DNA of 64,000 bases, taken from Owenia fusiformis (Eukaryota). The stretch spans positions 26,350,001-26,414,000 of the forward strand of contig CAIIXF020000001.1 of the NCBI GenBank assembly GCA_903813345.2, in the 5' to 3' direction. Made by a program: the position numbers and the translations under genes. A model generated the notes under the pieces. It did not search any database. It had not been told where the DNA came from and worked only from the letters and a program-made list of their open reading frames with translations. Shown here one piece after another: positions 1 to 64,000 of the stretch (positions within the stretch are counted from its first letter, which is position 1; each line of letters begins with the position of its first letter).

Positions 1-427
1 CAAAGGTTAACTATCTGCTTAAAAGAAATTTGAAGACATGTCTTAATATAGTGAAATAACACTTGAATTTGCTTAAGCATCAATAGGCAATATATTATCT
101 AAAGTAAGTGGTGTAGAGGGTGTCACCTTGTACTCTCATACATAAAGATTACAAGTCACCCTAATGTGAATTCAACTACAACCAAAGAAGCCTCAGATAT
201 CTAAAAAGGTAAGAAACATAGAATTGATTTAATGTTTACAAATCTAAAAAAAAAAAGGTTATATAATTCATGTTAATTCATGTAATAGAGGGTAAACAGT
301 CCACATTTGAATGTTAATTGATGGATTTGAATTTAAATGTATATTTGACAGTGGTTTTGATATTTGTACTTCGATTTCACTTTTAGTTTGATTTGTCTCT
401 GTGTAAACTGGTTAGACCTTTTTAGTT

Positions 428-754
428 CAGTGGTGTAGCGTGGGTATTTTGTTAGTGTACACTACGAGTGAGCCAAGAGAACAAGCCTTGTGGGGGTGGG
501 GGGTCTAAGAAAATTTGAAAGTGAGATTACATTTGAAGTGTTCCGGGTGTAATTCGAAATTATGACTAATGTGGACTAATAAAATGTAAATTTTCATTTT
601 TAAATGATAGCATGATAAAATAGGTGCCTCTCGAGAATAGATATATAATATCCAGTATTTTTAAAGTTTGGGGCAATTCAATATAAAAATCAACTTTTCT
701 TTAAATTTTGAGAGTTGCCATAGCATTTTATGCATATATGATGCTACGCCAGTG
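428..754. mobile_element. Decayed hAT-like MITE
   Basis: cagtggtgtagc ... gctacgccagtg with a G-run interior; TSD not preserved. Confidence 0.4.
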
Positions 755-3005
755 AGTTAAGTGGTTACCAAAGGGTTTTCAATATTTCATAATGTTGACA
801 TTTAGTATGAAGAGCTTTTCTGTAAATTTGGTGTATCCCTTCAATCAAGTGAAATACATTGTTGGTTTGATGGAGGTTTTCAGTATTGAATTATTTGTAA
901 ATAGGGATGCAAACAGCCAGATTACTATTACTTTACACCAGAAGTGGCGACCTTTGTTATTATAGTCTCAAATATTTTTGTGTTTGGTAGTTGGAGTTCA
1001 GCATTCAGTGTCTGTAATAGTGGTCAGTATCTGTAACAAATGGCAGGTGATGCAATTTTGCATGTTAATGCCTTTTATCTAAGTAGTATATGCATTTATT
1101 AATTTGTCACTTCATACAAGATTTTGGAAGAATTGCATAAAAGAGGCTTAGCAAATTGATCCTCTGAATGAGAAAAATCAGTATTTTTGGCTAATACTTG
1201 GAGGCTCAATTTCGATACTGTTAATGTTTTTGTAAAAAATATTGATTATATCAGCTGCTGAATAAACTGTGAAATAACATCATGTCACATATCATTGATT
1301 TGTAAAATAATTTGTGAAAAGTATCCTTGCTATATTGATTCAAAATGAAAACTGAAACTTAATGACAATTTGCACATATACCGTAGTACATATTACATAA
1401 TTTTATTTTACAATAATTTGAATTTATTCCATAAGCTGTAATATCAAGGCACAAAATTAACAAGAATCAATCCATCATCTTCAAAAGTAATGGTTAAATC
1501 AACCTAAGATGTAATTTCATACAGTTGTTACCAGGATACTGTATATCTGGTATTTAATATTAAGGTCAATCAAACCTTTTCAATTTTACATTGCAGGGTT
1601 TTGCTTAGATTTACACATATTGATTAATTCATTTTATAAATCATTTGCATTTTGCCAATATCAGGGTTTGGGATTGAGGGTGGCCTGTGTAAACCTATTG
1701 TAGCACACATAGTGTTGGTGAAGAAACAATCACATGTCTTTGCATCACCACCAAAAATGGTAGCTTATTGTAATTGTTACTTTTTGTGACTTGTGTCCAA
1801 TGTTTGTGTCAGCATCAGTGTTCAGCATCTGTAACATATTGTCACAATTCAGTAATTGCAACCAGGTGGTGACATTCTGGGTATCTTATGCCTTGTTTAT
1901 TTTATTTTACCGTAGTTGGTGAGAATATATGTCAAAATTAAACAGAGAACATGAAACTGAATTGACTAGACTTCTATTACTTGATCCTTATCTCGTCTTT
2001 GCGAGAGACATTTGGAAAGATCATGACAGAGGTAGTTATCATGACACAGTTGGACTGCTTTATGGTAATTATATTGTATGTATATGTAGTGCAACATAAC
2101 TTCACATGATTGGTGACTAATTTTATTGATTTGGGTTGAGGGAGTTATAGAATTATCATCCATCTGTTTGTCTGTCCATCCGTCCATTCATCCATCCATT
2201 CATCTGTTAGTCTCCTTGGTGGCGTATTTTGAAATTGACAAGATGGCACAGCAGAAATGTTAATTTGAGCCAAATTTTTCTAAAGCATTACATATTTTCT
2301 CTAATATGAGGCCCTTTTTGCTAATTACATGTTTTTCTTAAAAAAGATAATCTTGTCTGGCTGGTGGGTAGCTTGTGACTTTTGCTTGTTTTACTATTTA
2401 TCTTTAATTTATTTTCAACAGGCAATGAATGGGACTTTTTGTTAAATCATAATAAAGGAATTTAGAGTACATGTAGATATACATGTATCAGGCTTTAGAT
2501 TTTTGCAGCATGTTCAAAATATCTTCCATCATTTAGAGGAACATCTGGGAACCTAAAATGAGTATTGGCCAGAAATCTGAAAAAATAATTCAATCATCTG
2601 CTTTGGCATTTTTGCCAGAAATATTGAAAATTAAGCATATTTTGAAAAATGTCAAAACTCCCATAAAAGAATCAATATCTACAAGCCGATTGTCAGTGAT
2701 AAATATTTCGTTTGTTGGGATTGCTAGTAGCATGTGGAGTTGTCGCTGTCTAGTTAAACTATTGATTTAGATATTTTATTGCGTACCATATCTTCAGTTA
2801 TTGACAATTAACATGCAACAGTCATCTGTGTAAAAACTCGAAAAGATTTGTAATTTTATGATATTGTCCACTTTGAACTTCATATGCACTATGGATAATA
2901 TGGACATCTTTTATATCGCCAAAAGTGTATCAAAATCACATAAATGCTTGCTTGGGATACATCTTACATTTATTTCCGTTTGAGTATTTTAAATGTCAAT
3001 TTGAG

Positions 3006-3214
3006 TACTGTATTAGTGGTATTTAATCTCGAGTGAATATTTTCCGAATGGTCAAATTTCATCATTTTCCTAATTTTACTTTTCCTAATGACAAGAAACC
3101 TCACATTGGATAACATTATAAAGACAATATTTCCGACATTTAATTTTCTGACCCTGGAAAGGATTAGGAAATAGGCAAATTAAATGATTAGGCAAAATTA
3201 CCACTTATACAGTA
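3006..3214. mobile_element. TACTGT...ACAGTA MITE
   Basis: tactgtattagtggtattt / aattaccacttatacagta. Confidence 0.65.
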
Positions 3215-3855
3215 TACTTAATAAAAACTGTTCCATATATACATTGTTGTCAAATAGATGTATAAGAGCAAACAGGTTGCGAAGACCCAGGGGCTGATGT
3301 TCCTGCAAGATTTACACCTGTATACCAATAATAAACTACCTGTCAAACACCTAGAAGAAATGAACAGTTTCAAGCTATTTAACTAGAGGTCTAGTGCTAG
3401 GTGCCTCTAGGTGAATCCTTTGTAATGATCACCTTTAATGATATTTCTGCTTTCAACTGAATTAATATCGAGCAGTCTGTGGTTAGAAAATAATGGACTT
3501 TCATATGCATCTTTGGACATGAAAATTTTAATATTTAGTCTCTAATTAGCTGCCTTTGTCCACAACCTGAGTGCTAATCATTGACAAGGCAGATCTAGCA
3601 CAAGATACATTAGCTTCAGTTGGAAGCTGGTCAATTTTTTTAAATACCACACTGCAGTTTTCTAGCAAGTGGCCATAAATGCTTATCATAACAAAAACAG
3701 TAGGCCATTGCTGTTATAAGTTATAACACTGATCTTGATATTGAACTTGAGCCAATCTGGATATATTTGATCTATATTTGCATTGTCTGGAAAGGAATAC
3801 TGACAGGAAAGGAGATTTCAAATAAGGATCTTTATTGACATACTGCAGCATCAGA

Positions 3856-3897
3856 ATGAGTTTCTGCACATTGTTTGGATCATTTAGAAAGTTTGAG
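3856..3897 (+). CDS. Candidate alternative first coding exon (MSFCTLFGSFRKFE)
   Basis: ATG with A at -3, 14 codons, donor GAG|gtaaga; phase 0 fits exon 15631. Confidence 0.5.
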
Positions 3898-5991
3898 GTA
3901 AGAGTCTAATTACATTTTCCTCAATGCCTGTTCTGAAAATGTAGACTGAATGGAAAGATTTTTGAACCATGTACCTCTATTCCAGAATAAAGTCAACAGA
4001 GAAAATGTGCACATTAAGTTTGATCTGGGCTCTAATCAATCAGTTTTTTTTATTTTTGAATTATGCTTTGTGGATATATGGCAAAATCAAACAATTAAAA
4101 GGGTAAGGTTTCAATGTTGACTAATTACTAGATCAGCTGATGAACTTCTATTCAGACACTGGGTGAATCACTCTTAATTCTCATCAAACTTTTACTTTGA
4201 CATTTCATTGACATTTATTGTTTCTTTTGACAGCAAAGAGCATCAGTCAGCTTGTTTCTTGCCTTAAGGTCATTAGGCTCACTTATTTTCAGATTTATTT
4301 CTCTTTCTGTCTTTAATCTTCCTTCACTTTAATTTGAAAATTCCATTATCTTAAAATGCATAAACTTATATTGTCATTTGTTCTATCATTCAAATTAGGC
4401 TTTTTATTACACAGGGCATTAAATAAGAAATTAAATATATATTGGCCTGATATGTAGGTATATTGAAGGCTGTCTGTGCTATTGGCATATATTGAGTTGA
4501 TGAATACCAATCCTCAATAGATCAACCTTAAATATGATGAAATTGATACATTATTTGGATACATTACCTACATAAAATGTTATTTTACCAAGACCAATGT
4601 TCAAAAATCATGGTTGCGTCGTTGGCAATAACTTTGTATTAATCTTGGCAATGGACTTGACCTCTGCAGTTCAGGAGCCTGATCAAGATGCATTTTTGCT
4701 AGAGCTTGACTTTATTTTGTTCTTTAAATTTGAAATTGAATTAGAAAAACTGTTGGAGCAAGCCTATATCTAATCAGAATGTTCAGCCAGAATTTCTTCA
4801 CAATGTTTTTCCAAATGAGTAGCTGACTTTTATGCCACATTAAAGCTCCAATGAAAGAACACAAATACTCTATTTGAAAATTGAGGTCAAAACTGTAAAA
4901 TCATTTTTAGACAGAGTATAGCTGATGTGGAATGCAGGGTACATATTTTTTCAAGACCTTCCCCCTGGGATCTACTGGCTTCAACTATGTGACTAATATT
5001 GCAATCTTAGTCTATATTAAATGAATGATTAAAACAATAAAAAACATAATAACTTAATTTCATTTCCTTCAGAGTAAAATGTTTTATTTAAAGTAAATGA
5101 ACTTAAGTTATTATTAATATATTACCAGAGTGATGAATTTACACAGAAATAAAAAACATATAAATTGAGAATAATATCAACTGATGCTTGATTCTTCAAA
5201 TTAAAATTTTTGAAAGTTATTTTGACAATGAGGAATTTGCTGCATTTTCTCATAAGGATTTAGTTGTTATTACTTTAAGATGTTACCTTGATGAATTTTC
5301 TTATGTCACAAAGATGTCACTACAAACAGACCTTATTTGGTTGGAACAAATGAATGCGTTTCAGCAAAAATATATGTTTTTGTATGTTAATAACTTTGCC
5401 AAGTTGTTCTCTCTCACACACATTCATCATATACTGCATGTATGTTAATCAAAAAGCAATATCTAACATGACCTGTTTACTTTATAAGGAAAGGTAAATG
5501 TTCACTCCTTTTTGGCCTACCCTTTGGAAAAGGGATTAACGTCCTCTCATACTCTTACATAACTGATAAACAACTAAACATGCTGATCAAATCAGAGTCT
5601 TATCCCATTAAGGTTGCTCTTAATATTTACAATATGAATATATATAAGCATGACTATATGGGGCTCTCTGGTTGATTACTAAATCATAAAGTCATTAAAG
5701 TCAAAGTTAGAGGATAGTTATATTACTAGCCAATATGCTCAGGGTAGTTTCAGGCATACAAAATATAAATTTATAAAAAACTGTTTCAATTGAGAGATGT
5801 CACTTGCTCTTTAGCTTAAACAAAGCTGTTTCAAAACAACATCTAACCAAGCAGAAATTAACATAAACATGCGATAAGTTATAAGGTTAACATTCTAGTT
5901 AAGGAGTGTGCCTGTTCAACACTTTTTGAAAAGTTTTCATAATACTGGAATTTAATACCAGTCAATTAACTGTCACAGAGAAAAACACAGA

Positions 5992-5997
5992 ATGCCG
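5992..5997 (+). CDS. Candidate alternative first coding exon (MP)
   Basis: agaATGCCG|gtaaga, phase 0. Confidence 0.35.
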
Positions 5998-7196
5998 GTA
6001 AGATAACAATTTAAAGTTCAAATATATTTAGCACTTATATGCATTAATTTGTTTGAAAAAGCTTTAGAATATGACAGCTTTTAGATTTAATATGCTGTCT
6101 GTACACAAATGTCATTAAAAATTGAATTTAATGTTCTGAAGTTTGAGGCTTTCAAGGCTATATTTTTATGACTGTGCAAACTGCAGTATTGTGTATATGT
6201 CTATGTATTTTAATAGGTATATCCACTGACAATTTATATATATATATCCATATCAGGTGAAAAGACCTGTTTGATTTGGAAGCCAACATTTGCATATTAT
6301 GACTTTATGATATTTCAGCTAACATGTACATGTGTAGTAGGACATGTCATTTGAAAATATTTTTATGATATTAACCGGTTGACCAAAACCGGAAAAGATT
6401 AATTTTCTGAATCATTTGTTAAACCTCCAAAGTGGGTACATGAACTAAAATAGTGACCAATACATAAATCCTTAGTGGGTTTAACATGTACTTATAATGT
6501 GAAAAGCCTAGGAAACCTTTTTTCTGCTTACCATGACTCCATAAATCTTTTTAGTAGTTGTGTCAACTTTTGATGGAGTTTAATGTGTATACACCACTAT
6601 GTGGATTTTATGATTTTCATGACGTCAAGCACTGTTCATTTTTGGAGCCTATTGATACTCTAAAAGTGGGCTTTGGCAGTTGATGTAGTGTATGCCAATT
6701 CTGAATGAGTGAAAGCAAGTTTAATTGCAGGATAAAACATAAGTAGAGAGGAGTTTCTTGCTCTGTTGGAGACCAAGGAAGTGTTGCATTTTGCTTTCCA
6801 TTGAGCCAAATAAGATTAAAGTTAATATTAGGTTAGGTATAATACAGAAACAAATAAGTTGCCAAGAATTGACATACCAGTTATATCCAAATCAAAGATG
6901 ATGAACGATTTATGAGACAATAGTTGAGTATTACTTGTTGATGTGGTCTGTCCATAGAACCTATTGAACTGCATCAGTTTGGAAATATTTGCTCACAATA
7001 TGAATTATTTCAAAGGATACCTTTTCTGTAAGGATATTATAGGAGATGCATCATAAAGTGGTATATAGGTTACAGATTGATATAATGAAACTGAAGCTGA
7101 GATACCTGCTAAGTTATAGAATCTAACATGATACCTGTAATGAGTTAAGAGCAGTTATCAAAGTATACATAAGAGGCATCATATCTTCTATCCAAG

Positions 7197-7238
7197 ATGT
7201 CGAACTTTATAACAAGAGCCTTTATCAGGTTTAAAAAG
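7197..7238 (+). CDS. Candidate alternative first coding exon (MSNFITRAFIRFKK)
   Basis: aagATG, 14 codons, donor AAG|gtaaat, phase 0. Confidence 0.5.
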
Positions 7239-8987
7239 GTAAATGTATATGATTATTTTTGATTTATATATGTTTTGTGTTTTTGGCTCTTGAGGATGAT
7301 GAAGGAAAGTATGGGAGGATATTTTTATGTGATCTTGAATAAATGATAAAAGAAATATGTTTTCATCATAAAAGAGAAATGGTTAATAAATATGCTGCAT
7401 TTACATTTGTTTATGCAGGCCTGCCATTCTTTCTATTTCTTCTATTCAGCTATATCTCAATGTCTTAGAAAGAGGCGTGGATTATGTTCAATTGTCAACA
7501 GTTGATGGATTCAGGAAATGGATGAATGAGTTGGTTAGTAGGCAAAATCAAAATTTCCAAAATTCATTATTTGGTTAGAGGATGAGGAATGGGGAGGGTG
7601 TTCAACCACATGAATATTAACTTAGTTTTCCACATTGTCAGCATTTGAACACCATTCTTAAGGACCATAATGGAAATGGTTGGAGAAAAAGCTCTTGAAA
7701 GTAAACACCGAGCTCAAATATAATCATATGAATATTTTTTATTCAACTACATGTATTGTAGTAAAGCGTACATGTGCAACAGTTGATATGTATGTTGATG
7801 GCTATTGTCTCTAAAATAAAACAAAACAATGGGATGTAAAACATACAATTGAATATAATTACAAGTTCTAAAACAATACAATAAGATACATTATGTTGGC
7901 CTTGATCATGGTTTTTACATTTTTAACTTGACCTGCAAGGGGTGATTTTAAAAATGGTGATTATGTGTAGCTTGAGATAATCATTGCTGATGGGATATGT
8001 AGTTGTCTTTACATGTTTATATCACTGCATGAAACCATTCAGCTTTTAAATGGTTTATATTCAAAGACCATATTAATGATAAAAAAGAACATATCAATAT
8101 TTTTGCTCTTTGCTCACTGGTATAAATCTTTCCATGTAATGTTTCTTAGATAAATGGTTCATGAATTTGTTGGTATTCTTAAGTATGGTATGCTACCTTA
8201 CTACATTCAACCTTGTCCCTTGCTACCTTCATCATCGTACCATAAGATTAAACATGTTACCGGAATGCATAATTGGCAACAAAATGTTTGTAGAGCTAAA
8301 AGAGAAATATTGGTAAAATGGTGAATGGAAGACATTATATAACACAATCCATGTACAGTACTATGTTTAAAGTAAATACAGTAAGTAGTAAGTAAGTGAA
8401 ACTCTTGATGTTAACATGCCTTTGGGTTTAGAAATAGAGTTCTCTACAAGATTACCTCCCTTTGAATTCTCTATTAAAACACAAAGCTTTCACCATTGAA
8501 ATATAAACATGGTCGTCATATTTTTGACATCCTGTTTAATATCCAGTTGGATCATATCCTTGAGTATCATTGTACTTTCATGGCCAATGTATTTATGTCA
8601 TACTTGGCACGGCACAGTTCAATGAACCTATCTGATCATCTCTTTTCAAGGCATTAGTCCATATACCACAGGTATGTAGGCTATCACAACATCTTTAATA
8701 AAAAGATGGTTTGTTGTCATGCCATATTGGTTTATGATACATAGATATGATATATAGAATGGTATCATGACCCAGCATTGATTTCTTAAACCTATGCCCT
8801 TGGCTTGGTTGGTCTGAAAAACACCTTTGATGCCTTCTTTCACTTCGTAGACCATGAGCTTTAAACAGAAAAATTAGCCTATAAAATATATGGCAGAAAA
8901 TTTGGTTCAATCATTGAAGGAAGCTCATTGGAGATGATCCAGCAAAGCAACAGTTTGACATTGTACAGTTCACATTGGTGAAGTCTG

Positions 8988-9691
8988 AATAGACCTTTTT
9001 TACTTTCACCGATTTCAACAACAGGGTCCCAATACCAACTTGATTACTGTAAATCGATACAGTAATTGCATATTTTCAAAATTTATTTTTGAGCATAAAC
9101 TCTATACTTTCACCGACATAGAGATATGATTATGATATAATTTACTTAATGAAAATGACTGTAAACCCATCATTTATCTTGTTTTTATTTTACTTTCACC
9201 GATATAGAGATACGAGTACCGACAAATGATATAGAATCCCGACTTATGCTAATGTTATAGGACAAGTTTCTATTTGCAATATTAATTTTAGCGATTTATT
9301 TACAACCTCATCCATTTGCCAAGAACACACACAATTGACAGCCAAAATATTAAAAGACATTGGATATGATTCACAATAATTACAATAATCAAAAAGAGTT
9401 TATTCAAATAATTTAATGAATTTTCAATAAATATTGATTACAAATAAACCATTCATAAACGTCTATATATTTCGTAATATTTCATTAAAATAAAAACAAG
9501 ATAAATGATGGGTTTACAGTCATTTTCATATAGTAAATTATATCGTAATCATATCTCTATTTCGGCGAAAGTATTGAGTTCATGCTCAAATATAAATGTT
9601 GAAAATATGCAATTACTGTATCGATTTACAGTAATCAAGTGGTTATCGGGACTCTAGTTGTCAAAGTCGGTGAAAGTAAAAAAGGTCTATT
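8988..9691. mobile_element. Foldback MITE with ~205-bp inverted arms, superfamily unclear
   Basis: AATAGACCTTTTTTACTTTCACCGA ... TCGGTGAAAGTAAAAAAGGTCTATT; arms at 8988-9192 and 9486-9691. Confidence 0.88.
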
Positions 9692-11139
9692 AGCACAAAA
9701 CTCTAGTTCTCCAGTTTTCTATTGTTTTTATGTTAATTTGAAAACATCTGATTCCATTGATCATCAGCAATATTTCTTTTAAAATGCAAATGATAAAGTG
9801 ATGTTCAGTAGGGACATTTGCATCAATACATTAGTGTACATCTGTACATTGTCCATAAAATCATTGCTTATGCAGGGAACCTTTTCAGTACAGAAAGTAA
9901 AAATGTGATTCAAGGTGAAACATTTGTAAAAATAATGTCTTTATAGGCTTTAATATCAGATTAAGATGTATAAGGATATGTAGATTATTAAACTGTGAAT
10001 CGCTAACTCTTGTCATCTTCACATAAGTTTTCTCTGTTTTCTTGAACCATGTTGAAGATGGGGAACCATTGATACCTCTTGATTTGTATCAACTTTTATT
10101 TGTCATTAATATTTTTTGCCTCTGGTGTGTAAGTTAAGTTGATTGGTACTTGTATTTTATGGGCTCTTTCAGGCTCTCCAGTGTCTACTTGATGCTGAAT
10201 CAACCACTTTATACTACTATAGCAATTATTGATATCCCATCACTCTTGTCATGAAATTACTCAATGACCCTCTTAAAAGGTAATTACATTTTCAGGGTAA
10301 CATACTTTTACCTTGGCTCCATCTCCAATTCAGTTAACCATACTGCCTTATAACAGATGATTTATTCTCTCATTTAAAGAGTATATATAAAGTAAAGATC
10401 TTGCAATGGGTACCGAACTGATTGAATTACAGTTGCCAGTTGTCCGGTAGAGTAGTATAGTACAAATTGACTTCCAGAAGTAGATAAACTTAGAGCTCCT
10501 TGTCACCCTGACTTTCATCTCACATTAGAGTAGAGAAATATCTGAATGCTTGGTCAGTAAAAACTCCTCTGTCAAAACTGGTCTAAGCTTTGGTGGTGAC
10601 TTATTGTTATAGTCTCTTTTTTGTGGATGATGTTCAGTAGTTGGTGTTTGTTGTTTGGTAGTCAGTGTCTGGCAGCGGTAACAAATGGTAAGTGGTGACA
10701 TTTTGCATGTTAATGCCTTGTCATTTTTTTCCTGGTTTATCCTCCAAGTTTGTTTTTGCTGGTGTAGAGAATTAAATTCATCTAGATAAAAAGATGTCAC
10801 ATCTTGCTTGGTTATTTGCTAGCTCATCCTTGCTGCAAGGGTATTTTATAAATATATAAACATAAATGAAGTCCTTTGAAGAAGGATGTGCTAGCTACCA
10901 ACAATTAGTTTCTGAATCCCCTGGGTGTCACAAGGTCTCATAGAAAGACCATTCCCACAATAATCAGCACAATTTTAATATAAGATTCAGTACTATTTAG
11001 CAATTTGTGAGCATGAGAATCATTGCAAAATATTGAATGATTAATTAATGGTAATTTGCTAAATCTATAGGATCACATAATGTATCATATCATGAGTTTA
11101 TTATTTATGATGCATACTCATCATTGTGGGATCAACAGT

Positions 11140-11200
11140 TGACATGTAATCGGGAGGTTGTGGGTTCGATTCCCACCAGGGTGGAGTGACTTTTTCACAT
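11140..11200 (+). mobile_element. tRNA-derived SINE fragment
   Basis: T-arm/B box gtgggttcgattcccac; 5' half decayed. Confidence 0.6.
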
Positions 11201-12806
11201 CACAGCCCTTAGCATGGGATTTGATCCTATGTTTTTAGATTAACCAGTACTATCCCTCTCACAAGCTTTAGCTAAAGAGAGACTGATAATTCAGAATGCA
11301 TGCTCGTAGATCCACACAATCTTAGCGTGGCATTGAGATTATTGTTGTTTGCAGATTGCACCAATATAACTTGCCAATTTGAATGAGCAGAATTCTCTGC
11401 TGTTTCTCTGTTTATTGATTTAATTTGTATGAAAGGTGAAGTGTATAGGTAGAATTTATTGTTATTCTATAAAGCCTATACACATTATGCATGGCAGATC
11501 GTTAGCTGGAGAGATTTGTGCTTCACCTTCTCTAATAACTACATTTACAGGTCTAATAACTGCACTGATCTGAGCTGCTGGTATATAGTCTAATAATTCA
11601 CACAATTGTTATGTATTGTTGGGATTAGTGTGATATTGCGAAGGGTATTAGGACATTTAGATAAGAAAGATTCGACCTGTAGATGTATGTTTAGAACCAG
11701 ATAGGAGATTCACAACGTAAGATATAATTATGTGTCGTTATTATGCCACATGGTAGATTCTAGATTGATGTGGCATATAGTATAATACGTTGTAATATAG
11801 TATAATGAGCTGCAATATAGTATAGAAAGCTGTAATATAGAGGTACAGGATAGAACCACGGGATAGATGTACAGGAAATACATTCAAATTGGGAGTAAGT
11901 AAAACCAACTTTAACACAACCATAACACAATTCTTTTATACTTGGGGTAAAATTACCTCACCCAACAAAAATACTTCTGTCAACTGTGGCAAAAAGATTT
12001 TAATGGTATACAGGCAAGGCAAGGGTATGTGACTAAATAAGGTAAGGCATGGATAGGTGTCTCTCTTCTCCATTGGTTTATATGACCTTGTAACACATTC
12101 TCTTTACAAATTCAGGGACAGCCGGGCTACATTAAAGTAGAGGGCTGATATATTAGATCTGCGGGACGATGTTTTGCTGAGTGGTAAAAAAGAATTTAAA
12201 GATGTTTAACTTACTCTTGAATGTGTAGTTTCATTTGCTAACATTTTAGTCAAAAGCAGCATGTGTACTTATCTTAAGACTGATTAGCAATCAATAGGTG
12301 TTCAATAGTGTTGTATCTTTAATCACATCAACTACTTCAGTATGAGGTCTTATTGAATGTTATCATCTAATGAGCTTATAAGTTATGGTAAATACTGGCA
12401 TATATTTTTGTATGGGAAACAATTTAACCATTGATCATTGATCTGACCATGGTCTTTCCCACCAAGTAAAGCCCTTACTTGGATGAAGAAGAGCCTTACA
12501 AAATCTCACTACTCATGATCACCAAGAATATCCTCATGAACTAATTTTTTGCATTCATGATACAGCTTTCACCTTAAAGTTGCATTTGCTTGTTCAACTG
12601 ATTATATTTGCCAATGTTGATTGCTTGATTGATCATTTTGAGGTTCTTGCATGTAATTACTTAATTGAAGAGTATAATTTGTCCTACATGTAAAACAAAT
12701 TAATTCTCAATATTAGAAGAACTTATCTGTTGCCCACTAGATCTTTATTTATTGTATGATCTGTAAAATGGAGCCCTCTGATTGGTCAGTTCTTGTGCTG
12801 TACCAA

Positions 12807-12899
12807 TCTGTATTGCTACTGAGATTGTCCCCGTTGATCATCTCCGTCGCAATACAGAAAATATTGGTACAGAGGGGACAATCTCAGTAGCAATACAGA
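12807..12899. repeat. 26-bp perfect inverted repeat
   Basis: tctgtattgctactgagattgtcccc / ggggacaatctcagtagcaatacaga. Confidence 0.85.
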
Positions 12900-13469
12900 G
12901 GATCACACGATAAAAATGTTGTACAGAATTGCTCGAGCAGAATATATCATGTATTGCACTTGAAATCATTCAATAACTTATAATATTTTTTTATTTAATT
13001 AGCAATACAATCATAGCAAACTTATAGAATTAAGGCCATGATGAACAAACTTAAATGGTATTGCATCAAGTCTATCTTTTTTCTTCCCCTACATGACAAA
13101 TAAGTATGAAAAGAAGGTGGCTTTACCACTTTAGAAGAGTGGGCTTGATGCATGAGTGAAAAACTAGGTAGATAATAAAATTAACCTACTTTAGCCTAGA
13201 TTATGGATTATTTAACATGATTTGTGTAATTTACAATTTTTGTTGACACATTCCATCTCATTGATGATGATTATCCTAATAAATAATTATAATTAATCAA
13301 ATGCATATATTCATGTAAGCTTCATGAATTAAACCCTAATGATATATTACTATAGAAATATTTTTCGTAATATTTTTGTAACATTATTTGCATGTTAAAA
13401 ACATCTTCTACATGTCTAGATATATAATATCTGTACAGTGTAAATATCTTTGAAATTATATGAGAATCT

Positions 13470-13823
13470 TAAAATTTACTTCATTGAAGTCCTGCAGATT
13501 TTTTTTGTCAGAACAAAAATTTTATAATTGTCTATATCTGGAAATGATGGCACTAATCCAACTAATGCATTGAAATCAGACCTGACTGATTTATCCATGA
13601 GCCAGAAAATATCTCTTATTATGTTTGTTCTGTTGATCGTAAGTTTGGAATCATGATCAGTAATTGCAGTTCCAGGACATTTAGTGTTATCTTTCTCAAT
13701 TTAATTAAGGTAAGTGGGTTGAAGATATATGTCGCTTTAATTGTGATAATAATCCATTTTACTGTAATGTTCCATGTAGTTCCATGTAAAAAAATCTGCA
13801 GGACTTCAATGAAGTAAATTTTA
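13470..13823. repeat. 36-bp perfect inverted repeat with a ~280-bp spacer
   Basis: taaaatttacttcattgaagtcctgcagattttttt at 13470-13505; reverse complement at 13788-13823. Confidence 0.9.
13653..13709 (+). CDS. Candidate alternative first coding exon (MISNCSSRTFSVIFLNLIK)
   Basis: atcATG, 19 codons, consensus donor AAG|gtaagt, phase 0. Confidence 0.4.
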
Positions 13824-13957
13824 TCAAGCATTTTGAGAATCATCACCATATTGAAACAATGGTAAAATGCACAAGATCTTGGTCTTCCTCATAAAAGTCC
13901 TACTTAGAATCATATTACACTTTCTTTTGATAATTTGGCAAGTGAGCAATCATTTAG

Positions 13958-14075
13958 AAAATGGTGGCCATTTTTATGTGTTATTTTATCATTTTTGCTA
14001 TAACTGAAAAAGTAGTAGAAGGATTTTGTAAAAATGGCAGCTATGGCTGTTCGATGGGATTTGCTATGCCTGGAT
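13958..14075 (+). mobile_element. Truncated 3' fragment of the HINE family at 52140
   Basis: Shares aaaatggtggccatttt, ctataactgaaaaagtagt and gttcgatgggatt with that element. Confidence 0.7.
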
Positions 14076-14211
14076 ACTATAATGGGTAGTGCTGATGTAT
14101 TTGAATGCCTTGCTTTTTACAAAGTTCAGTTTGTCGATATACAAGTTGGAAAACTGGATCTTGATAAAGATGAAACCTATTCTGATTAATTGTTTTCTGT
14201 GGTTATATTTC

Positions 14212-14530
14212 ATGTGGTATCACATTGTCATATCAAACAAACAAATGCGGTATCACATTGTCATATCAATCAAACAAATGTGGTATCACATTGTCATATC
14301 AAACAAACAAATATGGTATCACATTGTCATATCAAACAAACAAATGCGGTATCACATTGTCATATCAAACAAACAAATGTGGTATTACATTGTCATATCA
14401 AACAAACAAATGCGGTACCACATTGTCATATCAAACAAACAAATGTGGTATCACATTGTCATATCAAACAAATGTGGTATCACATTGTCATGTCAAACAA
14501 ACAAATGTGGTATCACATTGTCATATCAAG
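14212..14530. repeat. 33-bp minisatellite, about 10 copies
   Basis: Unit atgtggtatcacattgtcatatcaaacaaacaa. Confidence 0.95.
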
Positions 14531-15630
14531 CAAGCAATAATAAAAAAAACATATGTTGCATTACATTGTTACTCAAACAAACAAACACACAAACAAACAA
14601 ACAAACCTGACATCACAGTCACATCAAACAAATAAACAATTGTATGAGTAGTACATGTATGCCTATTATTATATACTCAACTGTATATCCAAGTATCAAC
14701 AAACCTCATTAATTAAAGTAATCTTTTACAATAAGTGACCACATGACATATGTTAACTAGATCGGAAATTACATGTTGCCCGCATTAATCTAATAAGAAG
14801 TGTGATGATTGATATATGTATTATGATATGACTTAAGTGCATTGGGATTATATTATATGTTCGTATCTTCATGGAAATGTCCATAATATTTTCTAGGATG
14901 AAGTATTTAGGTAGGTTGGGGCAAAATACAAGTGGAAATGGAGAAAATGTCATGAATACAGGCATAATTATTTTTTGAAGAAGAGTTTTTTTTTTGAAGA
15001 AAAGTTACTTTTTGAAGAAAAGCTGCTTTTTTATGAGAGACAATGGGTGTTACTAATGTGGTATCACATGGACTGGCTTACCAAAGCAGTAAACAAGATA
15101 GCTTTATAACTTCACATTGTACAAAGAAGGGATTTAAAAGATAATGCTACCATGCATTGTGGGCATGTTCTCATTAGCACATTGCTTTTATGTATGATGT
15201 TAGTTCACATGAATATTTAATATCACAAATATGCAACGAAGATTGGTAGGTTATTATAGTTCCATAAACATACATTATACTCAAGTATGTATGTAATATT
15301 TTGCATATTTCAATATAGAGAGTGAAACTTTATTGTTTTATTTTGGTAATCAATTCAAGTATATTGTGACTGTATAAGGGCATTTACAGCATACTCGATG
15401 AGACATACTCATAACATATCAGTGAACCATTTTAATTTTCAGCAAAGTTAGCTTAGTGATCAGAATAAAAATCAAAAAATTTAGTGTTTCACACTAATTG
15501 TTACATACTGTACACTCAATTTTGTTAGGTGGTAAAAAGTTATTTCGTAATTTTCACTTGACATCTTTTGAAATGGCCTCTTAATGGCCTCGTACAGTAT
15601 GATTAACAAAATGATCTTGTGTGCTTTCAG

Positions 15631-18600
15631 AGAAACTCCAAGTCTTACAACCTCAGCGCACCAGATGAGGATACATCTAAGTCTGGTGGTAGCCTAGCAG
15701 GAACCTCTCACAGTAAGAAACAAGAGAGGAGAAACAAACTCCTTGGAAAGACTGGGAAAAAGCCATCACAATTATCTATTGATGACATCTCAGCACCAAT
15801 CATACAACAGTCTTCTCCTGATGTGAAATCTCCTATTGTGCAACAGTCTTCTCCTGATGTGAAATCTCCTATTGTGCAACAGTCTTCTCCTGATGTGAAA
15901 TCTCCTGTAATTCAGCAGTCATCTCCTGGTGTTAAGTCTCATGTTATACAACAGTCCTCTGGTGAACTGAAGTCTGATACTAATAGTAATCATCAAAACG
16001 GAAATGCTAGACCACTAAGTCCTAACAGAGATTCCTATGTACACAAGGAAAATAACCAATCATTAAAGAGACAGAATTCATCTCCGAGGGAGGCTCCACC
16101 AGCGCCACCTAAGGACATAAGAAAATCAAGAGCTCCACTTTCACCACCAATTCAAAAGGCAAATGAGAATATAAAGGACAGTATACCATCTAGGAAACCT
16201 AGTGTTAAAGGACTTGCCCCAGAGCCACCAATAAAATCTTCCAGAAATTCTAGTCAACATAATCAGACTGAGGAGCTTATAAACCAAACTGAAAACTCTC
16301 TTCAAGCAAATACATTACCAAGGGTCAGTTCTCCAGTTAAATCTTTACCCCCATCAGAGGCCCCTGTCCAACCTGTTCCTCCCCCTAAGACTAAGAGACG
16401 GACTAAGAGATCTTTGTCCCCCAAAAGGACTGCTCCATTACCCCCTGCTCCATCTTTACCTTCTGGATGCAAGGAGCCCAAGACGGAAAGCAGCGACACT
16501 TTGAATGAGCTTATTAGATCTGCTAATCAAAGTGTATCTTCTGAACCTCTACCTGATCCAGTTCAAATTCAACAAACAGTTAATGATCCTCTAAAGGAAT
16601 TGTCTAATTCTCCTGATCCTGTGGTAACTAAAGAAACAGTGGAACCAATATATAGCAAGGTTGTTAAAACACCTACTGCTGAGCCTATAAAGAGACCCCT
16701 TAGGCCATCACAAGAGCTTAAACAAAACTCAGGTGAAGAACCCATAGTCGCAGCACAAGCTCCAATTCCTCCAAAAAGAGATCGAACAAAACGTAGAAGT
16801 AAAAAACTTTCAAACACTCAGGGTAATGAAGTATGCGACTCTGGATTATATTCAAATGTTATAATTTCTAGAAAGGAACCAGAAGTTGTTCAAGTACAAG
16901 AGGATACAAACTTAGTTTGTGATAATGTTAACATAAGTAAAGGGGATACAAGTGCAAATCCGACTGACATAAGTGCAAATAATGATGACAGTGTAAAAGT
17001 AAAATTCAGTGAAGAGACAAAATTAGAAACAATAAGTAAAGCGCCTGTTGAGTTAGCTGAACCTCCTGCAATAGAAGAAGACATTAGACCAATAGAGCCT
17101 CCATCTGATTTCTTTTTAAGTGATGATAGTGTGACCAAGAAAGATCCATTTGTGATACCTCTTGTCAGAGCAAGTGAATCCGTAGCAGTAACAGGTCAAC
17201 CTTCAAATTTACAGCCTCTTTCTGATTCAGAGCCTCCTTCTGATTTAGAGCCTGTCTCTGATTTGGGGCCTCCTTCTGATTTCTTCTTAAGTGATGAAAC
17301 TCTGCCAAAAAGAGACCCATTTATAATACCTCTTGTAAGGGCTAGCGAATCTGTTGCGTGTACCAGTCCACCCCCGTCTGTCACTCCACATACACATACC
17401 CCTATTGAAGATAATAATTCCGTTATTGATTCAAGCCCTCCAGAACCTGTACCTGTAACAGACATTGATGACATTCAGTTAGATATAACTGATGTTGAAA
17501 ATACATTTGATGATATCTTAACTGAAAATAATATTACAATCACTGAGGAAAACTCAAAAATAAGTGTTGATGATGCAGCTGATATAGATTGTGCTGATGT
17601 AGAGAGTGCATTTGATGAGATTCTTGCAGATTTTGACACTGAAGTAGAAAATACAGTAGCACTAGACAGAGAACCAGCTTCCCATTTGTTAAATCTAGAT
17701 TTGAAGTCTACATTCGTTGATCCTTCAGACATTGGTTCAGTCAGTCCGAGAGAGCCCCCACCTCTGCCTGAATCTGCTCCACCCCCTTTAACCCCCCCTG
17801 AGGAGGATCCATATCCCGATATTGTGCCTCCTGTGGAGTCAACTGAAATTACATTTATCCCTATTGACACTCCAGAAGCCACCTTCCTTGCTGTACCAGA
17901 GGTTACTAGCCTTGCTCTCACTGAAGATACTGTTCACCTCCCTCAAGTTGAAGACCCAGATGACTTGAGTTGGATTGCAACATTAGCTCAAGCTGAACAA
18001 GACGGTGAATTCACCAGGGAGGACGTTGAGGAAATATTAGAAATGGAAGCAGAAAGGAGAAAAAAATCAGTTGATGAACTGAGAGCAGAATTTTTTGGCA
18101 TCCGGAATGACGCAGTTAAAGTAAGCACCCCAAAGTTGAAGTCTGTTGAGAATAACAATGAGATAACTGTAAAACCAGTTGTAATTGAGGATAAGACAGT
18201 CTCTAGCATTAAATCTGATGTTAACACTGAGAAAAGTGTTGGTGAATATGACTTTATTCCACCGCCATTGCCATATAGTGATAATATGTCTAAAGTAACC
18301 GTTGTCTCCATAAAAAGACCAGATCCTCCACAAAAGGAGAAAGGCTATGGACTTGACAGTGATTATAGTGAGGACTCTGATATATCAGATAATGAAGAAG
18401 TATTTGCAGCAACATTTACCCCTGGTGATACTGACAAGAAAAAAGTTAAGCGTGGTACTAATGAAAGCAGTGATAGTGGTATTGCTCTGATATCATACAA
18501 AATTAACGAAAATGACAGAAATACCAAAGATCCATCCATCTACCCACTTGGTGATGAATCCGAAGATGGGGGAATCACATTGATTTCATACAATAAAAGT

Positions 18601-19069
18601 AAATCAGATGATGTGTCTCAAACAACGAAATCCATACCCCCTACAGTGGCGCCAGTTCCACCAAAAAGAGCATCAAAGTTGAAAAAGGATGAGCCAGCCA
18701 TGATTGCTGCACCACCCCTACCTAAGACCCCACCCCCAGATGTGATACCATCATCTATGTATTCATTACCAACCTCCACCTCATCAAGTATGGAGAAGAT
18801 GAAGGACATTGCAAACAGCAGCACATCAGGTGAAAAGATGGTGTACATCAAGGGCAGCAGTTCAGATAAACCGAAACCTCTCATAGAAGGCTTCTCTTCA
18901 GAATTGGACGAACTCGAGTTAGAGCGCAGGAAACTCATCAGTGAAAACAAGATGGTCAACAAGAAGGTCACTTGGGGTCAAGGGCAGCTGCAGGGTGAAG
19001 ATGTTGGTGCTACCGCCATTCTAAAGTCTCCACCACCTCAACAACCTGACATTGTACCCAGGCGCAAGG
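15631..19069 (+). CDS. Giant 3439-nt coding exon of a MISP/AKAP2-like scaffold gene (Pro/Ser/Glu/Asp-rich disordered region)
   Basis: Lies within the 1170-aa ORF. Acceptor tgctttcag| at 15630 (phase 0); donor AAGG|gtgagt after 19069 (phase 1), which matches the acceptor at 38404. Confidence 0.85.
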
Positions 19070-20235
19070 GTGAGTTTCTTTTATTAGTTTGTAACCTTAA
19101 AGTGGCAATAAGGCTTGTAGAGAGAAAATAGGAAAATTTTAACTTTTTCTGAGCTATCAAGGCAACAGTTGGCCTAACATCTTCTTCGACATACCTATTT
19201 TCTTAAAATGTATGGATAAACTATCAATTTCGGCATTAAAAAGTGTAAATTCAGTTCAAAGCTTCAAAAAGGGGATGTCCACTTTTATATTTTTAAGATC
19301 CACCATGTTTCAAGAGGAATATAAGCTGAAATAATGATTATCTAGGGGGTTTCTTTTTAGAAAATAAAAATAGATGTTAGTCTTGATGAAATATCCAAAC
19401 TTAAATATATTTTGACACTGGTCCATGATCGTTGAATGGCCCCTCTGCACTACTTGTTGCACCTTTAAAAAAGAAAATCTGCAACTAGTAGTTTGGACCT
19501 TGTGCATGTTTTCCCTAGTTTTGAATAATACAAGATTTTAGCATAGGGCAAAGGATGGTGAGTATAAAACATGTGTTTTGTGTATAATAGTGCACTGTAC
19601 TTTCCATAGTATAATGTTATTTATGTCATGCATGAACATTCTAAATTAAGATATAATAGATTAACTGTCAAACCAAACAATTCCAGTTTCTTTTTTACCA
19701 TACCAAGCTCTCCCTCTACGAATGTTGAACTCCATGACTCAAAAATGTAGATGTGATAGACATCTATATAAGATCATGAAATGTTAGTTTGTATAACTGA
19801 TCTTTAAAACACTCAGTACAATCAGTATATAAAACTTGACAGTTATTGACTGAAATGATTAAGTTTATTATGTAAATACTTGAACTTTTATGTAAATTCA
19901 TTCTTGTTAAGATCTCTCAATTTCTTAAGTATTCGAACACACTGTACCTGATGATGATAAAATTAAGACAAATTGATATAGGATTCAAACATGACCGTGC
20001 TCTATTCGAATTTCTCAACCAATCAGAATGCAGCATAGCCAATATAGAACGTTCTCTAATTCTCCATAGATGCACGACCATGCTCTATTCAATCTGCAAT
20101 TTGCATTGTTTTGAGTGACGTCACATCTCAGCTAGCTGCACATCTGGGGCTCTGTCCGGGGATAGCTGTTCGTATTCTTCCTTCATGCCCGTTCCACAGA
20201 CACGGCTTTTACTAATTCGTTTTTATGTTTGAATC

Positions 20236-20394
20236 GGAATAAATAATGATAGGCCATTCAATATGGTGAAATTCAGCACTCGTTGGACAGAATGTTAGTA
20301 CAAATGCACTCACCTTCGGTTCGTGCTTTGTACAACATTCTGTCCAACTCGTGCTGAATTTCACCATATTGAATGGCCTATCATTATTTATTCC
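20236..20394. repeat. 159-bp near-perfect palindrome, possibly the end of a Crypton-like element starting near 19923
   Basis: Outer 44 bp are perfectly complementary, followed by shorter stems and a tiny loop. Confidence 0.9.
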
Positions 20395-21207
20395 TTAATT
20401 GATTGATTGGAATAATTTATCTTTTGATTGATATTAAATTTATAATGAGAGTACTGTAATTAACAAAGGCCATGTACTGAAATAAAATAGATGTTGTTAC
20501 ACCTGTAATTACATTACATGTACATATACTAGCCAAGGGGCTCTTAAAGGCCACAATGGGACAAGGCGTTGTACTAATTAGAATTTGAAGTTCATTTTGT
20601 ATTGATAGAAATACATGTCATAAAGAAATTGATACACTGAGGAGGCACCGTATTTTAGAATTGGATGTTTATACAGTCACATATAAAATGATAAAGTCAA
20701 GTTTGAAGCAGTTAAAAGTTAAAATGTAACTTGTTAGAACTGATGCACCAACGATGGACTTAGAGATAACGAGTCTATGTGTGTTTAGAATGAAACACCT
20801 ATCAAAGTACATACAAAAATATATCATTGATAAACAGCCTTAGATCTCAATAGGTGCTGAACATTGACAAAATTAATAGGACCAATATATCAGGATTATT
20901 TGACTGAAAGTAAAAATGTAACCAAAATGCGTGAGAAGCGACAAGTGGCTGCCCATATACGATATGAGATCATAGGTCAGGGCAACGAAAACCCGCCAAT
21001 TAGAAAATGTTGATGTTAAAATGTGTTAAATCACACTTAGTTCAGCCCACACCTTATATGATAGGTCAACTTTGACGTTTCAGATTGGATTTACTTACTA
21101 AATTAACTATTGTGTAGATAAGAAATTCAGAATAAGATAGCGGAATCTTGTATCAGAGTAAATCCAGCTTATTAAGATAGAAAGATCATACGAACACATC
21201 TCGTAAA

Positions 21208-21409
21208 ATGTCTGATGATGAAGCTTTATCATGTACTGTTGAACCACGATGGGCAGCTGGGGCTGTACGCATCACAGATGATGCTCTCGAGGTCAGTTTG
21301 AGCTACTTACGGGACCTCTGTATCGCAGGATTACCACCGGGACATGAGAATAGCAACCAACAAGTTGTCAAGGTTGCGCTTACTCCATCTTTGGTTGATG
21401 CAACTACAG
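21208..21409 (+). CDS. Candidate alternative first exon (MSDDEALSCTVEPRW...VDATT) or fragment of an unrelated insert
   Basis: aaaATG start of a 121-aa ORF; internal donor ACAG|gtatta is phase 1, matching exon 38404. Confidence 0.25.
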
Positions 21410-22949
21410 GTATTAACAATATAAAGTTGATTTTTTCAGTAGATAAAGGATCTAGAAAAATGATATGCAACTGGTTCAGTAATGCCATTCTGACTGGCTG
21501 CTTTCAGAACCTTAGCTCAACCCCTTGTTTTAGATGCAGGATTTGTCCCAAGAGAAATATATATATCTCTTGAGGGACTGCAGGAACAGACTCATATTTC
21601 CCAGTAGATAAACCCTGTAGCTGTAGCCAGAGCCATATTTATCAAAGGTATCCAATACATTATGGGTCTCTAGCTATAGGGACCCAAATTTCAATTTTAT
21701 GGTTCCAAAATTTAAATTAAATGAATTACCAATTCATTTGACTCAAGTCAGTTGTTATTGTCTGAAAAAATAATTTTAGTGATATTATTTGATATTAAAA
21801 GTACAGCATCTAGAATTCTGACCATAAATGTCCTGAATATGTTTTAATTCATGATGATGATACTTTCCCCATCAATAGACTTTGGTACCTACCCTCTTTG
21901 CTTAAGATATCAATGCTTGAAAGAATTATTCAACTAGTTATTTGTATGACCATTTTCTTACTGAATTTTATATCTTTCACATTTTTCATTTTTGACTGGC
22001 AATTAATTCACTTTATAACATGAGCATTTTTTAACATTTTATAGTTATATTATTAAAGTCTATTGCTAGAGTAATTTACAGCTTAAGAATTTAAAATATA
22101 TTGGGGTGATTTAGGATCAGATATTGGCCCTTTACTTAACAGGTACATAGTAGCTTTTCATTACACCCCCCCCCATTTTTAATTTGAACTTTGTTTTGTA
22201 TGATGTTTAAGAAGTCCTGATAGGGTGTTAATAACCCTTTCTAGTAGTTTGATTTCAATTCTTAAAAGAGAGCTTCATCTGTTTAATGTTGTAGACTCGG
22301 ACAACTAGGATATGTCTCCAAGCAAGATTTTATACATGTAATAATAGTACTATATAGAGTTTGATTGTTCACAGATGGAGAATCACATAAGGTCAAATCG
22401 AATAATGGTTAAGTTCAAAACGGTCATTCCATGCAATATGTCGCAAATAATAATTGGTTATACAAAGTTATTAATAGATGTATATGACAATTGTTTTAAG
22501 ATGATCAGTTGGGATGAATTAGATGATATATTGTATGATCATTTGTCTTTTTTTCACACACTTTAGTAGTAAAAATCTTTTTAATAGTGAGGTTTCGCTC
22601 ATAAGTGGAAGCTATACGTAGTAAGCATTAGGAAGTGAAATTTTGTGTTTTGCAACAAAGAATACTTCATATATATAGATTATCATTTATCAATCAATTC
22701 TAATATCATTTCATCAAAAATACTTTTCTCTGCCAAATTCCTTGTTTGTATTGTTGATTGGATACTAATATGACTAAATGTCAATTATTGCTGTGATTCT
22801 AGACTAACAATTATGTCTAAAGTATATTAGGATTTACTCACTTATGCACAATGTTTTATAATGGCCTCTTATAGACATATGGAGCTACGAGACAAGTGGT
22901 GACACAGTACCCCAAAATTATAAGTTATAAACATAAGGGATTTATAAGG

Positions 22950-23295
22950 GAGTCTGAGATTTGATGCACTGGGTGAAGGGGTAGAGTGAAAGCCTGAAAT
23001 TTGATGTAATGAGTAAAGGGTTTAGAGGGAAGCCTGAGATACTAGTTTTTGATGTAATGGGTAAAGGGAGAGCCTGCGATTTGATGCAATGAGTGAAGGG
23101 AAAGTATGAAATTTGATGTAATGGGAAAAGGGAAGAGGGAAGTTTGAGAGATTTGAAGCAATGGGTAAAGGGGTAAAAGGAAGCCTGAGATACTAGATAT
23201 AGTATTTGATGCAATGGGTAAAGGGATATAGGGAAAGCCTGAGAGATTTGATGAAAGGGTAAAGGGATAGAGGAAAGCCTAATATATTTGATGAA
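22950..23295. repeat. Degenerate purine-rich ~40-bp tandem repeat
   Basis: Recurrent tttgatgcaatgggtaaaggg...aagcctgaga. Confidence 0.75.
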
Positions 23296-26129
23296 AGAAT
23301 TTTAAGAGGTAGAGGGGGAAACTTGAACAACTTGGAAGTTAAGATGAACTTTGAAAAAGACAGTTGTTTTTACTTTTTAGTTCAATATCTTTCATCTCTT
23401 GAGGTCAGTGTAACCAGCCAATAGATTTATTGCCAACTGTTCATGACATTATGGTCACGGATCTAATCGAAATAACTTTAAATTTTAGCATTCAGTCATG
23501 ATTATATTCAACATGTGTTTGCTGTATGTTCAAAGTACAGTTTTGAAGCGTGATAACTAAAAATATGTAGATAATTATGTGGATGTGCACTTTTTGAGAT
23601 ATCAGGAATGGGAAAAGGTGGTCAATTCTAAAATATTCAAATATCACTAAAGGTTACACAGTACAGGAGTCTATCATTATATATAAGATATAATGATATA
23701 ATGTGAGCAATGTGATTAGGTATTTCAAGCATTTTGGATACTTAATTGGGGAATCCATCAAATATATACTTTTTGAATACTGTATTTTAGCGAATTAAAA
23801 AAATCGCCGAATTAAATACAATGTAGTTACCAAAATCCCTTGGAATATGACATGTTTTTCATTTAGTACACTTCCGGTTATGAGAAAGATATACTGAGAT
23901 GGCTGGGCTGTTCAGATTTGTAGAAACAACAAAAAATATTGAAGAAAATATAAACAAGAAATTGTTCATCAACAGCAACAATGAGTATCTTGAGTTGGGT
24001 TGAATGGGAGGATGTCTGGGACACTTGAAACCCACCAATTAAATATACGCCAATAGGCCCAAAAACACAAAATCGCCAAATTAAGTAGCGCCAGAATCCA
24101 GAGTACCTCTCTGTATAGCTCTGTATAGAAAAAAGTATTCCAAAATTTGTAATGCAAATCAATTCATCATCATTCATATGCAAAATTGAGGGGGATATGG
24201 GAGGTCAATCTATGACATAACTACTTTTGGGAGGGACAGGGGCCCGATGAAAGACTATTCTTGGTCCACTTGTTTGGTTGAGGTACCATGGTTTACAATG
24301 GTTTACCCCTAACTATGTCTATACGGTTATTTACAAGTGAGATATACAGTAAAACCTATGTTCACATTGAAAGGTGTTCAGATTAGAGAGGTGTTCTGAT
24401 ATTCATATTTCACTGTATATTCTAGGTTATAAAGTGTCAGGTGTAGTCTGATTAATTAAGTACCTTTTTGGTCAGGGTAATGGTACACCCTTAATGTGAC
24501 ACCCTATAATCATTACTTATCATATATACGTATTGTATGGCATGCACCCATGGCCCATGTAACCCTCACCTCACCAGCTCACATTCATTTATTGATGTAA
24601 CAGTTGAACTTGGCTTCACTTTTCGGTTTCCCCTGCACAAATTCCCCCATGTCAATTTTGACAGAGAAATTTATATATCTCAAGAAATATATTTGCTTTT
24701 GTTATCTCAATGTAAATGACCTGTCCAGTCAATCACTCATATTATAGATACACATAAGACATCACCAGGCTTCAGCACAGCCACAAGAATTGCCTCAATT
24801 TCAGACTTCCCATTTATTTATATTGGTTGATTATTCATTGCATCATCTTTTCTTGGGACTATGCAGTGATTTGTCTTAGATGTAATAATGTTTACATATA
24901 ATCTTAAGTTTAACTGGGTGGTACTGGACAATACCTAGAGAATAGACAAGTGGAAATTAAAACTTCACAAGAATACTGAACAATGAAGATCACAAGGTTA
25001 TAAGTAATAGTTAAAGACAGACTTGAGGAGGGGTAAGTGGTCTTACAATTTATTTAACCTTACCATTGTTTTTAACATGTTAAGTATATATCTTTTATGA
25101 AAATATGTTATCTTAAGAAATATGTAAATTCCAACATGTACATTTTTACCCTGTGCAGAGAGTTAAGTTCGAAACTAACTAATGTAAATCAATTAAGCTC
25201 TCTTTTAAGGGTTGAAGTCAAACGAATGTAAAGCGTGTGTGGCGATTGTACCAAAACATGTGGTATAATATATTCCGAAGATATATGATGGTATTATTTT
25301 TGATCACAGATGAATCTGAGTCATATTTCTTTTCAGTTCTAGTCAAATATATTTTACTTTTGCATATTTCGAATATTTGTAAGAAACACAATAATCTGCA
25401 GGGTTATACTTGCTTACCTTGAAATTAAAGATGCTTAGGTGATCATGCCATTTGTTTGACACATGTCATTTATGTGACACAAGCCATTCCTCGACACATC
25501 AATATTGTGTCACCTAGAGTTTACTATTTGAGCAAATTTGAATTTCGTATCAAATTACTTGAGGCTGTATTTTCATCATTATCTGGATTACATGTCTACA
25601 CACATCATTTGCCATTTCGGTTTAAGATATCCGAGATCAAATAGCACATTTACATTATGTTGGAATTAAATTCATTAGTAGTGCTACCTTATTAACAAGC
25701 AGTATGCAAATAGGTATACACTGTACACAGGAATTTGAAGAGATTGAAGCAAATTAAATTGAACTTTCTATTCGGAATCGGCTACAGGATGTACATGTAG
25801 TACATGATATGATAAATGAGAATTTGATTTCAAAGTATCACTTAAAACTAAATGATCAAGTACAAAGGTAAGTGAACATTTTTTTATGAAAAGATGTCAC
25901 TGAAATTGCTTTAAATGATCGAATTTGAATGATAATGTTGCCTGAATGAAAAGTAGCAAGGTGAACCAACAGTCAAAGAAGGACAAAACACATTCAGTAC
26001 TGGTAATACCATTTGTGAAGGTAGCAATAGTCGGGGTCATTTTTGCCACAGCAAGGCCACAATTGAGTCAAGGTCATTTGTGCTACAGGATTAGTCAAGA
26101 TCACTGGTGTCACAGCATTATGCCAATTA

Positions 26130-26271
26130 TGCCTCGGTCACATTTGCCCGAATCTTGGGCGGCGCCTGGCAGATTGAGTGTTTTGTTCAATATTGTATTC
26201 AATTTTGAACAAAATACTCAATCGGCCGGCCAGGCGCCGTAGTGAAAATAGTAGCAAATGTGACCAAGGCA
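26130..26271. mobile_element. Small palindromic Harbinger-like MITE (142 bp); decayed relative near 53797-53900
   Basis: TTA TSD, TIR TGCCTYGGTCACATTTGC, internal inverted repeat. Confidence 0.8.
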
Positions 26272-27799
26272 TTAGATATTGATTCTCTGCAGGACTGAGG
26301 AGGAAACATTAATAGGAAAATTACTCCAGACTGTAAAGTACAATACCATGCCCAAGGTTGAGTTCTACTCATGACAACATGTTTTGCTAATGATGTTAAT
26401 GTTTAATGGCTTGAATGGGAAGGATATGTCCTAAGATTAACCTTCTTTTGGCTTTATTCTGAAAAAACACCTTTAATCGCCAGCTGAAAGCCTTTTATTG
26501 GCTAATTAAAAAACATGCATTCATATCAGATATAAAAAGAGTCCTTTTCGAAGTTTACATTAGTTTGTTTTTGTATTTCCTTTGAGTTGTTTTCTTGAGG
26601 AGTGAGGTGTAGACTGATTCACACTTGACTAGTTTTAACCTCAAGGTTTGTGGTACTACATTCATGTCTGACAGTGAACGTTTGCATTAAGTGTGTGTCA
26701 GATGTGCGTGCATTGAAATCTAACTGTTGAGTTTGCTATTCACTGTATAATTGTCAACCTTCTTCAAGAAAAGGAAATTTTATGCTTATGTTTGTTTTCT
26801 ACTAGGATTCCAGTACGAGACATAACCAACAGGTAAGTTACAAATATCTTTTAAGTTCTGAGCCAAGAATTACGAATACGGGGATATATTGACATCTGCA
26901 GATGGTTTTAAAGTTAAAATAGTACAAATGAAAACATGAATTCCATACTTTAATTAAGTATTCTAGAATTTGATGAGAAAAATACAGACATTTCGAAACT
27001 TTATCCCAGGCTTAAAATTAGTTAAAATGGATCTATGGGTACATCCATGGAGTACATTGAGTAATGGGTTAGTACATTTTATATTTTCAAAACATTTTAA
27101 TCAGGATGTATCTATTATTGTTAGGCATCTATAACAATATAGGAAACACGGTATAACATATTAGTGTCATCACTCAACCTGTAAATGTGTATGACCATGT
27201 TATTGACGAAGTAGGGGCTCACTTAGAGAGGGTGTCTCGTAAGTTGACTGATGTAAATACTTGTATATTTTAATTTCATATATTCATTACGGTGTATGAA
27301 AATCAATGATGCTGCACAAAAAAGGAAAATCAGGGCGGAGAAAATCAAATCATAAGTATTTGGTATTTAAAGAGGATTTAAGAAGTCACAAAGTAGAGGC
27401 CTTTCACCTTCTCTGAGTCAGTTCCTGTTACATAGCCATATGCTAAAGGTTGACGTCTTTCTGCAGTAAAGTTGACATATAGGTTAAATCTCTTTCTGCT
27501 GTAGGTTGTAAATGATCTATCAAATATGTTGAAGTCATCCTGACTTTGCAGGTACAGGTTAAAGGACTAATCGCAAAAAAAATAAACTCTGTTTACTTCG
27601 TTGGGATAATGAGGTATTCTATGAGACTCAGTGGCTTCGAATTTACATATTTCATTGAGGTGATATCTTTTATGCAGAAAGTTTGCAACATGACTCATTA
27701 ATGTTTGAAAGCTTTCACACAAAATGTGGTCTAATAAACACTTTGACCAATTTAACCATGGACAAGTAATACAAGCATGTCTAGCATGCTCTAGAAGCA

Positions 27800-28275
27800 C
27801 TACCATACATTGGTACTGTTGGACATTGGCACTACCAGACAATGGTACTGCTATTACAACTACCATACATTAGTAGTCTTATACATTGGCACTACCAGAC
27901 AATGGTACTGCTATATATTACAACTACCATACATTGGTAGTCTTATACATTGGCACTACCAGACAAAGGTACTGCTATATATTACAACTACCATACATCG
28001 GTACTGCTATACATTACAACTACCATACATCCGTACTGCTATACATTACAACTACCATACATCGGTACTGCTATATATTACAACTACCATACATTGGTAG
28101 TGTTATACATTGGCACTACCAGGCAATGGTAATACTATACATTACAACTACCATACATCAGTACTGCTATACATTACAACTACCATACATTGGTACTGCT
28201 ATACATTGGTAATACCATAGATTAGTGTACTACCACCTATATACTGCTATACATTGGCAATACCATCTAAACATT
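27800..28275. repeat. Composite minisatellite (actaccatacattggtactgctatacattaca variants)
   Basis: Interleaved ~32-bp unit variants. Confidence 0.9.
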
Positions 28276-30874
28276 GTCACTGTCATATATTGATATCATT
28301 AGACTTATACTGTACCTGTCTCTAACTTGATAGAAAGACACCAGGGCATATTAGTTCTAAAATAAGACAACAGAAACAGGATGTTTGTTTACTCAACATT
28401 GAATATGCCTTTTATCAGTCCAATGGCATCATTAGATTACACACATTATTTTTTGTCAGGCAATATTTGGACATAGTGTGTTTATCAGCAGTTCCTAATA
28501 GCTCAATTTTACCCCAAAGCATTCACAAATTGCAATGCATGCTATGTTGCAACTGGAAATATATGTTGTATTATATAATGTACATGCACTTCTAAAATAT
28601 GGAATTACATTGTATTACATTCATAATTGCAAAAGTAGCCTCCACTTATTCAATAGCAACATGCAATGCAAAAATTTGTTTCACATGGTCAGTGGATGAT
28701 CTGATATACGGTGATGTACAAAATGATGTGATTAACCTGCCATAGAAATGAAATTATAGAAGCCGACAATATATCAAACACACATTGGAAACTCTGTTTT
28801 GTTTTGCTAATGAAAATCATTGATTTGTTATGCAGTCTATGTAAAAAGCAATTTATCCATACACACCATACCGACGTTCATAGGTAGAATATTGTGATAT
28901 AGTATAGAGAAGTGCCGTAATAATTGATCTACTAGAGGTAAGGTAGCTATGAAGCAGACAGATATATGAAAGTGGTAAGAGGATTAAACACAGATGATGG
29001 ATTAATAAAACATTATTTATTATTACATAAAAAGGTAAGCATTGTCTATGTTAGCAAATTGCTTATGGTAGACAATTGTCTATGAATGACATCAATGTAT
29101 AATTGACAGAAATGGAATACAATATATTGACATAATACCATATCAACGGATCACTATATAAATGGATTACATTCAGCCAGGATGATCTACAATAAAACAC
29201 TTACCGTAGGTTCTTAATCTAGTTTGGAGTGTTGAGGAGAGTCAGACAGTTTTTGATCTGTAATTTTCATTTAATAGTCTGTAAAATCAGCATCTTTGAT
29301 ATAAGATTTTAAGTTTGGTTAGATTGGTCAATAAAGGATATCCATGGAGGATTCAGTTCACAAATAAAAAAAACAAATAAGTAAATTATTTCAAGACGTT
29401 TCCCCATGATGAGCTAAAATAGTTTGAATTGTAGAACTAGCCGTTTGACAGGTATTCATTACTACAGTTTATTTGACATGATAGTTGACATAAAATATAG
29501 TGTCTATATGCACAGGTAGTGTTTGGAGGGTAATAAGCTATGTTTGCTAGAACAGGACATTCAAAGCCTTTTAGCTGGCATTCCATAACTGACTCTACAT
29601 TGAAAATTTCAAGGTCTTCAGTGGTTGAAATGCTCTATATGGTCTGTGATCATTCATTATTCTCATAGATTATTATTGAAACGTAATCATGGATGCAAAT
29701 AAACTGGCGTCTCTGTAGTGGTAAGTACATACTGTCCAAGTAGTCTAAATTAATGTCATTGATTTGATGATTAGAGAAGTTATGTGTGATTATGTGAGAA
29801 ATAAGTTTAGGTGATCAGCTTGCTTGGATGTAGCGCTTGATGATAAGATAAGATGATGAGTGATATTTGACATTGTGGTCTGCGAAATAACAGATACAGG
29901 TAAGTCTTATGGTTATCATCTGCTTTCCTTTCTCATTCTATACTTTTGATGGAATTACACTTTTATGTGAAGGGTGTGCCAAACTTCTTGACTTGCATTG
30001 ATTTAAGATGTTAACATTGCTCTACTGAAAATATTTTGTATAAAAGGTAGGTTTTGTATAAAAGAAAAGTCTACAGGAAGGTACACAAAAATGATTTTGT
30101 ACTTTAATCCACATAGAAGGCAAAACGATTAAACTGATAAAGTGTCCCAATTATTGTGGAGGGTGGGTCTCTCTTTCTTTACATAGCCTTTTGAATACTC
30201 AATTTCAAGGTGGTATTAAGTCCAACATCATGTTGTTTACAATGGTCTCTTAGATGCATTGGATGATAACCTCAAAGCTGTATGCTTTCTTGTCATTGAA
30301 TTCCACATGTGTCCAATCACTTGATTCATCTCTGATATGGGTGTGATTACATGGGTATCTGGGTGTGTGAAGGTCATCCTTTGCTTGGTATGTGGGCTTA
30401 TGGGATATATCTGGTACCTTTGTCGAGTCTTTTGATTGGATGTCATCTTGTTGGCTCTGAATCCACATTGGATTGATATGGAGCCCTATGGATATGTGTT
30501 TGGATATGGATATATAAGGGTTATGTACTGGGAGGTTTTGGATATGGGGTTTATCCAAATGGAGATATGCATATCTACCTGAGGGACCGTAAATGCCATA
30601 ATGCAAGTATATGGAGGCTTTATTGAATCTTGGGATTATAAGTCATCTTTTACCATGACTGTCCCCTGTCTCATTCAGTAGCGGTGTCTGTCACAAATGG
30701 CAGGTGGTGACAATTTGCACATAAATGCCTTGTGATGTTGTATAATAGTACAGATGTATACCTTTACATGGGGCAAATAATAAATCTGGCTCATTTCATA
30801 AACAATTCTTGGAATTCAAGATCCTGTTCAATTTATGGTTATAACTACATTGCATCATCACCAGTTGATTGTAA

Positions 30875-31370
30875 GGGGTGGGGTCAAAATATCAATGTTC
30901 ATATGGAGACGAAAGTAATTTCGTTTGGACAACAACCCCCCCACCCCCCCTCTAGATGAAAGCTTGGGTCACTTCAAAAAAACATTGATTTAAAAGTCAA
31001 ATGAGAGGCATAATCGTATCCTATTTACCGGGTTATTATTACGGTGAATTAACACCAGTCGCAATTTAACTGCATTGAACTCTTCAAAAGGAGGAGGGAA
31101 AAGTACGGAATTTATTTGAAAAATGATCGAATTATTGTCTTTATCTACCGATATTTTGGACCTATGACACAAAAAAGCTCACGAACTATTGAAAACAAGC
31201 CTTTTTATCAGAACATAGCGCCAGAAAAAGTGGGTAAGTCCAATTATTTTTTGTATATCAGATCCGAATTATCGATGTTTTTTTGGTCAACGAAAGTGCC
31301 CAAAAACCCCCTCCCCCCTCGCGAAAGTACTTTCGTCTCCATATGAACATCGATATTTTGACCCCGCCCC
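30875..31370. mobile_element. PIF/Harbinger-like MITE
   Basis: TAA TSD; ~49-bp TIR GGGGYGGGGTCAAAATATC... with 3 mismatches. Confidence 0.88.
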
Positions 31371-32368
31371 TAAGAGTCCATTTTGCAGTGACAATATGTG
31401 GGCCTTTATTAAATCTAATAAGGCTTAACTAGTTAATTCAAAATGATAGTGAATTTAAGTCTGTGTTTGTGTAAACTATGTCAATGAACAGATTTGAAAT
31501 ATGTTGGTTTAGTTTGTTTATCAATGCTTTCATACAGACCTACTGTATTGATTCCTCATTGTTTGATGTTGAATTGAATGTGACTTGGGAACATTAGATG
31601 CATATTAAGAACTTGGAATTTTACAACTAAAATAAGTAAGGTTAGAAATAACACAGTTTATTTTTCTCTCAATTTTTTGTGGTATGTTTAATGTGACAGT
31701 TTACAATATACCCATCACTAATGACACAGATGCCATACATGAAACATACTATATTTTTCGACTTTTGGTTTTTAGAGGATGGATTGAATGATTAGGTGTG
31801 CAATAGAAATTTGTGAACGAAATTTCAGATTTGCTTCATAATTAGAGTAGCAATTTAATAGTCTTTGTGTCATAAGTTAGATTGGAAATAGAGACACAAT
31901 ACTATTTTCTACATTATCATGTTAACATTGTTATGTCACTTGAATAGATGGCGTACATGCTTGATTTCTATAGTTGTATAGTAGATGACATACATGTTAG
32001 AATCAAAATCATGTATTTGAACTTTCATACCATATATCATTTACAAAAGAGAGATGAATGAAAATCAAGATAAGATATTTGATACTTGAAAATGTTACAC
32101 AATGTGTAGTTCATGAAGATCAACAAGTCTTGAGTTTCGCCTTATATGTCTTTATTGACTTTTTAAATGTCACGATATAACATACATGTATTCATATATA
32201 AAACTACACAATACTACACTACACTTAATTCTGACTGGTGTGCTGCAGAGAGTGACATGTATGTTCATTCAAGCAATAAACAGTACATTCACAGTTTGAG
32301 ACAATCTTGGAGGGTACTCTAATGAAAAAAAAATATTTGTTTTTTATTTTATAATACCTACTGTTAAT

Positions 32369-32493
32369 AGGGAGTTTAAGCTTGCATATAAAATTGAAAT
32401 GCCAATGTATACGTATGATCAATCGCCCATACAAATGTATCGCTTAAATATTTTCCGTTCCGTTGTGAAAAACATTGCAAGCTTAAACTCCCT
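32369..32493. mobile_element. Small MITE (125 bp)
   Basis: TIR AGGGAGTTTAAGCTTGCA, flanked by AAT on both sides. Confidence 0.75.
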
Positions 32494-33215
32494 AATGTCA
32501 CATTCATAAACATTTTAAAATATTACATCAATTTACAGAATTTTCACTGAAATAACAAGATGTATGATACTATTGGACTATAAGACATGATAATATGGTT
32601 GATAAGAAATGTGATCAGTTGCATAACATTCATATCTATAGAATTTCATTACAGTGAATGCATTTTATTTTTCTTAGAAGAAACTACATGAATTTCTATT
32701 GGGGTTGAACTTAGAAAGTTTTAAAATTGTGATAACTCAATTGAGATAAGTCAATGGGCTATTAATATTGTAACGGAATTTTAAATGTAAAATTTTTGAT
32801 TGTTAATTAAGTGCTGTGTTTTTGTATATAAGGCAATTATTACACCTGGAAAGTAATTTCCCATTGAGATTATTAAGATTTATAAATGTAGTATCATTTG
32901 CAGCACTAAGGTTGTACTTACAGAGGTGAAATAGTTCGCATGTTTTATTTATTTGATCACGATTTTGTTTATGTTGATCGGGCAGTCTTATCTGGCAGTC
33001 TAATTTGTAGTTGATCGGTAGTCTAACATGGCAGCTTTATTATTTTACTTCCTGCTTTTGATTCGATTGAATCGAAGGAAAATTGGACTAGATAGTGGTT
33101 AATTACTGTTATATTTCTTGAGTCAATATTATAATCTTGCTGTATGATCAATATTGAAGCGAAATATGGCGTAAATAAGCTGTAATTCACAGTTGAAATC
33201 TTGTACGAAAATCGA

Positions 33216-33264
33216 TGACGTCATCCGGCCTATATAAGTATCTCGCTGTTGAAGGATCGTCAGT
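33216..33264 (+). promoter_or_regulatory. LTR core promoter: CRE palindrome TGACGTCA, TATATAAG, Inr TCAGT
   Basis: CRE at 33216-33223, TATA at 33231, Inr A at 33262 (31 nt from the TATA start). Confidence 0.65.
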
Positions 33265-34140
33265 GCGATGCCAGATGTTGTCGAGGAAGGACCTCTAGAG
33301 CGGAATTTCGGGAAACAGCTAAAATCTTCTAAGTTTTATAGAACTTAGTCGATTTTGTGGAGTTGAAGCTATACGTTTGCAGTATACACATGAAGATAGA
33401 AGCTGTACCTTAGTAGAATACATCTGATGAGCCAAGCTATACGTTTGCAGTATACAAGGGCAGATTGAGGAAACTAAGTGTGCGAAACTTAGTTTATTTT
33501 GGAACTTGGATTTTTGGGAAACTTTGATGCAACTAAGTGTGTGAAACTTAGTTTATTTATCGCACTGGAAGTAAGGGAGATCTACAAGACTGGACAAAAC
33601 TTCGACAGGGTGAAGCTATCCCCAGCGCAAAGCATTAGACGTATTGTCCAGCCTTCATAGACTGAGAGGAAATGCTGACATAACTTGTGTTTGAGAAACT
33701 TAAGCTATTTGGATCATCAAGGAACTTAGACGATTTACAACATTATTGGACTTAGTCAGTATTTGGTGAAACATTATTTTGGACTTTGTTATTTCTGGAG
33801 ATAGAAATATTTAACTTAGAATATTTTAACATCAGTATAACTTAGTATGAAATTAACTTAGTCAATATTTGGTGAAATATTATTTTGGACTTTGTTGTTT
33901 TTTTTGGAAAGAGAAATATTGAACTTAGAATATTTCAATATCAGTATCACTTAACATTAAATTAACTTAGTCATTTTAGAGGACAAATATTTTCACATGT
34001 TATATTTTTGCATATGTCGTTGTGTGCATGCTATATTTGTAGGTAGCCTTATTATTTAGTTGTGAAGAAAGCAGGCTACATGGACTTAGCAGTTGATGCC
34101 GTGTATTAGACGTCCTTGGACTTGGTAGATTGAAGATTGT

Positions 34141-35275
34141 GATAGTTTGACTTATACATCTACAGAGAAGAGGTTCTGGGACTTAGCAGTTTATTCAACG
34201 AGATATTTTGACTTTGATGATTTTGGGTCATTGAAGTTAGAATATACATCTACAGAGAGGACGTTCCAGGACTTAGCAGATTATCCAGCGAGATATTTTG
34301 ACTTTGATGATTTTGTGTCATTGAAGTTAGAATATACATCTACATTGAGGAGGATCCAAGTGATAGCCGTTCACAGAGCTGATAGTTTGACTTAGATTAT
34401 TTCACATAATCAAAGTTGAATTATACTACAACACAGAAAGAAGGATCCAGGAGATAGTCGATTGCAGAGCCTATAGTTTGACTTAGATTATTTCACATAA
34501 TCAAAGTTGAATTATACTACAACACATTGAGGAGGATCCAGGACTTAGGAGTTTACACAACTTGATAGTTTGACTTAGATTATTTCACATAATCAAAGTT
34601 GAATTATACTACAACACATTGAGGAGGATCCAGGACTTAGGAGTTTACACAACTTGATAGTTTGACTTAGATTATTTCACATAATCAAAGTTGAATTATA
34701 CTACAACACATTGAGGAGGATCCAGGACTTAGGAGTTTACACAACTTGATAGTTTGACTTAGATTATTTCACATAATCAAAGTTGAATTATACTACAACA
34801 CATTGAGGAGGATCCAGGACTTAGGAGTTTACACAACTGATAGTTTGACTTGGATTATTTTACATAATCAAAGTTGAATTATACTACAACACAGAGAGGA
34901 GGATCCAGGAGATAGCAGTTTACAGAGCAATAGTTTGACTTAGATTATTTCACATAATCAAAGTTGAATTATAATACAACACAGTGAAGAGGATCAAGGA
35001 GATAGCCATTTACCGAGCTGATAGTTGACTTGATGATTTCACATTATCAAAGCTGAATTATACTACAATACAGAGAAGAGGATCCAGGAGATTTACATTT
35101 ACGGAGTAATACCTTGACTTAGATGATATTACATCCTCAAAGTTGAATTACACTACAACTCAGAGAAGAGGATCCAGGAGATAGCCATTTACCGAGCTGA
35201 TAGTTGACTTGATGATTTCACATCATCAAATTTGAATCATACTACACTACATAGAGGAGGATCCAGGAGATTACT
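34141..35275. repeat. Tandem array of ~89-92-bp units (about 13 copies) inside the LTR-like element
   Basis: GGATCC or a variant at 34352, 34443, 34534, 34626, 34718, 34810, 34901, 34991, 35080, 35170, 35259, plus two diverged 5' units. Confidence 0.95.
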
Positions 35276-36339
35276 ATTTCAGGTTCAAGTTACAAGTACA
35301 ATACAAGACGTACAAGTATTACAACATATATGAACTTTTAATATTGGAGATACAACAGTGGTATATAGTGATCATCTACTTTAGTTTATATGGACTCTGG
35401 ATATTGTGTTCTTAGTGATTATTATTAGCTTATACGGACTCTAGATATTGCTTTATTAGTGATAAATATTAGCTTATATGGACTTTTGAGTTGTGAGTTT
35501 TGAGAGAGATAATAATATCGTAGCATTTTAACCTTCATACTTGACATTTAATGTACATCTTTATTTGGGCTTATAAACGCCACAATATACTGTTTTATAT
35601 TTATATTTAATTGTATATGTCTGTTTAATTCTTTAGGGACAATCGCACATTTAACGTGTGCCGTGTAACTCACCAAGTAAACACCGTTTACTAAACAGTG
35701 GGCCTATTATAAGCCACGCTACCACGTATATCCACAAAAATAGGCCAAACTGTTACAATATGTTTCTGAGAAACATACACTTTTGAAAAAATTAAGAACA
35801 AAATCAAGCTCAATTTGGGAAATTTCACTACAGATGAATGTCTCATATTAACAAAAAATAAACCAATTTTTCTAATGATAAAAATGTTGTACAAAACATA
35901 ACAAATTATAAAGAATTCATTTTCTCTGAACAAAAGGAATTAATATTAAATTATTGTTTCGGAATTAAATTAATAAAAAATGTGAATGATAGATATTTAC
36001 AGACCAGAAATTGAATTGTATATGATAATATTTGAATTATTAACATCCTGTGAATAGAATAATGACTTAGAACAATGGGATTATGCCAGGCTAGATGAGG
36101 TTTAGCTATAGGGGCACATTCATCTTGTACATGTATAAAATGCAAATAGAATACACTAATTTTAAGATCAAAGGAGGACATAAATTTGTCACTAAGACAA
36201 GTGTCTCAGCTTGACTCTTGAATCGGTTTATAGTGAAACCCTCTGACGTTGTAGGCCAAAGGTTCATTTTTAAGACCTTGAAACATAAAAAACGAGAAAA
36301 GAAACTTTGGCTCCCTTTTTGAAGTGGGCAAGCCAGAAA

Positions 36340-36454
36340 ATGGTTGTCGAAGCCAAAATGAATCAAGATGCTCGAAAAAATTATCAGGCATTTGTTAGGA
36401 GGGTTCGAACAAGTTCTGTAGGAGATGAACTTGATGTTGATGATACACTGGAAG
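36340..36454 (+). CDS. Candidate alternative first exon for a medium isoform (MVVEAKMNQDARKNYQAFVRRVRTSSVGDELDVDDTLE)
   Basis: aaaATG with an upstream in-frame stop at 36286, protein-like composition, donor GAAG|gtaaaa; phase 1 matches 38404. Confidence 0.55.
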
Positions 36455-37414
36455 GTAAAATTAAATCAGTTGTAGTGTTTGTGAAAACAATGTCATATCA
36501 GATTTGATTAATATGTGATCTAAATTCATGATAGATATATTTAACTCAATTTTTGGGCTCAATATGTTAGGATAGTATAGGTTTTACCTAAAACTAAACC
36601 AATGTAATTTTGTTCTATTTGACAAGGGTCTGTTTTGTATTTTTCAAATGTTGCTCTCTGTGCTTTCTCTCAAGGAGTGGCTAGATTTTATTCTGTTATA
36701 AAAAGAATGTATATTGGAATGCCGTGATATAAGGAGGAAATGTTAAAAGATGTTAGATTGTCATTGAAGTGAATGTTACATGTATTAGAGCCATGTTGAA
36801 CAAAAGTGAGTAGCCCTGGTAAGGTAGGTTAAAAAGTTGACATTGCACAAGTATTTCAGTTTTGAAGTGTTTAAAAGCGCACAATAAGATAAGGTACAAG
36901 TGCTGTATATATGGAATTTATTTAAAAGTTTTCACTGCATGCATTTTTGTGATAAAATAGTCCAAAGTGCAATTCACACCTTGAGCAAAAGTAAAGTTTG
37001 ACTCCACTGACAGAATATGCAAGGAGAGTTTAACATATATTTGGGTGCAAATGTTGAAGAATGTAAATGTAGCTTTAGGAATATCTGAAGTGATAAGTCA
37101 TTTACATTCAGTAAAATACTCATCAGTTTGTTATCGTATCATTTATCAAAATATCAAAACTGAAATGAAAGAATGTGATTGGTCAGATTCAACCTGTGAA
37201 TTGATGTCTCGATATATCACTCATTTTCTACCCTCTCACTATGATGTATATGAATGCAATTTTCATAAGGGTTGAAGTCTTGTTACTAATTTATAACGTG
37301 ATGGTGTGGTCCAATAAGTGAAATATCACTCATCAACATTGGTTACATGTATTTCTCTATTATATGCATTTAGTCTTATTATTAATATAAATCACAATTA
37401 TTTGTGAGCCTTAA

Positions 37415-38247
37415 AGTCCCCGTCTTAAGTTTGAAATTTTTTTTTATCATTCATTTACTATTTGTCAGGACTTAAAAAGTGATTTTAGAGATTTTTGAAC
37501 AAAAAAAAAATTTTGAAAAAAAAGTTGTGAGCATTTCATTTCTCAAATATTCAAATTTCCCGCCATTTTTCAAAAAAAGTTGAAATTTCTTTATCATCAA
37601 ATATTTCTTAATGCATTTCAAAAAAGATTATCTTTTTAACACCAATGCAAAGATTGAACAAATGACACCCTATTTCAATAACAAAATGCCATATTTAATG
37701 GGCCACTTCAATGTTTTAGCATATCAAAAATATTTTGAAACATTAGTGATGTCACTAAGGTACCAAAAACTTTTTGAAAAATATTGAAATTTTTTTTTCG
37801 ATGTCAATCTTTTCTAAATATGCTAGACTTTCATAAAAAAAACAATGTTGATTGTCTAACCTGGTTAAAAGGAAGAATAAATTATGTTTTAGATATCATT
37901 GTACCATTGGTTTCTATGAGAACTAAAATTTTGAAATGCATTTTTCTCAGAACCATTTTCATGCACTGATAAGTTCATTTCTCGCTTGTTTATCAACCGA
38001 TTTTCTTAATTTTTTCGGCAAAAAACATGGGAGGATGAATGCTATGAATTGGTATGAATTGTGGCTAATTAGAAGATATGAGTGACCTCTAAAAATTGGT
38101 TTTAAATAAATTCACAAATTTTGGAACAAAAAGTCTATCAAAAACCACTTTTTGAAATTAAAAAAAAAAGTTTCACATATCACACTTTGATAACATTGGG
38201 TTAGACTACAATATAAGCCAAAGTGGTTTAAACTTTACATGGGGCCT
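37415..38247. mobile_element. TTAA-flanked non-autonomous element (Kolobok-like), decayed
   Basis: ttaa|AGTCCCC ... GGGGCCT|ttaa with an imperfect ~20-bp TIR. Confidence 0.5.
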
Positions 38248-38403
38248 TTAAGAACCAAGTTTTACCATGTGCTTCCAAGAATATAATAATTTCCATGATC
38301 TTTATTGTATTGTCCTGCATCCTGCATTGTTGTGCTATTGGTGAACTATTGTAACCTCCTAAAAGATCCACCATAATTTAATGAATTTGTCATCTATTTT
38401 CAG

Positions 38404-39074
38404 GAGAACCAATAAATATAGGTCACCTAGGTAACAGGACATCTGCATCACAGAAATCATGGTCTGAACGCATACAGGCTGTAGATGATCTAGACGGCAA
38501 TTCCGTCCCTAAACCACGTAGCAAATCCCAATCTGCCCCTACCCCCACTTCTCAAACTCCACCCACAGTGCCTACCCAGCAGGGTCAAAAGAACGAGATG
38601 TCGGATGACGATGACAATGTGAGTAAACATTCCATTGCTAACATGAATGCCACAAGGCGCATGTTTGAAAAGATGAGTGTCTCCAAGCAAATAGATATGA
38701 GTAAGGTACCAAAGAGGAGCATATCAAGCGGTGATTATGTGCCCAATTACCTACGCCAAGACAGCAACACAACAGTCCCACAAAACAACGACAAAGAACT
38801 GAAAATCGCTCAAGAGAATCAGGATAGACTTAAATATGAGAGAGAAGCTGCCAAAAATGAACTAGCCAAGAATGAGCTTGTGATTATAGCACCAGAGAAA
38901 AGGGATAAGCAGAAGGAAATTGAGACCTATATAGAGCTGACTGAGGCTGATAGAGGACAGGAGTTGCGTCAACATGAGAGTTTGATTGACAGGGAGATTC
39001 GAGCACAGTTAGAGAGAGAACAAGAGATGAAGAGACAAGGCACCATCCCTAGTACCACCCAAGGGCGTAATAAG
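38404..39074 (+). CDS. Internal coding exon of the MISP/AKAP2-like gene (GEPINIGHLG...HESLIDREIRAQLEREQEMKRQG...GRNK)
   Basis: Acceptor ctattttcag| (phase 1), open frame continuous with ORF 38568-39149, donor AAG|gtgaga (phase 0). Confidence 0.88.
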
Positions 39075-41336
39075 GTGAGAATAAAGTTAAAGTGTGAATT
39101 GTTTATTTCCATATCACTTTCATTTTCTAAATATTCAGTAACCAGTTGATAATTTCATATTAATAAGTTTCACATGCTGCATGTATTTACTATAGGATGA
39201 GAAAAATGTTTAAATGTTGTAGTAACATGGGTAACATGAATTTGAATAAAACTTTTATTTGGGTTTTCAACTTCTGTTATACACTTTTGTTTGCATTGAG
39301 TATGTACATAAAAAGATCAAAGTTCTTCGGGACAATCAGTAATTCATTCTTTATTTTGTTTGTTTCGAACTTGAAACTAAATGCATTTAATTTGAAGTAG
39401 GACCAATAAACTATTTATCGTTGCATGGTATCATGGTAACCTTCAAAATTCATGTTTCCTTTAGTTTGAAAGACAACTAGGTTGTTCTAGATAGATTGCC
39501 AGACTGCTGTGTTCAACTTCCTCATGGATGTTCCCTGGATGAGGAAATATCTGATGATTTCAATTAGGGGAACGAACTCATTTGTGATGCACAAGATTAA
39601 CATGTGATAATGTACTTTAGTTAAAGGTTTTGGGTATAAATCAGGGTGTATAATTTACCAAGTTTAGTTTCAACATGTTAATGATCAATTCTACATGTAG
39701 GACAACCATTTGAGTGGTCTGGTAGTAGTTTATTTGGTTTGCTTTGAGGGTGTTTAAATACCATAAATGCACCTACAAACTGTGAGTGACTCATATCGGT
39801 CAGAATAACTTACCAAATATAAATTTATTTTACCTAAAAGTCGCAATAATTTTAATCAGTTAGTGTTTGAGTGGTGAATAAAACACTATATTTGGATATC
39901 ATTAAAGGTTGCTTGGAACAACAGTTCATTCTCACAGTGATTCAAATATTAGGACTTATTTTACTTATATAAAACAAATGGATATTTAGAAGCGTTACAC
40001 ATCAGGTAAGTGAGAAGTTCTTGTTTAACCCTCTCTTTGGGCAATCAACGCTTGACTTGCCTACATGATAGAAAAATTGAATGAAATTCCTCAAATTAGG
40101 TTCATAGAAGTTAAAATAGGAATATTTATAAATTCATCAGATGAAATAAAAAGAAATTCAGACATTTCCAATGTGGTAGCATTTAATGTATATGAACTGT
40201 AGCTTGAAGATTGTTTAAAAACCGACTGGAGGCATCCCTTTGTCTTTATCCTTCCAAAGTGACCAAATGGCAGATAAGAGGGGCTCTGGCATACCAGAAC
40301 GGACTGGAAGTTCTTCAAATATTTTTCCCTTTTTACCCCAATTTCTATGCTTGCATACCCTTTCGTTCCACTTCATTTCTTACTTAAATGAGAGCTTCTG
40401 GTTGAGAAAGGGTCAGCGTGGTAGTTTGGAATGATTAATTACCCGGTCTGTCACAGGTACCAATCTTTGGGGCAGGGCTGCTAAACTGTAATATAGTCTA
40501 TACTAGGCAGAGGGTCGTTTATATCTAGACTGCGAGCAGGGTAATGCTTGCAATTATATTTCAAGAGATCTGTCATTTCATAATGTCTTTCACATATAGA
40601 GTGTAGCACTGTGACATTCAGCTAGCTTCTGAGTGGCAGTGAACGAATAACACCTGTTACCCAAGCACCATTCAGACATATATAATTGTATGTAATCTAG
40701 CCAAATTGGTGCCATCATCTAAAATAATGAAGTCATTTTCCTATGCTATTTTCTACATGGAATTTGACTTATGGCCCCTGTTGGATTTTAACATTGAATG
40801 TTATGACATTTACTGTTCTTTCCCCTGGGCGTATTCAGATACTTCTAGAACAACTTAACGAAAATCTCTCAAAGTATATGGAAGTATCTGAAGTTATTGC
40901 GTTATTAATACTCTAGGCAATGGGATAGGATGAAATAAGTGGACATCAAAGGATAATTATCTGTTTGATCATGGTCTGAAGATTGTCTGAAAGTGTCTCC
41001 AGGATTAGGAAGTATCTATAGTTGTACATGTGGAGCTTCATGAAGTTTGAGATAAGATTGAAAATGAACTGAGTATGATGAGGAATATGACTCAAAGTAA
41101 ATGAACTTACAATAGTGTGGTCTGAGGTCTGTGATGGTATCATAGTTATCTCAAGTACAGTTACTGTAACAGTGAATCATACATTTATATTTTGGACTTT
41201 TATGCCATAAAGGTATGAAATATTATGTAAAGTTAGCATCTATGAAAAAACTTAATGACTGCATTTACATCAGTATACTAATTAAAGCTCTATTTTTTAG
41301 CAAAACAATTAGTTTTTTGGAAGTCATCTGCGCTAA

Positions 41337-41826
41337 CACCCCAGTCACATTTGTCGCACGGCGGCCGCAAGTCGACCGCAGAACAATTAAATCGGTGAAT
41401 TTCTGCGGCGAGTGTAGAAAAACTACGCTCGCCTTGCGGCCTCCGTACGGCGTATGCAGATTTTTACAGGCCGCAGGGAAGGCGTAGAAATTATAACTTG
41501 GAGTTATAATATTTGTTCATTTCTGAGGTCCGCGTAGAAATCAACTGGCTCAACAAGATTGAATCATTATTTGTCAATATTTCACGATCACTTTTCATTT
41601 GATATTACATCCTAGCACTTTGAATAACATTTATAATTGTCCTGATGTAAATAAAATGAAAAAAACTATTATTTATCAATAGAAATTTAAAATTCACCGT
41701 GCGGCTGCCTTGGGAAATGTGACTACAAAAGTATGAGAGCGCAGAAATTCTGCGGCGAGCGTAGAAAAGCTACTGGCCGCAGAAATGATAGACCGCAAGG
41801 TCACCGTAGGAAATGTGACTGGGGTG
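41337..41826. mobile_element. PIF/Harbinger-like MITE
   Basis: TAA TSD, 16-bp TIR CACCCCAGTCACATTT, GC-rich subterminal ccgca/tgcgg motifs. Confidence 0.88.
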
Positions 41827-43841
41827 TAACTGGCCAATTTTATGACATAATCAGACTCATTTTTTGTTTATTGTTCAGAATTAGTTGGGGAAATACAAAA
41901 TAGTATGAAATTAGCTGATAATTATATGAAAGAGAGCCTAGGTTCCTTATATATGAACCAACCATTAGATACAAGGATTAGGATTTTGAAAACTCAGAAG
42001 ATGTATATGCTGCATCAAGTATTTATGACTGGTAAGCTGAATACTTAGCTATGGGTAGCTTAGGAATGTATGGGGATTGATATCCCTTTTACTTATTTAT
42101 TTATCAATTATCATCATTAGTTACATTTACAAAATTATCTTCAATCGCCAAATACATGCATGGCATTATAGAAGACATTGATGCCCTTTTGAATATAATA
42201 TAAGGAGCAATGTTAACAGTAGCTTTGGGGTTGTGGGGGGGGGGTGCTTGGCGTGGGAAACAGTTTATAGAGATAAAACATGTTACAGGAGGGAAAATCC
42301 CTGTACTCAAGATTTTTAAAATATACAGTAAATGATATGAATATGAATAAATTGATCCTTGTCTATGATCCGTTCTCTCTTTTAATACTAGTAAAGCAGT
42401 TAACTTGCCAAAGTGACAATTCACTGTGTTTCCTAAAATTCAAATTGACCCAACCAAATTTTAGCTAAATCATTGAACTAATTTGTCATGAGACAAGAAC
42501 ACTAATCTACTTATTGTACAATACCCAAAGCAAATACCAATATGCCATGTCAACAATCTTCTCTATTTCCAAAAACCAAATCAAAAATGCCATCAATCCT
42601 ATTACATTTCAGCCGATAAATAGGAAAAGTTCTCCAACATCATTTGAAAAATGAAATATAAGTCCAAGACCATTATTGCATCAATCAATAGTCGATACCT
42701 CAATACAACAGTGGCTCAAAATTTCACCAGCAGTCATCAGACTAGCCAAATGCTGCACGTTGATGTTGCATTGTGAGCAAGTTTGAAATTCTTCTTTTTT
42801 AATAGGCAGTGTGTGCCTCACATGCTAACACTATGTGAGGCAGTTCCCCACATTAGAATAGGATTTCAATGGAGAATTTAAATTTGTTACCACTTATAGG
42901 ATTTAAACAGTTATGCATTCTTTAGTTTTAATTGTTTTATTTAATTGCATTAGTACATGTAAACACACTTTACAGTAGATGACTGTCTATAAGCTTGCTT
43001 ACTACAAATATAAAAAATAAATGATAGGAATTTTATTGTTTATCATTAAAATTTATAAATATCATAAATGGTACTAAAAAAGAATTTAGTAAATATGAAA
43101 GAGAAAGAGTTGAAAAGTCAAAGCGAAATTCAAAATGTGGATAATATCAAGGATGTGATCTTGAAAAAAGATCGCCCACGGGTTCGACTTTTGCAATACA
43201 AAGGTTATGTGTATCTATTAAGAAGCAGCGGAAAAGTTACACAGTTGTATAAATACAAGAAAAGGGTATGTACAGGTAATTCAAAATATGCTGAAACTGA
43301 AATCATGAAAGGTAGAGAATTTGAAAAATACTGTCCATAAGGATCATATCAAAAATTCAGTGCTCACAAACACATCTCAAATTTTTCTTGACCCCTTCAA
43401 CTGAAAAAATTTATAATCGCAATTGTTTATGTGTTGATTTATACTATGCATCAATTTACTTATCTTTTCTAAACCTGAATATTAATAAAAAATAATTTGT
43501 CAAAAATATCTCTCAAAGATCTAATGATCTGTCCCCTCTATTGTTTTTTCCTGTTGCAATTCATAGATAGTCTGACAGTATTCAGGCCATTAAAATAGTT
43601 GAAAAGAATCCAGGAAAGAGATGTCTTAATTATATATAAGAGGTGATATATCTATAACTGAACAAGTGTAAAATTGTCATAATTACCTATAATTATATTT
43701 GACAAGTAATTTCAGGTGTCATCTGCATTACAATTTACTACATATTTGTACTTTAAAAGTGAAGTGTGTATTAAATCTTCATGCAGACCTTCAGCACTAT
43801 GTTATTTAGAATGTTGATTTTTGTTCAGGTACAAATGTACA

Positions 43842-44021
43842 TATTGTAAAACCTGTCTTAGTGAACACCTCTCTCTCTCTCTCTCTCTTATGAACAGCTG
43901 TGTTTAGTGAACACCATTTCAAGACACCTTTTACATTTTCTCCTGTATGAAGTAGCTTCTCTGTAGTGAACACCTGCCTACAGTTTTTATGGTTGTTCAC
44001 ATTATACAGGTTTTTACTGTA
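43842..44021. mobile_element. Decayed pogo/Tigger-like MITE
   Basis: gtaaaacctgt ... acaggtttttactgta, with tagtgaacacc repeated three times. Confidence 0.55.
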
Positions 44022-45231
44022 CATGTTAATAACACGCATTGTCCCCACTTGCCAAAAAGGATCAATACAGTTACCATTAATGAATGATTCTCATTTCCAG
44101 CCTTCTTCTTATGACCTTTTCACATTTTGATAAACCTGCAAAATAATGTAGGACTAAATAACTTAAGACCTCTCAGGGTCTCAGGCACTCTCCTTAATTC
44201 AAAACAAGCAGACTTCAGAAAAAGCAATATAATATATATTACTACCAGTAAAAATTCCAGCAAAAATATGGAATTGTGGGTGGTCATTGAGAAGTTAGTT
44301 ACCAGTATAAATAAGTCAGACGGGTGTGCCTTGTTTTAATTGAGTCAAGTAGCTTAGGGTATATATACTATGGACCTAAAGTTAGATACCTGCAAGGCTT
44401 TGATGTTATTAAAGCATCAATCAAATAAATGATTGAGGATTCAGGGACAGACACATGATTGGATTAATCAGTTATGATAGAATCTGTTTCTACAGGTCTC
44501 GTGAAGGTCTTTCAGTGCCTATATTGTTAAAGTATTCATGTTCAATATGCTCGAAATAACTTTTTTCAAAATTTGCTTTTAAATTTGGTCCTAATCAACT
44601 TTCTATCAGCGTGAGGCTTTTCAGACTTCCTGCATATACAAGTGCATTTTATAATGTGCATTGAAGTTTGTGATTAAATAAAATGTTGAGTTAAAATTCC
44701 CCATCACATAGAATGAAATTTTGAAATATTCTTACCCTTGAATTTTTAAAAATCACCATTCTTCACCAATACAATCATCATCCATCCGAGGCCCGTAGCC
44801 AGGATTTGCCAAGGGGGGTTCAGTTTTCAAAAATTTCCAAGGGGTTCACATTTGACGATTTTGGCCCAAATATGGCTAAAATCACTTGAGAAGTGCTCAA
44901 AATGGTGAAAAACTGCATGATTTTGAAAGAAATCAGGGGGGGCCAATATTAGACTCTCATATTAGACTCTCATGTCTACGTAGAAGTTAAACATCCTCAT
45001 TGCACCAAGATAATAACATCTACCTGAAATGTCATAAATAATATATCAGTGTGTTATCTTACTGTGTCGAATCAATGCTCACTTTCTCACTTAGGAGGCA
45101 CCAGCTCTGCACTTTACAATAGGAGCTACCATAATTATCTATTGGTCTTTGAAGCATATGATCTATTGGGTATTCATAAGGGTAGATGTGCTGAGGAATA
45201 ACAAATTAGACTTATGTGAGGAGTTAAAGCT

Positions 45232-45312
45232 ATGTTGGATAAACCTGTAGAGTCTGTAGATAGTAGTATGGAGGAAAGCGTTGAACAAGATAATGTCATT
45301 TTCGATGATATG
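45232..45312 (+). CDS. Candidate alternative first exon for a short isoform (MLDKPVESVDSSMEESVEQDNVIFDDM)
   Basis: gctATG with an upstream in-frame stop, acidic peptide, donor ATG|gtaggt; phase 0 matches 47679. Confidence 0.5.
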
Positions 45313-47678
45313 GTAGGTCAAACATATATAGATATAGTCTGTACTGGATATGTTAAGTGTTTGCTTGGAAGTATAGTACACTGCATGATAAATTACGAGG
45401 AAATTTGTACCACACTTATTCCTTAGTGAAATGGTGCAATAGGAAAATGAAGACTTTCTCTCATTTAACCAAAATGAGGTTTCATACTCTGAAAATCAGG
45501 GCTCTGGACAACAGGAAGAAGGGGAGTCCTTGTTTTGGTAGTCAAAACTAGTGCACCATCTTTGGAAATTTGAAGTGACATTTTGCATGTTAATGCCTTG
45601 TTGTAAATGCAACACATTTTGGAATTGGTCAAAGATAAACATACAGATACTCTTGAGGTAAAATGTTGGACAATTGATACTTTCCAGATCTATAGATCAA
45701 AATCGCTATTTTTAAGTGCTTCTTTTTGATCTTTTAGGATATGAAATTTTCAAACTGGATATTTCTAGAAAAAATTAACCATAAATAAGTTACCTTAGCA
45801 TATCTTATATTTTATAAAGTGGTCAAAGATATGCATGTACATCTAAAATCAAACACATTTAAACTTGTCAAGATAAACATCTCCACATTCATTGGTGTTA
45901 TTAAAATTATTTGAAGTCATGCCCCCAGAGCCCAATATCTTTGATGTACTATAAATTGTCATAAATAGTTATACTCGGACAGTTTGGAATCATCTTTGTA
46001 ATTTCTGAACATGAATATCTGTCATATATTTGATATATCAGCAAATGTCTTTTAAGGTCATGCATTGCGAAAATCTCTTCAGGTCCCTCCTAATATGTTG
46101 CGCTTTAAATGACTGAAATATGAAACATTCAAGAAAAATAAAGTTAGGAAAAATACTATCAATAGTACTTATGCAAGTGCTTATGCAGGTCAAAATGTCA
46201 AAAGGTCAAACCTTGCAAAACCCTTGCAAAAATGTTTCTGGTTTAATTTCAATCTTTTTAGTGATACTGTGCAAAGTCTTTGCAATGCGAAAAGAATTAA
46301 AACAATTAAAGACTCAATGAATTGTACATGCATGATTTAAGACTCTCGTGTCTTGTATACTAGTCTTTGAATTCGGGCTCCCTCCCTCATTCAAAGTCTG
46401 ATACAAGACATCCATGCTTAAAACCATCCATGATTCAATGTATCCTGTAATCCTTTTATCGAATACCCTTTATGCACATCAGCTAGATAACTATACTCTG
46501 ACTGATGATTAAATACTTTGGAATGTGAATAGATCTTCATGATCCCAAATGGATCTTCCATGGCCTTAGATAGAAATTTTAATGTGAAACAATTTGTTAG
46601 ATTGGCCTACTTAATTAAATAGGAGAATGTAATGTTGTGATGTTCTTGCTACAAAGACTGATTGGATCTGAGTTCAAAATCAAAGAATTGTCTCCAATAT
46701 AAAGAGTGCAGAAAAATTCAATATCTCACAAAGAGTAATAATTGAACTATGTTACTCTGTCAATTGAATATCATGCACTTAGTGAAGACTTAAGCATGGA
46801 GGCATTTAAGAAGTTTGTACCTAGAAAGTGCAATACTTTTGTGTACTCTCTTCAAGTTATGTTAGTGATAAGACGTTTATTCAAATAAGCCTTCTAATAA
46901 ACTCTCTCCGGAGGGTTGGTCACTAAAAATTCTAATTTCAAGAAGCGTAGATAGTGAATTGACCTGGTATTTACTAAGTGATAGATATTGTAATCTCAGT
47001 GTGTTCTACATATCCTCTGTATTGAAATATGTGCTTGTTCAAGATATTCTTTATATCCTCTAATTGTAATCTACTGTATGTATGTTAACATTATCCTTCT
47101 CGTGTTATTAATTTATATCAAATATATAAGTACTCTTCAAATAGTATCCCTTTGTAGAAGTATAGAAACACTTAAACCAATGATAATCTAAATTATTTAC
47201 CTTGTCAAAAATAACCGAGACAAGTTTATTGCTTAATAGTAGTTAAATAAAAAACAGGCTTTAATTAATGTATAAAAAGGCAATTTATTAAATTGGGCTA
47301 GTGTGATATAAAATGTAAATGCCAAAAACAGAACTGGGAATTCTAATGGAGCACACTAACTTGCTAGAAGTAAACTATTATCAAAAGGTCTTTTTATCAG
47401 GAAATATTTTTTGAGATCGATAATCAACAATTTATTAGCCTCCTCAGACGTAGAGACCCTAGATATTATGTTTCCTGATATTACAAAGCTTATCAGGATC
47501 AGGGTGACATTATAACAGTTTCATTTTTTGACACATGAAGTAGCATAAATATTGGGGGAATAAAGCGAAAGAATAGCAGGCTATTTCCATGTAAGTAAAA
47601 GATGTGAGTTCAGAGAGGAACTAGGGAAGTTATAAACATGATTTTATTTTAATTGTTGTATTTTGTTGTGTTTTTCAG

Positions 47679-49318
47679 GAGAAGGAACAAAGTGATGCTG
47701 AGGAACAAGAGAAGGCGAAAGAGAAATTAGCGCATGAGTCAATAATTGATATAGAGATTCGCGAGCAGTCACAACGTGAAAGAAATTTGGCAGAAGAACG
47801 AGGCATTAAACCAAGTAGCAAATCTGCCCCTCCACCACTGCCTACAACTACCCCACCTGCTGACCCCCGAGCCCATGTCCCCCAAGTAAAAGAGACAGTT
47901 ACCGTTACCAAGACAACAACTGTGGTTGAGAGTACTCCTTCCACTAAAGCCCCACTTACACGGAAAGCTTCTAACGATTCACTCTTGAGTAATACATCTA
48001 GCATGTCTGGCGGGCCACAGAATCAGAGGGAGTATGATGCTGCAAAACCTATCCTTCAGGGTCTAGTCAATTCTGACCCTTATGTGTACAAGCAGACTGT
48101 CACAAGTGAGGCACCCGCTGGTGAGAGTTATATAGCACGAGAGCTAAGAGAAGCCAAAGAGAGAGAAGAAGAGTTCAAACTGGCTCTGAAGGCAAGAGGT
48201 GTATTGGTCCCTGAAGGAGTAGATGATGGGTCCATTATCTATTCAGACCAAGATGTTAAGCATGTTCAACTAAATATCTCTAACGCACCCCACAGAACAA
48301 GCAGACAGAAATCTGCTGAGCAGTCACCCTCCACCAAGCCTAGATCAGACAGCAGGACAAGTAACCTCTCCTCAGATGGAAGCCAAGGGTCTCAGCTCCA
48401 ACAAGACACATCTCCTGAGGTGGTTGTGACCGAGACAGTCACAATCACAGAGTCAACCCCTGGTAAAGTACAGCCATTAAGTCCATATGAGCAACAAGAA
48501 TACCAATACATTCCACGTAATGAAACCGTCATTGAGCGCGAAATTAGATTAGCCAAACAGAGGGAGAATGCCCACAGAGAAAGCAGAGGCCTTCCAATTA
48601 ATAACCAAGATGAAGAGAAGACTAAGGAGATTATGATAGAGGTACTAAGCCCCACCCCCCAGGCACCAGTCAGGTCGAAGCGGGACAGTGTAGACAACAA
48701 GGCAATAAGACGGTATTCCACCAACCTCCTACAGAAGGAAATAGAGCAGGCGAACAGACGTGAGAAGGATCTACGATCAGGTGGACTTATTCGAACCACA
48801 TCTGAGGAACACATCGGAGAGCCTATGAAATATGTTGAGATACGAGATATTGAGTCACCCACACCTAAACCCAAATCCAATCCTTCTAAATTACCCCCTT
48901 CAATATTTGAAACCCATGAATCAGACTCTGGCATTTCACAGAAAATTATTAGTGGTAAAACCACAAGCCGTCGAACCCCTGAAAAACAGCCATCCATTCA
49001 AAATGGCTACAATGATAAGCCAGCTAGTAAAGTTGAGGTCACGACTGTTAAAGAGACAATTATTGCTGATAAAGCACCAATTACGCAAACAGAGACAGTA
49101 GTTACCACAGAAACAGTTGTGGTTGAGGCAGACAAACCTGTAGTCAATGGCGGTGCTATTGTTGTTACGGAGGTACCTAAGCCTGCACCAGTTGTTAAAC
49201 GCCCTAGTACCAAGACTGAAGGCATGGAGGCAAGGTACCAAGTGCGATCTGCTAATCCTGCTGAGTCTATAATAGAGCAAGAATTACGGGCACAGCGTGA
49301 ACGGGAAGCTGAACTCAG
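47679..49318 (+). CDS. Large coding exon of the MISP/AKAP2-like gene containing five EIR/ELR...ERE repeats
   Basis: Acceptor tgtttttcag| (phase 0), in frame with ORF 47787-49322, donor CTCAG|gtagga (phase 2). Confidence 0.9.
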
Positions 49319-49571
49319 GTAGGAGATTAACATGTAACTTATTAACATGTACCTCAGTCAGATATATACACGTGTTGAAAATTATATTTCACCATGATAA
49401 TGTTAATAGTGCCACAGAAGCTTTTTAAATTTTATTATTGATGGGTGATTTTATTATTGATGGCTGATTTGATAGTACAGTTGAACTCATTTTTATTTTT
49501 CTTTCATAAACTAATCTTACAATGTTGTCTCCCTACTAAATTTCATTGAAGTTTCATGTTTTGATCTTCAG

Positions 49572-49761
49572 AGAGCAGAGAAGAGTGTTGAAAAAAGATG
49601 ATGCACCAAATATAGATGTTGACACTTCATCAATAACAGTCGTCCAAAATGGCACAGATAATACAGAAACAGCACCAGTGCGGCCGGAACGCACAAAAAG
49701 CTCAAAACGTAAAAGTCTCCTTGCAGCCCAGTGGGAAGCCAAGATTCAATCATCAAACTGA
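49572..49761 (+). CDS. Terminal coding exon of the MISP/AKAP2-like gene (...KRKSLLAAQWEAKIQSSN*)
   Basis: Acceptor gatcttcag| is phase 2, matching the previous donor; stop TGA at 49759-49761. The C-terminus resembles the AKAP2 KRKSALALRWEAGI motif (from memory). Confidence 0.88.
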
Positions 49762-50766
49762 GTAGAACGTGTAAATGTGAACTCTAATTTGAGCAAAACT
49801 CTTATGAAATAAGAACATATATTTGTGGATTCATAGTGTTCAGCAAAGACTGGTTTTACTTCAGTAGTGATTTGTTATCTTTGGACTGAGTGAGGGACTG
49901 TGTTCAAAGAGTGATGTTATGCTGTTATGATTTAAGCCATAAATTCTCAATTATTTATTTGATTGATCAACAATTAGTATGTAAAAGATACGAGACAGAT
50001 AGCAATAGATACATGTATTTGTTTCATGATTTTGACAAAAAATCAAAATTTGTACACATCAGATAATCCAATGAAATATGAGTAGACAGAGGCAAACCAA
50101 TCATCGCAAGAATGTTGTTATTTGGGATCTTTATTCCCTTATGCATTTGTGTTATTGTTGTAGGTGACAATTGTATTTGCATGGAATTGCTAAATATAAT
50201 CCCCAATGCTTGGTAAAAGTTGTATATACAGTTCATATACTAGTGTGGTATCTATACCTACACATTGCAATGGATTTTACCATGAAATTCTAATTGAAGT
50301 AAAATTTTGTTTAAGGATGTGAGTTTTTGGAATTGGAATACATCCTAAGGTAAAAAGTAATAAAAGGTGCTTGAAATTTAACATAAACAAATATTTGTGT
50401 TAAGTTTCAATTATTGTAAGTTGTGTACGTACATGTTTTGACATTCCTTGTTTTGAAACTATTTTGGTAATATTTGTAGAAGTACGTTATACATACATGT
50501 TAGTGAATTATTTAAGTAAGGTAGAGGTATTGTTATAAGACTTACCTATATGTATTATTAGATAGATCAAACATTTGAAATAGAAGATGTTTATCATTAA
50601 AAATATTGTATATTTTCTGATTTTTATACATCAATCAATATTCTAACATGAACCACTTTGTCGCAGAGAAAAGAGTATTTACGGGATGTACAACAGCGGC
50701 AATTAAATATAAAGCTATGAGTATAAGATGCAACTACTATTATTATTATTATATGGAGCCCCAAAT

Positions 50767-51173
50767 CACTGTTCCACACACCTGGATGACTCTAACTGCA
50801 GTTAGAATCATTCAAGATGGTGGCAACATTTTTTCGTTTTTGATAAACCAATGATTTCAGCTAAACTAAGTTGAATCTGGATTCCAAATGTTTCGCCATG
50901 CAAACTAATAAAGGTATGATTGTAAACAGTTACAAAAAAAAACGTTCAAACACCAGTGAAAGTGGAGAAATGTAAAGAAAACGGCCTCTAACTGACTGAA
51001 TGACTTTAACTGAACTTGATGATGACGTAGGAAATACACATTTTTCAAAACATTTGGAATCCAGATTCAACTTAGTTAAGCTGAAATTGGAGGTTTACCG
51101 AAAACAAAAGAATTTTGGCCACCATCTTGAATGATACTAACTGCAGTTAGCGTCATGCAGCAGTGGAACAGTG
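50767..51173. mobile_element. CACTG-ended foldback MITE with ~125-bp imperfect arms
   Basis: CACTGTTCCAC ... GTGGAACAGTG termini; inner aactaagttgaatctggattccaaatgttt is perfectly inverted; no clean TSD. Confidence 0.8.
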
Positions 51174-52139
51174 CAAGTACATGTAGAGTTTAACTTGAGC
51201 TTAACCGTATATACTGAAAGCTGTTCATCCATGTATGCTTAAACCATGACATTGTGAGGTTCTTTAGTTTATATATTGGAGAACTTTGAACATTGGCAAT
51301 TAATCAGTAAAGCTACAATTATTTGAAATTCACTAATTGTATGCACCCTATTTAATTTTATCATGGATGCAGCGGATCAGATTGTATTAAGTTTATACCA
51401 GGATGCATTTGAGATGTTAGGATCTTTGAAATTACTACTCAGTTGGGCAGATGAGAGTCCATCCGTCTCATTTAACAAACTTACGTTACATATTATCTAA
51501 TCATAAGATATGGGGTATTTCCGAGTTGACTTTATCCAATAAAATCATGATTTATATCATTTATGATTTTTATTCAATTTTTCGGAATATTATATTAGTT
51601 TTGGGCCTTGACAAGTACAGTAGTTAGAATTTATGCAGCACATGCAATGAAATAATTGTTCAGGAATTTTCCACACCTAAGTGAATGAGACAATTTCTCT
51701 TGGTTTTTCAAAAATTGTAACTTTTTAAAAGATCTATTTTAATTTAATAATCTGATCCTGAATGATTTTTTTAAATTGCTTGGATGCTAAATATTTTATT
51801 TTATTTACTAGAAGATGGCCTGTTTTTTTTTTACTTTTTCCCTTTTGATTGTTCATTTGTAGCAGATATTTATTAGGTTAAATCAGATTAAAATCATGCT
51901 TTTCTCAAAATCCTGTATTATTTATATTATTGGAAAATACATATTGGTTATAAATGACATATGTTTTGTGTTAGATCATGTCAGTTGATTAATGGACAAT
52001 GACAGAATCAGATGATCAATGTTGTGAGCAACATTACAATTATTCGACAAATGTGTATTATACCGTTTGAATATACTATTACAAAAGCCCCATAAAACAC
52101 ATTTCATATTTGATTGATATTTTCCTTGATTCATACTAA

Positions 52140-53492
52140 TTATCCCATCGAACGAAGTTCGGAGGGATATAGGGAACGCCTCCGTCCGTCCGTCCGTCCG
52201 TCCGTCCGTCCGTACGTACGTCCGTCCGTCCGTACGTACGTCCGTCCGTCTGTCCGTCCGTCCGGGCGATAACTCAAATACCGTTGGCCCGATTTTGTTC
52301 ATATTTTGTACACATATACCCTATGGGGGTAGAAGTTCTGCTCGAAAGCCGATTTTCAAAATGGCCGCTCAATTCAAAATGGCGGCCATTTTAGTGCTGA
52401 TTTTACAGTAATTTAGGTGCAATATGTAAAACTGTAATAGCAATATGTTTTAAATGTAAAAAAATTATGAAGGACATTAATAAAGCTATAAATGTAGACA
52501 TTAAAGAAGCACATGGCAGCCATCTTGAAAAATGGCGGCCTTTATTCGTTATTTTATGATTTTTGCTATAACTCGAAAAGTAGTGGAGCGATTTTGTTCA
52601 TATTTGGTATGTGAATACTATAAGCATTGCACACTGCCTAAAGACACTTTTGGTAGAAGGCGGCCATTTTTCAAAATGGCCGCCATTTTAACATATATTA
52701 CTATAACTCGAAAAGTAGTGGAGCGATTTTGTTCATATTTGGTATGTGAATACTATAAGCATGGCACACTGTCCTATGACACTTTTGGTAGAATGCGGCC
52801 ATTTTGAAAAAAAAATTGAAAAATGGCCGCCATTTTAACGTATTTTACTATAACTCGAAAAGTAGTGAAGCGATTTTGTTCATATTTGGTATGTTTCATA
52901 TTTCATATGTGAATACTATAAGCATGGCACACTGTCTAATGACACTTTGGGTAGTAGGTGGCCATTTTGAAAAATGGTCACCATTTTTATGTTTTTTACT
53001 ATAACTTGAAAAGTAGTGAAGTGATTTGGTCATATTTGATATGTGAATACTCATGAGCCTTGCACACTGTCTCATGACACTTCAGATAGTAGGCAGCCAT
53101 TTTATAAAAATGGCTGTCATTTTTACATTTTTTACTATAACTCGAAAAGTAGTGGAGCAATTTTGTTCATATTTGATATGTGAATACTTTAAGCATGGCA
53201 CATTGTCTAATAAAACTTTGGGGAGTAGTCAGTCATTTTGAAAAATGGCCACCATTTTTATGTGTGTTATTTTACAAGTACATGTATGCGATTTTTCAAA
53301 GATTTTATAGGTGGCTACTTAAAAGCATATTATTTCTTCTGATGACAACTTGGCTAGTGAGCAACCATTTTGAAATGGTGGCCTTTCTGGTGTGTTGTTT
53401 TATGATGTTTGCTATATATTTCGTTTATAAAAATGCCAGCCATTTCTGTTCGATGGGATTCGCTACGCTTTGGCGTTGCCGTTGTTCTGGTT
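52140..53492 (+). mobile_element. Non-autonomous Helentron-type element (HINE/DINE-1-like) with ~135-150-bp internal repeats
   Basis: subTIR ATCCCATCGAAC (52142-52153) / GTTCGATGGGAT (53448-53459), (GTCC)n microsatellite at ~52180-52263, five or more tandem units, 3' hairpin followed by a T-rich end. Confidence 0.85.
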
Positions 53493-54020
53493 AGGATCCA
53501 TGACAAAACAAACCTATCATCACATCATGAGGCAGAGGTACTATGCTCCTTTTTATTTTGAATGAACAATTATTGAATTCCCTGGACCAGATATGAACAA
53601 GGCATTTACATGACAAAATGTCACCAATTCAATCTTAAGTCAGATTTGAATTTCTAAGAACTTGTGGATGATTTTGTGAAAAAACATTGGTCAATTTGAA
53701 GCAAGTTGAAAAAAGACCTTTCTAACCTTGATGAGGTCATTGAAGGTCAAATGACATGCCTTTGGTTTATTCAATTTGTGAGGTGTTCCACTGACTAATG
53801 CCTAGGTTACCTTTGTTCCGATTCATCAGCCGGTGCCTGGCGGTTTGAGTAGTTTGTTCAAAACTGAAAACAATTTTGAACCAAATGCTCAATCGGCCGT
53901 GTATTTTTCTGTTTGCAAATCAGAGCGAGATTAACATTGAAAAATAAGGAAAGGGGAACATTTTTAATTGAACGACCTGGTACAAAGAAACAATGAAATA
54001 TAATTCAATATTCTATACAG

Positions 54021-54026
54021 TTTATT
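54021..54026 (-). promoter_or_regulatory. Candidate SMC2 polyadenylation signal AATAAA
   Basis: tttatt on the + strand, about 750 nt past the stop codon. Confidence 0.45.
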
Positions 54027-54776
54027 TACAATTGTAAAATAGCAGTGTATACAAATATATAATCAATATTACAAATACAAGATGTATTCCAATATTATCT
54101 ACATACTGTATTTTGTATGTAAAATAGATAGGTTAACTACGTTACTTATCATAACTTACAAAAGATCAAATCTATCTAATTGATTAAACCATACCCCGAG
54201 GAGCTAAAGCGGCACACTAGGCCATTTTTGTCACCCATGGTCGATCAATGTAGTCACAAATTCAATTATAATTCATTCATCGAAGACTATTTATCAGATT
54301 GAAAATGACCCTTTTCAAAAACCTCATGAGTTGTGCTGTAATAGTTTAACATGTGAGCTAATAAAACCAGACATGGGTGATTATACCATGCATGTTTTTA
54401 ATCCATTAATATGATGCTGATTTGGCATGTATTCCATTATGAATTGTATTAAATTCTCAAACTATATTTAGTCCCAAAATATACTGAACCTACTATAGAT
54501 TGAAAATGTGTATGCATGTATGTATGTGTTAAATTAGCCATTGTACATTTAGATTCACCCATTCATGATTCAACTTTCAACAAAATATAATTCACAAACA
54601 TGCTTTCTTCTGTCCAACTCTGAAAGCATCGCACAGTGCACTAAAACTGATTCAATATGCAAATAATTCATGAATCATATGGAATAATGCTATGCTATTC
54701 CAACACTGTTCGCTATAACAAGTTTACATGAACACATCAGACTATTTAGTGTTTTAAGCACTGTCAATCACAAGTC

Positions 54777-55013
54777 TTACTGTCCTGAGGTACTAGCAAA
54801 TGGGATAGCCTCTAGACGAGACTTTTTCGCCGCGGTACCATTTTTATTTTTATTTTTTCCTTTATTTTCTTTGCTAACTTCACTGGTGGCTGCACCCTTG
54901 CTGGATATGTTCTGTGTGTATCGTGACACTGTAGATACACCATCAACAAACTTTGTCTTGAATAAAACATTTGCATTGTTGAACATACCATCCTTCAGGG
55001 AGACAACGATGAA
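54777..55013 (-). CDS. SMC2: SMC2 terminal exon ([29 protein letters not shown]...*)
   Basis: Acceptor tttccag, characteristic SMC2 C-terminal sequence, stop TAA at 54777-54779. Confidence 0.97.
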
Positions 55014-55226
55014 CTGGAAAAGTAGAATAAAATACTTGGGGAAATGAATCTATCTATGAACAAACTACCAGTATGTAATTACATGTTGAGCTTAAATGAG
55101 CAAATTGAAAATATGTACAATGAAGTGAATGGCACTGACTCTCCTTACTGTGGTTTAGGAATATTTAATAAAACTGTTTAAGCATATGTGTGTGTGTAGT
55201 ATCATGTTGCAGATAAAGTATCTCAC

Positions 55227-55374
55227 CTGTGAGTGTTTGAAATGTGTGCGCAACATCTGTCCAATATTTTGTGTGTGGGAGAGATCCAAAGCTGCATCTA
55301 CCTCATCCAGAATGTACAATGGGGCAGGTTTGAACAACAACATAGCAAGGATAAGAGACAGAGCCACTAGTGAC
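55227..55374 (-). CDS. SMC2: SMC2 exon with Walker B/D-loop ([49 protein letters not shown])
   Basis: SMC2-type motif; ag/gt boundaries with consistent phases. Confidence 0.97.
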
Positions 55375-55759
55375 CTACAATGATGAGAACAATGAAATAT
55401 CATTACATATTTCACAAGTCATTGACTGAGATAAATGATACTGTTTGATCTGCAACATGCTTAACTTGTTTGTTAGGTTTTGAATTTTTTGAAAAAAATC
55501 TGGAAATGGTTAAGAAAAGGCTAAGAATTGTGAATCGTGAGTATAAATAACAAACTGAAGATTTTTTCTTCTTTTGTTTGTAATTTATTTAAAAACTGCT
55601 TCAAAGTAAGGAAATTATACAACTCTGGTCTTTACCAATTTGAAGCCCCCTCAACTCAATGTTTTACTTCACAATCAGATGAGTTAAAGGTATGTTTAAC
55701 AAAGGGAGGGAGGGGGGTGGGGCGGAGCACAACTTCCTGTTCAAAAATGAAATGTGTAC

Positions 55760-55911
55760 CTCTGTCCTCCACTGAGTTCACTAAGAGAATCCTTCCAGAC
55801 ATCCCCAAATGCGACTTTCACCTCAAGTCCATCCAGAACCGATGCACCATCTTGTGGAGCCAGTTTAGCACTCGTCCCAGGAAGCAGTGTAGAGAAAATA
55901 GAACCAAAGTC
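55760..55911 (-). CDS. SMC2: SMC2 exon with ABC signature ([12 protein letters not shown]...[13 protein letters not shown])
   Basis: Manual translation shows LSGGQ; canonical splice sites. Confidence 0.97.
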
Positions 55912-56279
55912 CTGAAAATAAACATGAATGAAATACAGTAAAGTTCCTCTAAAATATATAGATTTTTATGATTACAAGTGGTGCAAGTTTAACACTTGGC
56001 AAAAGTGCCAAAAAGGGAAAGGTCAAAAAGTATTACAAAACACACAAGAAACTTCTAAGAGCACAAAAACAAACCACAAATACTCAATTCCAACCATTCA
56101 GGAATAAATATAACAATCCCAAAAAAATAACAAGCCCATGGGATATGTATATTTATATTGGTATATTTCATTACAAAAATATTAATAATGATACCCTTCA
56201 AAATGAATGCTTTTGTACATTGTGAGTTACCTTGCTGCAGGACATTGCATCCTCACTATAAAATGGATAATCTACTCAC

Positions 56280-56405
56280 TTTGTTGACCTGCTCATATGC
56301 TTGCTTCAGAGCTTCATTTTTCTTTTCGTCAAGTTCAGCTATCACAGATTCTATCTTCTTTTTATCATTCAGCACTATTTTTCTTTTCTTCATTAAATCA
56401 TTATA
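56280..56405 (-). CDS. SMC2: SMC2 exon ([42 protein letters not shown])
   Basis: Manual translation, 42 codons, phase 0/0. Confidence 0.95.
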
Positions 56406-56797
56406 CTGAAATAATAAATTGAATGAATAATATACATATGAAAACTAAATAATATTTGCTTTAGAGCTAAAACCATTGCTCACATCCTAGTTCCTCAGCA
56501 TATTAAATCTTTTCAATTCTTAAAGTATTTTTCAAGGAAGTTTACAACAATATTCCTCTTCCTTTCAAAATTAGCATAACCTGATGGATGAGAAGAAAAT
56601 GGTAAGTTATATTGTGGATTACCATTACATATTTTCTCAAATGCTAATCTCATTTCCAGTTTTGCCAAAAGTGAGTCAAAATACAACACACTTCCATGAT
56701 TTTAACTCTGTGAACACCCAGAGTAACGGATATGTAAGTCACAGAATTTTTCACTAAAATGGAACACTTTGTTCGATTGACACAGAATACATATTAA

Positions 56798-58306
56798 AAA
56801 CAAGAACACAAATGTGTACAATATGTCCCCACCAATGGGTGATCCCATCTAATGGTTATCCTGAAAATGAGTAGACAAGACTTTACTGCTACAATTTTGG
56901 AACGGAAAATGCAAAATGGCCACCTTAAAATTTACCAAGAATGCCCAAAAAATTAGTCAGTTCTAGATTTTCATACTAAGAATCATCCCTAAAAATTTGA
57001 AATTGATCTACCAAACAGTTCACCTGAAAACACGTAGACAAGACTTTACAGGCAAGATTTTAGTACGGAAAATCCAAAATGGCTGCCTTGACATTTACCC
57101 AGAATGCCAAAAAACTAATCAGATCTAGATTTTCATACTAAGAATCATCCCTAAAAATTTGAAATTGATCTACCAAACCCTTCACCTGAAAACGCGTAGA
57201 CAAGACTTTACAGACAAGATTTTAGGACGGAAAATCCAAAATGGCTGCCTTGACATTTACCCAGAATGCCAAAAAACTAATCAGATCTAGATTTTCATAC
57301 TAAGAATCATCCCTGAAAATTTTAAATTGATCTACCAAATGGTTCACCTGAAAACGCGTAGACAAGACTTTACAGACAAGATTTTAGGACAGAAAATCCA
57401 AAATGGCTGCCTTTACATTTATCCAGAATGCCAAAAAACGTATAAGATCTAGATTTTCATACTAAGAATCATCCCTGAAAATTTGAAATTGATCTAGCAA
57501 ACGCTTCACCTGGAAATGCATAGACAAGACTTCACAGACAAGATTTTAGGACGGAAAATCCAAAATGGCTGCCTTGACATTTACCCAGAATGCCAAAAAA
57601 CTAATCAGATCTAGATTTTCATACTAAGAAACATCCCTGAAAATTTGGAAATGATCTACCAAATGGTTCGCCTGAAAACGCATAGACAAGACTTTACAGA
57701 CAAGATTTTAGGATGGAAAAATCCAAAATGGCCGACAATAAAAAAGTGATTATTAGTTTTTGCTGATTTCTTTTTACAAAATTAGCACATATAACTACTG
57801 TTAACAATAACATAGGCTTTTACAATAAAGTACACCTGAAATTTTTTATAAAGCTACTAAATAGTCTAAGTATGAAAACTCAAAAACACCATTCAATATG
57901 ATACAAAGTATTATCGCACGCTAACTTTTCTAAGACATTCAAAATGGCTGCCATGACTGGGCTAACAGGTCCAAAACCTAATCAGATCTAGAATCAAGTG
58001 AGTTGAACAGGATGTTAAAGTTTTAAAAGCAACAGTGAAGCCATTTTTCTTAAAGTTTGCAGACAAGGATTTTAGCATTTGACTTCAAAATGGCCGACAG
58101 GAAGTAGGTATCGAGTTGAAACTTTTTCGTCCACATCTGTATGCACTCATAAGTTATCCCTGAAAATTTGAAGGTGATATCTGTAGCGGTTTAGGAGAAA
58201 ACTGCCGGACGTACGGACGGACAGACAGACAAACAGACAGACAGACGGTCGGACGGACGCGCCTAGGCCGACAATATGGCCCCACACTATGTGGTGGGGA
58301 CATAAT
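56798..58306 (-). mobile_element. Second HINE/DINE-1-like family, in an SMC2 intron, with a 162-bp internal satellite
   Basis: 13-bp subTIR TATGTCCCCACCA (56822-56834) / TGGTGGGGACATA (58292-58304); GACG/GACA microsatellite at 58208-58260; units at 56872, 57035, 57197, 57359, 57521, 57683; terminal hairpin acacaaatgtgt. Confidence 0.85.
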
Positions 58307-58341
58307 TAAAATGGGAAATTCAGACAAATTACAGTACCAAC

Positions 58342-58542
58342 CTGTTCCTCTGCTTTTCCTAACATGTTCATGGCCCGCATATTTACACTTTTCGATAATT
58401 TATCTTTTGTATCTTGTAGTTTTTGTATCCTTTTCCCAGCTTCTTTAGGATCTGTTGCATTAAAGTCATAGGCTGTATTAGTCTGTCCAAAATATTTTTT
58501 CTCATCAGCGATCCAATCATATTTTTGAATTAGGTGGTCAAC
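58342..58542 (-). CDS. SMC2: SMC2 exon (VDHLIQKYDWIADEKKYFGQ...VNMRAMNMLGKAEEQ)
   Basis: Manual translation, 67 codons, phase 0/0. Confidence 0.95.
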
Positions 58543-58629
58543 CTGTAAAAATAAATATATGAAGGATGAGCATTGAATTCACATAATTAAATATTCATTC
58601 ATTCATGTAAATGAATCAACACAAGGAGC

Positions 58630-58712
58630 ACATTCGTCTCGAACTCGTGGTTATGGCACCCAATCGCCTAGCCTGAACGTACTGGCGCTCAAGCCCTCTC
58701 GGCCAACTCAAC
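58630..58712 (-). mobile_element. tRNA-Leu(CAG)-like SINE head or tRNA pseudogene in an SMC2 intron
   Basis: Minus strand has A box TTGGCCGAGAGG, a CGTTCAGG anticodon-like loop and B box GAGTTCGAGAC; no acceptor-stem pairing. Confidence 0.6.
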
Positions 58713-58817
58713 AACCCCAAAAAAGGTTGTTTTGTCAGTCGATCTGACTAGATCAATATTTTCAGCTTTCAAATAATCAATTTATACACTTTAATATATA
58801 ACAAAAGGGTCACTCAC

Positions 58818-59012
58818 CTGGTTTGCAGCATCTTTGGCGTCTTTATTGGATTTGGTGATTTTGTGTTCCAGTTCTTGTTTCTCAAGTTCAGCTTCCTGAG
58901 CCTCTTGCCCTAGAACATGTTTCTGGTTGACACGTTCCGCTATCTCTTTATTCCTGGCATTCAATTCATCCTTCTTCTGCTTCAAAATTCTCTCAGCTTC
59001 CTTAACTTCGGC
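58818..59012 (-). CDS. SMC2: SMC2 coiled-coil exon (AEVKEAERILKQKK...AANQ)
   Basis: ORF 58791-59018 trimmed to ag/gt sites, 65 codons. Confidence 0.93.
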
Positions 59013-59275
59013 CTGCAATGATGATGTATTTTAATGGGGTTTGTTATTAGTATTAAATACAAAAGTTGAAACAAACTCTCCATACTTTTTTCAGTTTGGA
59101 AATCAAAAATAGAAGTGCAATATCTTAACAAAATTCTTGATTCAATAGTTGTGCCCAAAGGGCAAAATATGCCAATTTTTCATGATTTTCACAAATTGTT
59201 AACTTTGTGCAAATCCAAGCTATAAAGTGGGTGCTGCATTCTTTTTATTCAGTCACTATCCTATATAAACTTTAC

Positions 59276-59419
59276 CTGTGACTCAGCAGCAGCCTCCTTC
59301 ACTTGGACCAGCTGCTCTTCAAGACCTTTGATAGCTTCTTCCACTGCAAGCAACTGTTCCTCATAACCAGCCACCTCTTTCTTCATTTCCTCCACCTCCA
59401 GACGTATACTGTCAGCCTC
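59276..59419 (-). CDS. SMC2: SMC2 coiled-coil exon (EADSIRLEVEEMKKE...AAAESQ)
   Basis: Manual translation, 48 codons, phase 0/0. Confidence 0.93.
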
Positions 59420-59579
59420 CTGTAGGGGAACAAACATTACAGTTTTGCTGAGTCAGATTGCAATTATTACAACTCCTATACTACAGGGATAAGGGTTCAG
59501 AAGCATTATGAAGTTTATAATTTTTTTAAAAGTAATCAAATGCATTCTATCATTGGTTTTTGGACATTTTAGCATGATA

Positions 59580-60669
59580 CGAGGGGTGATCCAAAAGTCT
59601 TGGACGCCCTGCTCTCATTTTGTTGGTTTTGGATAAAATTACTTTAAACTTTCCAATAATAAAGACGAATGATCTAACTACTTTGTGTCCTCATTTCATG
59701 GTGAAATGATATATTTTATGTAGTTTTCTCGATAGTTATTAATATAGTGCCACCCTGCCACCCGGAACGGTATTCGCACATGGCAACTTTCAGCCTTAAA
59801 TGTTGCCACTATTTGACTGGTTTTGCAAGTCTTGACCACTATCTTTCCTTAAATTTTGAATGTTAAACCATGTTAGTCTACTTCCTTTGTTACTAGGGAA
59901 CCATTTAATTGTGTCTTAATCATGATGTCACACATGGCAATGGCCGTATATGTCAAGTTCTAAGAAAATGACATCAGACAATCAACACTCATTCTGTTGA
60001 CATTTTTGCTCCAAGATGGCTGCTGAAATGCAGGACATGAAAGAAATCAAAGTGGAACAAAGAATACTACAATATATTTCACTATTATTGACATTGAGCA
60101 GCTACCATATGCACGATACAGTCAAGATATGGCTCCGTGTGATTTTCTTCCTTTTCCTCAAGTTGAAAGGAGGGTTGGAAGAAAATGTTTTTTACTCATT
60201 AGATGAGGTTTAGAGTGGCACTCCAGCAGCAGTTGTATCACATAGGCAATGGCCGTTTCATAAATGTCTTTCATTCATTGGTAAAGCGGTATGAAAAATG
60301 TGTTCAAATTCGTGAAGAATATGTTGAAAAGTCTTAATATGTGAAGATGATAATGGCAGATGACACTCAGACTGAAAATAGGAAATTCTCTGATATCATG
60401 ACTGGTTTTAGGTTGTGCACCTGCACCTAAATTATTTGCCATATTATAACAGTTGTGACGTGATTTGCTATATTTAAATACCGTTCCGGGTGGCAGGGAC
60501 CCGGTAGCAAAAAATATTTAGAAAAGTAGCTAAAATATATTAGTTTCTGTTGAAACTCATACACAAAGTTGTTAAGATGTTGATCTTTATTATCTAAAAG
60601 TTTCATGTAATTATATTAAGAAATAGCAAAGTTAGAGCGGGGCGTCCAAGACTTTTGGATCACCCCTCG
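59580..60669 (+). mobile_element. Internally deleted mariner element in an SMC2 intron
   Basis: TA TSD; TIR CGAGGGGTGATCCAAAAGTCTTGGACGCCC; second inverted block at ~59753-59774 / 60477-60498; transposase relics inside. Confidence 0.92.
60016..60337 (+). pseudogene. Mariner transposase relic (N-terminus fused to a frameshifted C-terminus)
   Basis: MAAEMQDMKEIKVEQR; YSQDMAPCDF-FLFLKLK (compare YSPDLAPxDFxLF); LVKRYEKCVQIREEYVEKS*. Confidence 0.85.
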
Positions 60670-60860
60670 TATATATATATTTCGGCGAAGTTTGAATAAA
60701 TTGTTATTAAGGATGCTATTGTTTGCCAAAAAATTGTTATCTTGCATTATATATACTTGCTTATAATAGCAATTTTTATATAAAAATCAATAACCATAAA
60801 AGCAAAACTCTTTTATTTTATTAACTTCTTATATTCCAAGCAATTTAGGTCTACACAAAC

Positions 60861-61054
60861 CTGTTGTTTTTCTTTACTTTTCTTGTTGGATTCTTGCATC
60901 TTTTTCTTAGCTTTAGTGACAGCATCTTCTGCAGTCTTCAACTCCCTCTCCCTGACTGCCTTGGCATTGTTGACCTTCTCCTCCAGCTCTTTAGCCTTAT
61001 CATTGGCTCTCTTCTGACGACCTTCCGCTTCAGCAACCGTCTTCTGATCCTCAT
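60861..61054 (-). CDS. SMC2: SMC2 coiled-coil exon (EDQKTVAEAEGRQ...KEKQQ)
   Basis: ORF 60813-61067 trimmed to splice sites, phase 1/0. Confidence 0.93.
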
Positions 61055-61389
61055 CTAACAAATACACTCAAATTACATCATCTTTCCCCGACATTAATAC
61101 CCAATGAAACAGCTGAATAACCTAAGTAAAAACAGTAAACACTTTTGACAAGGGAATGGTGAAATTAGGGTTACATAAGACGGAGACAATTTATATAGAG
61201 GACTGACAAATCCAAGGCAGTCAACGTCAAAGACATCAAAGACAACTAGACTTGTCAAATCAACTCATTCTTTCGAGTTTGAAGTCAAATATACTCATTG
61301 TATAATGAATGTCAATATTATTGAAAAATGTTAGTCCACAAGAAAAATTACTCAAATGTCTAAAATGATGTCAGGTAGGAAAGTCTCAC

Positions 61390-61514
61390 CAATGGTTTTC
61401 TGCATCTCATTCACTTCCTCCATCTGTTGGTGATGAGTTCCTTGTCTCAATCTCTCTTCTAACAATTCAACCTCATGGGCCTTCAAGTCAAACTGCTGTT
61501 TCACTTCACGGAAC
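61390..61514 (-). CDS. SMC2: SMC2 exon (FREVKQQFDLKAHEVELLEERLRQGTHHQQMEEVNEMQKTI)
   Basis: Manual translation, phase 2/1. Confidence 0.93.
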
Positions 61515-61813
61515 CTGAAATGCCACAAAATATTGTTTTATTTGCTTAAATTGTTAATCTTTATTTTAGAAATCTTTTAAAAAACATCAATTTTAAAGAT
61601 ATGTTTGAACGTCCTACTATTTTAACAAAAGTTGAGATTTTCAAATCATTAAATACTCCATATTAATACTTATAATAAACAGATTATTATCTGAATGCCA
61701 TTGAAAAGATTGAGTAAAAGTAATAAAATTTTGACGATTCATTTATGTTCATGTTTATAACTTATTTTACGCCATGTCAGGATGTCAGGCACTATTTCTT
61801 GAAAAAGGCCTAC

Positions 61814-61949
61814 CTTTCGGCAACCTTCTTGAGTCCATCAAGTTCTTTTTCAACCTTCTGGAAAGCTTGTTTCTTCTCATTCAGAGATTCTCTAGCTTCT
61901 TTTACATCTCCCAATTTGGCCAGGATGGATCCAGTCTTGGGACGTGCAC
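61814..61949 (-). CDS. SMC2: SMC2 exon (GARPKTGSILAKLGDV...KKVAER)
   Basis: Manual translation, phase 1/2. Confidence 0.93.
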
Positions 61950-62298
61950 CTAAAATATACCATGTCAAGTGCGTTAATGGTTAATGCAGAACTTAAAGTT
62001 TCATCTGTCATTTCATGAAGAGTATACAGCATAAAGAACATTATTAGTACATTACTTCAAATTCAGGCCTCCTAGACTTCAACTCACATGGTTGTCAGTC
62101 CCAACCTCGCTGACCTCATTCCTCCACCCACAATGCGAATATCAGTTTTTAAGTCCTGAATGACCAGTTCTTTTCTCTCGAACTTATTTCTCCACTCGCG
62201 CATCGAGTCCCCACATTATGAAAACTGGTGATCATGTGAGTCGAACTCTAGGAGGGCTGAAGCTCACCTCACCCAATCTCCCAACATTGCCAAAAATC

Positions 62299-63483
62299 CA
62301 CTACGGGCAAATTATTGATATGACGCGCCAATTTCGTCTTATGCTTTTCACTCTAAAACCTACCGCTAGGTGTTCACGCGCTCCCGGTCTATACTTCTTG
62401 TAAAACCCGCTTTCTTGGTGAGCAGAATAGAATTGCTTAAAATTAACAGATTTTTCTGATTTTTTCAATGGTGGTACTAGGGGGTCTCTACTGCATGTTT
62501 ATCTAAATTATAAGTTGCTATGGTGTCAAATGTTTTCGTCATCTTTCTGTAAATAACCTTGAAAACATCGTGAGTGCAAAATTGTTGCGTCAAACAGACA
62601 TGTTTAGGTTGGTCGCAGGAGAAGCCGTTTTACACCACTGTTCTTGGACGGATTCCGAAAATAATTTCACGACAGTAATCATTATGAATGTAAGTATTAA
62701 AGTAATTAAATTCACATCCATACTATGAGTGTAAGTTATGTTTTCTTATGTCTAAATATCGAGGAATGAACTGCGCTGGCAGTCAGAAATAAACTTTTGA
62801 TGATTGAACCGTTCAATGTATAGCGTAAACTTTAGACGGACAATTCAATAACTTAATGTGAATGGATTTTTAAATAGATTTCAGATTCATGATCATATTA
62901 ATATGTAGATTAGAGGGTCTTTATTTTATAATTCTATGATCTAAATGTACTGAGTAGTGGGTGCATCAACATTACGCATTGGCAACGCTTTTCTCAAGTG
63001 AAATCAGACGAAGCTCACGCGTAAACATTGACCAACGTTTGTGTTTACACAGTCGTATTTCAAAAGTAAAGCATTATTTTAAAAATCTAAAACGATACGA
63101 TTGCGATTTAGAGTTTCTAGTTTTTGAATATGTGAATTTAAATTAATTTTATTTATAAATGAAAAAAATGAACCAAGGGTGAAAGTATGACTATCCATAG
63201 ACGTCCTTGGACTATCAAATCGTTCGTTTTAATGACTTGACCAAATGTAGCAAAATGTAGCAAACTGGGAAGTACATTATAAACATACGACTTTTACACA
63301 CGCACGGACGTATAAGAGCCAGATAAGTACAGCTGTGCACGTTCTCCAAATAAAAGGTCTCAATCTTTCTCCATTGACGGTAACATAATAATTCTGCACC
63401 TGGAGATGCAACATTTCGTCCAGTGCGATCGTGATCAGCGCACCTAGCGGATGGCGCGTCATATCAATAATTTGCCCGTAGTG
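62299..63483. mobile_element. Non-autonomous CACTA (EnSpm/CMC) element in an SMC2 intron
   Basis: Perfect 32-bp TIR CACTACGGGCAAATTATTGATATGACGCGCCA and 3-bp TSD ATC. Confidence 0.92.
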
Positions 63484-63507
63484 ATCAAAGGAGACAAAAG
63501 AACTTAC

Positions 63508-63712
63508 CTCCAGTAAGAGTTCCAGCAGGATCAAATGAGTCTCCTTCAAGAGTGACACATTTCTTCATGACATCCTTGTCATATGCAACCTTCTTGGCAG
63601 AGTTCATATCTTTGCAGATCAGGGCATTCCCAAAGACATACTCCATGGCAGATCTTAGCTCAGGTTTATACTCCACCAAGCTCAGGGCTGTGTGTACATC
63701 ATTTTTGCCAAC
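63508..63712 (-). CDS. SMC2: SMC2 hinge exon ([15 protein letters not shown]...[18 protein letters not shown])
   Basis: SMC hinge motif VTLEGD...GTLTGG, phase 0/1. Confidence 0.96.
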
Positions 63713-63945
63713 CTGGAGATTATTTAACATTAAAGCAGGGTGCAATGTAAGTGCCGACCCAGAGGCTTCTAACACTTGAACCAATTTGCAACATGACAAA
63801 TTGTGATACTATTTCATTTACACATACGATTGTATTAGATATTTTAGAAGAAAAATTGAAATGTAAGCGTACTGATGTCCTGAATAAATAAGATTTTGCT
63901 TTATTTTCTGAAGACAATCATGTAATGTGCTTAAATGATACATAC

Positions 63946-64000
63946 CAAGGATTCTGCCTTTCTGGCTACATTGTCTGGTATTGGTCTGGATGAAATCTTG
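63946..64000 (-). CDS. SMC2: SMC2 hinge exon, truncated by the window edge (KISSRPIPDNVARKAESL)
   Basis: Donor TTG|gtatgt, phase 0; peptide fits the hinge sequence expected before the next exon. Confidence 0.88.

Follow-up and report, generated by a model that had tools for sequence, protein, structure and literature searches.

The vertebrate PALM2-AKAP2 locus has several promoters. In PALM2-AKAP2, or paralemmin-downstream gene (PDG), loci, the AKAP2_C C-terminal module is spliced to an upstream N-terminal module (PMC3405040). A preliminary description of a 64,000-nt stretch of genomic DNA (hereafter the window), whose source is the annelid Owenia fusiformis, invoked this system as an analogy. 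It proposed that four short ATG-to-donor units, numbered 1 to 4 along the plus strand, supply interchangeable membrane-targeting leaders to one giant exon. The analogy has some basis in the C-terminal part of the Owenia protein, which is related to the AKAP2_C family. The leader array is unsupported by our analysis.

To place the window within its gene, we used the public Owenia model P0002 (2468 aa), which matches the giant exon at 100% identity. Residues 1-489 of this model, comprising two EH domains and a coiled coil, are absent from the window; P0002 enters the giant exon at 15631 coming from these 489 residues, and from residue 490 on it maps to four window exons (Table 1). The acceptor before the giant exon reads tttcag/AGAAACTCC at 15631 and the first residues are RNSKSYNL, as described earlier. 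The exon starts in phase 0, and its last base opens a codon that is finished by the next exon. Read by eye, about the first two thirds of its translation are free of Met, and an ATG further upstream is therefore required. The window would hold the 3' four coding exons of a gene for a large scaffold protein, predicted to consist of two EH domains with a coiled coil, a long disordered region and an AKAP2_C-like tail. From the public model and its collinearity with mollusc proteins, we infer that the giant exon is fed mainly by the EH exons, which lie 5' of the window; it would be an internal phase-0 exon that most transcripts reach from them. A junction from an EH exon to 15631 is absent from the best 15 of 40 joints and the best 24 of 527 loose ends in our RNA mapping.

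Table 1 Features of the window discussed in the text.
Feature	Position	Strand	Details	Basis
Unit 1, leader candidate	3856..3897	+	MSFCTLFGSFRKFE; donor gtaaga	sequence, without RNA support
Possible second first exon	5791..5997	+	ends at the 'MP' donor	X8 contig
Unit 2, 'MP'	5992..5997	+	ATG 5992; donor gtaaga	sequence
Unit 3, unannotated alternative first exon, RNA-supported	6889..7238	+	5' end approximate; donor GT 7239-7240	X8 and X1 contigs
Unit 3, leader ORF	7197..7238	+	14 codons, MSNFITRAFIRFKK; phase 0; A at -3; donor gtaaat	sequence and RNA joint
Intron removed in leader-3 transcript	7239..15630	+	8392 nt	joint table
Unit 4, leader candidate	13653..13709	+	MISNCSSRTFSVIFLNLIK; donor gtaagt, best donor score	sequence only
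Giant coding exon	15631..19069	+	3439 nt; P0002 aa 490 to ~1636	P0002 alignment spanning 15631-19074
Next coding exon of public model	38404..39074	+		P0002 alignment 38403-39074
Coding exon related to AKAP2_C-family proteins	47679..49318	+	repeated E-x-I-I-E-R-E-I-R type motifs	P0002 alignment 47676-49319
Last coding exon	49572..49761	+	stop TGA 49759-49761	P0002 alignment 49567-49758

A similarity search returned 111 matches at E≤0.001. We scanned 22 proteins (P0002 and 21 matches) with Pfam: nine of the matches reached the 27-bit AKAP2_C cut-off (P0003, P0004, P0011, P0017, P0030, P0044, P0074, P0092 and P0103), eight fell below it, and five, P0002 included, had no AKAP2_C match. The Owenia exons gave no PF15304 hit at E≤0.1, and at E≤0.01 P0002 yielded EH and no other domain; the gene shows significant similarity to proteins that do reach PF15304. 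The EH domain (PF12763) scores 73.8 bits in P0002 over two stretches, in residues encoded outside the window, and EH structures of EHD1, Eps15 and intersectin match at E of about 1e-10. Two gastropod proteins carry N-terminal EH x2 and a C-terminal AKAP2_C, namely XP_071119810.1 of Haliotis cracherodii ('futsch-like isoform X2', 2084 aa) and XP_050403792.1 of Patella vulgata (LOC126819670 isoform X4, 2004 aa). Both align to both ends of P0002, with an N-terminal identity of 33-36% over about 350-400 residues. Like P0002, they combine two EH domains and a coiled coil with a long non-conserved middle and AKAP2_C-like C-terminal repeats, but the middle region, which corresponds to the Owenia giant exon, is not alignable. 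The mollusc isoforms span 2004-2176 aa, all near full length, with EH confirmed in the two that were scanned. Protein word searches gave no match for the giant exon among 'near' lengths, nor for its residues 1-160 among 'shorter' lengths, where we looked for transcript-derived fragments with other N-termini. Pfam found nothing significant in the ORF at 21181-21573 or in the C-terminal exons, and Rfam gave 0 matches at the gathering score in window positions 1-20000.

The RNA material mapped to the window comprised the contigs of runs X8 and X1, which come from two studies and whose label 'RNA?' is a guess, and the raw RNA-Seq reads of X19 and X20. A search for sequencing runs with the giant exon listed no RNA run; three 2026 RNA-Seq runs were chosen by species label only. 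Because most of the intron lies at zero depth, we take the runs to be cDNA. The statements on mapping below refer to the best 15 of 40 joints, together with the best 24 of 527 loose ends and the best 16 of 2875 pieces. Raw reads over the giant exon derive from a single strand and place the RNA on the plus strand. X8 record 11 begins exactly at 15631, as expected if several upstream exons share this acceptor, and contigs stop at 19070. As a separate observation, the highly covered element at 10678-10721 was considered as a spliced leader; this was discarded, as its reads no longer agree with one another to the left and right of the core.

All four units are present with the peptides and donors described; each is in phase 0 and has A at -3. 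Their junctions to 15631 divide them. A GT..AG joint from 7238 to 15631 (7236 to 15629, cut +2; 8392 skipped) is carried by one contig each in X8 and X1, while none is listed for 3897 and 13709, and 5997 appears only as a contig end. X8 record 10 (371 nt) occupies 6898-7236 and continues for about 30 nt past the joint, and X1 record 1 is placed on 6889-7058. The unit-3 contigs begin at 6898 (X8) and 6889 (X1) and hold no letters from further upstream; contig ends need not mark true starts. By k-mer depth, the unit-3 form reaches 11.5 against 191 for the giant exon in X8 (~6%) and 8.6 against 33 in X1 (~26%). Thus, unit 3 is real, minor and unannotated; its splice, its frame, its low abundance and the lack of upstream sequence in its contigs are direct observations. 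At least one internal promoter would lie within the intron, 15.6 kb or longer, that precedes the giant exon. Transcription would start near 6880-6890, and the first exon would end at 7238 and be spliced to 15631. If translated, the in-frame ATG 7197 would place a 14-residue cationic amphipathic leader before the giant exon, giving an EH-less isoform of ~1993 residues. On this reading, ATG 7197 would be used as the start and the MSNFITRAFIRFKK leader would bind membrane. On balance we consider it probable that an internal promoter yields an EH-less isoform, with the EH exons as main feeder and units 1 and 4 as chance.

The same exon could instead stem from a weak, cryptic promoter in the intron, with no selected function and little or no protein, a reading that we regard as unlikely but that several observations favour. 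Besides the low share of k-mer depth, the raw reads of X19 and X20 give 0 depth in 6671-7337 despite ~1-7x over the giant exon. Nine upstream ATGs precede ATG 7197, where ~5.7 are expected from base composition by our own arithmetic; there is therefore no depletion of upstream ATGs, and ATG 7197 may be translated poorly. In the unit-3 exon, the X8 contig departs from the reference at 15/339 positions (4.4%), against about 1% in the giant exon, which suggests weak constraint on the former. The donor at 7238 scores 7.3, the weakest among the four units, and no TATA-like motif was found upstream of 6889, nor of 3856 or 13653, although such motifs are weak evidence in DNA of 67% A+T. Phase-0 ATG-to-donor units are also frequent by chance (see below). 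A cryptic origin fits less well with a junction recovered in two runs from two studies, and with an ORF in frame with an exon whose first two thirds or so, read by eye, lack Met. The helical hydrophobic moment of MSNFITRAFIRFKK (0.606, top 0.4% of 11448 control windows) also speaks against it.

The exon might also lie inside the EH-containing transcript as a cassette ('poison') exon. An AG at 6879-6880, just 5' of the contig starts, could serve as its acceptor, and the phase-0 frame contains stops (an in-frame TAA at 7170, upstream of ATG 7197), as in a poison exon. Both contigs, however, are fully accounted for from their starts at 6889 and 6898 without letters of an upstream exon, and a joint into 6881 is absent among those listed. 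We regard a cassette exon as highly improbable, and retain the first-exon reading.

Of the remaining units, 'MP' has a contig of its own. X8 record 9 (207 nt, depth 7.74) covers 5791-5997 and ends exactly at the 'MP' donor, its partner being unlisted; so exact an end hints at two or more continuations. Gene-sense reads of X19 reach ~0.66x in bin 5337-6003, TATA-like motifs lie upstream of 5791, at 5764 and 5772, and two upstream ATGs are present. A second first exon at 5791-5997 is possible. For unit 1, the bin 3336-4002 has depths of 0, 0, 0 and 0.1 in X19, X20, X8 and X1, respectively. Unit 4 has no joint or piece among those listed, and in bin 13341-14007 depth is low for either strand. Both of these units, 1 and 4, most probably represent ORFs that arose by chance; the two Cys-bearing leaders, suggested to be palmitoylatable, are exactly these two without RNA support.

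To judge the units as a set, we scanned positions 1-15630 of the plus strand for donors with a rough weight matrix, whose values follow the general metazoan consensus and are untrained on Owenia, and compared the counts with 300 first-order Markov simulations. At a score of ≥7, the threshold that takes in all four units, the region holds 25 donor-like sites (simulated mean 19.3) and eight phase-0 ATG-to-donor units (6.17 simulated, P=0.28), five of them with A at -3 (2.35 simulated, P=0.10). The other two phases yield six and seven units and the downstream intron (19200-38300) six; four further phase-0 units of this type, outside the proposed four, have donors after 1865, 4102, 10687 and 13941. 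At this threshold, the four units as a set are at about chance level. The earlier description noted that two of the peptides have 14 codons exactly and are aromatic and basic, traits that AT-rich DNA largely gives by itself: 11448 stop-free 14-codon control windows average 1.89 aromatic residues and 1.36 basic ones, and in 21% of them a Cys falls within the first six residues. The suggested amphipathicity stands for MSNFITRAFIRFKK; leaders 1 and 4 are ordinary, with hydrophobic moments of 0.343 and 0.323 for these other two leaders and 19% and 11% of control windows doing as well as leader 1 and leader 4, respectively.

These counts bear directly on the original proposal that four or more alternative promoters swap amphipathic, palmitoylated or leaderless 'MP' starts onto the giant exon. 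One confirmed junction and one contig ending exactly at donor 5997 agree with it, and the best 15 of 40 joints leave room for further junctions. At a stricter score of ≥10, moreover, the rough matrix finds four ORF units against 0.65 simulated, three of them with A at -3 against 0.25 simulated, a number reached in 0/300 simulations (P about 0.003 or less). This excess does not include the RNA-supported donor 7238 (7.3), and the downstream intron is equally dense in strong donors (seven in 19.1 kb). With one of four donors having a listed joint, unit 1 almost without depth in all four runs, a unit count near chance, leaders 1 and 4 unremarkable and the EH exons as inferred main feeder, we judge a leader array very improbable. 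A single minor internal first exon, perhaps joined by a second at 5997, accords better with these data in our view.

For annotation, the gain lies in one Owenia gene, which receives a first exon so far unannotated and, as is likely, an isoform without EH domains; an alternative first exon of this sort is an ordinary gene feature and opens no new question. In one annelid and two gastropods, the AKAP2_C-like scaffold has an EH-domain front in place of paralemmin, a minor contribution to the evolutionary picture of the paralemmin-downstream gene family. The analysis also holds a caution, as chance readily produces, in AT-rich introns, short ATG-to-donor units of phase 0 whose peptides are 'basic, aromatic'. 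A broader reading would see lophotrochozoan AKAP2/PDG-like loci as two-module genes, in which splicing across a very long intron joins an endocytic EH module to the PDG-like scaffold and internal promoters in that intron (7238, perhaps 5997 and others) release EH-less scaffolds. One of these would carry a cationic amphipathic N-terminal helix in the membrane-anchoring role of the lipidated paralemmin of vertebrate Palm2-AKAP2. We consider this improbable; if true, a 'swappable front module plus internal promoter' would count among the ancient traits of the PDG family.

Compared with ordinary alternative first exons, unit 3 is of the same kind: it has its own ATG and an in-phase splice to a common acceptor, and would yield an N-terminally truncated isoform. 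Its short leader is cationic as well as amphipathic, and many upstream ATGs precede it. The Owenia gene resembles the PALM2-AKAP2 locus in two respects, since an AKAP2_C-related module is joined by splicing to a separately folded N-terminal module, and the downstream module is apparently also expressed alone, via the 7238 first exon. It differs from PALM2-AKAP2 in that its own exons fall below the Pfam AKAP2_C threshold and in that its front module consists of two EH domains and a coiled coil rather than paralemmin.

The window has a G+C content of ~33% and is eukaryotic, and a single very long open frame runs through it at 15607-19131 (+). A protein word search among longer proteins returned one match that was 100% identical to this frame, P0002 ('unnamed protein product / EH domain-containing protein', Owenia fusiformis, 2468 residues), and searches for proteins of smaller or similar length that differ at the N-terminus gave no match in the collection searched. 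P0002 was located on the window by tblastn and the coding exons were read from their splice sites (see table). Residues 1-489 had no tblastn match within the window; thus, the giant exon of the public model is preceded by exons that lie beyond it. The part of P0002 upstream of the giant exon encodes two EH domains (PF12763, 73.8 bits) and a coiled coil, and its EH region matches the EH structures of EHD1, Eps15 and intersectin with an E of about 1e-10. Inside the giant exon lies a 36-nt tandem repeat of 4.3 copies (15805-15960) that encodes SSPDVKSPIVQQ-type repeats. Two sets of assembled contigs (X8 and X1, see below) both lack one unit (joint 15804->15841), which looks like an in-frame copy-number polymorphism. 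The intron that follows contains a 130-codon open frame (21181-21573), which has no Pfam match and is absent from the public model.

Candidate leader units and coding exons of the scaffold gene
Feature	Position	Strand	P0002 residues	tblastn position	Sequence
Unit 1	3856-3897	+			MSFCTLFGSFRKFE, then gtaaga; phase 0, A at -3
Unit 2	5992-5997	+			MP, then gtaaga; phase 0, A at -3
Unit 3	7197-7238	+			MSNFITRAFIRFKK, then gtaaat; phase 0, A at -3
Unit 4	13653-13709	+			MISNCSSRTFSVIFLNLIK, then gtaagt; phase 0, A at -3
Giant exon	15631-19069	+	490-1637	15631-19074	
Coding exon	38404-39074		1636-1859	38403-39074	
Coding exon	47679-49318		1859-2406	47676-49319	
Coding exon	49572-49761		2405-2468	49567-49758	

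The preliminary description had proposed that four interchangeable short leaders precede the giant exon, each a phase-0 ATG-to-donor unit with A at -3, and all four are present in the sequence as it described them; the acceptor, tttcag/AGAAAC at 15631, begins RNSKSYNL. Donor sites were scored with our own rough weight matrix, whose values follow the general metazoan consensus and were not trained on Owenia, and 300 Markov simulations were run. At a score of at least 7, the threshold that includes all four units, 25 donor-like sites were observed in 1-15630 (+) (simulated mean 19.3), with 8 sites having a phase-0 ATG ORF (6.17; P 0.28) and 5 having A at -3 as well (2.35; P 0.10). Four phase-0 units lie beyond those originally listed (donors after 1865, 4102, 10687 and 13941). 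In phases 1 and 2 the same stretch contains 6 and 7 units, and a further 6 occur in the downstream intron (19200-38300). Raising the score to at least 10 reveals an excess, with 7 donors (2.5 simulated), 4 of them with ORFs (0.65) and 3 with A at -3 (0.25); the downstream intron matches this count of strong sense donors, with 7 in 19.1 kb, and the sole RNA-supported donor (7238) scores just 7.3. In the same DNA, 14-codon windows free of stops (n=11448) have means of 1.89 aromatic and 1.36 basic residues, and 21% have a Cys among the first six. The peptide features of the leaders are largely compositional.

Stranded RNA-Seq reads from two raw runs (X19, X20) were mapped on window positions 1-20000 together with Logan contigs from X8 and X1, two runs of two studies labelled 'RNA?' (a guess), and the best 15 of 40 joints, 24 of 527 loose ends and 16 of 2875 pieces were considered. 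X8 and X1 behave as cDNA, with a giant-exon depth of 100-350 and 22-48, respectively, many intron bins at 0, and contigs stopping at both borders of the exon (15631 and 19070). In the raw runs, coverage of the giant exon is ~1-7x and first mates map exclusively to the - strand, indicating + strand RNA. A joint at 7236->15629 (cut +2, i.e., 7238/GT...AG/15631), which skips 8392 bases, is carried by one contig in X8 (depth 11.5, 32 letters past the joint) and one in X1 (depth 8.6, 22 letters). On its 5' side the exon is covered at 6898-7236 by the 371-nt X8 contig and at 6889-7058 by an X1 contig, and upstream-exon sequence is absent from the contigs of both sets over 6889-7236. In X8, the contig of the giant exon begins exactly at 15631, as we would expect of a k=31 graph assembly when several sequences precede one acceptor; no EH-exon loose end at 15631 was among the 24 of 527 listed. 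Judging from depth, the unit 3 form is minor (11.5 vs 191 for the giant exon in X8, 8.6 vs 33 in X1), and X19 and X20 have 0 reads in 6671-7337.

Unit 2 may be part of a second first exon: a 207-nt X8 contig (depth 7.74) spans 5791-5997 and stops exactly at the donor, TATA-like motifs lie upstream at 5764 and 5772, and the bin has gene-sense reads at ~0.66x in X19. No joint from 5997 is among the 15 of 40 listed. Depth in the unit 1 bin (3336-4002) is 0 in X19, X20 and X8 and 0.1 in X1; around unit 4 (bin 13341-14007) depth is low on either strand, and the unit has no joint or piece among the 15 of 40 joints and 16 of 2875 pieces listed. The swapping of first exons onto the giant exon holds for unit 3 and possibly for unit 2, and is unsupported for units 1 and 4, the two with Cys-bearing, supposedly palmitoylatable leaders.

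The suggested amphipathic character applies to one leader only. On the Eisenberg scale, the helical hydrophobic moment of MSNFITRAFIRFKK is 0.606, a value that just 0.4% of the 11448 control windows surpass, and 0.8% of windows match its numbers of aromatic and basic residues. For the other two leaders the moment is ordinary (0.343 and 0.323, values reached by 19% and 11% of windows). Nine upstream ATGs within 6898-7140, each starting a short ORF that ends inside the exon, count against efficient translation from 7197; by our own arithmetic ~5.7 are expected from base composition. By eye, the giant-exon translation has no Met in roughly its first two thirds, and an EH-less transcript therefore needs an upstream ATG to make protein. 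In the unit 3 exon, the X8 contig and the reference disagree at 15/339 positions, compared with about 1% in the giant exon. These data are best explained by an internal promoter of an ordinary kind, situated in a long intron of a conserved scaffold gene that combines EH domains with an AKAP2_C-like part. Such a promoter would give rise to an EH-less isoform that is minor and unannotated, begins with a short amphipathic leader, and may be functional or transcriptional noise.

Several repeats were also observed. A repeated core of ~30-44 nt at 10678-10721 and 1030-1075 attracts very many RNA reads (X19 depth at 10705 about 2188 reads, ~10:1 favouring one strand) that diverge to its left and right, and the two copies are connected by 'goes back' joints. 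The core has no Rfam match and probably belongs to a repeat family with abundant transcription. A 33-bp tandem repeat with 10 copies and 91% matches occupies 14212-14537 in the intron ~1 kb 5' of the giant exon; (CAAA)n comes after it, and the repeat accounts for two long chance ORFs at 14083-14635. High depth on both strands with mostly partial read fits marks 2669-3335, 12674-13340 and 18677-20000, presumably dispersed repeats, the last extending from within the final 400 bases of the giant exon into the downstream intron. Several minus-strand ORF pieces in 55000-64000 (e.g. 55155-55418 and the coiled-coil-like 58306-59030 and 60813-61067) resemble exons of a putative SMC-type ATPase gene convergent with the scaffold gene.

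An exhaustive HMMER search with exon 47676-49319 returned 111 proteins at E<=0.001. A Pfam scan of 22 proteins (P0002 and 21 HMMER hits) matched AKAP2_C (PF15304) at E<=0.01 in 17 of the hits scanned, 9 of them at or above the 27-bit cut-off. Owenia's own exons stay below every Pfam threshold, and their link to AKAP2_C thus rests on this transitive similarity. Two hits of about 2000 residues, from Haliotis cracherodii (XP_071119810.1) and Patella vulgata (XP_050403792.1), carry two N-terminal EH domains and a C-terminal AKAP2_C, and each aligns with both ends of P0002. From these protein comparisons, the public model joining EH domains to the scaffold is probably not a false fusion. The abalone and limpet proteins are annotated merely as 'futsch-like' or 'uncharacterized', and we know of no named family with this layout. 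The term 'EH domain' was not found in the AKAP2/paralemmin literature among the matches listed. AKAP2 relatives are known as the 'paralemmin downstream genes'; in vertebrates, they and the paralemmin gene upstream of them can be transcribed together (PMC3405040). The abalone and limpet proteins (P0030, P0058) share the order seen in Owenia: two EH domains with a coiled coil come first, a long disordered stretch follows, and AKAP2_C forms the tail.

Follow-up and report, generated by a model that had tools for sequence, protein, structure and literature searches.

The window analyzed here, a stretch of 64,000 nucleotides from Owenia fusiformis contig CAIIXF020000001.1, holds the four 3' coding exons of one real, expressed gene, and the locus makes at least two proteins, a long form and an 871-aa form with the tail only. 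The tail, of about 830 aa, is by its sequence distantly related to MISP and AKAP2, two actin-associated proteins of vertebrates. In the long form (2468 aa), this tail follows an EH-domain head and a giant exon of about 1150 aa. We think it probable that one gene accounts for these observations, encoding a long form with the EH head and a form with the tail alone, the tail being of the MISP/AKAP2/Meduse family. The family is a known one, and what sets this gene apart is its unusual, fused layout.

Exons and transcripts of the locus

The coding features of the locus are as follows.

15631..19069, + strand: giant internal coding exon, 3439 nt, encoding aa 490-1636 of the public protein P0004 (tblastn, 100% to residues 490-1637)
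15805..15960, + strand: coding tandem repeat near the start of the giant exon, 36 nt x 4.3, SPDVKSPIVQQS units (Tandem Repeats Finder, 88% matches)
36340..36454, + strand: alternative first exon (its coding part), lying in the 19-kb intron and opening with ATG 36340
38404..39074, + strand: exon opening the MISP/AKAP2-like module (aa 1637-1859), with the N-terminal W motif and repeat 1
47679..49318, + strand: main tail exon (aa 1860-2406) with repeats 2-6, placed by splice sites, tblastn and homologs
49572..49761, + strand: last coding exon (aa 2406-2468), stop TGA at 49759-49761

The four exons at 15631-19069, 38404-39074, 47679-49318 and 49572-49761 have GT-AG introns and compatible phases, and together encode 1979 aa. 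Residues 490-2468 of P0004, a public O. fusiformis protein of 2468 aa, map onto exactly these four blocks (tblastn, 98-100% identity). Splice sites, phases and this identity agree with a sequence-only reading of the window, which had proposed four phase-consistent exons and about 1979 aa. Its 5' end was incomplete: position 15631 is a splice acceptor (tgtgctttcag), not a start, and 489 further N-terminal residues of P0004, with two EH domains, are encoded upstream of the window. The giant exon is entered at this acceptor in phase 0 and left in phase 1 (AAG G followed by gtgagt). A scan of its translation found no Met in the first 804 codons, and it is therefore an internal exon. The exon at 38404-39074 has a ttttcag acceptor and completes the codon split by the giant exon, and the donor of exon 47679-49318 is in phase 2 (CTC AG followed by gtagga). 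The start of this third exon, 47679, is common to fragments from many other animals (P0013, P0017, P0020, P0023, P0027 and P0040), in which intron-like residues come first and then ..QE.EQSE..

Proline (12.1%) and serine (12.7%) are abundant in the giant exon, which is poorly conserved across species. When its part of the protein was compared with five long orthologs by BLASTP, there were no matches. It is fast-evolving and probably serves as a flexible linker.

Joining of 19069 to 38404 was the decisive check named in the sequence-only reading, and RNA spans this joint (GT..AG). Twelve reads at 11 start places in run X21 and one read in X19 cross it, as do one contig of X14 (3306 nt) and one of X15 (2974 nt). 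The mates of all 13 reads are oriented as expected for + strand RNA. The stretch searched for RNA joints covered those onto 38404; junctions 39074>47679 and 49318>49572 are placed by their splice sites and by the match to P0004.

The giant exon shares the acceptor at 38404 with the exon that begins at ATG 36340. The latter has an in-frame stop upstream at 36286 and a donor after 36454 in phase 1. Its joint, 36452(+2)>38402(+2) with GT..AG, is crossed by seven reads at seven start places in X21 and by one in X19, all oriented as + strand RNA; support for the short isoform consists of these eight reads from two runs of a single study, and the joint 36454>38404 is absent from both contig sets (X14, X15). 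Splicing of exon 36340-36454 to 38404 gives a product of 871 aa, the usual size for family members in other animals. A second transcript, starting from the internal exon, encodes the tail alone. The 38-aa leader of the short isoform had no matches among the other proteins compared. The internal first exon and the short form were overlooked by the sequence-only reading.

In vertebrates, upstream exons of paralemmin-2 (PALM2) are spliced onto the exons of AKAP2, and AKAP2 is also made with its own start. The Owenia locus is similar in that either the EH head with the giant exon or the internal first exon is joined to one acceptor. It differs in its upstream partner, which is an EH-domain module and not paralemmin, AKAP2 having been compared by description.

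The tail and the MISP/AKAP2 family

AKAP2 and MISP belong to one Pfam family and have an N-region, a repeat and a C-region in common (PMC3601349). Remote homologues, including those of annelids and Drosophila CG2556, were reported by Zhu et al. in 2013 (PMC3601349), and the presence of the family in annelids is already in print (PMC3601349). That report of invertebrate relatives had escaped the sequence-only reading.

From sequence comparison, the Owenia protein very likely belongs to this family. The Pfam model AKAP2_C (PF15304), the profile check proposed earlier, gave no direct match: no row at E<=1 on the four exon translations taken singly, and none at E<=0.1 on the whole 2468-aa protein, which does not reach the 27 bits that the curated model requires. 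This figure is a working threshold of a single model and not a biological feature. The link to the family comes through relatives. A search with exon 3 found 111 other proteins at E<=1e-3. AKAP2_C scores at least 27 bits in 34 of these and lies below the cut-off (whole-protein E<=0.01) in another 47, being the sole family listed in all but two; the remaining 30 have no match to it. Orthologs score from 17.8 to 31.7 bits, and those of Mya, Dreissena and Mercenaria (24.7, 20.7 and 17.8 bits) are all below 27. Crustacean relatives cover the whole profile (58-59 bits, positions 12-342 of 342) and match the Owenia protein at E 9e-13. In the Atlas, the three best feature matches of exon 3 are AKAP2_C clusters (0.91, 0.89 and 0.89). 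Most AKAP2_C matches of relatives span just about positions 14-57 or 197-260 of the profile, and the signal for the family lies in large part in short, charged helical motifs.

The family profile also reaches bird MISP, at E 6.1e-8 in a search of 5.8 billion proteins and over 98 columns with hhalign (97.0%, E 1.1e-10). BLASTP of the Owenia protein against bird MISP gave E 2e-8 and a second, colinear match at MISP 610-644 (repeat 6) with E 3e-4. The small repeated motif described for the family (PMC3601349) and colinear similarity to a vertebrate member are both found here, the colinearity having been tested on one vertebrate member, bird MISP. Together with the relatives past the cut-off and a common C-terminal QWE..I, this bears out the family assignment made from the letters alone.

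The six repeats read from the sequence are all present, at these positions.

38970..39017, + strand: repeat 1, HESLIDREIRAQLERE; 21.3 bits with a repeat HMM from other species
47733..47780, + strand: repeat 2, HESIIDIEIREQSQRE; 11.4 bits; helix 22-40 of the exon-3 model
48120..48167, + strand: repeat 3, GESYIARELREAKERE; 32.6 bits; helix 151-172
48519..48566, + strand: repeat 4, NETVIEREIRLAKQRE; 30.8 bits; helix 284-302
48720..48764, + strand: repeat 5, divergent, TNLLQKEIEQANRRE then KDLRSGGLIRTTSEE; loose pattern; helix 337-367
49260..49307, + strand: repeat 6, AESIIEQELRAQRERE; 28.1 bits; helix 527-545

Chance is ruled out by the loose pattern, the other-species HMM and shuffled sequences. 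The loose pattern has six matches in the 832-aa tail; among 5000 composition-preserving shuffles of the tail, 4999 had none and a single one had one match. With an HMM trained on 183 repeats from other species only, five of the six Owenia copies score 11.4-32.6 bits, and the best of 100 shuffles 2.5. Repeat 5 (TNLLQKEIEQANRRE) was missed by this HMM though it matches the loose pattern, and it falls within a separately conserved block of the family. The repeated motif is about 20 residues long, E-S-x-I-x-R-E-I-R-x-x-x-E-R-E, and the tail holds five canonical copies of it besides a divergent one.

An AlphaFold2 model of exon 3 places repeats 2-6 on helices 22-40, 151-172, 284-302, 337-367 and 527-545, with ten-residue block pLDDT of 75-95 over these helices and up to 95 at helix 337-367. 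In the same model 301 of 546 residues have pLDDT <50. The copies of the motif are accordingly modeled as helical and the spacers between them as disordered. MISP is mostly disordered as well, a likeness to the exon-3 model.

Alignment with vertebrate MISP pairs ETPIEREIR.. with NETVIEREIR.. and YVQREIEQETKREEDL with LLQKEIEQANRREKDL in a small repeated helical motif. Repeat 4 (NETVIEREIRLAKQRE) is aligned to ETPIEREIRMAMEREE of bird MISP (P0132 360-387), and repeat 5 with the following KDLRSGGLIRTTSEE to YVQREIEQETKREEDLKREGRL. Both proteins have a further repeat near the end and then a C-terminal W-E motif, in the same order. They differ in that identity is 33%, over 112 aa alone, and the Owenia protein fails the Pfam model. 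The Owenia protein also has two more repeats upstream, and its long form carries 1636 extra N-terminal residues with EH domains.

Motifs at the two ends of the module were compared as follows.

38451..38474, + strand: N-terminal motif KSWSERIQ (aa 1653-1660), from a pattern scan of 19 proteins
49705..49746, + strand: C-terminal motif KRKSLLAAQWEAKI, from the C-termini of 21 proteins

The protein ends in KRKSLLAAQWEAKIQSSN, as had been read. The 21 protein ends were compared by eye. The Owenia C-terminus is SLLAAQWEAKIQ, that of four crustacean-type proteins SALIAQWENRIQ, that of P0125 SALIAQWEQRIQ and that of P0036 VAAQWEQI; the crustacean proteins finish in the same motif (RRRSALIAQWENRIQ), as do P0125 and P0036. 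Bird MISP has KSDMAKRWEAGQ / MAKRWEAG, and its W-E motif, like that of the Owenia protein, is no more than about 15 residues from the end. By eye, then, the Owenia protein has the conserved C-terminal W-E motif described for MISP/AKAP2 (PMC3601349). The QWE..I ending is absent from the three bivalve orthologs, which have KRSHFEQTS / KRSxFEQTS instead. At the other end, KSWSERIQ is similar, by eye and with no profile score, to YWESRM / QWETI, which short homologs have near their N-terminus, and, again by eye, to the Owenia protein's own C-terminal QWEAKIQ. The KSWSERIQ stretch has a weak BLASTP match (E 6.3) to the Homarus C-terminus. Exon 2 begins with a motif of the W-[ES]-x-R-[IM] type (aa 1655), which in short homologs is found at residues 21-109 (pattern scan, by eye).

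Could the likeness to MISP/AKAP2 reflect convergence? A charged-helix motif, E-x-x-I-x-R-E-I-R...E-R-E, might have arisen independently, leaving the likeness uninformative on descent or function. That the Owenia protein has no direct match to AKAP2_C, that most relatives match this profile briefly, over its motif positions, and that most of the protein is disordered, the kind of sequence in which alignments can be trusted least, all lean this way. We consider it very unlikely, as a single block of 98 columns aligned to bird MISP takes in repeats 4 and 5 and the spacer between them, the parts follow in the same order through repeat 6 to a W-E motif near the C-terminus of both proteins, the crustacean proteins bridge the Owenia protein and the whole AKAP2_C profile, and the exon-3 start position is common to fragments of many species. 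Descent within the MISP/AKAP2 family is the reading we keep.

The EH-domain head and the long form

A very large N-terminal region had been proposed from the sequence. It is there, and it extends beyond the window into an EPS15-like EH pair that the earlier reading missed. Pfam EH matches P0004 with 73.8 bits in two stretches at the N-terminus, the best at residues 114-192, and no other Pfam family was found on the whole protein. All 19 rows of a PDB sequence search with the head are EH domains (E 6e-11 to 3e-3), from EPS15, EHD, intersectin and REPS1. Among named short proteins, EPS15-like 1 of Limulus comes closest (E 4.7e-10); the match to EPS15-like 1 covers 74% of the head's 489 aa, with 24% identity. 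The Atlas placed the head of an ortholog with EH/EPS15/intersectin clusters.

Like EPS15, EPS15L1 and intersectin, the long form has N-terminal EH domains. Unlike them, it has two EH stretches, not three, and its C-terminal half is a MISP/AKAP2-like tail. The C-terminal parts of EPS15 and intersectin (DPF array, UIMs; SH3, DH-PH, C2) were not found, EH being the sole Pfam family. Since the whole 2468-aa protein also has just three DPF motifs, we rejected an EPS15 or intersectin ortholog; merely the head is similar.

Mya arenaria LOC128215553, Dreissena polymorpha LOC127856627, a Mercenaria mercenaria 'titin homolog', P0036 and P0061 share the Owenia layout: an EH pair, a region conserved until roughly residue 500, a long middle that is not conserved and a repeat tail. 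Their middles are shorter, with totals of 1876-2084 aa versus 2468 in Owenia. BLASTP with the head matched all five (E 1e-46 to 1e-68), and with the tail four of the five. Mercenaria (P0007) was matched there by the head only, and its tail matched exon 3 in a separate search. Conservation of the head reaches residue 495, within the first residues of the giant exon.

That the EH head and the giant exon form one product is suggested by the public model and these orthologs. The public model could instead be a chimera, its EH exons coming from a separate upstream gene, with the product of the window beginning within the giant exon or shortly ahead of it, or being the 871-aa form only. The good acceptor at 15631, followed by 804 codons with no Met, argues against this, as do the pairing of head and tail in five long proteins independently annotated or predicted in other species and the conservation that runs on into the giant exon. 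The EH exons do lie outside the window, and among reads within the window none links them with 15631. Neighbouring genes do get fused when long introns are annotated automatically, and EH domains are lacking in the models from gastropods, crustaceans and mites (680-1202 aa). With both sides weighed, a chimera seems very improbable to us, and we retain a long form with head, giant exon and tail.

All five long homologs retain a DPF near residue 345. About 35 residues further on, an NPF is kept in Mya, Dreissena and Mercenaria; P0036 has a second DPF at this position and P0061 has neither motif. The DPF pair and the clathrin-box-like LLNLD of the giant exon are absent from all five orthologs and therefore give no support for an endocytic role.

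Possible roles of the two forms

MISP binds or bundles F-actin and has a cortical or microvillar location (PMC3601349, PMC9097542, PMC11101845). It bundles F-actin at microvillar rootlets, with no recognisable actin-binding motif in the account given (PMC9097542). CG2556/Meduse, listed as a remote homologue of MISP/AKAP2 (PMC3601349), is associated with actin in the enterocyte brush border and at the oocyte cortex (bioRxiv 10.1101/2021.09.19.457819), the cortical actin being latrunculin-sensitive (bioRxiv 10.1101/2021.09.19.457819). By analogy with MISP, with AKAP2, a protein of cortical actin, and with CG2556/Meduse, we somewhat favor actin binding by the Owenia tail, which may contact cortical or microvillar F-actin via several short helices. 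The family name, the known role of AKAP2 and the several amphipathic helices of the tail in the AlphaFold2 model would also suit a true A-kinase anchor, which would mainly tether PKA by an amphipathic RII-binding helix and not bind or bundle actin. MISP, to which the tail aligns, is described as an actin binder, not an AKAP (PMC3601349, PMC9097542), and we give anchoring as the main role little chance beside actin binding. A-kinase anchoring could hold alongside actin binding.

In the long form, the EH domains might tie endocytic proteins with NPF motifs to actin bound by the tail. Such a bridge from endocytosis to actin is possible but doubtful. More speculative still is the idea of a natural 'Rosetta stone' fusion, present in at least one annelid and several bivalves, in which an EPS15-like head, a long flexible linker and a MISP/AKAP2/Meduse actin-rootlet module, with an internal promoter for the tail, would couple clathrin-type endocytosis at the microvillus base to rootlet actin bundles. 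If true, the design with two promoters would parallel PALM2-AKAP2 of vertebrates independently, and EH-domain adaptors would be functionally linked to MISP-family proteins where the genes are separate.

CG2556/Meduse, compared with the Owenia protein by description, differs in its length of 470 aa and in having no EH domain reported. Its coding sequence opens with a tiny exon ahead of a large intron (bioRxiv 10.1101/2021.09.19.457819), much as the Owenia short form opens with an exon of 38 aa.

Two splice routes onto position 38404 within one gene

The DNA here is AT-rich (about 30-42% G+C), and between 15631 and 49761 its + strand carries three long open frames and a short one. The sequence-only reading had assembled these into four phase-compatible exons of 1979 codons. 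A scripted join gave a single terminal stop, and the splice sites, read directly, agreed.

Coding exons of the locus (slash, exon end at the donor)
15631-19069, + strand: giant exon; acceptor ..tgtgctttcag; donor AAG G/gtgagt, phase 1
36340-36454, + strand: alternative first coding exon; ATG at 36340 in good context (gaaaATGg); in-frame stop upstream at 36286
38404-39074, + strand: exon 2; acceptor ..ctattttcag; completes the giant-exon codon; donor AAT AAG/gtgaga, phase 0
47679-49318, + strand: exon 3; acceptor ..gtgtttttcag; donor CTC AG/gtagga, phase 2
49572-49761, + strand: last exon; acceptor ..gatcttcag; stop TGA at 49759-49761

A word-indexed search with the exon 3 translation returned a 100% identical protein of 2468 aa, P0004, labeled "unnamed protein product [Owenia fusiformis]" at NCBI and "EH domain-containing protein" in UniRef. 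By tblastn against the window, its residues 490-1637, 1636-1859, 1859-2406 and 2405-2468 map onto exactly the four exons with 98-100% identity, and the public model therefore uses the junctions proposed from sequence. Residues 1-489 gave only chance-level matches in the window (short words, E up to 50), so the gene starts over 15.6 kb ahead of the giant exon. The latter opens at an acceptor, and its first 804 codons lack a Met; it is therefore internal. Thus the four exons were correct but the gene is longer than first drawn, with an EH-domain head (P0004 residues 1-489) upstream of the window.

The joint from 19069 to 38404 had been set beforehand as decisive for this model. We searched for RNA joints over 18800-38700 in two of three raw RNA-seq runs with the same species label (X21 and X19) and in two contig sets of unspecified kind (X14 and X15). 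X21 has a GT..AG joint at 19068/9>38403/4 in 12 reads with 11 start places, X19 has it in one read, and each contig set has it in one contig (3306 nt in X14, 2974 nt in X15) with at least 255 letters on each side. All 13 reads have their first mate on the - strand, the orientation that + strand RNA gives in most stranded libraries. The 13 reads and two contigs bear out the junction. The public model uses the joints 39074>47679 and 49318>49572, which splice signals and phase also support.

A second GT..AG joint, 36452(+2)>38402(+2), was present in seven reads (seven starts) in X21 and one in X19, and in neither X14 nor X15. The donor after 36454 is in phase 1, identical to the phase at the end of the giant exon. 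Given the spliced joint, the ATG at 36340 and the matching phase, the locus therefore encodes an 871-aa protein, in which a 38-aa leader precedes the product of the last three exons. The leader had no match below E 2.6 by BLAST among the collected proteins, leaving its conservation unsupported. Two splice routes thus lead onto 38404 within one gene. The single product first proposed holds for the long-form exons, but the short form (eight spliced reads) is encoded as well.

Intron 1 carries other RNA signals. Depth over 32744-35399 is strongly biased to the strand of the gene (e.g. 20.1 versus 2.1 in X21) with many mixed variant positions, and a satellite-like array with a period of ~90 bp occupies 34147-35279. 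We considered 32.7-35.4 kb as further exons and set this aside, as the region has no ORF of at least 100 aa and is largely the ~90-bp satellite; it is an unexplained intronic or repeat signal. Retained pre-mRNA, copies at other genomic sites or an upstream portion of the short transcript could each account for it. In four other segments (19070-20800, 26100-26770, 30088-31415 and 37392-38403), RNA depth is high on both strands. Of the reads there, more than half are partial fits, with many loose ends, and the segments resemble dispersed repeats or pieces of transposons whose transcripts come from other places in the genome. The stretch 26129-26272 has a short relative at 53795-53899.

Homology of the tail to the MISP/AKAP2 family

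The sequence-only reading had described a MISP/PALM2-AKAP2-like scaffold. Pfam AKAP2_C does not match the Owenia exons (E up to 1) or the whole protein (E up to 0.1). Despite the lack of a direct Pfam match, the family link is well supported by four lines: AKAP2_C in the relatives, a profile of the exon 3 alignment, a bird MISP alignment and a crustacean bridge. The tail (aa 1637-2468) is homologous to the MISP/AKAP2 family.

An exhaustive phmmer search with exon 3 against 1.84 billion representatives found 112 proteins at E<=1e-3 and 41 at E<=1e-10, one being P0004. Pfam scans of 111 relatives detected AKAP2_C at or above the 27-bit cut-off in 34 and below it (E<=0.01) in 47, where it was the sole family listed in all but two; the remaining 30 had no AKAP2_C match. 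We aligned exon 3 with 44 of the phmmer relatives (alignment A1, 45 sequences). Its consensus elements are ETPIEREIRLARERE, GES.IARELREQREREEELR and AESKIE.ELREMREREEELR. Against a named database, the A1 profile matched 19 proteins at E<=1e-5 among 8000 candidates scored. They include Elysia and Dinothrombium proteins named "A-kinase anchor protein 2 C-terminal domain-containing" in UniRef, as well as proteins from the crustaceans Homarus and Procambarus.

The vertebrate comparison rests on one sequence, a bird MISP (P0132) with AKAP2_C at 115.5 bits, which hhalign aligned to A1 with 97.0% probability (E 1.1e-10, 98 columns); repeats 4 and 5, with the spacer between them, fall on MISP 360-460. 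BLASTP against Owenia exon 3 gave E 2e-8 with 33% identity over 112 aa, and a second colinear match (E 3e-4) pairs MISP 610-644 with repeat 6. The Homarus and Procambarus proteins cover AKAP2_C profile positions 12/13-342 of 342 with 58-59 bits, and match Owenia at E 9e-13. The crustacean proteins end in RRRSALIAQWENRIQ and the Owenia protein in KRKSLLAAQWEAKIQ; bird MISP has KSDMAKRWEAGQ near its end. Atlas language-model features of exon 3, used as a lead only, had AKAP2_C clusters as their three best matches (0.91, 0.89 and 0.89).

Reports on the range of the family conflict. Zhu et al. (2013) used iterative HMM searches to find remote MISP/AKAP2 homologues in cnidarians, molluscs, annelids (Capitella and Helobdella) and arthropods, including Drosophila CG2556 (PMC3601349). 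MISP is elsewhere called vertebrate-specific, with non-vertebrate AKAP2 homologs in tunicates only, in a 2022 evolution paper that does mention the earlier distant homologs (PMC9145010). CG2556 was named Meduse in a 2022 preprint, which places it with actin at the brush border, gives it a 7-aa first exon followed by a large intron, and sees no apparent homolog in vertebrates (10.1101/2021.09.19.457819). The link of CG2556 to MISP/AKAP2 (PMC3601349) seems to have been overlooked. The direct alignment of an annelid member with bird MISP helps to reconcile these reports. The locus had been put forward as a little-studied non-vertebrate member; as a member of a known family it is unstudied, but the presence of the family in annelids was already published (PMC3601349).

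Repeats, helices and end motifs of the tail

All six EIR/ERE repeats quoted in the sequence-only reading, and the quoted C-terminus, are present in the exon translations. A loose pattern covering all six copies matches six times in the 832-aa tail; shuffling the tail 5000 times gave a single match in one shuffle and none in the other 4999. We also built a repeat HMM from 183 repeats taken solely from proteins of other species, avoiding circularity. Of the six Owenia copies it recovered five, scoring 11.4-32.6 bits, against a best of 2.5 bits in 100 whole-protein shuffles. The copy it missed, TNLLQKEIEQANRRE, sits in a separately conserved block with the consensus ..LQ.EI..EK.RE..LR.EGKI.TTSEE.

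AlphaFold2 modeling of exon 3 with the 45-sequence alignment gave a mean pLDDT of 56.7 and a pTM of 0.26, with 301 of 546 residues below pLDDT 50. The model consists of isolated helices with no globular fold. Helices 22-40, 151-172, 284-302, 337-367 and 527-545 (block pLDDT 75-95) coincide with repeats 2-6, and the repeats are thus predicted to be short helices on disordered spacers. A pattern scan puts a motif of the W-[ES]-x-R-[IM] type at the opening of Owenia exon 2 (aa 1655) and a similar one near the N-terminus of short homologs; the agreement in position fits exon 2 marking where the ancestral unit began.

Morales et al. (2022, PMC9097542) show F-actin bundling by MISP at the rootlets of microvilli and state that no recognizable actin-binding motifs could be identified in it; citing Kumeta 2014, they report actin-binding potential spread along MISP. 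Through its helices, the Owenia tail would make several weak contacts with F-actin of the cortex or of microvilli. Such multi-helix contact fits the reported spread (PMC9097542). The Owenia tail and the 45-relative alignment offer a candidate actin-binding layout for the MISP family: a few conserved helices of ~20 residues, disordered spacers and conserved end motifs.

The EH head and the giant exon

The head of P0004 has two EH-domain stretches (Pfam, 73.8 bits). A PDB sequence search with the Owenia protein gave 19 matches, all to EH domains of EPS15, EHD, intersectin, REPS1 or related proteins, and none for the tail. Among shorter proteins with a name, EPS15-like 1 of Limulus comes closest (E 4.7e-10, 24% identity over 74% of the head).

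Head and tail are combined in five other long proteins of 1876-2084 aa: those of the bivalves Mya, Dreissena and Mercenaria, P0036 and P0061. BLASTP against Owenia shows a conserved head in each of the five (E 1e-46 to 1e-68), spanning residues 11-16 to 362-495 in four and 81-495 in Mya. The tail matched in four; the Mercenaria protein (P0007) had a head match only, yet its tail matched exon 3 in the word-indexed search. The middle region matched in none of the five. Gastropod, crustacean and mite models (680-1202 aa) are without EH domains, and the short layout is therefore the common one; the 871-aa Owenia form resembles it.

We found no description of a protein with EH domains and a MISP/AKAP2 tail in a full-text literature search judged by title and start of abstract; the term "AKAP2_C" turned up in one paper, on another subject. 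The term "EH domain" is absent from the main text of Zhu et al. (PMC3601349). The EH head of the long form would bind partners with NPF motifs; with its tail on actin, the long form would connect actin to the membrane-traffic machinery. The fusion, common to Owenia and bivalves, hints at endocytic adaptors linked to microvillar actin. The value of this locus, an uncharacterised member of a known family, is as a lead.

Outside the window, just past the EH/coiled-coil head, P0004 has a DPF/NPF pair ~35 residues apart (residues 349 and 384). A DPF at about residue 345 is positionally kept in all five long orthologs (P0005, P0006, P0007, P0036 and P0061). Only the three named bivalves keep the NPF ~35 residues on; at that place P0036 has another DPF, and P0061 has neither motif. 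The pair may regulate the head, and an NPF so close to EH domains could serve as their ligand in cis or join separate molecules.

Proline (12.1%) and serine (12.7%) are abundant in the giant exon, which holds a 36-nt coding tandem repeat. Compared with shuffles, it has two DPF (P 0.015), one LLNLD (P 0.029) and seven PxxPx[RK] (P 0.003) motifs. A unit of ~32 aa, PPSDFFLSD..K(K/R)DPF(V/I)IPLVRASESVA, is duplicated at about 17100-17360 (aa 980-1065 of P0004) with a DPF in each copy, PSDLEP-type 18/36-nt repeats lie between the copies (17200-17282), and the LLNLD, a clathrin-box-like motif, is at aa 1175. The duplicated unit, the PSDLEP-type repeats and the LLNLD have no counterpart in the five long orthologs. 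We rejected these short motifs as support for an endocytic role, as the DPF and clathrin-box motifs are without counterpart in the middles of the five orthologs. We read the giant exon as a fast-evolving flexible linker in which length rather than sequence is kept. About 1.1 kb upstream of it, a 33-bp minisatellite of 10 copies (91% matches) at 14212-14537 produces spurious open frames of 149-175 aa.
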